Assembly: GCA_905178155.1 (NCBI GenBank) | Contig: CAJINV010000004.1 | Coordinates: 6,054,828 to 6,118,827 of the forward strand | Direction of reading: 5' to 3' | Source of the DNA: Amoebophrya sp. A120 | Lineage: Eukaryota > Protista > Dinoflagellata | DNA length: 64,000 nucleotides | In this document: positions 1-64,000 of the stretch, one piece after another | How the letters are laid out: each line of letters starts with the position of its first letter | How positions within the stretch are numbered: position 1 is the stretch's first letter | Translations under genes and position numbers: made by a program | The notes under the pieces: generated by a model | Told to the model about the DNA's origin: nothing | The model's database searches: none | The model's input: the letters and a program-made list of their open reading frames with translations, nothing else

Positions 1-3000
1 TTATTTTCCCGCTTGCTGCTGCTGCTCCTGCTGCTCTCGTTGACTGCGTTTTCTGACGTGTTTTGCGCCTGGTTGGTACACCTTCAGCTCCGGCGCGGCG
101 CCAGTGGGGGAAACTTGAAACGGCGGCATCTTTTCCAGGGTGTATTTTTTCACGTACGCGCGGAACTCATCCTTGTCAACGTAACCGGAGTCGTCGGTGT
201 CAAACGCCTTCCAAACCATCTCCCATTCGTCTGTTTGTTTGATGTGTTGTATGAATGGAAAAAAAAAAAAATTTAATTGCAGTTGGATAAGTACTAAGAA
301 ATGAACGCGCATGAGCAACAGGACAAAGCCCCAACGCAGGTTTCATGCGTGACGAGAAGCGCGTCCTACCCCTGATGCACGATGCGGCTTTTCGGAGTAA
401 CAATAAGACTAAAAGCAACATCGCCTCACGAACTACTGCTGCATCAGTTGTTGCAGCGAGAACAGACGGAAGCGAACATAGAAGTGCTGTTGAATTTTTA
501 CCAAGCGTCTCAGCCTTTTTTTTTCCAAATTCAGGCTGTAGAAAGAAGTTTGGTGGCGTAGTACTAATACCTGTGTTCATGTATTCCTTGTGTCCGAGGA
601 AGGCACGGATCTCGCGGAGCACGATTACCATCTCGTCGCGGTCCAGTTCGCCAGACAAGTCGTCGTTATGGATGGCAAATATGTCTAGGTCTGGAAGATT
701 GGAACTTGTGATGCTGTCTCTGGATTGTAGAAAAATCTGTGCTGCATGACCAGCAAGAGGAGTCCAGTTTGTGCTACGCGGGGAGGGCATTTGTCATGCG
801 AGATAGCCATTAGGAAGCCCTGTCAATATCTGTGATGCTAGCTCATGCATTACCGGCATCATGGGTCATGCAAAATATGCATGACAAACCTTGCGTTCTT
901 CCAGACCCAGATACTTGCAGTGGATAGTCGTCAAACCGCTGCCATATCTCGTCGATTTCCTCGTCTGTGTACTTCTTCAGGTCGTACTGGTGCTGTTATC
1001 GGTGTATTGTGAATTCTTGAAGATGATTAATAATTCAAAGTACTTGGTTTGCATTCGACGAGATACATACTCTGGCTCTTCTATTCGAAGAGGCAGAGGA
1101 GGTGGGAGGGAGAAGTGCTTTTATATCCTACTCATTTAAATGATCACCTCATCACTTCTCCGCGCAAAAGCGGCAAGGAAGCCGAGGGACGACCACGGAA
1201 AAAAATTATCATTAATATTGCAGCTTGTGTTAAAAATCGTGCTATCGCATTCGCAACTTCTGTTACCGTCTCTGTCAAACAGATAACTATCATACCCAAA
1301 ACTGCTCGAGCGGGAGTTCCCTGGACCTTTCGCGCAAGTACTCCTGGGACGACATTTCCGTGAGCCTGGAAACCGTCCGGTCCCACGCGAAGATTTCGTC
1401 CTGAATCGCCGTCTTTTTATCGATCGACGGATCCACGGTGAAAATCTCGTGCGCTTTCTTCTCCTATGGATTCCAAATTTCTCAATCTGGGTCTGCGTCT
1501 AGAGAGCTGAGACGTGTGTTCGTGTTGCTGACTTTACCTGAACCTGCATATATTTGGCAGGGTGGCCTCTGGTCTGGTATGGCAACATACCAGCATGACA
1601 AGTTTTCCTCAAGCTCTCGTCGTGCATTGGAATTCATGCGTATTTAGCATGACAAAGCTCCATGCAGCACGACAAAAAAGCTCGCCACTCCACCTGCACC
1701 TCTCCGTGCATCACAGATTTTGTCGCTGGTCCTCTCTTTCAGATACAAATCTGGCGTTACACACTGAGACCCAGACACAAGAAGATTTGCGTTCGATATC
1801 TCCGAGAGGAGGACAAATTTTGTCCTTTGTTCGTACAAGTTGTCGATCAATGTGATGAACCTCCTCACTTGGCTATCCTGAGGAAAAACGTCCCCACCAG
1901 ATTAGTCAAGTTGGGATCTCTGCAACACAAATCGAGAAGTTTTGGGAGTCACGCACACGAATGACAAGCAGGAGCTTCTCGCTGTTTATTTGTAGTGCCG
2001 GTTAATAGCAAGGGCAGCCGCATGACAAAACCTCCTCGTTATATGCTGTTTGCAGCATTACAAATGCCAAAACTACACGATTGGAAATTCCTGTAGTTGC
2101 AATTCTGAGTGACAACACCGGGATTGTTGGGACGTAGTTTCTATACTCAGGATATTGGTCGCGCTCCTGCAATGACAACGCCGGGATGTTGTCAATGAAC
2201 ACCGTGTGGAAGGTTTTCGCGATGGAAATGTAGTCCGCGGCGCCGAGCGGCTTGTCGCAGAGGTCCTTGAAATCGAAAAGCGCGCACTTCACCTTCTCGC
2301 CCATCTTTGGGATGTGCATCTTCCGCCCCTGCACTTCCAACTCCTGATCTTGTAAAACCTGATCCCTCGTCGCCCGATGGAACTTGCCGTCGAAAAATCC
2401 GCGCTGTTTCTCATCGATCGGGGAGAAAAAAACTTGGAACGCATCTTCCGCGTAGTCGGTTATTAGCCGGTAGTCGGTCTGGGAAGCGATGTCCAGGACC
2501 TCGCAGCGCTCTTTCAGCAAAGGGATGAAAGGGAGGAATAACGGCCGGTTTAGGCCGTTCAGATACCTGAGATGGAGAAGATCAAGGCGATAATCATAAA
2601 TTTGTGGTGAGCAGGTTGGTGGAGGAACGACTGAAGCACACGAAAATAGTTGTGGTTAGTTCCGTGCAAAAGAAAGATGTTCGACGCTGCACCAGCAGCT
2701 TGCCTCTGTCTCTCTACGGGAAAACTTAAGACCACGACTTACATCAACTGCAAAGTACCGACCGGTAAATAATCTTTTAAGAACTACGCACATAACAATG
2801 TACAAATCCTCCGGCGGCCGGTTACTGGTGGAGACTACGACCGCGCCCTTTTGGAAGAGGATCGAAAAGAGCTGCTTCATAATCATGGCGTCCGAAATGT
2901 GGGTGACTTGAAACTCGTCGAAACAATACAGCCACGCCTCCTCGATCATGTCGTCCGCAATGGCGTTCATAATGTCCGCCTTGTTCTCAGCATTATCCCC

Positions 3001-5002
3001 GCTGGCGGCTTGCAGTGACTCCCGTTGGGCCTTCGCTGCGGTGGCCGACCATTCACTATCCGCCTTGGCATGCACCCCGGCAGAGCTGATGGTCTTCTTG
3101 TGGAGGCGGTCGTGCACCTCGATGAGCCACTCGTGGAAGTGCACGCGCCGCTTCTTCTCAATGTGGGTTTGCGTGTCGTAAAACAAATCCATCAGGAAGG
3201 ACTTGCCGGACCCGCGACTATCCTACGAGAAAACATAAACTAAGGTAGGGTCAGAAGTCTCTGTGACGCGGCTAGTAAGTTGTAGTAGACAACATGCAAG
3301 ACTGACAGCTAGTGCGCTCTATCAGCTCATCCCGCGGCCCATCATGCTGACCATGCATCGTGTTACGACTCAGGAGCACCACTTCTCATCAAGCGCATTT
3401 ATTTCAGGCACGAATATCTTTCTGCGCAGCCAGATGAACTTTCTGCTGCCAAGCCGGACAATTTTGCACTGTTCAACATCTCTGAAGAGACCAAACACTA
3501 ACAAAGTTTTTTTCCCGGATAACAACCGCCCCAAATGTAGAGGCCCGTCGGGGCGGTAAACTTCTCGGGCGCGCCGGCGGGGGAGGCGGGCTCGGGTTTG
3601 GCTGTTTTTCAATATATTTTGAATGTAGTTGTAAAGATTGAGATTCACGTTCACCATTCCAGTATTGGAATCAGACAAGATGAAGATGAACATGAAGAAG
3701 TACGCCTGTATTAATTTCGCTTTCGCTGTTTTGGGATGCAAATGGGTGAAAAAGCAGTGCACTAAAGTTTCCCTCAACGTCACCGCGGAAGCAAGTACCC
3801 GCTCCTCCTCCGCCGAATAAACTTGCAAAAAATCCTCCTCCGCCACTGCCACTGGCTGGAGGTGACGACGCCGCAGGGCTGGCAGCGGGCGCTGGCGTGT
3901 ACCCTTTTATCTTTTCCGCGAGCTCCTCGAGTCGCGCCACGATTACCTGATTTTCATGTGTTCTAAATTCCTCTGTGTCAGTCTATCTTTTTCTTTACAG
4001 AAACAAAGCATCAAAAATAATTTGTATTGCAAGTACTACTAGGAGTACGGTATTTGCAATGCATACATGGAATGTACCAAAAATACCTTTTGGTTCGGGT
4101 CTTCGTTGATCTTTCCCTTCGCCAGCAGTTCGTCATAGGTCGCTTGTGGCGCATATGAAAGTGCACAGCTCCCCCCGACCCTCCCCCTCGTTTGTCATGC
4201 AAGGTGCCAAATCGTCCACGACCTGTTTTTGAACCGCACGTCGTCACCATCTTCTTGGCAATGCTTGCATGACACGTTCCGGAAGTTGTAGCCGAAACAG
4301 TTCACTAGAATCGAACAACTTCAAGTCGTTGTCTTGTACTAAAGCTGCAACGTTGCCAGAGCTTGCATTCATTCTTGCAGCTGTGGATGCCAACTACAAC
4401 AAATGAGGGGGAGGGGGTGAAGTAGTTGTGCACTCGAATAGCCCGAGCCCGGCGGTTGCGCCACTTGTTGGAGAGGCTGAAGCGAAGCCTCTCGAAGTCG
4501 TCGTCGTTCTCGCGCTGACGGTACAACAACTACTGAGGCTGCTAGAGGAACCACTCCTCGAAGAACTGTTCCTGCACGAAGTGGACGAGGAGCTCAAGCT
4601 CTGGACGAGTTGCGTTGATGATGTGGCCATTGTTCTAGCACTTCTACTCAACGAGTCGAGCTCGAGCGGCCTCGCGGCCGTTTTTATCTTCCCTTGACGC
4701 GTAGTAGACCACGTTGCAGCGCCACGACTTGAAGATGATGTGCTGGACACGGAGGGCGTCGCGGGTGAGCAAGGTAGTATTCTACTTTGCGCCACAACAA
4801 ATCGTCCTGGAGGTAGTGCATCAATTGCAATCTTCCCAGGAAGCTGCCCAAGCCCTTGTGCAGGAGAGGTGGTGGTCCCAAAGCTGCTGCAGGAGCCTCT
4901 TGGTAGCAGTACGATCTTGTTTACTGCGCTGGTGGTGCTGGTCGTGCGGCTTGTTACCGACGTTGCCGCGCGGGCGCGGGCGACCCTCGAGGCTTGCTGC
5001 AT
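1..5002 (-). CDS. AFG1: AFG1/LACE1-family mitochondrial ATPase with C-terminal EF-hand pair (multi-exon)
   Basis: Reconstructed motifs: GLYIWGGCGSGKSFLMDLFY (Walker A), RRVHFHEW, CFDEFQVTHISDAM (Walker B), TSNRPPEDLYLNGLNR, RDQVRRFITLIDNLYE, DEIFAWDRTVSRLTEM. GT-AG intron 993-1295 joins it in frame to EF-hands DDDLSGELDRDE and DTDDSGYVDKDE (intron 231-570). Stop at 1-3. The Arg/Ser/Thr-rich N-terminus resembles a transit peptide. Five TA-bounded elements must be removed. Confidence 0.88.
667..926. mobile_element. Introner family A
   Basis: TIR tatggatggcaaatatgtctaggtctggaag / cttccagacccagatacttgcagtggata; DR gtcgt; removal restores EF-hand FDDDLSGELD. Confidence 0.92.
1465..1798. mobile_element. 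Introner, degenerate family A-like
   Basis: tatg...gata ends with tctgggtct / agacccaga cores; DR tctcc; removal gives LLSEKKAHEIF in frame. Confidence 0.85.
1874..2154. mobile_element. Introner, singleton TIR type
   Basis: IR tatcctgag...ctcaggata plus acgtccc/gggacgt; DR ttggc/ttggt; removal restores RDQVRRFITLID. Confidence 0.85.
3219..3521. mobile_element. Introner, degenerate, inside Walker A
   Basis: tatcc...ggata ends; DR gcgac/acaac (3/5); removal restores WGGCGSGK. Confidence 0.8.
4154..4440. mobile_element. Introner family B (degenerate)
   Basis: tatgaaagtgcacagctcccc / gttgtgcactcgaata; DR gcgca/gcccg (3/5); removal gives LGPQATYDELLAKG. Confidence 0.82.
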
Positions 5003-6906
5003 GATCCACCGGCGACCTTGTCTGTTTGCTTCTGAGTGTAGTTGACACCAAGATTCTAGTACTTGTCGCGCAGGAGCTCGGGCCGGCGTGTACTGCAGTC
5101 CGCAAGATGAAAGTGAAAGGACGACCTCTTAGGGTTGTACTATAGTCAGGGGGTGGAGGCCCAGCTAGGATAAAACTAGCGTCTTCTGCGTAAAAACCGA
5201 AATCCAAAATGACGATATTGAAACGATGTTAATCATACACTGACGCGGGGCGGAAGACCTCCACGTCAGAACTATACAACAAACTTTAATGCCGAGGTAA
5301 AATTAACATCATGATCATAACCTTCACATACCGCAGCTCGAATGTGCATCTAGAACTACATCTATTTTTTTCAACGCACAATAGGCCTCTCGAATAATTT
5401 GGGACACCACCACCAGGAAGATTCCAGGCAAACCTGGTCTGTACATTCATTGAACTGGAAGATATGCTGTGGATTTCCACGATCCGATACTGTGCTCCGA
5501 CAGCGCAAGGCTGACAGGTTCTTACAGAAAGTTGTGAAGCAATAAATTCTACAAATTTGTGTACAAAAGCTTCAATAAGTGCGATGAAAATTATGCTATA
5601 AACAAATCAAACCGAGTGCTGAAATAGAAATTGCAAGCTAAAAAATTGTATGCTGCTATCTTTTCGCCCAACTTGTCCTGCACACGAAAGGAACTCCTTT
5701 CAGCAGCTCGCTTCACAATAAAGATGCAGACGCAACAGCTGTGATTTTCAAGTAGATGGTAGTTGTATGCAGCTACCCGGAAAATGTATTTTCTGTATCC
5801 GACGCCGTTATCAAGGAGGAGCCACAACAAGCCGCGTCATTACCGACATCATTTTTGTCTTGGAGGACGTTGTAGTCTTCAGTACATCGTAGGTATAGGA
5901 TACAAAAAAGTTGCACCGACGTGAAGTCGTGGAAACAACTACAATGTCACAGCCAATGTGGGTCAGACAGATCGATGAAACATTTATTTTTTGTCCCGCG
6001 CAATAGAGGTTCCGAAAAAAGCACCGATGACAGACAGACAGTTGCTTCAGTTTGATGTTGTTCACAGGAGAACCACTACTGCACGAAAGGAACTATCTCA
6101 TCCACCTGGTTGCGCATGATGTGCCGCAAACAAAAACAGCACCGACATAATCTGCACACGAGAACTAACTGGTGGACGCACTGTCTCTAGACCACGTATC
6201 TGCAACTGTAGTACGCACCGTGTCGCGGAGGTCTTCTTGTTCGTCCGACGGATGCAAGTACAAGGCGCTCGTCTCATCTCTCATCACCAATAAACCGGCT
6301 GTAGCGCAGAAAGAAGATGGTACCACGAAAGTGAACAACAACATCATAGACGCAGGCTGAATCAAGCGTTACCGTAGTTTCTCGTTGCAGTTGTCTACCT
6401 AGTATTTCACAATCACAATCACTTTATACAGTACTTCTATTCATCTCACAATCATCTTCAGGGCGTATAAGTTGTTTTGCTATATTTTTTTTTCGATTGA
6501 GGGGGGATTCATCTACTTCCTATGCACGTTGCTACAACTGAGCTAGATTTTGGGGAAATTATCATGGATGTGTGTCTGACTAAATTTCTAAATTTCAAAT
6601 ACATTTACTTTTACATACTGCAATCATAGAATTGAATCTTCGCAAAATAATATTGTCGTGGGTAGTTGTGGGTCTTCTTGGTTTAGTACGCATCTATAAG
6701 CGTATACTTAGTACTGTAGCAATGGTGATGGATATTCATATTGTTGATATTCCTAAAGTATCAATTCGTCATCGAGGTGCTTGTCGTGGCGGTGCTGTCC
6801 TACATCTATCTTTTGGTCTTCTACACTTCCTCGACCTTTTAAACGAGAAAAGAATCAGATCTCGATTGTTCATGTAGTTCAGCTTCTTCACCATCATCCG
6901 TGGTAC

Positions 6907-9900
6907 TTATTCGTGGTAATTGATGGATCTGATGTCCATCGTGTTTGCCGAGGCTATCTCCTTGTCGCCTTTATTTTTTCCAGATTTTTTCGATGACCTT
7001 CGGGCATCGGCTGCACCGGGTTGTACGGATGTATTAGTAGCTTCCGCAGGACTCTTTTCAGGAGCAGGTCCTTGGTGAAAAAAATCGTTGTTGAAGACAC
7101 CACCCTCGCCGGGATTGTATCCATTGCAAATAAAGTATCGCACAACTCGTACTCGAACTCATCGTAATCATTCATGACAAATCTGGCGTACAAATCCCAA
7201 TTCATATCCTTCTTGAGAAAGTCATCCTCATCCTTACGCGATTTCATATGGTACCAATAGTACTACTTCTAGTGCGATACTTTTATTCTGCATAGCTTGT
7301 CGGATGGTGCAATTGTCAGCTGAGTAGTCAGGTTGTTCATCATCTTCGTGGGCCCGCCACTGCTGTCGGACTTGTCGGAGGACTGCGAAAGAATCTGCAT
7401 CCGACTCGAGTGCCTCGAAGTTTTTGTGTTGGAGTTGTCGAGACTTTTGGAGGCCTTCTTTGAAGATGACTTTGAGGACTTCAAGTCGGTTTTTCTGCTC
7501 CTCGTAGTTCTGGCCGCGCCAGTATGGATTGCAAAAATGTCTGGGTCTGGAAGATTGCAACTTGGCCTGCTAAATCCGAATCATGCAAAAATCTGTGTTG
7601 CAAGAGTGCCAAAAGCTGTCCACTTTCGACCAAGTTGGGAGGGAGTTTCTCATGCAGGATAGGCATGAAAGAGACCTCACAGACTCTGCCATGCTAGGTC
7701 CCGCATTCCATACCTCAAGGGTCATGGAAAACATGCATGACAAGTTCACACTCTTCCAGACCCAGACACTTTTGCATTTCATAGCCAGTTGCGGTCGCCT
7801 CGCCCCCGCTCATGGGAATGGAGGTGACCTGCAGTTTCGCGGGCCCCGCCCCGGAGGTCTATGAGAGTGCACAACTTCCCCTCCCCCTCAATTCCAATTC
7901 TATGGCAAAACCAGCAATACAAACACCAGCACACACGGAGCCTTTGCATGACAGGTTCTTCTTCATACGCCAAGAAGTGTAGTACACCACGTACTTGTTG
8001 GACTCCTTCATCCGAAATTTGTCATGCAAACAGTGCTACTCGGCAGCAACCGGATTTGGAATTTTGCATCACAAATGAGGGGGGGGTTGTGCACTCTCAT
8101 AAGGTCTCGGAGACGTCGGAAACGTCCTCGGATTCCCAGTCGGTTACGTACATTGCGTCGAAGACCGAATTATCAGATGCAAAAATGTCTGGGTCTGGAA
8201 GGATGCAAGGTTTGTCATGCAACTCATCGAACACAAAAATGGTCTGGAATGCACCCAGAAGCGTCACAAATTGCGCAAGAGTTTTTTGATGCCTAGTTCG
8301 CATGAGAAATTGGCCCTTTGCGTGGCAAGAATTGGGTAGCGTTTGCCATTCATGCAACCCAGATTTTTGTGCGTTTCGGATTTAGCATGACAAGTTGCTC
8401 TCTTCCAGACCCAGACATATTTGCAATGCATACGAATCATCCGACGATGTCTCGGCGCGGTCCAACACCGATTTCCGATGCAATTTCGCTTCCTCCTGGT
8501 CGGCGGCATTGGCTGCGCGGAGAAAGTCGGCGGAGTACTCCGCATAATCCGCAGTGGAAAGTTCACCACCTGGTGCTGTGTTGTCGCTGAGAACTACCTC
8601 TTGCTCGCCATAACCCGACGCAATTTTCTTGGCTTTTTTCTTGGCTTTTTTCAGCAAGAAACCCATCACCTCCTCCACCGTTTCGGTGCCCCCGAAGCCC
8701 CAGCGGTGCCACGCCTGCTCATCCTCGGGAAGGGTGGGGGGAGGGATATTGATATTGTTGTTGGCACTCACCTTGTTGTCCCGCGCAGGTGGTTCACTAG
8801 ATTTTCTGGGCAGAGAAGTTGTTGTAGTCCTCCTCGCGCTCGCGAGGATCTTTGCCAATTCTTGTGCGTACAGTGGCGAGAAGTTGTTGGCTAAAAGTTG
8901 CGCTCGCGCAAACTCTTCCGTGGCCACAACTCCCTTCTGCCCGGCTTTGGCGCCGACTTGCCTGCGGTTCCTCTTCACCTTCAACCGTTTCTTCAAAAAC
9001 GCCTGCATCTTCCACGGGTCCCGCACCTTCCCAGGCTCGCGGCGGTCTTGCATCTTCATTTGTTTCAAAACCAGCTGGTCTTGCTCCGCTTCGGCCGCCG
9101 GCAAGTCGTCCACCGAAGCCTGCAGTAGTCTCCCGGGCTCCACAATGTGCCGCGACAACTTTTTCGCGTAGCTGCGAGTAAACCCGACCGCGACAGCCAC
9201 CTGCTCCACTTCCCCGAACTCCGGCACGAGGCTCTCCGCCACCACGGTGAGCTTCATGCGGCTAGTACTCTCCTTGTTGTTCTCGTCAGCAGTACGCCCG
9301 GTGAACCACGAGCTCAACCGGTCGAAGAAGTTTTCCTGTTCCTCCGCCGGGGCGGCCTCCCGGCGCTCCTTGGCCCTCCGCCACTTCAGCAGCTATCAAA
9401 TGCAAATATGTTGTCTGGGTCTGGAAACTTGTGATGCAAGAAAGGAAACAGAGAGCAGACTCTGATGCGCTGCCGCGCATGGCAAAATTTTCCGTGGTTC
9501 TGAGTTGCGTACTCCGCATGAGAAACTGCGTTTTTGCATGACAGGCACGAGGAGCTCTTTGGCTTTGCGGCCACGCAATACAAAGTTCAGGGTCATGCTG
9601 GACTAGCATGACAAATCTCGCAAGCTCCCAGACCCAAACATATTTGCAACTCATAGCAGCCCGTTGCGCACGACGGCCAGGGTCTGCGCCGAGCCCGCGA
9701 ACCCCCGCCTGCGCAACAGCTCCTTGTCGATGTCCGCAGTGTCTTCGGTGACGACCGACTTGGCCGGATCCGCCGCGGGGTCCACCAGTTCCTCCGCCAG
9801 GTGGTGCGAAAACCCCGGGGTGAAGCCGGTGAGAACGAGCGCGCTTTCCACCGCCCCAACCACGCTGGGGCGCGGGGGGAGGGATGCCGCGTAGTCGTAG

Positions 9901-12570
9901 AGCAGGTTCTGGTCCTTCATTTTCGCCTGTCGGAACTGCTTTTCCATGAAGTCCGCCAGCAATTCCTCCTGCTCCTCGTCGTCCAAGGTTTCCTGACTCG
10001 TGGGCATCACCATCACCCCGTCGTCATCCGCGCCAAAGCCTTCCCCCTTGCCGCTGGCCATCACGGCGGGGAGGACCTTGTAACTAAGAACCTTGTTCGT
10101 CCCATCATCCTCCTGCTCGTCCCCGGGTGGATGGTCTTGATTTGTTAGCCTACCCGTTCCGCTCGATGGTGGCAGAGCTGCACCTGTCGTGTTTAATATC
10201 ACTTGTTCCTCCTTTATGCCCTCCTCGTCCTCGTCCACCCATCCGGTGGGCCGATCCGGGGGAATCAGGTTGATCCTCATGGTCTTTTCCTGGGATTCGT
10301 GCGAGGGGGGCTCTGGGAAGGCGGTGCTGGAGGGCCGGTTGGGTTGCTGCCGCTTGGCCGACACCAGGCACCCGCGCAGCTCCGCCACACACTCAATCCC
10401 GCCGAACTGGCCCAACTCGAACAACGCGTCCTTGTCGTCCTCCGTGGGCGGCGGCGCCATTTTGGTCGTGAGACCGGTTTTGGGTTTCACCATGCGGTCG
10501 CCGAGCTGCGCGGCCAGCGCGGTGGCGTAACTCGGCTGCAACCCGGCGCGTTTCAGCTTCAGCTCGAACACGCGTGGTCCGGGGTACTTGGGCGCACAGC
10601 TCCCCTTCAATTTCCAGCCCCGCTTCTGCTTGAACCGCGGCCCGAAAAACTTCTATCAAATGCAAATATGTCTGGGTCTGAAAGAATGAAACATCTGTCA
10701 TGCCTGTCTGGCATGACGGAAGAGTTTGTGATGCGTGTCCAAGAAGACAGAGAGAGAGATCCTTGATGCTCTTGTCATGACAATAAAACGCAGGCTGTAT
10801 TGCGGAAAGCGCAACACTAAACCGCGCAAATATTTCTCGTGCTTGGCTGTGCATTAGAGAGCATTTACTATTCGCGACTATGCATTACAAGTTTCCAGAC
10901 CCAGACACATTTGCAATCCATAATTTCACGGCCTCCGCCACGCTCTCGAAGCCGCCAAACTTCACCCGCTGCATGGCGGCGAGGTCTTCCACCTTTTGTG
11001 GCGCGGGCAACGGGTTCAGTTCGAGCAGATCTCCCTTCTTGTCGTACTTGGCGAGCGCCTGCGCGAACTGGCGCGCGTAGCCCTCGCTGAAGCCGGAGGC
11101 GATACCCACCTCGAACGCTTCATCCTCCGAGGGCGCATGCTTGGAGGACTTGACCTTCACCTTCTTGTTCCCGGGTAAGAGCAGCCCGTTCATGCTTCCC
11201 ACAGCTGCGGCGGAACCCCCTTGGTCTCTTTTACCTCGGTTCCGCGCGTGGTAAAACAATCCGACGGCCAACCCGAAGGCGAGCAGGCACGCCACACAGA
11301 TCAGCACGCAGGCGAACGCACTGCACGGCAGGCACCAATCATCTTCCGGCGGCGCGGCAGTTGTGGAGGTTGTATTGGTGGAATCGTACACGTTCTCCAC
11401 ACCTTCCGGAGTGCCATAGGTTAAGAGACCGGTTGTGTTCTTCGAGTCGTTCATCGCCATTCCCGCGAGCGCGACGCTCCGCGTAGTGCTGGTCGTGGAG
11501 GTCGTGCTAGTCGTACTATTCTCCGCGGCTTTTGTGGTCATGCCATCCAGTAAATCTGGGTCCGTCCGCCCGCGGTTCAGCTCTACTGCCGTTGTCGAAG
11601 AAGTAGTCGTCGTCGTATTCATATCAACTTTCGCCGTCGTTGTGGTGTTTGTCGGTGGGGTCCCACCAGGTTGCGACGACGGCGCCAGGGAGGAAGCGGG
11701 GGCTGGGCTGGTGGTGGGTGGTACAACAGCTTCTGTCAAGGTAGTTGTAGTAGAAGTTGTAGTACTGCTTGTTGTAGTCGTTGTCGACGTGCTAGTAGAA
11801 GTCGTCGTTGAAGTAGAGACCACTTCTGTTGTGGTCGTTGGCGCTTTCGTCGTAGTTGGCGCTTTCGTGGTAGTTGGGACCTCGGTTGTCGTGGTCGTTG
11901 TGGTTGTCGTGCTAGATGTTGTGGTCGTAGTTGAGGTCGTAGTTGAGGTCGTAGTTGAGGTTGTAGTTGAGGTCGTAGTTGAGGTCGTAGTTGTGGTCGT
12001 AGTTGTGGTCGTAGTTGTGGTCGTAGTTGTGGTCGTAGTTGTGGTCGTAGTTGTCGACGTAGTAGTCGTTGTAGTCGTCGATGTTGTAGTTGTCGTGGAT
12101 GTTGTTGTCGTTGACGTGGTCGTCGACGTCGTAGTTGACGTCGTAGTTGACGTCGTAGTTGACGTCGTAGTTGATGTTGTCGTCGACGTTGTCGTCGACG
12201 TTGTCGTTGAGGTTGTTGTTCTTCTCAGGTCCGTCTTGTCTCCGAAGCAGCACGTTTCCGCGCACTCCCAGGCATTGTACACGCCTTGCGCCCCTTTATT
12301 ACATCGAACGATCGGCGGATCCTTATCCAAGCTCCAGGCGTGCGCGTGGATGCCCTGCGCGTGGACGCAACCCCCGTGTCGCCACCGGGCCGTGAAAAAG
12401 AGCGGTGTGTCCGGCTCGTTGTCGGGTTCAAATTGGTTGTATTCCGCCTGCGATACCTCGACCCAATCGCCCTTCGTCCCTTCGGACAACCGCTCAAATT
12501 TCTTGAACTTGTTTTCGAACCGCTTTTCGACCACCTCGTCGTCGCTCAACGGGTTCGCATCCCACCATTC
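6907..12570 (-). CDS. Large Thr-rich mucin-like single-pass membrane protein split by six introners
   Basis: ORFs 10885-12549, 9651-10610, 8382-9317, 7269-7484 and 6907-7143 join in one frame once six elements plus one DR each are removed. Poly-Thr stalk, TM segment (ACVLICVACLLAFGLAVGLFY), recurring G[F/L]xxx[Y/F]Axx[L/F]A and FGGxExV motifs. 5' end unresolved; candidate GT-AG intron at 12571-12625. Confidence 0.8.
7118..7294. mobile_element. Introner family C
   Basis: tatccattgcaaataaagtatcgcac / gtgcgatacttttattctgcata; DR gattg/gcttg; frame restored. Confidence 0.83.
7523..7783. mobile_element. Introner family A
   Basis: Family A TIR; DR gccag; frame restored. Confidence 0.93.
7860..8101. 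mobile_element. Introner family B
   Basis: TIR tatgagagtgcacaac / gttgtgcactctcata; DR aggtc; frame restored. Confidence 0.93.
8171..8432. mobile_element. Introner family A
   Basis: Family A TIR; DR cgaat; frame restored. Confidence 0.93.
9394..9655. mobile_element. Introner family A
   Basis: Family A TIR; DR gcagc; joins NGLL to KWRRAK. Confidence 0.92.
10654..10922. mobile_element. Introner family A
   Basis: Family A TIR; DR acttc/atttc; joins EAVK to FFGPRF. Confidence 0.9.
11735..12220 (-). repeat. Coding minisatellite (12-bp units such as GTCGTAGTTGTG/GAG/GAC) encoding poly-Thr/Ser
   Basis: Tandem gtcgtagttgag, gtcgtagttgtg and gtcgtagttgac units; translates to (TTTS)n. Confidence 0.9.
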
Positions 12571-12823
12571 CTGAAATTTTTTAAATTCGATAACGAAATA
12601 TACATGTGCATGTTAATTTGGATACGTTCAGTGTGAATTTGCTCGTGTTCTTGTTCATCATCATCTTCGCACCTTATCATTGATGTGTTCAGAGCTCCAC
12701 CGCTGGCAGCTTCTACTACGTGATGATCTCCACTAACCCTAGAGGTTGAAGTAGAAGTACATTTTTCAGACTGAACGACCATAGTTGTAAACCGCCTGCT
12801 AGATCTTCTTCTCTTCTTCTTCT

Positions 12824-13945
12824 TCAGCCATCACTCAACTTCAACAAGAGCCAAAAAATGCTGCAACTACAATCATGATTTTCATCTACTTTACCCTCCG
12901 AATACAACAACATGGATGAAGTAGTTGCAGTATCCAATACCGCTGGCTGCAGGGCCGCCCTTGATTGGTCCCACAGGTCCCACGTGCGGTGATCTCTATC
13001 TGCTGCGAAGGACACATGCGAACCGCTGCAGTCCATCCCTTCGTCAAGGTCCTGCGCGGCAGCCAAACGGAGGGGCGAATTCGCGAAGAAGTCCGCGACA
13101 TACATACCACCCCGGCACAGCGGGCTGAAACACTTTTCCTCTGACTCGTCGCAAGGGTCGTTGCTGATTGTACTAGTACTCCTCGTGAACCCAGCCCAGT
13201 ACTCGTCAGGGTCTATGGTGCGAGGGGATAGCGCGGCCCAGTTCTCGAGAGTTTGGTGGACAAAGTACATGCAGACGCCCCCACTGCTGCTGCTCGCACC
13301 AGCCGCTTGCTGTTCTTGTTGTACTATCCTCTTATTCGTGCTGGTGCTGGCGGTCCCTACATGTACATGTGCACTTGTTTTTTCACTTCTAGTTCCTTCT
13401 GCTGCTGTCTGCTGTGACGTCTGCTCCTTTCTCGATAGTGTTCTTCTTGTCCTCCCGGCACGGCCCACGGTTTCCCGAATACTAGACCGGGTGATGTCAA
13501 TGAAAGAAGTTCTTGTGGCCGCCACCGGCTCGGGTGGCAATGCAGCAGTCGTGCCTTGTTTTTTTCTCGACAGTACTTTTGTCTTGAAAATTTTTCTGGC
13601 CTTGCTGGATTTGCTCTTGCCGGGATCATTTCTGTTGTTGTTCGCCCTTTGTAGTTCTACCAGAGGGGAGGTATTTCTACTTCCATTGTTCCTCGTCTTG
13701 ACCACCAGCGAAACGGCATCCACAACATCTGTAGTTGAGAGGAAGTAAAATATAAATAACCCGACTGCCGTAGTACTAGACGGAGCTGCCAGAAGGCCGC
13801 GGGAATAAACACCGATCGTGCTCCAGGCGAAGTGCGTCAACATAACTAAAACTTGCACCCCGGAGAAGGGGAACATCAACATTCTTCGTCGTGCTGACAA
13901 GGAGCGCCAGCCGCTCCCTGGTTGGGTATTCTGGTTCTCGTACAT
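12824..13945 (-). CDS. Hypothetical protein with hydrophobic N-terminus; possibly the 5' part of the mucin-like gene
   Basis: 373-aa ORF with hydrophobic segments near the N-terminus; no recognised domain. Confidence 0.5.
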   Translation of the reverse strand: MYENQNTQPGSGWRSLSARRRMLMFPFSGVQVLVMLTHFAWSTIGVYSRGLLAAPSSTTAVGLFIFYFLSTTDVVDAVSLVVKTRNNGSRNTSPLVELQRANNNRNDPGKSKSSKARKIFKTKVLSRKKQGTTAALPPEPVAATRTSFIDITRSSIRETVGRAGRTRRTLSRKEQTSQQTAAEGTRSEKTSAHVHVGTASTSTNKRIVQQEQQAAGASSSSGGVCMYFVHQTLENWAALSPRTIDPDEYWAGFTRSTSTISNDPCDESEEKCFSPLCRGGMYVADFFANSPLRLAAAQDLDEGMDCSGSHVSFAADRDHRTWDLWDQSRAALQPAVLDTATTSSMLLYSEGKVDENHDCSCSIFWLLLKLSDG

Positions 13946-15449
13946 ACCGACCGATCTTGCAGTTGTCTCTAGCAGGGGGCTTGATGTAAGTAGCTTCGCA
14001 CGTCAGTGCTGCACGGGCTTCGGCTTGCCAGTTTGTTTACTTACGCCTTGAAGTTGCATCCGTGCAGCATGAGCATGACAACTTACATGAAGAATGACGA
14101 GTCCATCGCATGTTGATGTTCATCGGTGAAACTGAATGAGAACGACATAGCAGGTGCAACTTACTTTGGTTACCAGACTTTCATGTTCATGGGGGGAAAT
14201 CTCTTTACAAATCTAAAAACAAAACATTATGTCGTGTCCGATTCGTGGTTGGGGGAGAATAAACAAGTACTGTCCACAAATACAAAGAAGACAATGAGGC
14301 TCTTGCAAATGTAATGGTGCAATGCTTAGACTAGACACGACAAAAGTTTTTACGCCTGCGCCTGCCGTGGTGCACAATGCGGATCGGACGAAGACGTAAA
14401 TCGGACGAAGCAGGCTACGACACAGCAAGTTGTACGAAAGCAGATTGTACGAAAACTGTTTCAACAAACGAAACGATGGGTCTTGCGCAAAGGCAAAGCA
14501 AATAGACGCAAATTATATATGTACGAAAACGAAAAGATGATGACGACAGAGATGAACCACGAAAACCGACAGAAAGACACTGAGGGAATAATCATCAAAC
14601 TGCTGAAAGCTGAAGAACTTTATTGTACCACGAAGAACGAGGTCGTTGAGATGAAGCTCTTTCCTATTAACACGCATCTTTTGCATCTGCACGTCTGGTG
14701 CAGATGCGCACCGATGTCTTTGTCTACAACCGAAATTGAGCATGCAACAACAAGTCGAGAAATTCTACTACCTCACACAAACTACGACGTTCACTTTACT
14801 TCAGCATGGATCATGTTCTTGTGCTGTTCTATTTTCAACTACAATTCTCAGCGTGAACAAGTGAAGCTGGATGGATTTGAGGAGTTGTAGTGTCAGTGCG
14901 TGCAATATTCATAATCTATTGATATTGTACTTCGCGGGCGAGAAAATAGATTCTTCTTCTCTTACTTCTCAGACAATGTAGTTCTTGACCGCCCACAACA
15001 CGACTACCAGGAAAAGGAGCAAAAATGATCATGCGTTACTGATTTAATACAGGGTGTAAGAAATTCTTAAAACTAGAAGAAGATCAAGAACTGTGCGACG
15101 CCGTGTTTGGGCTTTCATCCTTAAAGCTGTGCGCTTCTCTTATTTCGTCAGAAAGCGCGCGGGCGCCACCTCCTCACGGCCAAATAATTGACTCATATTC
15201 ATTGATGAAGTTGACCCACAACCTCAAGTAGCGGAAGCTGCGAAACATAAAGAACATTACATTTGCAACAAGAGCCCCTCCCTTTGATAAAATTGAAAAG
15301 TTAGGAGCTTTAAATTTAAATGAGCCTGTCAACCTCACGATACAAAGATAGAACGTGGAGCTGGACCGACGAACAAAATGAAAAGAAATATACTGCGACT
15401 ACATACATTCATGAGGACATGGTTGATGCAAAAATCAGTTTTATTCTTG

Positions 15450-17952
15450 TCATCCCCGCACCTTGACGTTTACCGTGACACCGTTTTTGTGGCCCCCGCC
15501 GGCGGCCCTCTTCATCACCATCTTTTTGTTGATCTTCCCTCCACGGCTGTTCACAGCTTGCATCATTTTCATGGGTTGATTCTTCATTTTCGGTGGGGCA
15601 GTGGCTGTCATCTTCCTCTTCAGGTTGGCCGGCTTAGTTTTTTTCGCACCAACGTTTTTGATGTTAGCCTGCATCATTTTGTTCTTAACCATCTTCATCG
15701 CCGAAAGTTGTGCAGATTTCTTCATACCCACAGGAGTTGCTGCCGTCCTCATCTTCTGCATGGGCTTCTTGGTACTAGTTTTTGGTCGTATAGCTTTCAT
15801 TTTCTTCATCGCAGCGGCCTTCATCCTTTTCGCAGCAGCACCGCTTCTAGCCCGCGACGAGCTCCCGCTTGCAGCACTCGCCACGCGGCCCCCTCCTGTG
15901 GAAAGAATTTTCACCGCCACTGAGGCAGAGGGCTTAGTAGTTTTTGGCAGCTTTCTCCCCCCAGCAGTTTTGTTTTTGTTCCCTTTCTTGACCTCCTTTT
16001 TCAAATCAGCAATCTCCTTTATCGCAAGAAAAAACTGTTTCACTGTGAACTTGTGATGCAGAGAATGGAGCACAGAATGATTTGTCTTGCTGCACCTGCA
16101 AGACGTTGGATTTTTTAGCGTGTTTTCACTTGGGAAGTGAGCATGGCAAATTTTCTGTGTCATGTGTAACAAACTTGTGATGCAGATCTTGCAAGATCAT
16201 CACAGTGAAACAGTTTTTTCGTGGAATATCCTTCTTCAGATCTGCGATCTCGGAACCGCTCGAGGGATTATAGTTGTCAGGGGCGGCGTTGTATCAACTG
16301 TAAAGATGTCTGGGTCTGGAAGAATGCAACTTGTGATGCTGAATTTGGATTCCAAAAAAATCTGTATTGCATGAGCAGCAAAGGGAATGCAATTTTTGCT
16401 ACGCGGAGAGGGCATTTGTCATGCGGTATACGCACCAGAAAGCCCTCAAAAAATCTGTGATGCTAGGCCATGCATCACAGACATCAGGAGTCATGGAAAA
16501 TGTGCATGACAAACCTGGCAATCTTCCAGACCCAGACATTTTTACATTTGATACGTTGTACACATTCTTTGTAAGGTGAAAGCTCACCGCCGCGCCGCTC
16601 TTTAACGCTTTCCGGAGGGGTGAGTTGTAGTGCTGGACCACCGCCGGGTTGAGAATGTTTATGGAGGTGTCAGGATCGAAATCGACAAAATCGAAAGGAT
16701 TTGTCATGCATAAAACGGATTCCAGTTCGAGCCCAGTTTCTAAGTGGCGCATGACAAATTCTGGTGGTGCCTAAATCCAGTTTGTAATGCTGTTTAGGCA
16801 AAGAAGACTGGCTCTCTCATGTTGCTTTAGCAGCTCGAACCATAACCCCAAACAGGCTTACAGTCAGCCTCACTTGCCTGCTCTGCAACACACGTACTTC
16901 GCGTCATGCATTTTATGCATCACAAATTTTTCGATTTTGTCGATTTCGATTCTGACAGTTCCATAATGTTATCGAACCGGTTATTGATGGAATACAGGTC
17001 GCCCTTGGGCCCACCTGCGGGCAGCAGTGCCAGATGAGTACTCGTCGACGAACCCTTAATATTTTTTTCATTCTCGTAGACAACGTTGTCCAGTTTCAAC
17101 TTTTTCAAAATCGCCGGCGATGGCAATCCATCGCTGACTCCGCCCTTCTTCAGCGGCTTCTTGTAGTGCAGCACTGGCAAATCGCCGGAGGAGGAACTCG
17201 TAGTACGTTTTTGGATCATAGATGAAGCGGCAGGAGGGCTGGCGTTGTTCTCTTTCTGCATGTTCTCCTTGTACTCTTTCGAATGCTATGGCGTTCCCAA
17301 ACGTTACACTCTCAACTGTTACACGATTTGCCATGCAGAACTACAATCAGACACGAACACGATCAAGCTGCTTCGCATGACAAATTCACTGAGGGCCAAA
17401 CAGGATTAGAATATGTGCCAGATCTGTCATGCACGACGCGCAAGGTCACCCTGTTCATTTTTTCTTTTTCCAGTCTTGCATGATCACAAATTCATGCAAC
17501 AGTTAAGATTGAGAATGTAACAGTTGAGAACGCCATAAATGCCACGTGTAGTTTTTGATTTTGTAGAAATGGTCACTGTTTCCTCGGCTCGTCGCACTGG
17601 ACGGTAACGGATAATCATTGTTGTTGTAGCTGCCATTTTTCTTACTCATGACTCCACTTGTTCCTGCAGCTCCTGTCGCGTATTTGATGTGAGAAGAGCT
17701 GGCTGAGGTCCCGCTCGCGCCGTAGTTGTTGCCAGTGCTACCACCTCCTCCATTTATTTTCGCAGTATGTTCTCCACCACCCACGACCTTTGGTGAACGT
17801 GAAGCAGACGAAGTTGTGATGGCCTTCGCGTATGCTGTGGGATTGTGGATCCGGTAGCCGTTCTTGGTGTACAATGTTGGGGTTACGCCGCTTGGCACCG
17901 CGGCCAGATACCGCTCCGGGTTGGAAATCCGTTCACCTCGCGAAGTGTACAT
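15450..17952 (-). CDS. Basic Lys/Met/Ala-rich protein split by four introners
   Basis: Five exons join in frame after removing E, F, A and D elements. N-terminal duplicated YTxxGxRIxNPxxY motif, EIADLKK duplication, AMKKMK-type basic tail. Confidence 0.82.
16020..16228. mobile_element. Introner family D
   Basis: TIR tatcgcaagaaaaaactgtttcactgtg / cacagtgaaacagttttttcgtggaata; DR tcctt. Confidence 0.92.
16292..16553. mobile_element. Introner family A
   Basis: Family A TIR; DR cgttg. Confidence 0.94.
16660..16965. mobile_element. Introner family F
   Basis: Long TIR tatggaggtgtcaggatcgaaatcgacaaaatcgaaa / tttcgattttgtcgatttcgattctgacagttccata; DR atgtt. Confidence 0.93.
17287..17537. mobile_element. 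Introner family E
   Basis: TIR tatggcgttc...ttacactctcaactgtt / gagaatgtaacagttgagaacgccata; DR aatgc. Confidence 0.93.
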
Positions 17953-18808
17953 GTTGGTACAACTGTGTTAAGCAGCAGAGTTGGACTCAAGAAGTAGACG
18001 ATGGGAAGATTTTGGCAACAAATGAGAATTATGTATGCGCGAAGTGAAAACGAAAAGTGCTAGAGCAGAGACAAAATTTCGGCAGCAACTGCTAGTAAAA
18101 AAGAAGTAAGTACTTCTACCAGCAGTACGAGTTCGGAATCTCCTTTAAAATAAAACGGGAGGACCTATACTGATACATGATCTCACACACCGTAGGCCTG
18201 AGGGAAGCAGAGTGGCACAAAGACAGAATGGACACGGAGTACATGTACAACTATCGATCTTATGACGTCGCGTCACACCTCCACGCGCGATAACGATATT
18301 AATAAGATCAACTACATGACAATGCTATTCTCGTCAAACACAACCGACTCTTTTTTGACTCTGATACGAATCGTCCGGTTGATATTGACAAATCAATACC
18401 GAGACCACCTGACTTTTTTCGATTTCAAGAATAAACCTTTACAAACCGAATCAGTCACATCAAATACGATGCAAAAAAGTTTATGCATAGGTGTAGTTCC
18501 GAACCGGAATAAATAGCTGCGCCGAAAAAAAAAAAACCGAAGGAGGACCGCTCGTCCACAATAAATGTCTCGGAAACTACTAACTACTGTATCCGTTTTA
18601 GATCTAGTGGATACTGAGGTAGTTGTACTAGTAGACAGCTGAACAAGATCAAGAACATAAATCATAAATGCAAGTGCAAACTATGTTCGTAGCATTGACG
18701 CTGGTAACTATCAGTTGCTGGTACAGAACCTCCTTCAATACTGCTTTCTTGAAGATCTTCCACCGGTTTGTTCTCGATAACGCGGTCGCCACAACGTTGC
18801 AGCGTACA

Positions 18809-21800
18809 TCATACAGACCAAGTAGCAAAACTATGGCTCTTCACAATTAATGCGTCCTTTTTCGATGTTGAAACTTCAGGGTACACATTCCCGTTGTGCT
18901 ATCCTGACAGAGCCTCTCCTCCTTCTTGGCCACCAGTCCGCCGGGGCCCTTCTATCAAATGTAAAAATGTCTGGGTCTGGAAGAAAGCAATGCGTCATGC
19001 TAAATTATCTGAAGCATGCAAAAATCTGTGTTGCATGATTACCAAATAAAGTCGCCCAGTTTTGACCAAGTCGCGAGGGAGTTTCTTATGCAGGATAGGC
19101 ATGAGAGAGATCGCACAGAATCTGTCATGCTAGGCACTGCATTCCAGACCTCATGGGTCATGGAAAAGCTGCATGCCAAATCGCGCATTCTTCCAGACCC
19201 AGACATTTTTGCATTTGATACCTTCTCTGCCCGCACAAAATCGCTGTTCGTCGGCACTCGGATGCCTTCCCTATGGAACTCTCAATTGTTACATTCTCAA
19301 CATGAATTTGTAATGGAAGAATGGGAAAAGTGAAAGAGGCGAGGTTGCACCCGTAGCATTCCAAATCCCGCACAGATTTAATTGCTGCTTAGCCCTTCGG
19401 GAATTTGTCATGCGAAGTTGCTGCGCCGTGTGGATGTTGGTGCTGGTTTTGCATGACAAATCATGCAACAGTTGAGAATGTAACAGTTTAGAACGCCATA
19501 TTCCCGCCGCACGGCTTCGAAGGCCTCGAACACGGTAGTATTGCTGGGGAGAAGGTGGTAGGAGTAAAGCGCTGAAGGAGCTGCTGATGATATTCCCTGC
19601 TTGGTACTTCTATCAAGGGTTTGTCTTTGTGCAGAAGTTTCAGTCTCATCGATCTTCTCGATCCCTTGTGTAGAAGTCGTCTTATTCGGCTGCATTATCC
19701 CCCGCTCAGGTGGGCGGAAGAAAATCTTGGACTTCTCGATGTTTTTCCTCGTCGCCCCAGCAAGGTCAAAGAACGCCGGCGCGGGGTCGGGGAGGACAGG
19801 TCGTTTACAATTATTAGAGGGCGACCTTCTAGCTGCCGGGGAAGTACTAGAATCTTCCTCAGCCCGATGAGCTGCAGCCGCTTCTTGAACAACGGTGGCT
19901 CCTCCTCCCCTCTCGTGGGCTCCTTCCGACGGCCAGGTTTTTGCCAAAACCAGCCGCAACACGATTGCGGCTGCGGCCACAAAGCTGGCCTTTACCGCCG
20001 TCTTCGTGTTAACCCGAGCCTTTCCCTATGCAGTGCAAAAGCATCGCACCATTGCAATTATGCATTTACAAATCTAGTTGCCGAGCCTGAGGTAAACCCG
20101 CTCCCGTATTAGAAATTCATATTTGTAAAGCGAGCCTGAGCCAATTTGCATTGCATATATTAGTACAAGCATTTTAACTAGAACGATATATGCTTTTGCA
20201 CTTCATATTCCCGAAATCGGAATGATTTGGTTCCCGCTGTACTCGGGAAACTTTTTTCGGATCACTTCCAGTCGGTCCTGCAGCACTTCCGCGCTCTCGA
20301 GCAGGTCCACCTTGTTGCAAACCAGCACCATGGGAAACCGATGGTGTACGAAGAAGTGGACAAAGTGCATCAAGTCCTCTTCTTGGTAGTCGGCGAAGTT
20401 GAGCAGCTCTACTGCTGGGGACGCGGTTGTTGATGGTGGAGGACCACGACCCGTCGCCCAGGCGATCCACAAATTGCGGACGTAATCCGGCGTGCAGTGG
20501 TACCCAGTGAAGAGCGCCACGAAACGGTCCAGTGCGGGCGAGTTCAGACTGTCAGATTTAGACGACACGCCGCGCGCGCCGTGGTCGTGCTGCCCGACTA
20601 ACGCGTACTTGTAAACTATCGTACGAAAAAAGTGTTTCACTGTAAGGATTTTGCAGGTTTTGCATCACAAGTTTGTTGTACATGACAGAAAACATTTGCC
20701 ATGCAAGGTTCCTAAGGGAAAACACAGCTAAACATCCACTGTCTATGCATGTGTAGCAAGACAAACACTTGTGAGATACATTTTCTGCATTACAAGTTTA
20801 CAGTGAAACAGTTTTTTCTGGCGATATAAACGCCGTGCCACTTTGCCTTTACGTTCGTGAAAATCCAAGCGAAAATTTCCTCCCGGATGAATTGAATGTC
20901 GTGCAGGACCGTGGATACTATGAACTGCAAAAGCATCGCAATTCTCGTAGTAATTGCTGTTATAATGCATGACAAATCTCTTTCCTAAGCGAAAACAGCA
21001 TTACAAATTCATTTGTAATGCTGAGATAATTTGTAATGCGATTTATACTATTGGAAGTACGATACTGTTGCAGTTCATAGATACCTCCTCGTCCCCATTC
21101 GTGTTGCTCACCTCCCCACAAGCGTCCAGCCGCCCGTATCAAATGCAAAAGATATGTCTGGGTCCGGATAGATGCAAGGTTTGTCATGCACATTTCGCAT
21201 GACTCCTAATGTCTGTGATGCATGCCCAAGCATCACAGATTTTATGTGGGCTTCTTGATGTTGCCTATACCGCATCAGAAATGCCCTGTCCCCATGGCAA
21301 AAACTGGACCTCTTTTGCTATTCATGACGCAATACAGATTTCTTGTAGAATCCAAATCCAGCATGACAAACACAAGTTGCATCCTTCCAGACCCAGACAT
21401 ATCTGCAGTTCATAGCCCGCTGATGTCCACGATGTGGGCCAACGCGTCCGCCCGAAGCAGGTCGTTTAAAAAAGCGTTCCCACGTCCCTTGCCCTGGTAT
21501 GCGCCCGGGACCAGGCCGGCGACGTCCTTCACGAGGAAGGGAATTTTGTGCTCGCTGGTCGTGGAAGTTGTAGGTGGATGAGGCTGTTGTTGGTGATGAA
21601 ACGCGCTGCTGCTTGTGCTGCTGCTGATGTTCTTGTCATGATCCGTATTTATTTTCATCTGGTCTACAACTCCTTCGTCATGAATACGAAGCCACGCTTC
21701 CCCGATGTTGGGCTCGATCGTGGTGAAGGGGTGTGAAGCAACTGCGGCTCTCTTGGAATGACCTTGCTTTGACATTTTCGTTGGGTCTTGTTCGCTGTCC

Positions 21801-22249
21801 GTTCTCGAGCTTGCTGAGCCTTCAACGTCTACTAGGTCTACAACTTCCCTTTCGTGGTCACAAACCAGCGCGTTAAAGAAGGTCGACTTCCCTGCCGACG
21901 GTTTTCCCACCAGCCCGAGCACAAACTCGAATATCCTACCTCGACGCCCGTTCCCGCGCTCGCCGGATACTATGTGGGTGCTGGTGCTGGAGCAGGTAGT
22001 TCGCGGAGACGAGTTTCTATTAAGGATGTGCGTGGCCAAAAACTCAGCGTAGCTTCTCCGCATCATGTCCAAATTGATGCACAGCTCGTCGTCGTTCACA
22101 CCGCCCTCCTGCTCCCACCACTTCGTTGAAGGTTCTTTAGCTTTGCTCGCCTCCGTGCGTCGTGTTTGCGCACCAGCATCTTTTTGTGTTTGATGTTGTT
22201 CTTCACCCTGAAGTTGACGCTGCGATGTTGTTATGCATTGGAATTGCAC
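18809..22249 (-). CDS. Obg-family GTPase, YGR210C-like, with C-terminal TGS-like region; probably the 3' part of an FSH1-RWD-GTPase fusion
   Basis: G1 GLVGKPSAGKSTFFNAL, G2 HPFTTIEPN, G3 DVAGLVPGAYQGKGRGNAFLNDL, G4 NKVD. Six elements are removed in frame up to the stop at 18809-18811. Confidence 0.88.
18953..19220. mobile_element. Introner family A
   Basis: Family A TIR; DR ccttc. Confidence 0.94.
19272..19500. mobile_element. Introner family E
   Basis: Family E TIR; DR ttccc. Confidence 0.92.
20027..20207. mobile_element. Introner family C
   Basis: tatgcagtgcaaaagcat / atgcttttgcacttcata; DR ttccc. Confidence 0.9.
20617..20826. mobile_element. Introner family D
   Basis: Family D TIR; DR taaac; joins KWHGVY to KYALV. 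Confidence 0.92.
20919..21079. mobile_element. Introner family C
   Basis: tatgaactgcaa / ttgcagttcata; DR gatac. Confidence 0.92.
21137..21414. mobile_element. Introner family A (internal orientation opposite to the 16292 copy)
   Basis: Family A TIR; DR gcccg; joins VDISG to RLDACG. Confidence 0.93.
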
Positions 22250-22251
22250 AA

Positions 22252-22451
22252 TATAGTCGTACTTTTACGTTTACGTAGTGTACTTCTACGAAGTAGAAGT
22301 AGTACAAATAATCAAGCGAATTTGTGAACAATTTTATAAGCATCAAATTTTTTGTCATTGTGGTAGGTACTGTTTGGGACGAACAAGAAAGCAAGTTTTT
22401 TTGTCATGCATTTGAGCAATCGATAAAACTTAGTACGCTTTTACGACTATA
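22252..22451. mobile_element. Possible highly degenerate introner linking RWD and GTPase exons
   Basis: 10-bp IR tatagtcgta/tacgactata and internal ttgtcatgc. No recognisable DR, but removing the element plus 5 nt fuses the flanking ORFs in frame. Confidence 0.5.
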
Positions 22452-25008
22452 GCCTCCAAACTCGACGATACTAGTAGTTGTTGCGGCCAGCACACCAGCA
22501 CTGACCGCTTTGACCGCAGAGTTTTCTTCCAGCAGAACCCGCTCCCAGTCTGCTGCCGCTAGCCCCAAGGAGACGCCGTACCCGACCTCCAAAACCGGTC
22601 CGGTCGCGCCGTCTTCAACCTCGTTCAATAAATCCCCATCCGCAGCCAGCACGTCTTCGAGCTCCGGGAGCCGCGCCTCCAAAAGGAAGTTGTGCGTGAT
22701 CATGCGCTGCAGCAGGGGACAGGCGGGCGCAGGAGGACGAGCTCTCGAATTATAAATCGCAGAAGCCGCAGCATTTTTACAATTGTCTGGTGGCACGTAA
22801 TCTAGATCTAGATCTCCTTCCGCATTCGCGAACCCGGGGGGATACCACATCTCCAGTGCAAAATTTTCGCCGCAGGGAATCTCGATTATCCACGGCAGAC
22901 GAGGATCTTCTTCATCGCACTCCTTGTTGTTCTGGTCTTGGTGGTCCTTCTTGATGTCCATGTCAGTGTCGAAGGTCGCTTCGAGCAACTCCTTCTCTAG
23001 TGCCAGGTTTTCGAGCCACGTCTGCAGGACGGACATTTGTTTCATTTCGCGACAAAGCTCCGCTTGCTTCTCGGTTGTTGTAGTACTGACAGGATTTTTT
23101 TTACTAGTACAACTATCCGTGATGTGCGGCGCTCCTTTCGCTGTGTCTTCGACTTGTTCCATCTTCAAAAACGACAAGTCCTCTTTTGTGATCAACAGCT
23201 GTCGTCTTCTCCCCGTTGTCGTTGTTGGAGTTGAAGTTGCAGTCATCTTCCTGGAGGTGGAGAGGAAAACCTCCTTCTCAACGTGCCCCAATGGCACGTG
23301 GTGACCTCCAGGATGCAGAACCGTAACGTGCTCCAGCTCCTCCTGTCGTTTAACTGCCGCGATATTCTTGTCTGGTGCGCAGTTCTCGCCGTGGTCCTTG
23401 TTCATCATCTCGCTGGCGCCATTTGATGTTCCACCTTCTATCCCAGATTCTCGTTCGACTCCATGATCCCCTGGTTCTTTTTCTTTATGAGAGTGCATAA
23501 ATTAAGAATTTGAATTCCCATTCACCCTGTTCCCCCTCATAAATTCGCATGAGAAATTATGCCAAGAGGTCCACCCTCTGCGGCCTCTTGAGGCACCGAT
23601 TGTGATTGCATGTGGACAGATGTTGTGGTCAACGTTGTCATCATGATGCAGTAAATAATCGCTGCATCTTTCCCAGCTCTTGTGTTGCTGCCGGAGGTAT
23701 ACCAACATCCAAATGAAGGAGAGAGAAAGGGAGTCGTTTTTGATGTGCAGCACTCTCATATACATCTACTAGTTGTAATTCGTGCACCCCTCGCCAGAAC
23801 CCGGACCCGGAGTCACTACTTGCGGACGTGCGGTCACAGCTCCTACCGGGAAGCAAGTACTGAGAGGAAAAATCCCCCCTCCCCATATCGAAAAGGTATG
23901 TTTCCGGAAATTTGTGATGCAGATTTGTGACCACAAATCCTGTCTGTCTTGCGAGAAGGCAAGTCGGGGCTCTCTGCCACTCTATGCAGGGGGTTTGTAA
24001 TGCTGTAAGGACTACAGGATAGCCGTCTACCATGCTAGGCGCCTACACCAAAAGGCCCTTAACTAGACTGGCGATCTGCGTGCAGTCCTCTACTGCAAGA
24101 CAAATCTGATCTGTGTACGCAGATCCAGCAGCAGAGATTTCATTTTCGATATGGGGAGGGGGGATTTTTCCTTTCGATAGCAAGCGCCGGCTCATCAAAG
24201 GCGTCACCAGTTTGTCCCGCGCGCCGATGAAGTGAAAAACCGTGGTGAGGGTGCTGGGAATAATTCTTCCGGACGAGATGAGGCTCTTTCTTGCAGCCAT
24301 CAATTCGTTCTCTTTCTTTACCTTGTTTTCATCATCCACCGCCAGCGCCACCCCAGCGACGCCAGATGAAGTGCTTGTAGACTTAGGAGACCCAGCAGAA
24401 CGCTCCCGCGGCCCGTGATACGGGTTATACCCCCCGCAAATCACGGCGAATTTCAAAAGGGGGCAAAACTCCTGGTGCCTCCTGGCAACCAATGCCGCCA
24501 GGGCAGCGCCCTGGCTGAAACCCAAGACGCCATCGAAGGGGCCGTGTGTGAGCCAGTAGCGGTAGACCTTTTTCAACGCCGGGAGAAAGGCTTCTGGTGG
24601 CGTAGTTTGATCGTACTTCATATCTTTAGAAGTACTTCCATGTTGTCCGTCGCTTGCATATAATTCTCGGGTCCGCGACGCCTCGCCGTCCGTTGTACAC
24701 GGCACCCAAGACAGAGTGCCCTCGTCCACTCCGCTCGCGTCATCTACTTGTTCTGCTGCTTCAGAAGACCCGCCGCTTTGCTGAAGGTGGAGTTGTTGTT
24801 CTACTTTCCGCTCGCTACTAGTAGAAGTAGGAGCCGTTTTCCACTCGAAGTCGCCCTCCAGAAAAAAGAGGTCTGCGTGACGCTTCAAGGGCTTTATCCG
24901 TTCTTCAAAAATCGAGGCAGTTTGCCGGTTCCCGTGGAGGCAGAGGACGCGGGGGCGGCGTGCGGTGCTGCTCGGGGCCGCTCCGGTGTCGAGGGGGAAG
25001 CTGCTCAT
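22452..25008 (-). CDS. FSH1/OVCA2-family serine hydrolase followed by an RWD-like domain
   Basis: VLCLHGNRQTASIF, GPFDGVLGFSQGA (Ser), GARDKLV (Asp) and, after two elements are removed, HPGGHHVP (His). Then ENLALEKELLEATF...ALEMWYPPGF, resembling RWD. Confidence 0.85.
23486..23760. mobile_element. Introner family B (degenerate)
   Basis: tatgagagtgc / gcactctcata; DR ttctt/tacat (3/5); frame restored. Confidence 0.78.
23858..24179. mobile_element. Introner family G
   Basis: TIR ...aggaaaaatccccctccccatatcgaaa / tttcgatatggggagggggatttttcctttcgata; DR gcaag. Confidence 0.92.
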
Positions 25009-26669
25009 GATTTAATCTCAGGGTACTAGTAACTGTAGCGGAATTCAAGCCATATATATAATTTTCAGGGGGGATGCGCACCGGAAGTATTTGCGCTTCA
25101 CGAGTCCACGACCGACACCGAGCCACTCGGTCGATCATAAGAGATCTTGATGATTTCAATCCCTGGCTCGGTCGATTTTTTTACAACTTACTATTCCGAA
25201 ATGTAGTAGTAGTGGACTTCGGAGACCACCACATCTTGTTAATACCGGCATTGAAACAAAAGCGGCTTCTACTTCATCATGATTTTGGAGGTGGACAACA
25301 ACTACTTCTACTTTAGATCAAAGCGCAATACATGGTTGATACCTCCTTGTTGATCAAAACTCAAGGGGCACTAGCCCTGGAAGAGACTTCCTCTGCGTCA
25401 TGGATCTGACTTGGAAGACGTCGTCAGGATCTCGATCAGGGTGAGGACCATAGATTAGAGGTGTGCGATGGATCGATAGAGTTACTTATGCTGTAGCAGC
25501 ATCTGAAGCTTCTTGCCCCCGTCCGGCTCCGGGCGGGAGCTGCTACTTTGATGCAGCTGTATTACCCGTGTAGTTCTCTAAGTATCTCGACTATGAAAAT
25601 CGGAGGATGTGGATGATCGTTTTGTTGAAGATGTTGATCAGCAGGAACACGAAGACAAGTGTAGTGTCCTATGCTGACACCCTGTCCTACTCCTATGCGA
25701 GGACGTCAGAGGACCTGCTTGATATTTATTACAGCTGGTCGCAATGTTGAAGTTGATGTTCTTGCGCGTTACTTGTTGAAGAAATTGGGAAATTGGGTCG
25801 GCACGCGAGGTGGTTGTATGTACATTTCTTATTTCCCTGGAATTGTTCATGTTCTTCACCTTGTTGTCGTTGTCCTACAACTTGTTAGTTGCAGTATTAA
25901 TTTCATAGAGCATTTGGATTTGCATTTATTTGTTCGTCGTGCTGCGTTCAATTGTGTCGCCGCATGAATGATTCTTGATGTACTTAGTCAGAAGATGTAA
26001 TACTAACTGACTTTCTTTCGCTTTCCTGTCTGTGTGAGTTTTCTGTTTTGGAAATAGCGGACGTGGTACTGGTTGTAGCCTTAGGCTTAGCTGCAAGCGT
26101 CTACATAAATATGCTCCAGTGCGAAAGTCATGCGGTCCGTCTGGACGGTCTGGAATTATCTTTGAATCAAATGCTGCTTCTAGTAAGTCGAAGAGAGGAA
26201 TGTGCTCTCGGTCGCGCTCACTCTGCTATGTTTGTTTTGGGAGGTCGAGGTGTTCTTGAAATAATCCTATACAATTTTATAAAACCTACGAAAAGGTGAA
26301 ACAGAAACGTTTTTTCTTTTGGTTTATTTGCGTTGTATCATACAGAATGCGTATATTTGTACCAGTGAATTCTTGTGTTCTTAGGTGGGTTTGATGTCGA
26401 AAACAACTTGAATTTCGCAGCAGAAGTTAAATGCTTTATGTTCATTTATGCAAGTACCAGCCGTGGGGAAAACCATGCCTCGCTCCTTCAGAGCTCACCG
26501 GCCGCAAGCGGCAAACTTTGGAGCCGGCAGTAAATCTATTTTCATCATGCATAGCAGCAAATTTTGCAGCGATAGCTGCGCCTCTTTCGCAATTGAATGC
26601 GATAGCGTGTATTTCTTGGTCTGAGTTTGAAAAGCGCTGGTTGGCCGGCGCATCGCGCTGAAGTGTAGC

Positions 26670-27300
26670 GTCTACAGATATAAAAAAGGCCAAATCAAAA
26701 TCTACTGTAGGTTCCTGCAGTAGATATTATAGCGCATCCGAGTAAAAAGGCGAAAGCTTCTGTAGGCTCTCGCTCTACTGAAGTAGATTTTTTCATTTTA
26801 CAGTAGGCGCCTTCAGTAGAAAATTTCTGCAGAAGGGTCTACTGCAGATTTTTGCGTTTTGGTTGGACATGGACGACTTATTTAGTCATTCTTCAGTAGA
26901 GTGGCCTTCAGAAGACTCAAAACCTTCAGAAGCGTTGTCCAAAAAACTTGACTTTTTGCCATTTTTGAAGCAAAGAGGTCGGCTTTTGTGGCAAATTTCT
27001 ACAGTAGGTAAAGTAGTCGTTTTCAGTTTCTGAAGGTTGAAAACTTTCAGAAGAAATTTCTTGAGGCCACTTTTTTTTCTACCACTGAAGAAAAAAAAAT
27101 GACTTTCTTCTGTAGGAGTAGGTCTCATCTACGTTCAACAGTAGATCGACTCCTAGCCCTACTGAAGATTTTTTCAAAATTAATTACTTTTTGCAAACAG
27201 CAGCGACATCTGCTTGAAGTGTTAAGCTTTTTTTGTGGGCCTGTTTTTTCAACCTTCAGAAGGTATCTGCTGCCTTCTGTAGACTCTTCTGTAGTAGAAC
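26670..27300. repeat. Intergenic cluster of the quasi-palindrome CTWCWGWAG; possible non-autonomous DNA element
   Basis: About a dozen irregularly spaced copies (ctactgtag, cttctgtag, ctactgaag, cttcagtag, cttcagaag, ctacagtag) plus partial matches. Confidence 0.65.
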
Positions 27301-27591
27301 AAGTCTTCCCCTAACTATATTGTACTTCAATTAAAATACTCTGTGCGTCATCTGCGTGCGTATTCATTTATTACATGCTTTTTTAGTATAAGTAAACTTT
27401 AACTTTCACCTTTATTTAGACTCTTTTTGCAACAAATCCTATTCGGTCTACCAGATCTGTTTTTCTCAAGAAAGAGCTCAAAATGGCGACTCAAAGGCAC
27501 GACTCTGACGCCCGGGCTCGGGAAGTGGGCCGTCGGTAGGTTGCTTACCATTCGCGAAATAAGTCTTAGTCCGCGTTTTTTTTTGTTTTTC

Positions 27592-30500
27592 TCACGGAAC
27601 ATCAAAATAATGGGCGTGTTTTTTCGCTTGCTGCTTATTGTTGCTGGCCATCATCGTCGCGATTGGCTGACGAAGTCCTTCATCCGGAATCGTGGCGTAG
27701 TCTTCGTCGCTTCCCGTGCCTGCTCCTGGTTTTGCGGCCCGGGCGTGGGCCGGGGCGGGCTTCGTTTGATGATGATGTTGCTGGTGGTGGTCCTTCCCGT
27801 GATGAAACAGCGTGTCAAGAGCTTGTTGTACGTGGCGAGAAACTGAAACCGCATCCCCTCCCAGACTGCCGACGGCCCCGTTGATGGCCTCCGTTACCGC
27901 CTCCCCGACCTTGCCCTCGACCGCGTCTACCAACTTAGTGACCTTCGCTTGGATCCAATCTCGCACAGAAATTTTCGTCTTTCGCGACGTTTCATCGCCT
28001 GGAAGTGCCGGGGCACCATCTAGGTCTAGTAAGGCGTCCGGGCCTGCCATGGGAAAGACATTCAGGTGGAACAGCAGCACTAGCACCGGCGCAATTTCCA
28101 CGCTGAAAAGCACGGGGAGGGGCGTTTCCCGGATGAAGGGAATCAGGGCCACCACCTGACTCAGCACTTTCCCCGCAGCGGTGGCCAACATGATCAACAG
28201 CCCCTCGACGGCGGAAGACGTGAGAAAAACCTTGATCGATTTCCACTATCCTGTGCAAAAATGTATGGGCCAGGAAGAGTGCGAGACTTGTAATGCAGGT
28301 TTTCCATGAAGACCCGTGAGGCCTGGAATGCAGGACCTAGCATGACACATTATGTGAGGTCTCTATCATGCCTCTGTCTGCTCCTGCATGGGAAACAAAC
28401 TGCGTCTCAATTTGATGTTCAAAAGCGGACAGCTTTTGGTGATGCAATGCAACACAAATTTTGTCACCATCCAGATCTACCATGACAAGTTGCCCTATAT
28501 TTCCAGACCCAGACATTATATTTGATATCGAAACCCCCGCAACGACGTTGTGGAGTGTGTCCTTTATTTCCGAAAGCCCGTTAGCGAATGCCGTCGCAAG
28601 CGTCGTCTTCGCCTCGAACAGCGACTCTTTCGCATCGGCTAGGAGATCCAAAACGTGCGACGCCTTTGCAGGTATCGAAAGAAGAACCTGTCTCGGTCTC
28701 AAACCTTTGCAGACTCAGCAGTACTAAACTTGCTGAGCATGACGCGGAAAACCTGTGACGCATCAGACACAGCAAGAAAAAACACATACGCAACACGACT
28801 CTCTTGTTGCATGTGGTCGAGCATCATGACAAAAAACTATCTCAAGGAGGAGGTTGCGCACTACAACAAGTTAAGGCTGAGACGAATTTTTCTCGCGATA
28901 ATAGCAAGGCGTAGTCCCTCGCGCTGCTGCTGCTCCGCCAGCTGCACCAGCGCTGCACCGGGGGCGGTGGAGGCAGTTTTCGCAGGGGCTTCTAGGAGGT
29001 ACGGACCCAAGCCCTGCTCTTCTTGGCTGTCATCACCTGTTCCGCGCTGCGCCCTCTGCTGCCCTGCATCTCGTGGTGAAGGCAGCGCGTAGCGAGGGAA
29101 GTTGTTCGGGCGCAACCGCATGTCGGTAGGGCCTGCTTTTTGCGTAAACGAGGTGGACGAGGCTCCTCTCCCTTCACTTTTTTTAGTTTTATGTGCAGCT
29201 GCATGATTTTGATGCCCTTGGCCTTGCTGGTGCTGGCCATGATTTTTTGAGTTTGTTTTCTCGTGGTGGCCCTTGAGATGGTCGATTTTTCCTTCCCCAC
29301 CCGCGCTACCCTCTTTTTTGCTTTTCCACCCCTTCAGCACCTTATGCAGCAGGTCCGTCATTTTCTCGTCAAACCAAATACAAAGGCTAGCCCGGAGGCC
29401 CTCGAAAATCCCGGCGAAGTTCAGGCTCTCGAGGAGCTTGTTGGCAACGCCTTCGACAATGGGAACCAGCCCCGCAGCCAGCTTGTCGCGAATCGCCTCC
29501 GTCTGCAACATGCTCTCGGAGACCAACGAGAACACCAGCCGGGCCGGACCAAGGAGAGGTGGTGCGGCCAGCGTCGTGGCCGCCAGTCTCGCCAGCGGCG
29601 CCGCGATGCTGTCGGCCAGCACGCTCTTTAATCCTCCCAGATTGGTTTCTGCCAGATCGTACAACACGGCCCCGCCCGAGCGAAGCACAACCTCCTTCGC
29701 CTTGTCCTTCATTTTTTCCAACGCGCCGCCCATATGCGTCAACCCCTTGTGAAACACATCGGCTACATGTCCCAAAAAGGCGTCGTCCTGGTGCGAGGAC
29801 TGGGCCAGGCGGAGGTGGCGTTTCTGCAGGAACGAGAAGCGGTCCTGCAAAGCGGCCGCTTTGGTTTGCTTGTAGTATTTCGGGGCCAGAAACTCGATCA
29901 GGCTCAGCTTTTTCGACTGCGTAGCGGGAACTTGCCGTCGCAGTTGTGGTAGCGCTGGGCTAGTAGTCGATGATATGGAGAACGACGCAGGGCTGCCTTC
30001 GTCGATTCGTTTGCCCTCCTGCGGCCCTTGATGCAAAAAGCGCTGCCAAGCGTCATTCGTGTCGAAAGAGCTTGCCGCCACAGGTTGCTGGCCGTCTGCA
30101 TCTTCACCGGCCGCCAGTAGCCAAATCTTCTTTCCACGCTCTGCCATCGGCCGCGGATTGGAGTCTTGCTCTCGCTGCAGAGCGGACCATCCATAGGTCG
30201 ATCGCTCGCTTCCGCTGCGCCAGCGACCAGAGGGGACCACATCCACATCATCCATCTCGATTTGATCTTCCCGGAATGGGACTTCTAATGCGCTTGATCC
30301 TGCTTGAGCTGGATGTTTGTCGAAGCCCGTGACCATCTCCGCGACAAGGCTGTCTTCCACCTCGTCGGCCTGCTTTTTTCCATCCTCCTGCTGCAGCGGG
30401 TTTCTTGGGTTGCCCGAGCCCTCCCCCTTCTCGTTCAACGCATACCTCGCCCCTGCCTTTAGGGCGGAGATTGCGCCGCGTGCGTCGCGGAGCGCACCCC

Positions 30501-32945
30501 GCCCGGCGTGGAGCAACCCATTTCCAACGTGGGCTACGTTTTCGATGGAGCTTACTTTCCCCAAGTCCACCTTACTGAGCACAGCGCGGAGGCCGTCGCG
30601 CAGCAGATCGAAAACTCCTTGTGATCCTTGTCCTTCTCCAATGGTGATCTTGCGCAATTCCTCTCCTAAACTTTTGAGCTCGTCAACGGGATGGTTTTTC
30701 TCGAGTGTAGACGACGCCTCCTTCTCTCCCTTGTGCTTGTGGTGCCTTTCGTGATGCTTCTTTTTTTCGTTGTGTTTCTCGTGCAGGTGCTTGTCCAGTG
30801 TCTGTGGCAAATGGCGCCTCCCGTCCTTTGTACTCTCCTCTCCGATTGATTCTTTTTTTCTTGCGAACCCGAAGACGCGTTCCAGAGCTCCGGCCGTCTT
30901 CGATTTGAAAAAGGAAAGGAGCTTTGCAGAGAGGATCGGAACCACACCGACCAGAAAGGGATCCACGATGCTCTCTATCGGAATGCCGGGGATCACACCA
31001 CTAAGGACGCTGTACAACACGTCGCCGAGCCGGCTGACCAGCTTTTGAACCAGGTGTTGAAAAAAGAAAAGAGACAGGAACTCAACTGCTTTCGTCACAA
31101 ATACCGACTGGAGCAGCAGGTGTGCCACATGCTGCCACAATTTTTTCAGCTTGTTCTTCACCTTCTCTAGAGTCGTCTTCGCAAGTTCCATGGCGTGGTT
31201 AGCTTTCTTCGCAACTCCGTTGACGCCGTTTTTGAACGAATCCAACATCTTCTGCATCTTTTTACCCATCGGCGCGATGTGGAAGTCAGGCAAGACACGG
31301 CGGAATTCGGGAAAGAGCCTCGATTTCGTATGGCTCTGGACGGTCTCGTGTGCCTCCAGCTGCTCCGCCTCGAGCGCTTTTTGCCGCGTCAATAGATGGC
31401 TCGTGATTCCTTGTTCCAGCTGGTCCGCGTTGAGCGCGTCTGACCGCCTGAATTCAGGGTGCTTGTCTTCTGCTTTCGCTTTCCCGCCATCATGCTCCGT
31501 CTGCTTCTCCTCGTTGCCCCACACCAAATAGTTACGCAACTGATGGCTAATGATGTACATGGCCTCGTGGAGGAGGAGTGTCGTTGCCTCTGTGGCGAAC
31601 GCAGGCAGCACCTTTTCGCGGAACACGCCAACGATTTTGTTCAGCACCGGTTCCGCCATCTTAGCGAGGGCTGTGCCGAAGCCCCAGTAGAGCAGCCTGT
31701 CCAACACGGTCGCGAGCCCGGGCACAAACTGCAGGACGATCTCGGCCGCCGTGGCCAGGAGGGTGGCCAGGTTTTGTTTTAGATCCTGCACGACGGCATT
31801 TTTCCACTTTTCCACTTGCTCTAGTGGAATAAAGTACGCTGCGACGGAGGACATCAAGTGTTTGATCGTCTCCGTGCATGCCGTCTCCATTTTCGATTGC
31901 AAATCCCCCAAAAATGACGTGATCCCGATCTCCCCCACCCGCACTACGGAAGTCGCTTCAAGCTCCTCTTGCTGGTGGTGCAGAAAAATCCTCGCTGTGG
32001 AAGTCCCCGTCGACGTCGATGTCCCAAATTTTTCCAACAGACTCGCTGTCTCGTTAAAAGTTGTAAAAATTTGCCGTCCACCGTCCCCTCGTGGTCCCCT
32101 CGGCGGGAGGTCGGTCTCCTTGGCGCCATCCGGCTCGTGGTTCATGATCGCCAACGGCATCATTTCTTCCCGGTCGTGGTCCAGCAAGTTGTCCGCGTCT
32201 GCGTCTTCACCATTGTAGTTCAACATCTCGAGCACGGACGAAACGTCGGTGTCGGCATCCTCCTCATAATTTTTCTCTGCCAGTGCACAACTCCCCCTCC
32301 CCCTCATTTGTATAGCATGAACGGCAATACAAGCATCAGTACGAGTGCCGGTTTTGCATGACAAATTTGCACTGGACGAGTGTAGTGCTATTTGGCGGGC
32401 TACCAGAACTTATCATGCAAACAGTGCCAAGAGACAGAGGGTGGGTTGGGTAATATTTTGCATGACAAATGAGGGGGAGGGGGAGTTGTGCACTGTCATA
32501 TTTTCTCAAGGAGAGAAGAGAACGACCCGTCGTGCTCAACAGTAACGACGCCGACAACTGCTGGTAGTTGCTCATGTTCTTCTGTCGTTCTGTTCAGGAA
32601 CGACCCAGGGTGGAGAGTTGTCAGCGCTGAAGCTGCGGACGTATCGCTCATCTCCTGATGTAGCTGCTGGTCCGGCTTGTCGACCAGATCGTCCTGTAGT
32701 TGCTCTGGCAGAGTTGTTCGGCGAGCAGCTGCGCCAGCGGGGAAGAAGATAAAAGAACAGTCGGTAAAAAACAGCCAACAGAACAACACGATGGTCTTCG
32801 TGATGCAGCGATAAAAACGCTTGCGCCGGCAGCCACACTGCGATAGACACGCTCCCGGATCATCATGCGCGGGATGAAACATCGTCGCGGCTTTGGGCTT
32901 GTTTGTCTCGCGGCTCACACTGAACGACCCGCGCGTGGTGGTCAC
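27592..32945 (-). CDS. Large hypothetical protein (about 1500 aa) with N-terminal hydrophobic segment and amphipathic helices
   Basis: ORFs 32496-32945, 28861-32364, 28337-28702 and 27592-28197 join in frame after three elements are removed; 3' end may continue past a GTGAG donor. Confidence 0.75.
28247..28527. mobile_element. Introner family A (degenerate)
   Basis: tatcctgtgcaaaaatgtatgggccaggaag / ttccagacccagacattatatttgata; DR tccac/tcgaa (3/5); frame restored. Confidence 0.82.
28673..28903. mobile_element. Introner, family D-like, with 3-nt spacer before the DR
   Basis: tatcgaaagaagaacctgtctcgg / ctgagacgaatttttctcgcgata+ata; DR gcagg/gcaag; frame restored. Confidence 0.75.
32276..32500. 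mobile_element. Introner family B with one terminus mutated to TC
   Basis: tctgccagtgcacaactccccctccccctca / tgagggggagggggagttgtgcactgtcata; DR ttttc. Confidence 0.9.
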
Positions 32946-33090
32946 CTATCGAAAAATGCAGATATGTCTATAGTCACAGTCCCGAAAGGTGCAGATGACA
33001 GTTACAGATACAGCTCGAGTTTCGATCATATATTTCATCTGATTATGTTTCCAGTGTTACTTTTCTTTGATCAAAGGCTGTTTGCATACG

Positions 33091-34279
33091 CTACACCTGC
33101 ATGCAAGCCATCAAAATCATCAGAATACAAAACGTAGGTGGAAAGAACCAAATAAAAGAAGACAGCATTTTTACGTTTCCTCCGCCATTCAGCATATTCA
33201 TCTCGTAGTACAGCTTTTCGTTCGTGGTCCTTTCATCCGGCTTGGACGGCAAAATGGTCTTCCTCGCGAGAGTCCTCTCATCAGCCGAAAACGGTGCAGC
33301 GTCCATTGCCGAGTTCGCGGGTGCTAGCGCCATATTGTGCGGCATCCCGAGCCGCTCGTAGTTGTACTCCTCGGTGAACTTGTCCTCGCAGATGTAGATT
33401 CTAATCCGCTTGTTCCCGTCGCGGAATCCGAAGTCTTCGCCGACACCGTTTGTTACAGCTGAAAATGATTTTTTTGTGATAGATTCTCACACGCACAAGA
33501 AACAAAAAAAGGAAGATGTTGTCATGCACTAAAGACGCGCTCGCGCATATTAAGGAATATGGATATGCAAAAAACACACCACAAATACCAATAGCGTCCT
33601 TTCCGTATGCGTAGAACTGCAGCAAATGTCGCTCCAGCACTTCCCAAGTGGGCAGTTCGTCAAGAGTCAGACTTGTCTGCTGGCACACTTGTCCTCTCGT
33701 GGTGCTGCTCGGCAAGCTGCTCTGCCGGAATTCGAATGTTTTCTTTGGTCGTGCCCGGATAATAAATTTCGATTGTGCGGCTTCGAACCTGGCAGTTTGT
33801 TTTTTGTTTTCATACTTTCTTATTTGCCCACTATTCCTTGTCATGCGTGGCCATGTAGGAGCGAGTCAGGCAAGCTTGTGCATCAATTAAAAGCTGCAAG
33901 AACTCAATATTAAGTACCTTTCTCTATTCCGCGCGATTCTGCATCCGCCGATGATGGACCGGGAGTTTTGTCTTGGGAGGTGCTTTTTGCCGATGGATGT
34001 GGACAATTGCGACGTTCCCGGCAGGTTTGGTATCGCTGATTTGATTTTGTTCGGTTTTCGTAAAATGCATGAGAGCGCCTGCTCTTGTCGTTCTCGTTGT
34101 CGTTACCAAGAGTTTTTTATAATTACAAACCACTTCTTCGCAATACAATTCCTATTTTCTATTGCTGATGCATGTGACAAAAAAAAAAAACGAATACCGG
34201 TTGCATTCAACTTCGGCTTTCTCGTGGTCGCCAGGTGCGACGCGGAGGTGGACCTCGTCAGCGTCGAGTCCATTACCAT
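33091..34279 (-). CDS. Small hypothetical protein (exon structure uncertain)
   Basis: Coding-like segments MVMDSTLTRSTSASHLATTRKPKLNAT and IYICEDKFTEEYNYERLGMPHNMALAP...KLYYEMNML. Confidence 0.45.
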
Positions 34280-34465
34280 TAGTTCTTTTTATTTTCAAAC
34301 GTAAGTCATTGTCATTTGTTTTCCTTTGACAGTAGTACTCCCCAGTCAGAAGAAAAAAAGAAACTGCGAGTCAACAGTGTAGTGACGAATTTTATCTCAT
34401 TCAAGCGCAATTGGAGTTTCCGTTTCGGTTTATTCTGTACAGGTGACGACGACACGACTTGCTTT

Positions 34466-35555
34466 GATGCGGTGGAGGAGCTAGCATTCTCACAACGAGT
34501 CTTCATGAAACATACATACATACATACAATGCACTTTGCCCTGTGTCTGGGGTGCGTGCCGCTCGATTTTTGATCGTGACACCGGGAAAGCGATCCACCC
34601 AAACGATTTGTACGGACGAGCAAGGGTGTGAAGCTACCCTCTGTGTTCGCGATGGGGCTGGCTAGGCCCGGCCAACAGCGCAAGAGGTGAACATCGAAGC
34701 CGGGAGGAGCCTATGCGACCCCTAGGGGGGCGGGCGTACTTAAACGCTCCGGCAATCTCTATTCCTTGTTCCTGGCGGCCACATCAAGGCGATTCTCGCT
34801 GCTGGCGCCGTGTTGCTCGATTTTGCCGCGAAGTGCCGGCGCACATCGGTCACAAGCTACTAGCCTGTAGGCGATGCGGTCGGGGGGCATCCTGCGCTTC
34901 CGCGGATGCTTTGCGCCCTCCTCGTCTGCCCAGCGTCTCAGACAGAAGAGGGGGGGCGCCGCAATGCTCTCCCGTCTGGGCTCGCATTCCTCACAAGGCC
35001 CGCGCGATGCGGAAGACAGAGAGAAGACAAGCTACTAAAGATAACGGGTCCCCCGGCGAAGCCGGTGCCACCACACACAGCAGTCCAGCCACGCGGGCGA
35101 AGAACTGGGGCAGCTCCCGGCTTCCTCTTGTTGGTTCTCGGCAGTCGCGGCCCTTCGTGCCGTCAGCGCCTGCGCTTGGCGTGCGTCCCTATTGCTGCAG
35201 TGGCCGCGTGCTCTGACGCGCCACCTCCGCCTCAGGGCTGCGCCGTTGCGCCTGGTGCTTGCGAGCGCTGAGGGGTGCGCGCGGTAGCTAGCTAGCTGCT
35301 GGCCAACCTAACTGCGTTGAGACCCGCACCCAGGAAGCCGGGGCCGGTGTGTCTACCTCCCTGCGGGAAGCAGGCTGCGTCTCGCTCAATGTCTTCCGCC
35401 ACGTGGCGGGCGTCTATGCGAAGAGACTTTTGCACCAGCTGCGAGCTCGTGCTAGGCGCCCCTATGCGGCTGGCTGCGAGCTCGTGCTAGGCTGCGAGCT
35501 CGTGCACCAGATGCGGTGGAGGAGCTAGCATTCTCACAACGAGTCTTCATGAAAC
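34466..35555 (-). mobile_element. About 1-kb GC-rich insertion flanked by a 46-bp direct repeat, with (GTAT)n tail; retroposon-like
   Basis: Identical 46-mer at 34466-34511 and 35510-35555; (atac)n directly inside the left copy; triplicated gctgcgagctcgtgc at the other junction. Confidence 0.7.
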
Positions 35556-36507
35556 GTTTGTGCTGCAGAAACCTTCACCTAGTTGTGCCCCAGATAATTG
35601 TAGCAGCATTTGGTTCAAGACGTAATGCAACGAATACGAAAACGGCCTCGAGCGCTGTTTTTATTCTACTTAACGTGGCAGGAACATGTTGACCCTGCTG
35701 TCTCAGTCTCTCGACACAATCTTTTTCTTCTGACTTCCTCGACGACGGTCACTACGGAAGAGAAGCATTCGACGACAATTTGGTACATCAGCTCACAACT
35801 TTGTACGTAGTTCAGAGCTCCACAAGAACTGAAGTACCATTCATCTTGGTCCGACACGAGCACGACAGAATTTGCATTGCTAATGCACACTTTGACTTTT
35901 CAATGTATGTATCAAGAATAGCAAAGCAGCATCAAGCTTTACATATTTCAAACAAAACCGGAATCGGCCGGCAACAGACGTTGTTACATGATTTTAACCA
36001 ATCTTTGCAGTATAATTTTCATCATTTTGCATCTAAGTTGTATATTAGTAAAGATGCTCGATTTCGTTGTCTGCTCTAGTACCAGAACAGGGCCAACGCC
36101 AACTACTATGACAAGTAACATTCAAGAAAATTCAATCTGATACTGTAGTAGAGGTACACTCCAGCTCTAGCGATAGTGTAAGAATAAGACGACCACGACG
36201 AAGACGATGAAAAGCAAAAGTGGTTGTTTTACATAGAAAGCAGCTCAAAAAACTACATTTTTCTCTAGCGGTTGATTTTATCTCTCGACTCATTTTCATT
36301 TATATTTGCGATTGCGTCTTTCGATTTCTAACGAACATGTTGCAACTACAGGCACGTGGCAGACAAGGCCTGCTGTGCTAGTGTATGATGATTTGATGAA
36401 AAGTTGTCCAGTAAAGACATTTCGTGGACCACTTGCATTTGCGGAAAGGGAACGACCTCCACCTCCACCTCTTCCTCTGTACGATCACGAAGAATGACCC
36501 AGGATTT

Positions 36508-39234
36508 TTACGAGCCCAACTTCTTCTTCAGATATCAAAAGGAAAGATCCCCCCTCCCCATATCGAAACGAAGTTTCTGATGCTGAATTTGCGCACACAA
36601 ATCAGGTCTGTCTTGCTGGAGAGCACTGCAGGCATATGCCAAGCCTGGGTCGAGAGGTTTTGACATAGGGGACTAGCATGACAGACGTCGGCTCTGTAAG
36701 CCCAGCAGCATCACAAACCGCCGGCATAATGCGGCGGACTCTCTGGCTTTGCCTTCTGGCAAGACAGACAGGATTTGTGACCTCAAATCTGCATCACAAA
36801 TTTTCAGACGAATGCGTTTTCAATATGGGGAGGGGGGATTTTTCCTCTCAATATCAGAATCGACGCCCCCTTCGTTTTTTTCGCAACCGCATCGAAGCCC
36901 ATCAATTTGGCCGCTCCCGGAACGGGCGGCGGCGTCGTGTACAGCCGGGCTAACCTCCTCTCCTCCCGGGCAACCAGGGCCGCTTTCTCCTCAATCGCCG
37001 TAGACGGGCGTATCCGCGTTTTCCTGTTGTATAGTTGGCAGTTTAATTTTGATATTAGTAGACAGAACCAGAAGTATACTCTATTTTTTTTCACACCAGT
37101 GCAGCTTTATTCGGACCTACTATATTCCAGCAGCACCAGAGGGAGTTCCATCTGCTCTTCATGCAACAAGCCAGCGATAGAGAAGATGTACGACCTCGTG
37201 CTCGTCCAAAGAACTTCTATGGGACGAAGGTCTAAAAAAAAGCATCAACCACGTTTCAGCTGTAACAACAACATGATCGCATTTGTCAAATAGAAATATT
37301 GTAGATACGAGATGGTGATAGAGATCATCATCATACCTTATCACCGCCCGCTCTCCGTCCAGTGTCCAACTGACCGTGGGCAATGTAGTTGCGCGGTCGA
37401 CAGCTTTATCAAATGCAAATACGCTAATATCCAAGTCTGGAAGTAAGGAGAATCGAGGATCTCCTGTCATGCTAGGCTGACAAGACAAAAAAAACCTGTC
37501 ATGTTCTTGCATGTGGCGATGATACAGCAACATCATCAAACTTAGAAAACCTTTCTAGTTGTAGGAGCACTTCTCTGTCGACGCGAGTTACCGCGGAAAA
37601 GACCACTCAAGAACTCGTCCTGTATCATGTGTGTCTACTCCGCGGAGGCAGAGGCTGCTGAAGACCATGAAGATCCAGACACTCAATGATAGACATAGAT
37701 TTTTGACATGACAAGTTATTTCCAGAGGACCCAGATGGATTTACCGATATTTGCAATGCATAGACTTCCTTGAGCTCTAGTGGCGTCATGCTTTTATCCC
37801 CTGAAAATTAACCATCCCCATCCAGTTTGTCATGCAAAACATGTAGCAGTCTCTGTGTTTGTCATGCAAAAAGTGAATGGGGATGGTTAATTTTCAGGGG
37901 ATAGCTTTCCACCCGGTCGAAGAGCTGGTTTTGCCATCGCACCTCCTCTATGCACTGAAAAAGTATCGTACTAAACTAGTATAAATTGCATTACAAATTT
38001 GCTCAGCATTACAAATGGAATTTGTAATGCGGATTTGCCTTAGGAAAAAGATTTGTGATGCATAAAAGCAATTTCTACTAATACGATACTTTTGCACTTC
38101 ATATCCTCCTCGTGCTGTTTTTCCCGTCTCTTCTGCTCCTGCCGTAAAGCTCGCAAACTGACCAGCCCTGCGGGAGCGGAGCCCGGTCGGGACATCGTGG
38201 TTTTGGGTCTATCGTCGTCCTCCTTAGGTTTTTTCTCCTTCGTGTCCTTCTCTTCTTTGACTATAGTGGGCAAATGAGTGATCTTAGCGACTGCTGTTAC
38301 CCCGAAGAAAATAAGTCACAAGCTGTCATGCGGATTTGCTATCTCCCTCTGTTTTGTTATGCAAATAAAAAGCACACCAAAAGTCACTCATTTCTTTGCG
38401 GTCTGGAATGATTTTTGGCGCATCTCGCTTAAGTAGACGCTTTGCTTTTGCACCACGACGAGAAATAAAGCTCTACAGGCGAATCCGCATGACGGACTGC
38501 CTTTTTATTTTATTATTCCTTAGGACTACTAGCAGCAATCGGGAGGTACTTAGATCACTGAGATGTTCTTCTCCATAGTGACGAGTGTCGTGAAAAACTT
38601 CGGGTTATGCAGCGGAAAAGCATCGTACTCGTATAAATGCATTACAAATTTCCTCAGGAGCATGAGAAATGCAATTTGTAATGCTGATTTACCTTAGGGA
38701 AAAGATTTGTAATGCATGATTGCAATACGAGTACGATACTTTTGCACAGGATACGGGTTCTGCGGCAACTGCCCGATCCCGTGCGGTGGCGGCTCGAACC
38801 CCTATCGAATGCAAATATGTCTACTGGGTCTGGAAGAGTGCAAACTTCTCATGCATATTCTCCATGCCGGGTGAGGTTTGGAATGCAGGTCCTAGCACGA
38901 CAGGTTCTGCGACGTCGCTATTATGCCTGTCCTGCATGACAAGCTGCCACGAAACTTGTTCAACGGTGAACAGCTTATTTTGGTAGTCATGCAACACAAC
39001 TTTTTGTACGATCCAGACTTAGCATGACAAGTTCGCGTCCTCCCAGACCTAGACATATTTGTACTGGATAACCCCATGCTCATCGCTAACCTCCTCTCCC
39101 GCCACTTCAACTGCTGCCACAGCATGCTGTTTCCGGTGGGCAGTTTGTACCGGCCAGAAATTCGGTACTGCCCCCGCTCCTCCTGGAGATCGGTATCCCT
39201 CGAAAAAAGAACCATGCCGCCCATCCATTTTTTG

Positions 39235-39267
<33 letters not shown>

Positions 39268-42200
39268 GTCCGTGCAGGACAAACACGGGACTTTAGTTTA
39301 TTTTTATACATGTTTTGCATGACAAATTGGCATTGGGTGGGGACGGGTCTTTTTTCCTGAATAATCGGAGAAGGACTTGACCACCTGCTGCTTCTCCAGC
39401 CAGGCGATCTCCTATCAAAATGAAAAATCCCCCCTCCCCATAGATACTGGAGCGGAGATTTGTGTAGCGTGATTTGTGACCACGTATCATGGTGTCATGT
39501 TGCTAGAATGCAAAAGAAGCAGACTGTAGTGCTGGGCGGCGTAGGAAGGCCTTGCAACTTCAGCATGACAGGAGGCAACTGGAAATGGGAAGCAGCATGA
39601 CAAATCGGCTGCAATTAAGGCCGCAGCGGCGTCTCTAGGCCTTCTAACAATACAAGTCGATTTGTGTACTCAAATACAGCATCACATATTTCGGTTTCGA
39701 TATGGGGAGGGGGGATTTTTCCTTTTGATATCTCCGTCTCGAAGTTCAAGCTGCCGCCGTTGTCCGTATCGAGCCACTCGAACAGCGTGATCGGGTCGCA
39801 AAGCTTTGCCTGCTCCGTGTACCCCAGGTGCGAGCAGCCGGTCAGGAATTCCTGTCTCGTGATATTTTTCACGTTGGATCCAAACACCGACTTGAACCCG
39901 GTCGACGCCCTTTCGTCGTCCGTGACGTACCGCAGATAGCCGAACCACTCCTCGAAAGCCTCGAAAATATCGGGCGCGAACTCTTGGAAGCTGACCATGC
40001 CCGTGTTATCCTCGTCGATGTACCGGAACAGCTCCTTCAACCTGCCCCGGAAGCCCATGTCCAGACACGCTTTCGCAAATTCCGTGTAGGAGACTCGGCC
40101 GGACTTGTCTTTGTCCAAAAATTGCCACGCACGGACCATGTTCCCGAACCTGGCTAGTAAGGCCGCTTTAAAGTCGTTGTACAGCTTCACCACCTCGGCC
40201 TGCTGCTCCATCGCGCGCTGCCTTTTCCTTCGGGCGATCTCCAAAGTGGTTTGCCCCTTGGCGTGGATCAAATTTTGCGCGGACTTCAACTTCTGGTATC
40301 AACTGTAAAAGTGTCTGGGTCTGGAAGAATTCATTTTTGTCATGCTTGTCTGGCATGACTCTTAAATCTGTCATGCACGTTACCCAAGAGCTCCGTTTTT
40401 CTGTGATGCAGAAAAGCAGTTTGTCATGCAGAATAGGCAACACCTAGGAACTCAGAGACTTGTCATGCTGAGCCAGCATTTGTAGCCTCACCATGAGACG
40501 CCACCCAGCATCACAAGTTTCCAGACCCAGACATTTTTACATTTGATATCTGGTCTCCCGCGGCTGCCGCCTTGGCGAGCTGCTCCTGTCGCAGCTGCTC
40601 GTCGGTTTTGTTGTAGTGGTACAAATATCCTGTGCAGAAGTATCGTACTCGTATTGCAATTCATGCATGGCAAATCTTTTTCTTGAGGTGAAGCAGCATT
40701 ACAAATTTCATTTCTCATGCTGGGGAAATTTGTAATGCATTTGTACGACTACGAGTGCGATACCTTTGCAGTTCATAACAAATCCAGCATGTGGAACTTC
40801 TCCCGGGTCATGAAATTGATCTTGTCGTAGTCCTATCAAATGCAAAGTGTCTGGGTCTGGAAGGTTGGAACATCAACTTGTGATGCTAACTTTGGACTCC
40901 AAAAAAAATTGTATTGCGTGACCAGCAAGAGGAGTCTAGTTTGTGCTACGCGGGGAGGGCGTTTGTCATGCGTAGTAGGCTTCAGGAAGCCCTCTAAAAA
41001 AAATCAGTGATGCTAGGTCGTGCATTACAGACATCCTGATCCTGGGTCATGCAAAATATGCATGACAAGTCTCAGAATCTTCCAGACCCAGATATTTTTG
41101 CATTTGATAAGTCCAGAATCTTGAAGACCCGGGAGGCCAGCAACTCCGAGATTCCCTATGGCGTTCTTAAACGTCACACCCTCAACTGTTCCAGAATTTG
41201 TCATGCAAAACTCTCAGCAGCATCTAAACCATCTAGCTGCTTCACATAACAAATTTACGAAGGGCTAAACAGGATCTAAATCTGTGCCAAACCTGTATTG
41301 CAAGAGGCGCAATGTTCCCCCTTTCACTCTTGCTATTTTTGCATCACAACTTCATGTAACAGTTGAGAACGTAACGTTTGAGAACTCCATATTCCCGGAA
41401 AGGCGGTTGCGAGTCTGACGAAGGTTTTCTCATCTAACCGCCCGTACGACTGATCCTTCACGAAATACAGCTTCCACGCCTTGAAGACATCCGGGTATTT
41501 CTGGGGTTGTTTGGATGGAGATGTTGTTGTAGTTTCTTCTTGCTGTTGCTGTTTCTTTATCAAATGTAAAAATGTCTGGGTCTGGAAGAACGCAAGTTTG
41601 TTATGCTTGTCTGGCATGACTCTTAAATCTGTCATGCACGTTACCCAAGAGCTCCGCTTTTCTGTGATGCAGAAGCGCAGTTTGTCATGCAGAGTAGGCA
41701 ACACCTAGGAGCTCAGAAACTTGTCATGCTGAGCCAGCATTTGTAGCCTCATCATGAGACGCCACCCAGCATCACAAGTTTCCAGACCCAGACATTTTTA
41801 CTTTTGATATTCTTCCCCGTGAAAAACATGCCGCCGGGTGCGGTAGCGGGTCTGGCATTGGCGAATTGGTTCGGAAAACGTGACTCCTCTTTCTGCGTTA
41901 TGACAGTGCACAACTCCCCCTCCCCCTCATTTGTATTGCATGAGCAGCAATACAAACGCCAGCGACCTTGGAGCGTGTGCATGACAAATTTCTGTACCTG
42001 CTGTAGTACTGTTTGGGCTTTCGGACTTTGTCATGCAAACAGTGCCACAGAGCAACGACTGGATTTGGGATTTTGCATGACAAATAAGGGGGAGGGGGGG
42101 TTCGTTGTGCACTGTCATATGCGTTTCTTGATTACCATCAACACCAGTAGCTGCGTTGTTATCCGGGATCCCGACAATCGCGCTGGTGAAGGCGGTGAGA

Positions 42201-45200
42201 ACTTTCGAGTCGTATGACAGTGCACAGCTCGTCCCCCTCGTCCCGCTCACTTGAAGGGCGTAAGACCAACACAAGTGCTGGGATAAATGCGGCTTTTGCA
42301 TGACAAATTTGCGACCGATTGTTCATCTAGCGGTGTTTTGGCTTCTGGAACGTGCTGTCATGGAAGCAGTGCTAAAGGGAAGACAGAAAATGGATTATGG
42401 AAATTTGCATGACATCAAACGAGGGGGAGCTGCAGAGGGAAGTCGGAGTTGTGCACTGTGATAAGTCGCCGTCTGGATCCAGGAAGTCGATCGTGATAAA
42501 CCCGGTCCGGTCCTGGTCGAACTGCACCCACAGCTGCCGTAGGTTCAAAAAGTACCCGACCTCCCGACACCCGCGCGTGAATTCCCGGAAGCTGATTATG
42601 GCGTTCTCAACTGTTACATTCTCAACTGTTACATGAAATTGTGATGCAAGAAAGGGGAAAGTGAAAGGGGGAAGTAGGTTACACCTGTAGCATTACAAAT
42701 TCCGGACAGATCTAGGTGCGGTTTAGCCCTTCGCAAATTTGTCATGCGAAGCAGCTTAATCGTGAGGGTGATGATGGTGCTTTTGCATGACAAATTCATG
42801 TAACAGTTGAGAATGTAACGTTTGAGAACCCCATACTGATCCGCCCAGAGTTGTCCTTGTCGAAATGGTATGAATTGCAAAAGTATCGCTGTACTCGTAC
42901 AAATGCATTAATTTCCCCAGCATGAGAAATAAAATTTGTAATGCTGATTTTCCTTGAGAAAATGATTTGCAATGCATGATTGCAATACGAATGCGACACT
43001 TTTGCACAGGATAAGTGCATCCACGCGACGATAATGGACCCGAATTTCTTGCGGAGAAAGTTCCGGAAAGCGCCGAGGGGGCTAAACTTTTTCGACTGCT
43101 GGAGCAGCAAGTTCTTCTCCTGCCTCTCCCGTACGTGCTTGATCAGGTCCAGTTGCTCCTGCTTCTTCATTTCCACCCGCATCTCCAGCGTGACTTGACC
43201 CTGGCCCATGCGAAGCTCCTTCTGGACGCGGGGGTCCACGTCGGCGAGGACGATGCCTTCCTCCTTCTTCACGTTCAGATACTGATACAGCTGCCGGGCA
43301 CGGCCCTCACCGTACCTAGAGGTGCGTTTGATTTTAATTCTTCAAGGTCCTCGTGCGAGATGGACAATGAAGTTCAAAAACAAAATTAACCTTCAAAACG
43401 AAACCACACAAAATGACGCGGAGAGAAAATAGTAGAACTGCACACACGCACAAGACACACAAATTCAATGAAATTACCACGCCGCAAAACTTCTATCTAC
43501 TACCTCTACAACGCACACATAAATGCGCCGAACTTGATTCAAAGTAGCACATCACTTTGAGCGGTAGACAGCAACGGTAGTTGGAAACAAACGCATAGCC
43601 GATGAACTCTATCAAGTGCAAAAATGTCTGGGTCTGGAAGAATGCATGTTTGTCTTGCTTGTCTGGCATGTTGACTCTTAAATCTGTCATGCACGTTACC
43701 CAAGACCTCCATTCTTCTGTGATGCAGAAACGCAGTGTATCATGCAGAATAGGCAACACCTAGAAGCTCAGAAGATTGTCATGCTGAGCCAGCATTTGTG
43801 GCCTTATCATGAGACGCCACCCAGCATCACAAGTTTCCAGAGCCAAACATTTTTACATTTGATAAACTCACAATATCAAGAACATAATGTAAGAAGTACT
43901 TCAGTTTCTTCACCAGCCCGTCCACAAACTCCTTCTCGACTATGGCGCTCTCAAATGTTACAACATTCTCAACTGTTCGATGATTTGTCATGCAGGACTA
44001 CAATCAGAATTGACACGACCAAGCTGCTTCGCATGACAAATTTTGGAAGAGCCAAACAGGCTGTGAATCTGCGCCAAAACTGTCACGCAAGACGCGCAAG
44101 GTCACCCCTTTGGCTTTTGCCATTCTTGCGTCACAAATTCATGTAACAGTTGAAAATGTAACATTTGAGAAGAACGCCATATCGACTATGCGACCGTTAT
44201 TGTCCGCATCCAAGCTGCGGAAGAAGCGCTGCAGGTCCCCGAACTCGTCTTCGGCCTTTTCCCGGAATTCCGTCAGCATAGCGCTGCCCTTCGGCTCGAA
44301 GGTGTCAAACGTTATTCGCCCGTTCTGGTCCAGATCCAGCTTCTTCCACAGCGTAAACAGGGCCCCGGGATGCCTATCCTGCGCAAAAGTATCGCACTCG
44401 TAGCAATTGCGTTTATGCATTACAAATCTCTTTCTCAAGGTAAATCAGCATGACAAATCTAATTTGTAATGCTGGGCTAATTTGTAATGCAATTTATGCT
44501 AGTACGATGCTTTTGCATTGCATAGTACCCGATGCGCCGCAAGTGCTCGGAAAACTCCGACTGTATCCTGTGCAAAAGTATCGTATTCGTATAAATGCTA
44601 ATGCAAGTCTTGCATTACAAATCTTGTTTCCAAGTCAAATCTGCATTACAAATTCCATTTTTCATGCGGAGGGAATTTGTCATGCGATTTATACTAGTAC
44701 GATACTTTTGCAATTCATAGACTGGGAGAGGGCACCGTTGCCGTCCTTGTCTATGGTGTACCTAATTTTCAATGCAAGCCATTGTAGATGACAGAGAGCG
44801 TCCGACGTCGAGTGCGACCCACAAACAACTCAAACATCGGTTTCGGTGGAGTTCAGTTGTACAAAAAAATACGTAAAAAACTAAAACCTCGTAGAAAAAA
44901 AAAAAAATCTTCTAGGAATATTAACTCTTTATTAAAATAAACAGACAACCTGTACTAGTACCATGCCCGCACCATATTTCCGTGTCTCTTCTTCAAGAAC
45001 GTGCGTAAATTTTGTACGGCCGGATCGTCGTGAATCGCAGCTATCGCTCTCCTCCGCTTTTCTTGGTCCTCCGCGGAGATTTGTTTTTGATGCTTCGTTC
45101 CTTTCTTCCCCGCGGCCCTTTCGTTCTGTTTTTTCAACTCCAGTGCCGCCTTCCTCGACTCCTCCTCCTTTGCCTTCTGCAGCGCCGCCTCTTCGTATGA

Positions 45201-46483
45201 CAGTGCACAACTCCCCCTCCCCCTCATTTGTCATGCAAAACCCCAAATCCACGCGCTTCGCTTCCCGTTCCCTGTGGCACTGTTTGCATGACAGATTCCG
45301 GAAGCCCCAACAGTACTAAAATAGGCGCATGAATTTGTCATGCATAGGCTCTCTGTATGGTGGTGTTTTTATTGCCGTTTATCTTTATGCTATACAAATG
45401 AGGGGGTGGGGGAGGGGGACTTCTGCACTGTCATACTTCGTCCGCACGGATGGTCGCGGACAAGCGGCGCAGCGTCGTCTCGTCGGCGACCTCGATGGGC
45501 ACGTCGATTGGCGCGTCGGAGATGGACACCACGGTCTTTAAGTTTTCCACGCCCGTGCCCTCGAATGCCGTTTGCTGCCGCTGCAACCGTCGTCGCTCCT
45601 CGGCCTTCTGCTTTTGCTCCTGCTCCATGCGCTCTAATTCGCTCCCCGACGGGATCAGCAGGTCTTCGTCACCGTCATCCAGCATCTCTTGATGGTCGGG
45701 GCCAGTTGGCGGTTGTGCTGGTCCGTCTGTCGGCTGTCCTGGCACTGTCTCGAGACCAGTACTGTTGTCCGCAGTGCTACCCTTCCTGGCGAGTGAAGCT
45801 CCTTTCCTGTTTGTCGCTGCAGGAGGTCCTCCGCTGGAAGTAGAAGACGATGCTGGTTTATCTGCTTCTCCTGTTTCGTCTCCTTTCATCATCGGGTCCG
45901 CTGGTGCTTGCGATAGTGATACGAGATCCGGCTCCTCCGCCGGCGCCGCGAGCACGCTACCATAGGTGTCGTCTTCCATGATATTTCCAGCACCTTGGAA
46001 TGTTGATCCAGTTCCGTCGTCTATCCTGACAGTCTTCGTCCTGTTTATCCCAGCTGCAGCACTCGGTGCAGCTGCGCTGCTGCTACTTGCGCTTGCCCCC
46101 GAAGGAGAAGTTCTTTCAGACGAGGCAATTGGTGCGGCCGAAGCGTGCACGCCAGAGCTGGCGATTGGGGCGGGAGGAGGTGGTGCGGGAACTAGTAGGT
46201 TATCGTTATTCATATCGGCAGTAGAAGTTGTAGCTGCGGAGGACGCACCAGCTGCAGCTGCTGCCCCCACTGCCGGTGGTGGTGGTGCGTCAAAAATGTC
46301 CAACTTGGTCCCGACCCGGTCGAGCATGCCCTTGGTCTTACTACCCGCGGCCCCGCCGTTCTGCGACATGAAGGGCGAGGCGAACATCTCGTACTCCGGG
46401 CCGGACTCTGATTTCTCCGCATCTTGTTGTTCCGCAACGGCAGGTTCCGCGTCTTGGTCCACATCCTTTGCGTCGGCCGACAT
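36508..46483 (-). CDS. Multi-EF-hand protein interrupted by 22 exonic introners and 3 GT-AG introns
   Basis: Continuous frame traced from the ATG at 46483 to the TAA at 36508. EF loops: DKDGNGALSQSE, DLDQNGRITFDT, DADNNGRIVEKE, DKDNSGRISFRE, DQDRTGFIT, DKDKSGRVSYTE, DEDNTGMVSFQE, DTDNGGSLNF. GT-AG introns at 44762-44961, 43316-43899 and 37024-37336. Confidence 0.88.
36533..36853. mobile_element. Introner family G
   Basis: Family G TIR; DR tcaga. Confidence 0.93.
37407..37762. mobile_element. Introner family A (degenerate)
   Basis: tatcaaatgcaaata / tatttgcaatgcata; DR agctt/gactt; frame restored. Confidence 0.78.
37795..37903. mobile_element. Minimal 109-bp introner (family L)
   Basis: 27-bp perfect TIR tatcccctgaaaattaaccatccccat; DR gcttt; two internal tttgtcatgcaaaa motifs. 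Confidence 0.94.
37949..38103. mobile_element. Introner family C
   Basis: Family C TIR; DR tcctc. Confidence 0.92.
38262..38577. mobile_element. Introner, degenerate singleton
   Basis: tata...cata ends sharing inverted agtgatct; DR ttgac/gtgac; frame restored. Confidence 0.72.
38606..38753. mobile_element. Introner family C
   Basis: Family C TIR; DR cgggt. Confidence 0.92.
38803..39070. mobile_element. Introner family A
   Basis: Family A TIR; DR acccc. Confidence 0.9.
39194..39363. mobile_element. Introner, singleton with internal (CAT)n
   Basis: tatccctcgaaaaaagaacc / gggtcttttttcctgaata; DR atcgg; frame restored. Confidence 0.85.
39413..39730. mobile_element. Introner family G
   Basis: Family G TIR; DR tctcc. 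Confidence 0.93.
40297..40548. mobile_element. Introner family A (subfamily shared with 41558 and 43610)
   Basis: Family A TIR; DR tctgg. Confidence 0.94.
40626..40777. mobile_element. Introner family C
   Basis: Family C TIR; DR acaaa. Confidence 0.92.
40834..41109. mobile_element. Introner family A
   Basis: Family A TIR; DR agtcc. Confidence 0.93.
41157..41391. mobile_element. Introner family E
   Basis: Family E TIR; DR ttccc. Confidence 0.92.
41558..41809. mobile_element. Introner family A
   Basis: Family A TIR; DR ttctt; near-identical to the 40297 copy. Confidence 0.94.
41899..42119. mobile_element. Introner family B
   Basis: TIR tatgacagtgcacaac; DR tgcgt. Confidence 0.94.
42213..42463. 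mobile_element. Introner family B
   Basis: tatgacagtgcaca / tgtgcactgtgata; DR agtcg. Confidence 0.9.
42597..42835. mobile_element. Introner family E
   Basis: Family E TIR; DR ctgat; splits EF loop GRIS/FREF. Confidence 0.94.
42869..43013. mobile_element. Introner family C
   Basis: Family C TIR; DR aatgg/agtgc (3/5); frame restored. Confidence 0.87.
43610..43864. mobile_element. Introner family A nested in GT-AG intron 43316-43899
   Basis: Family A TIR; DR aactc; flanks are non-coding intron sequence. Confidence 0.9.
43941..44181. mobile_element. Introner family E
   Basis: Family E TIR; DR tcgac. Confidence 0.92.
44375..44524. mobile_element. Introner family C
   Basis: Family C TIR; DR atgcc/gtacc (3/5); removal gives RRIGYPGAL. 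Confidence 0.87.
44564..44719. mobile_element. Introner family C
   Basis: Family C TIR; DR gactg. Confidence 0.93.
45196..45435. mobile_element. Introner family B (internal orientation opposite to the 7860 and 41899 copies)
   Basis: Family B TIR; DR cttcg. Confidence 0.93.
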
Positions 46484-47505
46484 CGGGCACAGGAGGAGGA
46501 GATAGAAACCGGGGAAGGGGAAGGGCTAGTAGTACACTTAGCACGCGAGTTTGTGGTTGTGATTTTTACCTTCCCGGGCGGCGTGACGTCTGATGAACGC
46601 CGTCGAGGTCCACCTTTCAAGCTCGAGCAACAGCACAGCAAGGCACTTCCAAAAGCGTGAAGATCAAAACTAAGTGAGTATCAGTATCTTTCAACGGGAT
46701 ACAAGGGGAATAGTTCTCAATGATAAACAAGACCTGACGTACGCTCTTCAAAAAAACTATAGCTGGGCCGATATCGGCGCACAGCAGATCCGGATGCAGA
46801 TCTATTTTGCCTGTCGATTTTTGCTGGTCGACTTTTGTTGCGCCAGAATATTATTGCTTTTGCTTCACCATCTCAATTCTACTATAATCGTCTGCCACAC
46901 GTCGCGTGGATATTCGTCAAACGAACTGAGACCTCTAACCCGGATTGATACAATACCATCACCACCTTCTCCGAGAACGCTACGATAAGTAGTGCTCGTC
47001 ATCACGACACAAAAAAGACGATCCTTGTCATCACGATCCTGACCCGCCCCCGGCTACAATTACGAAAGCAAGACGAGCAACATTCAGCTAGAAAAACACT
47101 TTATTTCCCACGACCCGCCGCTTCGCGATTTCTTCTTCCCCAGAGCTGTCACAGTTTCGCTTTTGTTTCGAAACACACGATAAAACATCTTCGAGGAACT
47201 TACAACTGGCAAGAACCGACCGACACCGAGAACGAGTGGCCTTTACTTTCAAAGAAGAAGAGGTGCGCTCATTACTTTTCTCGCTGTGGCTCAGTGGCTC
47301 CTTGTGGTTGGGCCCTTTGCCTTTATTCCATCCGTTCTGATTCTTTTTCTATTCATTTCGAATTCTTCAGACTACTTGCAAAGCACGGTTGTTGTACGCG
47401 GTTTATTCATCGACGCGAAACCAGTCGATGAAACAATTCTGCAGTTTCCGTTCATTATGAAACGCAAAATGTATCTTAACTCCTTCTATTATCATCAAAA
47501 TTCGT

Positions 47506-50500
47506 TCATTTTGGGAGGACGTTCCTCTCTCGCAAAAACGTTTTCGCCTCTCGCACCACATCCGCTGGGAAGAGGAGGTGAGACACATGCTCAACATCTT
47601 TCTCGTCGGTCTCGTATTTAGCGATGCGAAGTTCCGAAAAAGCCGCGCGGAAATTGTAGATGCCCAAAACCTATCCAGTGCAAAAGTATCGCACCTGTAC
47701 GCCCGGTAGCGGTACTTCTAGTCACAGTCATGCACAATAAATCGAATGGAATTGCCGGCATCTGATTCAGCATGAACAATTGCATTCTTGTTCTTAATCT
47801 TCAAGAAATGGAAGTGTGATAGAACGCAGTACAATACTTTTACACTGCATAAAACCTCGTCCAGCCAGTCAAAGCTTACGTTTCGCCACCAACAGACCGG
47901 CACTGGTTTATTCTCCCCGCGCTTCGTCTTCAGCACGACTTTCCGGCGCTTCTTGGCGGATTTAGCTTCACGTTGCTCTTCATCTGAGAGATCCACTGGG
48001 TCCTCACCGCCAATTGGTTTTGGTGCAGCAGCTGCAGTGGGAGACTGTCGTGCCGTTTTCTCCGCGACGCGGCCCGGAGCTGCACCTACTTCGTTGGTGG
48101 TGTAGTCGTCCGCCCTGCCATCTTGATCTTCTTCTACTTCGCGGTCAACACAATAGACCAATTTCTTGAATTTGCTTTCAACAACGGACGAACACGTTGT
48201 GTTCTTAGTAAGGTTGGAGGACAAAGCATGATCAAGATGACCGGAGGTCGCGGCAGCACCATGATCAGCCTTCGTTGTGGATCCAGCCGTTGATGTGTCG
48301 ACGCTTATGCGTAGCAGCACGTACGGGCCGCTCCGGAGTTGTGCAGCTGTTGTTGTACTGGTTTGCGTTTGTTCATCTGCGAGAAGTCCGCGTGAGGACA
48401 GCGACACTGTCGCTTGGTGCTGCCCCTCTATCAGTTTATTGCTGTTCTTGCTCTTGGCATTCGCGTTGGGGTGGCTTTTATTAAAACTCCCAAATGTTGA
48501 GATGACTGAACCTGTCCCATCAAAAAATTGCGAAGTAGTGGTGCTCGGCTTGGACCACGACATCGCTGCCGTTCCGAAAGATGAAATCGGTCCTTGGTTC
48601 TTGAGGTTCGTGCAGCCGCCAAACGCAGTGGGGAAGGAAGGAGACTTGCAGGTATTATTGAAAGACGTGGAGGTCGATCCAAAACTAAAACACGACGGCT
48701 GATGTGCCACGTTACTTTCGAATGATGATCCCGTAGCTGGTGCATCTTCAAGCGTAGGTCGTTGACCAACAAAACTTCTAAAACCGGCTGGGTCCACCTT
48801 TGTGGTAGTCGCAGAAGGTGGCTGTGGTTGTGTAGTAGTCCGCGTTGGAGGCGGAGCAAAAGTAGTGACCAATGGCTTCACTCCACGTGGTGGAGCCGCA
48901 GCGGCCCAGCAGCTGCTGGTGCCAAAAAACTGGGATGGTGCTGGTGCCGCTGTCTTCGAAGCGGTAGCAGGCGTTTGAAAAAAATTAACCCGCTGCAGTG
49001 TGCCAGCGTTTGGAGCTCCAGCGGCAAACTGCGACACAAATGCTGGTGGACGAGCAGCCCCTCCACCCGCAGCCGGCGCACAAAAAGCGGCCACTACAGG
49101 AGGCGGCTCGGCAAGAACTGCAGTAGATCGTGGGGCCGCGGGTGCCGGTGGTGGGGGCGCCGGAGCCTGTCCTGCTGCTTGGAGATGCGTAGAAGTTGCA
49201 GCTGGATTTTTAGGATCAACTGCGGATCGCGCTGGAAGATGATTCGATGAATCCTCCCCAAGAGGAAGGCCCTCCGAGTTTTTTTTACCCGCGGTGGTGT
49301 CCGCGTTCCGACCAACAAGGCAATCCACTGCGCCACAAGGTGGCCGAGCAGCGCCGCGAGACAGCAGAAAGCAGTCCAGAATATGGTCCTCCTCTCGGCG
49401 CTTTACCACTGCAAGCAGTACCGCCGCGACGTCATAAGGACAGGGGCGGCCCACGAGGGGAGGAAACATGCGTTTTTCATTTTCCACTTTCCCGTTCAGC
49501 TTCCAGAGAAGTCCCATGTGTTGCAGCGTATGCATAGCAAAAGCATCGCTCATCTCGTTGACTAGAATAAAATGCAACATTTTTTTTTTGCAACATATTC
49601 GTCCACATACAAACTTAAAGTTGAAGAGAGGTGGAATTTCTCATGCTGATCCATCTTAGGAGTGAGATTTGTCATGCGTGACTGCAATTCATGATACGAG
49701 AACGGTACTTTTGCACAGCATACAGCGTCCGTTCGAGCAACTTCTGCTCGATAAACCCACGACATGTCCTCGCCATCGCCGCTCTAACGGCCGCACGGGC
49801 GATGCGCGCATGGTCGTGCTGCGGATTATAGCAGTTGATGTCCACCTGGGACTTCTGATCTATAGCAGTAGATTGTTGCACACGCACACCGCTATCATTT
49901 CGCTCATGGTCCTCAAATATTTCCGGTGCTGCGTCGTCCCGTGCAGGCGCCGGCGCAGCCGCACGTGTAACAGCCTGCTTGGGCTTGGCCAGCGGGAACA
50001 TATTTGCTCCAACCTGCTCCTCCAGTCCACTGTCGCGCGTAAGGTAAAACGTGGCGAAGTAGTCTCCGCCATATCGTTTCAGGTTTGTCACCACGTAACG
50101 ACAGCCGATCATGTCCTGTCCGACCCCTTCTGCGGCGTTTGAAGATGCCCCGCCGCCCTGAAGGTAGTTGTACGCGGTTCCGTGCTGTGCAGATAAAGCA
50201 CCAGAAGTTTTATTCCGCGCATGAAGTAGATCTCCGCTGCTGAAGTGCGCTTCTCCTCCAGTCATGGTCTCCGGCGCTGGGCTGTTGTAGGGCAAGACGA
50301 GTTTCGCGAACAACTGCCCGACACTCGAATGCTCCAGCACTTCAGCGGGCGTGGGGCACAGCGGACCTCGACGTCCACGCGCGCCGTGAGAGAACTCGTC
50401 GAATTGCTGGATTGCCAGAGCACTAGTACACGCAGGCTGGTCTGCAAGAACTCCTGCGTCCGCTACGAGCAAAACGAGCTGCTTCTCCACATCTTGACAA

Positions 50501-53500
50501 CTGCTCGTCGTCGTGGTCCCACCTCCAGGAGGTGCAACGCGTGATGGCGCAAGATGAACACCGCTACTACCTCTAGTTATACCGCCTTGAGCAGAAGCTC
50601 TATTCGGCAGGCGATCATTTCCTCCTCCTGAGCACGGCTTTGAAGAAGACGACGCAGCTCCTGCACTCGAGGAATTTGATGCTGAAGCAACCGACCTCTT
50701 CTTGTTGCACAACACCGCTCGTAAGACCACCACGTCGATGCTGGGGACCAGGCCCGCTTGCACTCGCGTATTCCCGATCGGGATGGGAAGTCTCGGTGTG
50801 AAGCCAAGCTTAGGTAATCGGTTGTCGAAAAAAGTGCTGCACAGGAAATCCTCGGCCGGGAAAAGACTGCAGCTGTTAGACTCGAGAATGAAGCTCATCC
50901 GGTCTGTATCCAAAGGAAAAAGTAGAAGAACTGTGTAGCAGGAGTGATCGTGGAGTTGTGACAGCATGACAAAGTAGTTCTGGATGACAGAGACGAAGGC
51001 CAGTCAGATGCACAGCTAGTATCAGTGGAAACACACTTGGAAAGCATGACTACAAGTGTGTGGGATACAACTGCGTTAGATCATACTTGTTCCACTTACT
51101 AACTCATATAGCGCGTGTGCATTTCAAAAACTTCTTTTTAATAAACTATACATATATACACAGTTTTTGTTTTTTTCTTGCATATTCCTCTGATGTTTGC
51201 TCCACGTCCTCCTCGTCCTGCCGCAGGAGTGCGGCGGCGGCATTCGCCATCCGATCATCCACGACACTGTCCTTCTCCGACAGCTCCGTCGTGTTGGTCC
51301 TCGCGTATGGGTGTGTCAGGATCGAAATCGACAAGATCGAAAAATTTGCGATGCATAAAATGTAGGGCACTGAAGGTCTGTATTGGGGAGCAGGCAAATG
51401 AGACCGATAGCAAGCCTGTTTAGGTGTACTAATGTGCTGCCAGAGTAGCATGACAGGAGGAGTCTTCTTTGCCCAGACAGCGTGACAGACTGGATTTGGG
51501 TTCTCCCGAAGTTTGTCATGCGCCACTTGGAAACTGAGGCTCCAACTGACATCGATTTTGTGCATCACAAATTTTTCGACTTTGTCAATTTCGATTTTGA
51601 CACTTCCATATAATCGCGTTCCTAGAAAATAACCGGAACTCCGGGTGCGCTAGCGTTTGCCACCAGTGCTTGCCCGGACTGCCGGTCAGTCTTGCGTTCT
51701 GCAGGTTTATGTAGATTTTCGAGTTCATCATCCTCGTCGCGCCTTTTTTACTGCTCTGACTTCTAACCAGGTCCGCGTATTTCTGCTCCAGATGCTTGTC
51801 CCAGCGGGCGCGCATTACGTACCGACCGTCAGTGAGCAGAAGAAGTTGTTGTACAGGCGCAGAAGCTGCGGGCCGCTGATGTGCTAGTACCGATTTCATT
51901 CCCACCTCATCAAGATGAACTCCCTCGTCGCTTACGCTTTCATTGGGCGAAGAAGAACCACCTGCAGCTATTTCTTCAGACGTATCACTATGGTAGAAGA
52001 TCTGTAGCACTAAATGCAGCGGGCCAGCATCGTCGGCCAGGACGCGGCGTTTCACCACTTGACCGCTGCACATGTCCGCATTCGTCGCCTCCTCATACAG
52101 CTGGCGTAGTGCGGACGGGGACGAAGAGAATTTAGGCTTATTTGTTGCAAGAACGCCGGTAGTACATTTGGCAGGCGCGGTGCTACAATTTTTTGCCTGT
52201 CCCACCGGGTCCTCCTGGGGACGAAAGAACAATTCTTCGTCCCACCGCCGGGTGATAAAATCGCACAGGAATTTATTTTCGGTTGAGCGACTACTTGAAG
52301 CCCCAACAGCATCAACATCTCCTTGAATGGAAGAGGGAGAGAAGCAGGTCGCATGATCATTCGGGTTTGGAAGTTCGCGCGTCGTGCTGCCCTCTCGTCT
52401 TCCCTTGCCCTCTCGTCTTCCCTGATGCGGAAGGACGAAGAAGCATTGGAGTTGCGATGCAAACCATTTCCCGTCAAGCAGAAACTGCAAGTTGGGATGC
52501 AGCAAGGGATGAGTGGTCGTGCTGGGAACAGCCGGTGCTGGAGGTGCTGTTGTATCCCCATTGATGGTTCTTGCAGGTGTAGTTGTCTCATCTGTGTCCT
52601 TTGAGATTTTTGTGTCTGCCGGCTGCGTGGTCTTCGTCTTGGTGGATTTGTCTGCTTCGTGTAGTACAGGTTTTATTTCCGAACTTCCGCCGCCCACCTT
52701 CGAACACACGTGATGAAGCAGCCGACAAAATGCAATCCAAAGCATTTCACTTTCAGTTTCGCCCTGCTTCGAAAAGAACAACGAGGACGTGCTCGAAGCT
52801 TGGCCCGGGACACGCCCAGCTGCATGATCAGTGTGGTCCTCTAAGCTTTTCACAGGTGAAGTGCCACCAGATTGTCCGGGTGAAGCCGCGATCGACAAAT
52901 CGCGAACCAGAGAATCTACCAGCTCTCGATACTGATCTATCGTGCCCCCTCCACAGCACAGCGTCTCGCACACCTTTTGCAGCTGCCTCTTCGCATCTTC
53001 GACCTTCTCCTCAACGGTTTTTTCTTTGCGCGGTTCTTTGCCTTTATTTTTCTCCAGAGCAACAGCAGTGTTCGCGCTTTTCGTCGGTAGTTTTGCTTTC
53101 GCGACTGCCACTTTCGGCCTTCTGATCGGAATAAACTTGTTGGTCCGCAGTCCTCGCCCTACCTTCGCTAGTACCGCAGCCCCCCCGCGGTCATTTCCTT
53201 TTGCAGACATTGCGGCCTTGTTCCCGGCGGTCAACATGCGCAGTTTGATCTTTGGAGGGGGCAGTGCTGCCGCTCCCAAACTAGCGCCTCCACTAACTCC
53301 CTCCTCCTCCTCGGAAGAATCTTCGAAGATTTTCGCGACCCGCCTCCGCGCAGCTTCGCTCAGCTGGGGAGCTGCTGGCGTTCCGCCGTTTAGTTGTTCT
53401 AGCACCGGATTCCCTTCGCCTGCAGCTCCACCAGCCAGCTGGAAGGAAGAATTTTTTGTTTTGTTCTGTATCAGCGGCTGCAGGGAGGGCCCAGCAGTAG

Positions 53501-54347
53501 ACAAAAGTGGTCCTGTGCCTATCCTCGCAGCTCCTCCATTACCAGTAAGAAAGCTCCTTGTTGATGTCTTCTGGAACAAAGTTGCACTCGTGGCTGAAGA
53601 GGAACTAGCTAGCGTGAAGCCGGTCGCTGGGCGGGAGAGCGGCAGAAAGGAACTGTCCCCAGGTCCTCGTGCAGATGATGATCCAACCCCTCCCACACCG
53701 CAATCATTCATTTCTGATGTCGTATCTACTACTTCTGCACGTAGTAGTTTCGTCGCCGGGGGCCCAAGAGCAGCAAAATTATCTTCGTCAGAATCGTCCG
53801 CGAAAATTTTTCGCAGCTTCTCCTGCAGCAAAACTTGGCGCTTGGTGTTGGTCGGTGCTTCATCACCATTACGATTACCCGCTCCGCTGGTGGGATTGAT
53901 GCCACGACCTTCAACCCCAGAAGCTTGAAGAAATCCACCACCACCACCGCGGCGCTCCACGGCTTTTCCCGAGGCACAGGCGAAGGAGGACGCGGTGGTC
54001 GGCTGGGCGAAAAAGGTAGTACAAGAAGACGTCGCCGATGCATTGGGATTGGGATTGGCAAGCGTGCCTGAAGGCGATGACGCCGGCTCCTGGTCGTGGT
54101 GTGCCTGAGAGGTAGAGGACGTCATAGAAGTTGTAGGTTTTGCTGACGATCCCGTTCCCGCGGTTTTGAAAGAACCGGAAAAGTAGCATGATGAGCTTTG
54201 TAGTTTATCCTTATTGCCGTTTCCCGCTTGAAGATCGGCCTCATCTCCCGGTTTCATCTTGCCAATTGGTGGGAAGTTCATCATCGAGGCTGAGCCACTG
54301 CCGATGTCGATGTCCACTTGGCAATCTGCTTGTGGTCCTTCTGGCAT
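47506..54347 (-). CDS. BRCA2: BRCA2 homolog (BRC-like repeats plus OB-fold DNA-binding region)
   Basis: FxxA-type motifs (FKTAG, FTLAS, FQLAG) and LSEAARRRVAKIFED. Helical/OB1 signatures RRWDEE, SALRQLYEE, DDAGPLHLVL, LLTDGRYVMRARWD; then LESNS...KLGFTPRLPIPI...GLVPSIDVVVLR. Four elements are removed in frame; stop at 47506-47508. 5' end uncertain. Confidence 0.75.
47672..47851. mobile_element. Introner family C
   Basis: tatccagtgcaaaagtatcg / caatacttttacactgcata; DR aaacc. Confidence 0.9.
49529..49722. mobile_element. Introner family C
   Basis: Family C TIR; DR cagcg. Confidence 0.9.
50907..51184. mobile_element. Introner, degenerate
   Basis: tatccaaaggaaaaagtagaagaactgtgta vs reverse complement tatgcaagaaaaaaacaaaaactgtgta; DR only 2/5, but removal plus 5 nt gives SEERMSF in frame. 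Confidence 0.7.
51306..51613. mobile_element. Introner family F with 3-nt spacer before the DR
   Basis: Family F TIR ending cata at 51610, then taa, then DR tcgcg; frame restored. Confidence 0.88.
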
Positions 54348-56298
54348 TTTGGTTTTTTTCGCACTGTTGCTCCTACAAAATAGAATTTAGACGACGTACT
54401 AGCTGTGGCTGTCGGTGTCGGTGTAAGGACGAACAATAATAAACTACTCTCGAAGCTCCTACGCGCGATGACAAATTTGCCTTTCGCCACGTATCCGCCG
54501 GAAGTATTGACAATAGAAGCCATTTTGACAGAAGCAACATTTTCCTCTCTTCGATTTCGACAGCGACTCACATGATGACATCTTTTTTTTAAAGATCCTC
54601 GGGTCGCTCAACAACGATAGCGGTGGCCGACGAGGAGGCATGTGCCAGATTTTTGCTTGTTCTCTCCAGCGATATTAATCCGATCACGAAGAGGAAGAAC
54701 AGAAGAAGAAGTTTCCTTTCCGTAAGCAACTTCTTGCAGATGGACGACAGAAGCCGTTACTTCTTCGCTGCAATTTGAATTTCATTTTTTTCGCGGCGTT
54801 AAAGACAGTACATTTGACATTGTCATTTTCCAGAAAAAAAGTAAATAGTTCTGCTACTAGGTACCAGGTGAGATGAACGAGAAGTTGAGATGAACCTCCT
54901 GCGCATTTGTCATACTAATTGTAAAATCGTAATTGCTCAATGACGACCTTGCGGACTGCTACAAGGTGCCTCGCGGGATAAGTCAGAATAACTATAACGT
55001 TGTGCTTGTGCTATCATAATCATCAGAAAGGTGTGACTGTTGAGCTCAAAATCGTAATTTAGTCGTATGTGGAGAAAGAAGAAGATGATGAAGAAAATAC
55101 CTCAAGCTACAATCAAGCATTCTTGTCACAACACAGGTGCAGCCGGTCATGACAGAGAGTCGAGTCGTACTCGTTGTACAAAAAACTTCTACAGCGCAGC
55201 AAAGATCAGCTGAGAAGAAAAGTGATGACAGATGATAATGAAGCAAACCACATGTAAGCCTGCGAACCTGCTGTATACTTCCAAAAGGGAAGCAAATCCG
55301 AGCCAGAATGTGTGTATTCTCCATTGTCATGACGTCGAAATAAAATCGAAGTCGTATTGATTTACTTGGTGCTGTGCGTTGGTCTTGGTGCTACTGCTCA
55401 TATTGATTCCTCATAATGATGTTAATGGGTGCGTTTTCTAAACCTAAAGGTTTCAGGTCGTCTTTGGAGTTTCTCAGTTCTTGAAACCACAACTCGCAAT
55501 TCCACTCCGCAATGAAAATGCAAAGTGCGTTGCGGTAATATCCTGCAGGGGAAACTGAAGCTGAATGCATATTGGTGCATTTGTGGTAATGCGGTGGGCC
55601 CATACCATGACGATGACCCAATAAATGTTGCAAAGGGGAAAACAAAGGAGAAAAACAAAAACCACCCACTGAAAGCTGTTCGGCTAGGTAGCGAAACCAA
55701 TCCAGTACTTAATACATACTGCGCGCGCGGCGCACGTATTTTATATTACAGCGTCAAGTGCAATCAAATTGTATCTGATGTCGTTTAACTTTATTCTCAA
55801 AATGAGTTGTAAATTCGTGAGAAAAACGGCGGATTTCGATTCATCCAACAGTGTAAAACTTTTCTTCGTCATGCATCCAGGTCCAGCAGCGACACAACAG
55901 CGCAAAAAATGTCGGAAAAAGTACGGGCACAGCGCGCTCCCGATGTAGTTTCATGTTCATCGGAGGAAATTAAGATCATACTTTCACCCAGAGTTGGTCA
56001 GCCCAGCTTCTACGTCCCACCAACCCTAGGAGTGCCGGATTTTTTCGCTCAAAAGGGTTTGCTGCACATCAGACTAGGCTCCGATATGCAGCTGCTCAAC
56101 TTATGGTTAATATGACTTTCAATTCGTTCTCATCTTGAAAATGAACATGTCGTTTAAATTTGAAACCGCCTTGTACTTGTTACTTTTATCTATCGTTATT
56201 TTTCTAGTACGATTGAGGACCCAATTGTTTACTTGGCGCAAAATGCGCGTGCGTACAGGTACACCGTCGTTTGACAGTAGTTTCAACATTTCAGCCGT

Positions 56299-57334
56299 TT
56301 AATACTGCTGATACTGCTGGTTGTAGCCGTAGTATCCGTCCCAACCACCTTGACCTTGTTGCGGTTGCTGGCTTTGCTGGTCCCAGTTTTGCTGTTGAGC
56401 ATACATGTTGTTCGCCGGAACACCAGGCTTGCCGTATTGCTGTTTTGAATGTCATTCGAAAAACAAGTTTCCTCTGCTTACACTGCTAATAGATAGCAAA
56501 GAAAAAAGAAATCTATCACTTGCATCCGATAATACCGAGAGCGACGCTCTTTGTTGAGTGTATTCGTGAAGATCCAAATCCAATTATACCTGCTGCTGCG
56601 CATACTGTTGCTGCTGGTTCGGCTGAAACATCATGCTGTTTTGCTGCTGAGCCGGTTGCGCGGCCTGCTGCTGAGCGTACATATTCTGCTGTGCACTCGC
56701 CTGCTGCTGTGCGGCATACATGCTCTGCTGCTGCTGCTGTGGCGTTTGCCCGTACATCGGTTGCTGATGACCTGGCAACTGTTGCGGACGCGCAAATCCG
56801 GGCGCATTACCGTATTGCTGGTTGTAATTCGGCTGCTGTTGATTGTAATTTGGTTGCTGTTGCTGCTGCTGCGCATACTGCTGTTGTTGCTGCGCATACT
56901 GCTGCGCATATTGTTGCTGCTGCGCAGAAGTTGCCTGCTGTCCCGGTGGGCCGGGAGGTGCACCCGGGGCTGCACCCGGCATGGCAGCCCGCTGCTGCTG
57001 CTGCGCCTGCTGCACTTGGGCAGCCTGTTGTTGAGCAGCGTACTGGTTGTAGTACTGTTGCTGCGCTGCCTGCTGCGCCGGAGTCTGTTGTTGCTGACCG
57101 TAGAGTGGCTGTTGTCCGTACTGCGATGCTGTCTGCTGTGACAACTGACCGAAGCTGGACGTTGTGCTGCCCGGTGCCTGCTGCTGGAGTTGGTTCAACA
57201 AAGTCTGTCCCGGTTGCATCACACTCGTTGCCGGCGTCATCGCGCTTCCGATTTGCGAGGCCGCTTGCTGCTGCTGATGATGCTGTTGTTGGTGGTGCTG
57301 TTGTTGCTGCTGCTGATGTTGCTGCTGCTGTTGT

Positions 57335-57369
<35 letters not shown>

Positions 57370-60300
57370 TTGGTGCTGCTGTTGCGCAACTGCAGCCTGT
57401 TGCTGCTGATTGTACTGCTGATTGTTAGTGTAATTTTGTTGCGCCGTTGGGGCGGGTACACCTGCTGGCAATTGCGGTGTCTGGCTCGGGGGAGCTCCTG
57501 GAACACCAGCAGCTCCAGGGACTACGACGTTAGTGGTCGAAGCACTGCCTGCTGCACTACCCTGCTGATGTCCTAGTTGCTGCGCGGCACTACTATTGTT
57601 TTGCGGGGTTGCCATCGGCGTCGGCACCCCCGTCGGTTGCTGGTAACTGTGCGTCGCGCTTTGCGGGGTGGGGGTCGCGCCGGTCGTGTTCTGCTGCTGG
57701 TTATTAGTCCCGAACCCGCCAAGACTCGGGGTCGGCGCGCGGGACAAGTCGTTGGATTTTTTTCTGGCCTGTTGCTCGGCGGCGTACTTGGCCGCGGCAT
57801 TCGGGTCCAGCTTTTCCACTTGTTCGTCAAAGAATTCGATGATGACTTGCGCGGAGATCGGGTTCCTTTGTTCCGTCTTGCGGCCCCAGCCGACGAAGAT
57901 GTCCGCCGGCACGTCCTTCTTGGCCCCGGTGGCCTTCTCGGACCGCGGCTTCACCGACATGGAGACCCCGGCGATGTTCACGTAGACGCCGTCGCGAATC
58001 AGCTCCTTGCTGTTGCGAACCGCCTCGTCCTTGTCGGACCGCTGAAAAAACCAACAGAGCATGTCTCGGTGCCGCTCGTCTCGGAACGTCAACAGCGCGC
58101 AGCCAATTTCGGAGTGTTTCTTGGCGACCTGAAGACAGATGATTGTTGATCTTGTTTATCTAAAACTAAAACTTGTACAAGAGATTACCAAGCCAGGATG
58201 GATTCAGTACGTATAAAAATCAGTCCTCGCGGCGCACCACGCTTCGTCACATTTCATCACTCCTGAGTATTTATGAATGCCTTTCCTTTTAAACAGTCAC
58301 AAGTACAATGATGAACTAAAGTACGGTATTATACCATGTATTTCCCCTCTTTTTCCTCTGCTTTCCGATCTCTCTCGCCGCCGCCGCGCGTTCGGCCCTC
58401 GTCGCCGCCGTCCATGCCACTATTCCTGCGTTCCCGGTTCCCGTAGTCCTTGCGCTCGGACATCTGCATGCGCTCCACTCGGTCGTCCCTGTAGCTGAAA
58501 TCTGGTCGTCCAGACGATCCTTTGTTGTTCATGCCCCCACCACCTCCACGGTGGTTGTCGTTGTATCGGCCACCTCCCTTGTTGAAGCCTCCCTTGTTGC
58601 CACCAGCACCCCCCTGGTAGTCACCGGTATTGCTGTCAAACATGCCTCGCGGGTCGCTTGTCTGGGTGGGTGCGCGGCCCTGGAACCGGTCGGCGACGGT
58701 GGCGACGCCGGGTCGGTTAAAGTTGTTGTTCATGCCGTTCCCGGACGCGCTCGTGTAGTCCCGCCTCTCGCCGGTGTTCATATCGCGTAACCGACCCGCA
58801 TGCTCCGGGGCCACGCGGTCTTGCACCCTGCCGTTCATCACCATTTGCGTCTCGTGGCCGTGGTTCGGACTGTCGTGCAGGGAACCGTAATTCGTCTTGG
58901 ACGGACGGGGCTGTGACCAAAGTTGCCGATTTGAACAGATACGAAATCAAAAATTTTCATTTTGGTCTTCTAGGCAATAGTAAGTCTAACTAGATTCTTT
59001 GTATATCAAACCCAATGTGGTGCCCTTAAACATACCTGAAATAACTAAAAATGCGCTTAGAACATATCATTTGTACGCTGAAAGACTTCTTGCCCTTCTC
59101 CTCTCCTTGCAAGTCGTCCCATCCTGAGAGCACCTCATCGCCACCCTGTGAGTCGTTCGAAATTGCAAGAATCTATAAATGAAAATCTGTGTGTGCATTT
59201 TTATGCGATTTGAAGCACAAATAGTACGGATACTTTTCGTTTTCCGATCAATGCATACCATGGAAGCACCATTAGCACAGACATCCTCAAAGGCGCCGGA
59301 TAACTAGCGCAAGTACCTTCCCGTTGCTTTTTCCATCATTCTTCGGACCCTTCTTTCCCGCGAGCGGACCGCCGAATTTACTTCCGGCGTTTTTTGTTGA
59401 GGGCGTCGCGTTGAAGCGGTCGTACCCGTCCAGACCGGGTACCGCGCCGTAGTCGGGCGCGTCGTCGTACGCCTGAATGGGAGTTGAGATTGCAGTTTCG
59501 GCATGACAAAGCGAAATAAACTTCTCTTCAAAAATACTGCCTAGCATGGTATGCTCCAAGTTGGCGAAATTATTTGTGATGCATTTTGTACATCATGTTG
59601 TAAGGGAAATTTGTATTGCATAACATGCACGAAAATGATGATCCATACCTGCTTATTGGAAAGCGGCGACATCATTCCTTTCTTTCCGCCTGCTGGCCCG
59701 CTTCGCTCTGGACTTCCTGGGGGCGATTCCCTACTGTTTTTCCCTTCCACCATGCTGGCCTGCTTCGCAGCGCGGGCTCGCTCCATATTTGATATGTACC
59801 CCGGACCCTTCTTGCCGCCCATGGCTTGCTGGTGGGCGGGGACTGCTCCTGATGGAGCAGCTCCTGCGCTCAGACCATCGTCGTTGTTCTTGGTCATCTT
59901 TCCACCCTTGTTGGCCCCCCGTTCCGGACTACTGTAGTCGCCTCCGGCGCCCTTGCGGCTCGCAATATGGTGATCTCGCTCATCCTGATTGTACGGGTCA
60001 AGAACTACTTTTCCGCCCTTCTTGTTCATTTTCCCATAAGAAGTATGATCCGCCGCGCCGCCCTTCTTGCCGCCCTTGTAGTTGTACCCGTCGTCGTCAT
60101 CCGTCGTGTGCAAGTGCACCTGCCCCAACTTACTGGCGGTGGACTCCTTGCTCTGTGTGGGGCTGTCGCTGAGCTGCGCGGCTGCGCGGGTCAACTCGCC
60201 GAGCGTCTTGGGCCGCTCGGCCTCCGTGATCTCGCGCCAGTCGTTCAGTTCGCGGTCCCAGATGTGGTTGCGGTACCACTCCTCTTTCTCTTTTTTTTTG

Positions 60301-61466
60301 GCTTCTTTTTTGGCCTTCTTTTCGTCGAGCTTGCGCTGCTCCTCCTCCTCCCAGGCCTTGCGCTCCTCCTCCTTCTTGCGCTTCTTCTCCTCCTTCTGAA
60401 GCCGCTTTTCCTGGTAATTGTGATAAGAATTTACACGACAAACATGCACTCTTGTATCATTATCAAGCCCAAGCAACATCTTGGAGCCCTGATTTGTGTT
60501 TCACGAATGCGAATGACAAAAAGAGAGCTGATAGATACAGTTCTAGTTGAAGTTTCCTTCAGGAGCAGGACAGTAAAGTACATTACTAGGTAATAGTTCT
60601 CTTGCGATACAAGCAGTCGTGAAATTGTTGAAGAAAATACCTCCTCCCAATCCGCCCACCATTTTTCCTCCGCGGCTTTCTTCGCTGCCTTTTTTTCCGC
60701 CTTTTCCCGCTTCTTCTCTTATCACAGAGAAAAAAGCCTGCAGATTTGTAATGCAAATATAATGATAAATAATCTGTCATGGGCGGACCCATAGCATAGC
60801 ATATGCAATACAGTTTTTTTTTAAAAATTTTCTGTGTATTTATTTTTGCATTACTAATGATGTGACCTGCCGGCTTTTTTCTGTGTGATATCTCTTCCTC
60901 TAAACGCTTCTTCTCCTCCTCTTCCTGTCGTTTTCTTTCCTCGACCGCCATCTTCTGGCGCTCCTTCTTGGAGTATGACAGGGCACAACTCCCCCTCACC
61001 CTCATTTGCGTTGCATGAACAGCAACACAAGCGCGGGCAAAGAAAAAGATGCAGCTTTTGCATGACAAATTCCTAGGAGATTGTAGTGCTGTTTCGGATG
61101 CCGGAATCTGTCATGCAAACAGTACTAACAGGCAAAGGGTGGATTTGGTATTTTGCATTACTAATGCGGGGGAGGGGGAGTTGTGCACTTTCATATGGAG
61201 ATTACCGGTTTCCAGGCGTCTGTCACCTCGGTTTTTTCCGCCAGGATGGCGTCCACCTGACGCTGCACGGCATCCTCGTCGCAGTCGCACTTTTCCACGA
61301 TCTCGCACAGCTCGTTCTTGCTGTACGCAAGGTCCTGGAGCATGGGGTACAGGTTGTCCACCAATTTCTGCCCCTTCGCCGGGAGAAAATCGTACAAATT
61401 TTGCTTTTTCCCATCGTCGCCAAGAATCTCCAGCACCCGCCGGCTCTGCGCCACGCGGTCGTCCAT
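56299..61466 (-). CDS. Protein with UBA-like N-terminus, coiled coil, Gly/Lys-rich region, RRM-like domain and Gln/Tyr-rich prion-like tail
   Basis: ORFs at 61191, 60586, 59541, 59287, 58329 and 56584 plus a last exon ending YQQY* at 56299 join through two introners and several GT-AG introns. Domain names assigned by eye. Confidence 0.72.
57265..57420 (-). repeat. Coding polyglutamine (CAG/CAA) tract
   Basis: (ctg/ttg)n on the plus strand. Confidence 0.9.
60720..60890. mobile_element. Introner, singleton family M
   Basis: tatcacagagaaaaaagcctgcag / ctgccggcttttttctgtgtgata; DR tctct. Confidence 0.9.
60974..61195. mobile_element. Introner family B
   Basis: Family B TIR; DR tggag. Confidence 0.93.
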
Positions 61467-63181
61467 GGTGTTTGCGTTCTACTTTCGCGGAAAAGGGGGG
61501 AAGTGCTGTAGAAGTCGCGGAATGGAATATCGGAGGTCTTATTCAACGAAATATTTTTTTATCGCCGGGTTTTAATTTTGTCGTTTTCTAGTTGGCGTGA
61601 AAAGAATGTAAAAATCTAATGGTCTTGTTCTAATATTATCGTGTTCATTTGATGCCAAGTGTAGTTCCTGCGTTCTTTTGATAGTACTTCTTCTCCTCGT
61701 TCATAGCAGTCTGTAGTCGAGCGAAAAAAAAAATCCTGTCCTACCAGAAGTATTTTTATGAAAAGCTGCAATTTTTTTCTGCGTCATTAATTCGTCCTTT
61801 ATTTGCTTTTCTCCTCGCACAATCTTCAAACTAATATTATCGCTACTTTTTGATTTTGACAATTTCGATGGTCCTCCTCGGAGTTCAATGCTATACTGAT
61901 CTGACGAAGTGCCGCTGTAGTGGGTCATACAGAAAAACTTAGAACATTTTGAGTCGCAATTTGGTGGCTGGCTCGTCGCTAACGCCAATCTATTATGACG
62001 AAAAAAAAAATCTGCGTAAAAAATACTCAGATCGCGTGGTTTGAAGACTTTCGTGCAGAGAAAAATCGAAATCGAAAAATAAACGAAGATCTTCGAGTCT
62101 CAGTTTTCAACGAGCAAAAAACTACGAGCATATTGTTCAGCTTGAGCGCGTTTTTTCTCATCACAACATCAAAATCAAAAGCAGAAATAGATCCACATAG
62201 TCCTTCTTTTGTTCAACGCAGTTTTTGGGGCACTCATTCACGTTTGTACGACAAACGAGGCGCAAGAACTTTGCAAGCGCATGATCACACACGCCGAGCC
62301 AATGCGCGAAGATCATTCCTTTCTTACTTCTGGAATCGAGCTATTTAAACACGAGACGGTTACACGAGGAGATAGAGATTGCAGAAGGAACATAATGATG
62401 GACCTGCTCTATCGTACTATGACGTAATGCTTCGCAAAGACCACGAGCAAGGTCCCGGCCTGCTCTACCTTGAGTTTCAGGAAGCAAAGGCGGGAAGCTG
62501 AGTTTCTTTTAATTTGGAGGCCAAGTACAACTTCACGGAAAGTTTTTTCTTACGACGACGTAGGAATTCTACATTCGATTCAATAGTTTCTGTCTTACAT
62601 CATACATAACATCATAGACAAGATCTCAAAGTTCTTCTGTAATTGCGGTTGGCAGAATTGCAAAAGGGCTTAGAATTTATGGCAAACGTCGGATTTTTTA
62701 TTCACACGTCGGAAAGGAGAGTAGAAATAATCGCTTCATTTTCTTTGCGTTTCGCAGTCAACAAACAAAGTAGAAGTCGGAGGTCTTGATGACATACTAG
62801 AGGCGGTGGAATTCATTATATCAGAGTATGGTGCACCAAAACTAACAACTTCTGCGCAGAGAAGTAGTCAAGATCAGTTAAATGTAAAGGATTTTATTTT
62901 GTGGACAGCGGCTAGATATTCAAGATCAATAAAAAGTCAGAACCTATAGCGATGCTAGCAGAGGAGAAAAGACTGTCGGTTGTCGTTGCCCCGGTCGTAG
63001 GCGGATTCATTTATTGAGGTCAAACGCATTCATACTCATTGATTCACTGTCGGCTCACAGGCAAACGGCGTCGGCGCAAAAGTATAAGTACAATAATCGA
63101 TACCGGACTACAAGGATAGAACCTGCAGCAGGCTGGACTCTGTTCGCGTAGTTACTTCTTAGGTTCTCACCTAAACTACAC

Positions 63182-64000
63182 CTATGCCGACGCGAGTAGA
63201 AACTTGTTTACCAGATCCGCATATCAAATGTAAAAATGTCTGGGTCTGGAAGATTCCGGAATTTGTGATGCATGTTTTCTATGATCCGTGACGCATGTAA
63301 TGCATGATCTAGCATCACAGATTTTTAGAGGCCTTCCTGATGCCTATTCCGCATGAGAAATGACCTCTCCGCGTAACACAAACTGGACTCCTGATGCTGC
63401 TCACGCAATACAGATTTTTTTGGAATCCAAAGACAGCATGACAAGTTGCATTCTTCCAGACCCAGACATTTTTACATTTCATACCGCACAGTCGACGGCC
63501 GGGACCCCCGGCGTTTTCAGCTTGTCCATACTTTTGCACCCGTTGAGCACCTATCAAATGCAAATATGTCTGGGTCTGGATGGATGCCATGCACATTTTG
63601 CATGACCCCTGATGTCTGTGATGCATGCCCTAGCATCACAGGTTTTGTGAGGGATTCCTGATGCCTATACCGCATGAGAAATGCCCTCGCGCCGTGGCAA
63701 AAACTGGACATCTTTTGCTGTCCATGCAATACAGATTCTTCTAGAATCCAAGTCCAGCATCACAAGTTGCGTCCTTCCAGACCCAGACATATTTGCAATG
63801 CATAGCACCAAGGCGTGCACCATTTTCACGTCCTTCATCACGTCCCACTGTGCCGCAGAGACGCCCAACGTGTTGATCGCGAGGGTTCTCTCCACGTACG
63901 TCGGGTTCCCCTGCATGCTTCTCAACTGCTGGTTCGTCAACTCCGCCGTGACATAGTTGCCCGGGTAGCCGAACAGGTTGGCCGCGCCGACGTGCCCGTT
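63182..64000 (-). CDS. 3' end of a hypothetical protein (continues beyond the window)
   Basis: ...VKMVHALV-LNGCKSMDKLKTPGVPAVDCA-DLVNKFLLASA* in frame after removing two family A elements. Confidence 0.7.
63222..63483. mobile_element. Introner family A
   Basis: Family A TIR; DR ccgca. Confidence 0.94.
63552..63804. mobile_element. Introner family A
   Basis: Family A TIR; DR gcacc. Confidence 0.94.

Follow-up and report, generated by a model that had tools for sequence, protein, structure and literature searches.

The evidence supports the view that the 54 inverted-repeat elements found in a 64,000-nt stretch of Amoebophrya sp. A120 DNA (hereafter the window) are non-canonical introns, which are absent from mRNA at junctions that are not GT-AG. 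Moreover, it is likely that the distance from the hairpin ends sets a single, fixed cut for all of them in RNA. Copies with mutated repeats point to one cut position that follows the direction of transcription and lies 1 nt ahead of an element's left end and 4 nt past its right end. They also point to the flanking direct repeat (DR) being a relic of insertion rather than a guide. Elements lying in either orientation are removed. We are slightly more inclined to believe than to doubt that such fixed-cut elements, together with 5 nt, are removed by the host spliceosome at a position set by the element ends. The host is strain A120, as the window matches the published A120 proteins P0001 and P0121 at 99% and 100% identity, which upholds the link to Amoebophrya made in a preliminary description of this DNA.

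The elements have the general form TAT…ATA, span positions 667 to 63804, are all listed on the minus strand and are 109-356 nt long (median 251.5 nt, n = 54). A perfect 5-bp DR lies directly outside the ends of 43 of them, as it does in 237 of 324 elements of a second assembly. The preliminary description had counted about 58 elements over the same span, against our 54; its number of perfect 5-bp repeats was the same as ours. Its end geometry, TAT(C/G), was recovered too: among 108 ends, T stands first in 108, A second in 107, T third in 107 and C or G fourth in 103, the TAT/ATA letters being partly a selection criterion in this count. Detection that disregarded the first 4 nt still gave TAT…ATA in 281 of 323 calls (window and fetched loci together). 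When elements were selected by TIR only, 45 were obtained in the window, 36 of them with an exact 5-bp DR and three further ones representing inner registers of perfect-DR copies. Repeats of 4 nt or of 6-9 nt were absent from these 45, and a 6-bp repeat was likewise absent from the second assembly (0/324). Shuffling of the sequence left 0-2 TIR pairs per shuffle (five shuffles). Stops are present in all three sense frames of 48 of the 54 elements, in line with the earlier remark that they carry stops, and none of them has transposase-sized coding capacity; being short, with TIRs and a TSD and without coding capacity, they have the general features of MITEs. Two other candidates were rejected, namely the pair 3908-4085, whose DR is a chance match and which overlaps a GT-AG intron, and 33558-33814, which is coding sequence.

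Seven multi-copy families account for 43 of the 54 copies, and the remaining 11 are singletons. Both orientations are present in all seven families, for example 4:4 in family C. An internal motif, GCATnACAA, is common to 48 of the 54 copies, and 102 of its 108 matches in the window fall inside elements, although these cover only 20% of the window. The families had been described as unrelated, which is not borne out, because those 48 copies carry one and the same internal motif. On the other hand, the uniform ends and this motif speak for the accompanying proposal of one transposase class, which we consider likely to stand behind the elements. The motif was also considered as a branch point and rejected for lack of a 3' bias (140 vs 131 of 240). 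Folding z-scores are below -3 in 46 of 54 elements (eight shuffles each), and the first four terminal pairs are predicted at p>0.5 in 38 of 54.

The length removed is that of the element plus 5 nt. In two published gene models, which are second-hand evidence from a transcript-guided pipeline, 25 of 26 exonic copies are removed in this way (21 of the 22 elements in P0121 and four of the five in P0001). P0121 removes element plus 5 nt at perfect DRs in family A (38803..39070, 40297..40548, 40834..41109 and 41558..41809), family C (37949..38103, 38606..38753, 40626..40777 and 44564..44719), family D (41899..42119, 42213..42463 and 45196..45435), family E (41157..41391, 42597..42835 and 43941..44181) and family F (36533..36853 and 39413..39730), as well as in the singletons 37795..37903, the shortest element of all (109 nt), and 39194..39363. 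It does the same where the DR is mismatched: in the singleton 37407..37762 (positions 4 and 5) and in the family C copies 42869..43013 (positions 1 and 4) and 44375..44524 (positions 3 and 5). The mapping of P0121 places its remaining element, the family A copy 43610..43864 with a perfect DR, within a 584-nt GT-AG intron (43312-43895). In the AFG1/EF-hand gene P0001, element plus 5 nt is removed at 667..926 (family A, perfect DR), at the singletons 1465..1798 (perfect DR) and 3219..3521 (DR mismatches at positions 3 and 5), the latter splitting the AFG1 Walker A, and at 4154..4440 (family D, mismatches at positions 1 and 3). The one exception is 1874..2154, a singleton with a weak TIR and a DR mismatch at position 1, of which P0001 keeps 18 nt of TIR as six extra residues. 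These are absent in 8/8 homologs, and therefore element plus 5 nt is the expected product here. The preliminary description held that removal of the element with exactly one DR restores the frame at every exonic copy traced. The models bear this out in all cases but that of 1874; the length holds, but the DR need not match, as copies with two or three DR mismatches are still removed as element plus 5 nt.

Open reading frames are restored across further elements of the window. A 1400-aa frame runs across six, namely the singleton 7118..7294 and the family A copy 10654..10922, each with a DR mismatch at position 4, and four with perfect DRs (family A, 7523..7783, 8171..8432 and 9394..9655; family D, 7860..8101). 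The exon 9657-10652 used as a query matched no A120 model and gave three weak matches, one of which, P0126, is a repeat-domain relative that leaves the informative 7118 junction uncovered. Perfect DRs flank all four elements of a 489-aa frame (16020..16228, family G; 16292..16553, family A; 16660..16965, family H; 17287..17537, family E) and all six of a 686-aa GTPase frame (18953..19220 and 21137..21414, family A; 19272..19500, family E; 20617..20826, family G; 20919..21079, family C; 20027..20207, singleton). A 347-aa frame is restored at 23858..24179 (family F, perfect DR, one end TAC) in the FSH1 gene, and a 1284-aa frame across 28247..28527 (family A, mismatches at positions 1 and 3) and 32276..32500 (family D, perfect DR, one end TCT), next to which a piece of an RNA contig terminates (at 32501). 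A 214-aa frame crosses the singleton 60720..60890 and the family D copy 60974..61195, both with perfect DRs. Finally, two family A copies with perfect DRs near the window end (63222..63483 and 63552..63804) are known from sequence only. Pfam confirmed the AFG1, EF-hand and FSH1 identities given in the preliminary description. Its BRCA2 OB1 label, which goes back to motifs, found no confirmation in Pfam or PDB.

The RNA evidence consists of one fully visible junction and one deduced pair, both in contigs over 32001-52000 that were taken as RNA by guess and in which GT-AG introns are skipped. Record 12 of X3 skips 49524-49722, i.e. 194+5 nt and, among the matches listed, no other letters. This is exactly element plus 5 nt for the family C copy 49529..49722 (perfect DR). 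Junctions were read from the contig pieces listed, as the joints listed showed only repeat noise from X1. In X3 record 13, +10 nt are removed over two elements, the singleton 50907..51184, whose DR is mismatched at three of five positions, and the family H copy 51306..51610, whose DR is displaced 3 nt from one end. Contig pieces also end at 40291, next to 40297..40548, and start at 47851, at the singleton 47672..47851 (perfect DR), which belongs to a 1967-aa frame across four elements. The raw RNA runs X8 and X9 gave only 12 and 2 reads on 32001-52000, all of them partial, and these runs are therefore not representative of strain A120. In the second assembly, where 324 elements were examined, +5 (mod 3) is needed in 45 of the 50 elements with confident, independent frame calls on both flanks, and the other five calls disagree with it; five more elements were dropped for strand conflict.

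The position of the cut can be read where the two copies of the DR differ. Six copies have informative, non-silent mismatches at DR positions 1-4 together with homologs (1874, 3219, 4154, 37407, 42869 and 44375), and in 6/6 the homolog-shared residue comes from the upstream copy. This residue is Cys at 3219 (present in 8/8 homologs), Gly at 4154 (in the three closest homologs), Val at 37407, encoded through position 4 (in 2/2), Met at 42869 (present in A25 too) and Tyr at 44375 (in 2/2). DR position 5, in turn, comes from the downstream copy at 50907 in X3 record 13, an origin read from one contig and a deduced placing of a 115-nt piece. Splits of +6/+4, +8/+2 and further ones are stop-free in this record as well; the codon usage of its hidden exon favours the +5/+5 frame (+16 vs -12 and -13). 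The same record retains 3 extra nt at 51306 (the piece starts at 51611), and therefore cutting does not occur where the DR copies match. Six copies (3219, 4154, 37407, 44375, 50907 and 51306) separate a cut at -1/+4 from its mirror image, and all six follow the direction of transcription, an agreement that by our arithmetic would arise 1 time in 64 if the cut were tied to the orientation of the element. The seven usable DR mismatches of the second assembly are nearly all silent and lend no support to the cut position. Purines at DR position 5 (8/8 in the second assembly vs 1/4 in the window) were judged an unconvincing bias.

What, then, performs the cut? The preliminary description had noted that consistent GT-AG ends are lacking, and indeed, even when all six DR registers are allowed, GT-AG is possible in only 4 of 44 pairs, at differing registers, one of the 44 (3908-4085) not being an element. 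No enrichment of GT or AG was found at the proposed cut (GT 66/187, AG 21/187, with AG at background). GT-AG stands there in one element of 54 (18953..19220), so the elements do not have U2-type GT/GC…AG ends. Ordinary donors of the host read GTA[CT] in 8 of 9 examined; the region 32944-34197 comprises several introns, and its donor and its acceptor each entered the count independently. The likeness of the putative cut position to these GTAY donors slightly favours the spliceosome; however, it may be due to chance only, because TA ends are a transposase trait. All in all, we regard the host spliceosome as the likeliest, though putative, cutter, with somewhat more than an even chance of being the right one. 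It is possible, but distinctly less probable, that the same elements are cut at the same -1/+4 position by a dedicated non-spliceosomal system, be it a hairpin-measuring endonuclease with a ligase or a Euglena-like machine. Positions +1, -2 and -1 are unconstrained, there is neither polarity nor a branch-point signal, and the hairpins are stable (median z -7.1), all of which would suit such a system. Furthermore, introns of Euglena obey a code of spacers from a paired motif for which non-spliceosomal factors have been suggested (PMC12501133), and their excised RNA is circular according to a review (PMC11282704). On the other hand, A120 has a near-complete spliceosome (PMC7789003), ordinary and element introns alternate within the same genes, the 5' cut agrees with ordinary donors from +2 to +4, and the aberrant 1874 junction can be read, in one of two placements, as starting at N|UAC close by and ending at +4 as elsewhere.

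Two other explanations would dispense with a fixed cut or with splicing altogether. The DR itself might guide removal, either at any of its six positions or through jumps of reverse transcriptase between the repeats at the hairpin base. Template switching is known to occur at hairpins with short repeats on either side, and in the 43 of 54 copies with perfect repeats the cut position is invisible. We find this very improbable: the elements carry all-frame stops in 48 of 54 cases within conserved proteins that align gap-free across the junctions, and therefore removal must occur in the cell; moreover, removal of element plus 5 nt persists with two or three DR mismatches, and the RNA ignores the displaced repeat at 51306. 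Less probable still, indeed scarcely credible to us, is that the elements are never spliced but are lost from the DNA itself during one life stage, much as ciliates eliminate TA-bounded sequences. Their TA ends and transposon geometry would allow it, and the host is an alveolate. However, the repeat bases that are kept follow transcription in 6/6 copies although the elements lie both ways, and the X1 contigs hold three elements intact in a 6011-nt piece (which is possibly the window's own source and hence not independent). In addition, ciliate excision leaves one TA, whereas both TAs are removed here.

Removal of element plus 5 nt by the spliceosome may be pictured as follows. An integrase-like DDE transposase, of the Ginger or the IS3EU/GingerRoot kind, would insert miniature TA…TA elements into exons in either orientation, duplicating any 5-mer. 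In the transcript, a hairpin is predicted to bring the element ends together. The RNA would then be cut 1 nt before UAU and 4 nt after AUA, a position suggested by eight copies; the upstream copy would contribute repeat bases 1-4 and the downstream copy base 5, so that mRNA regains the sequence that preceded the insertion. In the last and weakest step, the 5' cut N|UAU would mimic positions +2 to +4 of host GUAY donors. A spliceosome for which no U1 RNA has been found may then rely on the hairpin where G+1 and the 3' AG are otherwise needed. Taken as a whole, it seems to us fairly probable that the "variable, unprecedented" splice sites of A120 reduce to 5'-N|UAY…hairpin…AUA-NNNN|-3', in either orientation and independently of the repeat; that one TA-ended, 5-bp-duplicating transposase class gave rise to tens of thousands of introns; and that these do no harm because a hairpin-measuring machine, either a U1-less spliceosome or a new enzyme, removes the insertions tracelessly. 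A single cut position would yield testable predictions as to which base survives, where a lariat or circle is joined and which ends are bound by a transposase or a splicing factor. Gene models would be corrected as well, since a splice site within a perfect repeat is placed arbitrarily, a practice that makes splice motifs look more varied than they are.

The literature already covers the elements together with their hairpins and splicing, and the preliminary description was right that the phenomenon is not new, as Farhat 2021 (PMC7789003) describes it in the same strain. The A120 IEs reported there have a mean length of about 240 nt, a TIR starting with TAT followed by about seven loose bases and a run of A, 3-5 nt DRs and a hairpin, and their removal is backed by RNA-seq. 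DRs are said to vary in length and position and splice sites to be variable, and the paper reports that no transposase was found in A120. Together with a 2024 review, it treats the removal of more than 60% of A120 introns without GT-AG as an open question. Among the 153 loci that we fetched, there was neither a transposase gene or autonomous partner nor any ortholog of the window locus; the one candidate for an autonomous element, 4.2 kb long, was rejected, as it consists of two separate elements with the same repeat. In Gozashti 2025 (PMC12130899, dataset sd07), A120 family 38 is listed as Ginger with "5-bp TSD, TA/TA Termini". The other A120 families there have automated TSD calls of 2-6 or NA and several splice-site modes (41/58 rows), and the available part states no common rule across them.

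The window elements share with the IEs of Farhat (PMC7789003) the strain, TAT TIRs, a short DR and the hairpin. They have the boundary DR of 3-5 nt, the families and the TAT inverted repeat of A120 IEs, and the consensus of their 108 ends, TAT, about 7 loose nt and then at least three A, follows the same pattern. They differ from that account in that the DR is of 5 nt only (43/54; 237/324) and in that one cut position is indicated. A120 family 38 (PMC12130899) matches them in its TA/TA ends and 5-bp TSD. IS3EU/GingerRoot elements (PMC10045372) have TIRs and an integrase-related DDE transposase, and share the TA..TA termini with the window elements, but their TSD is usually 6 bp rather than 5 bp. 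The nonconventional introns of Euglena (PMC12501133; PMC11282704) are alike in that their MITE-like ends pair, cuts are made at a fixed spacer and GT-AG is lacking, and they too coexist with ordinary introns (PMC11282704). However, the Euglena code is N3-CDG…CH'G-N5-6|R (PMC12501133) as against N-UAU…AUA-N4 here, so its signature is not that of the window elements, which also require no purine where the exon begins, and the Euglena lineage is unrelated to Amoebophrya. Finally, in Fritillaria borealis (PMC11282704; bioRxiv 2025.08.15.670264) the removal of introns derived in bulk from transposons with TIR and TSD is attributed to an altered U2 spliceosome; they have preferred AG-AC/AT ends and a TAC target, whereas in the window the target 5-mer is free and so are the terminal dinucleotides, except at +2.

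An inverted-repeat scan that used no motif revealed short paired ends all along the window. After curation, 54 elements of 109-356 nt each remained between 667 and 63804, occupying 12,896 of the 64,000 bases. The preliminary description had given the same span but about 58 elements, and its figure of 43 copies with a perfect 5-bp direct repeat (DR) adjoining both ends stands, though out of 54. A pair at 3908-4085 was excluded as its DR is due to chance. An RNA contig drew attention to 50907-51184, whose DR is badly decayed, and this copy was then included. To avoid circularity, elements were separately selected by their terminal inverted repeats (TIRs) alone. Exact 5-bp DRs flank 36 of these 45 calls, three others are inner registers of perfect copies, and none has a DR of 4 or 6-9 nt; shuffled controls gave 0-2 calls. 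The end consensus is TAT(C/G), separated by some six loose bases from an A run, and predicted folding gives z < -3 in 46/54 elements. It was rightly claimed that they carry stops or shift the frame: all three sense frames are stopped in 48 of the 54, and length plus 5 is a multiple of three in only 16. Weak inverted repeats at 26680-27010 and 55713-55947 lack TAT…ATA ends and a 5-bp repeat; the multi-copy sequence at 34500-35460, with variant contigs in the contig runs X1 and X3, is not a TAT…ATA element.

In one other assembly, a TIR pattern scan picked out 153 loci totalling 524 kb, in which 324 elements were chosen without use of the DR. This independent set agrees with the window geometry: the 5-bp DR is perfect in 237 and has one mismatch in 54, while other lengths are found in very few (4 nt in one, 6 in none, 7 in one, 8 in one), and a detector blind to the first four bases returned TAT…ATA ends in 281/323 calls. 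These loci (L001-L153, contigs JACKZZ01…) have the same family A ends and 5-bp rule as the window, and some of their copies are longer, at 457-1031 nt, and contain no large ORF.

Long minus-strand frames are restored by removing an element plus k nucleotides only at k = 2, 5 or 8: both sides then have 100 or more open codons at 26 of 54 junctions, versus 3-8 at other k, on a junction list that included the pair 3908-4085 and a 3219 end off by one. The value of k was fixed by mapping published A120 protein models to the window. P0121, the EF-hand exon gene at 36-45 kb, has 21 of its 22 elements removed as element plus 5 nt (+5), the remaining one lying inside a GT-AG intron, and P0001, the AFG1/EF-hand gene, has +5 at 4/5. 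At element 1874-2154, P0001 retains 18 nt, that is, six extra residues absent from 8/8 homologs, and so the claim that the element and one DR are lost at every exonic copy is upheld for nearly all copies in these models but not for this one. The P0001 junction there is compatible with an N|TAC start used in place of the normal one and the same +4 end as elsewhere, and is either an isoform or an annotation error. At the RNA level, element-plus-5 removal is seen in the X3 contigs, which are guessed to be RNA and in which GT-AG introns are skipped: record 12, a single contig, skips 49524-49722, exactly 194+5. In record 13, 10 extra bases are gone over two elements, and three other contig pieces end at +5-predicted points. 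This RNA evidence covers a minor part of the window, with five mismatched-DR copies in 1-11,400 outside it; the raw RNA reads of X8 and X9 gave no match, and three elements are intact in X1 contigs. In the second assembly, +5 mod 3 is required by 45/50 confident two-sided frame calls.

As a perfect DR conceals the cut position, mutated DRs are the informative ones. Six non-silent mismatches fall at DR positions 1-4, and in all six the homolog-shared residue derives from the upstream copy: Asp at 1874, Cys in Walker A at 3219, Gly at 4154, Tyr at 44375, Val at 37407 (position 4) and Met at 42869, the last shared with A25 only. The lower piece of X3 record 13 ends at 50902, so at 50907 DR position 5 comes from the downstream copy; the upper piece starts at 51611, retaining the three bases that separate the 51306 element from its displaced DR. 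This reading requires a putative 115-nt middle exon at 51186-51300; other splits around it are also stop-free, and codon usage favours the reading's frame. From the only position fitting all eight copies, we infer that the intron is N-TAT…ATA-NNNN on the sense strand. The second assembly has few usable DR mismatches, nearly all silent, and thus no bearing on the cut position.

The DR does not guide this cut, because +5 removal persists where the DR has two or three mismatches or is displaced. Nor do canonical dinucleotides, since GT-AG stands at the inferred position in 1/54 window elements, in line with the reported lack of consistent GT-AG ends, and GT (66/187) and AG (21/187) are near background in the second assembly. 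Element polarity is not the guide either, as both orientations occur in all seven multi-copy families; surviving bases track the direction of transcription in 6/6 informative copies, which, with elements lying both ways, points to an RNA-level event and argues against DNA excision. That leaves the symmetric element ends as guide, through their sequence and their hairpin.

A single gene (window 4-5002, minus strand) encodes both the AFG1 ATPase and the EF-hand region 203-995, a fusion common to many dinoflagellate homologs; P0001 appears to run into its last intron, and its C-terminus differs from all homologs. The ordinary GT-AG intron 3944-4086 contains a decayed family C remnant (4019-4065), perhaps of an element that became such an intron or inserted into one. 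Ordinary introns (2563-2799, 3944-4083, 43312-43895, 44758-44957, 38259-38579) often repeat their boundary sequence (donor GTAY; AG then GT), and these five lack an evident polypyrimidine tract. Low-complexity coding repeats occupy 11483-12268 and 56390-57430 (a 12-bp-period Thr-rich tract; a Gln-rich tract). Once four elements are removed, a 1967-aa ORF opens at 47509-54386 on the minus strand; some stretches resemble what we take to be BRCA2 OB1 motifs. Pfam and PDB gave no support for OB1 in this ORF, and the label of a rebuilt BRCA2 OB1 region goes without their backing. All traced genes in the window run along the minus strand, in agreement with the unidirectional gene clusters that PMC7789003 describes for Amoebophrya.

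The AFG1 exon is 99% and the EF-hand exon 100% identical to proteins that carry the name Amoebophrya sp. A120. Passages of Farhat 2021 (PMC7789003) describe A120 introner elements whose inverted repeats have TAT at the start and an A run seven loose bases further on, and whose DRs measure 3-5 nt, giving their splicing mechanism as unknown. In dataset sd07 of Gozashti 2025 (PMC12130899), A120 family 38 is listed as Ginger with '5-bp TSD, TA/TA Termini', and automated TSD calls for other A120 families range from 2 to 6 among 41/58 A120 rows. The system and, for one family, its geometry are therefore already published. A single -1/+4 cut (1 nt before the left end, 4 nt after the right) was not found stated for A120 in the portions of literature covered, including the text of Farhat 2021, 41/58 A120 rows of sd07, and passages of PMC11282704, PMC11453091 and bioRxiv 2025.08.15.670264. 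This is a known system, correctly observed, and the new part is a testable refinement of its splice rule.

The families had been regarded as unrelated, but their ends are common to all, and GCATnACAA occurs in 48/54 elements, which hold 102 of its 108 occurrences. Its form is GCAT[G/C/T]ACAA; in most cases two inverted copies lie 30-60 nt from the two ends, and the motif occurs in all families. As the motif is symmetric between element ends (140 vs 131 of 240), a DNA-binding site fits better than a branch point, and it is a candidate transposase binding site. No transposase gene was found in the window or in the 153 fetched loci. According to PMC10045372, IS3EU/GingerRoot has TA..TA ends as the A120 elements do, but usually 6-bp duplications, unlike their 5 bp, and the elements were thus not filed under that group.

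Among host donors, 8/9 are GTA[CT], and the inferred 5' site N|TAT agrees at +2 to +4. Since the A120 spliceosome is given as nearly complete, with U1 RNA not detected (PMC7789003), we hold it somewhat probable that the spliceosome is the cutter. A dedicated Euglena-like system would be a rather doubtful one; what speaks for it is that the code of Euglena nonconventional introns (PMC12501133) likewise sets a fixed spacer from paired motifs, like the inferred cut of the A120 elements.
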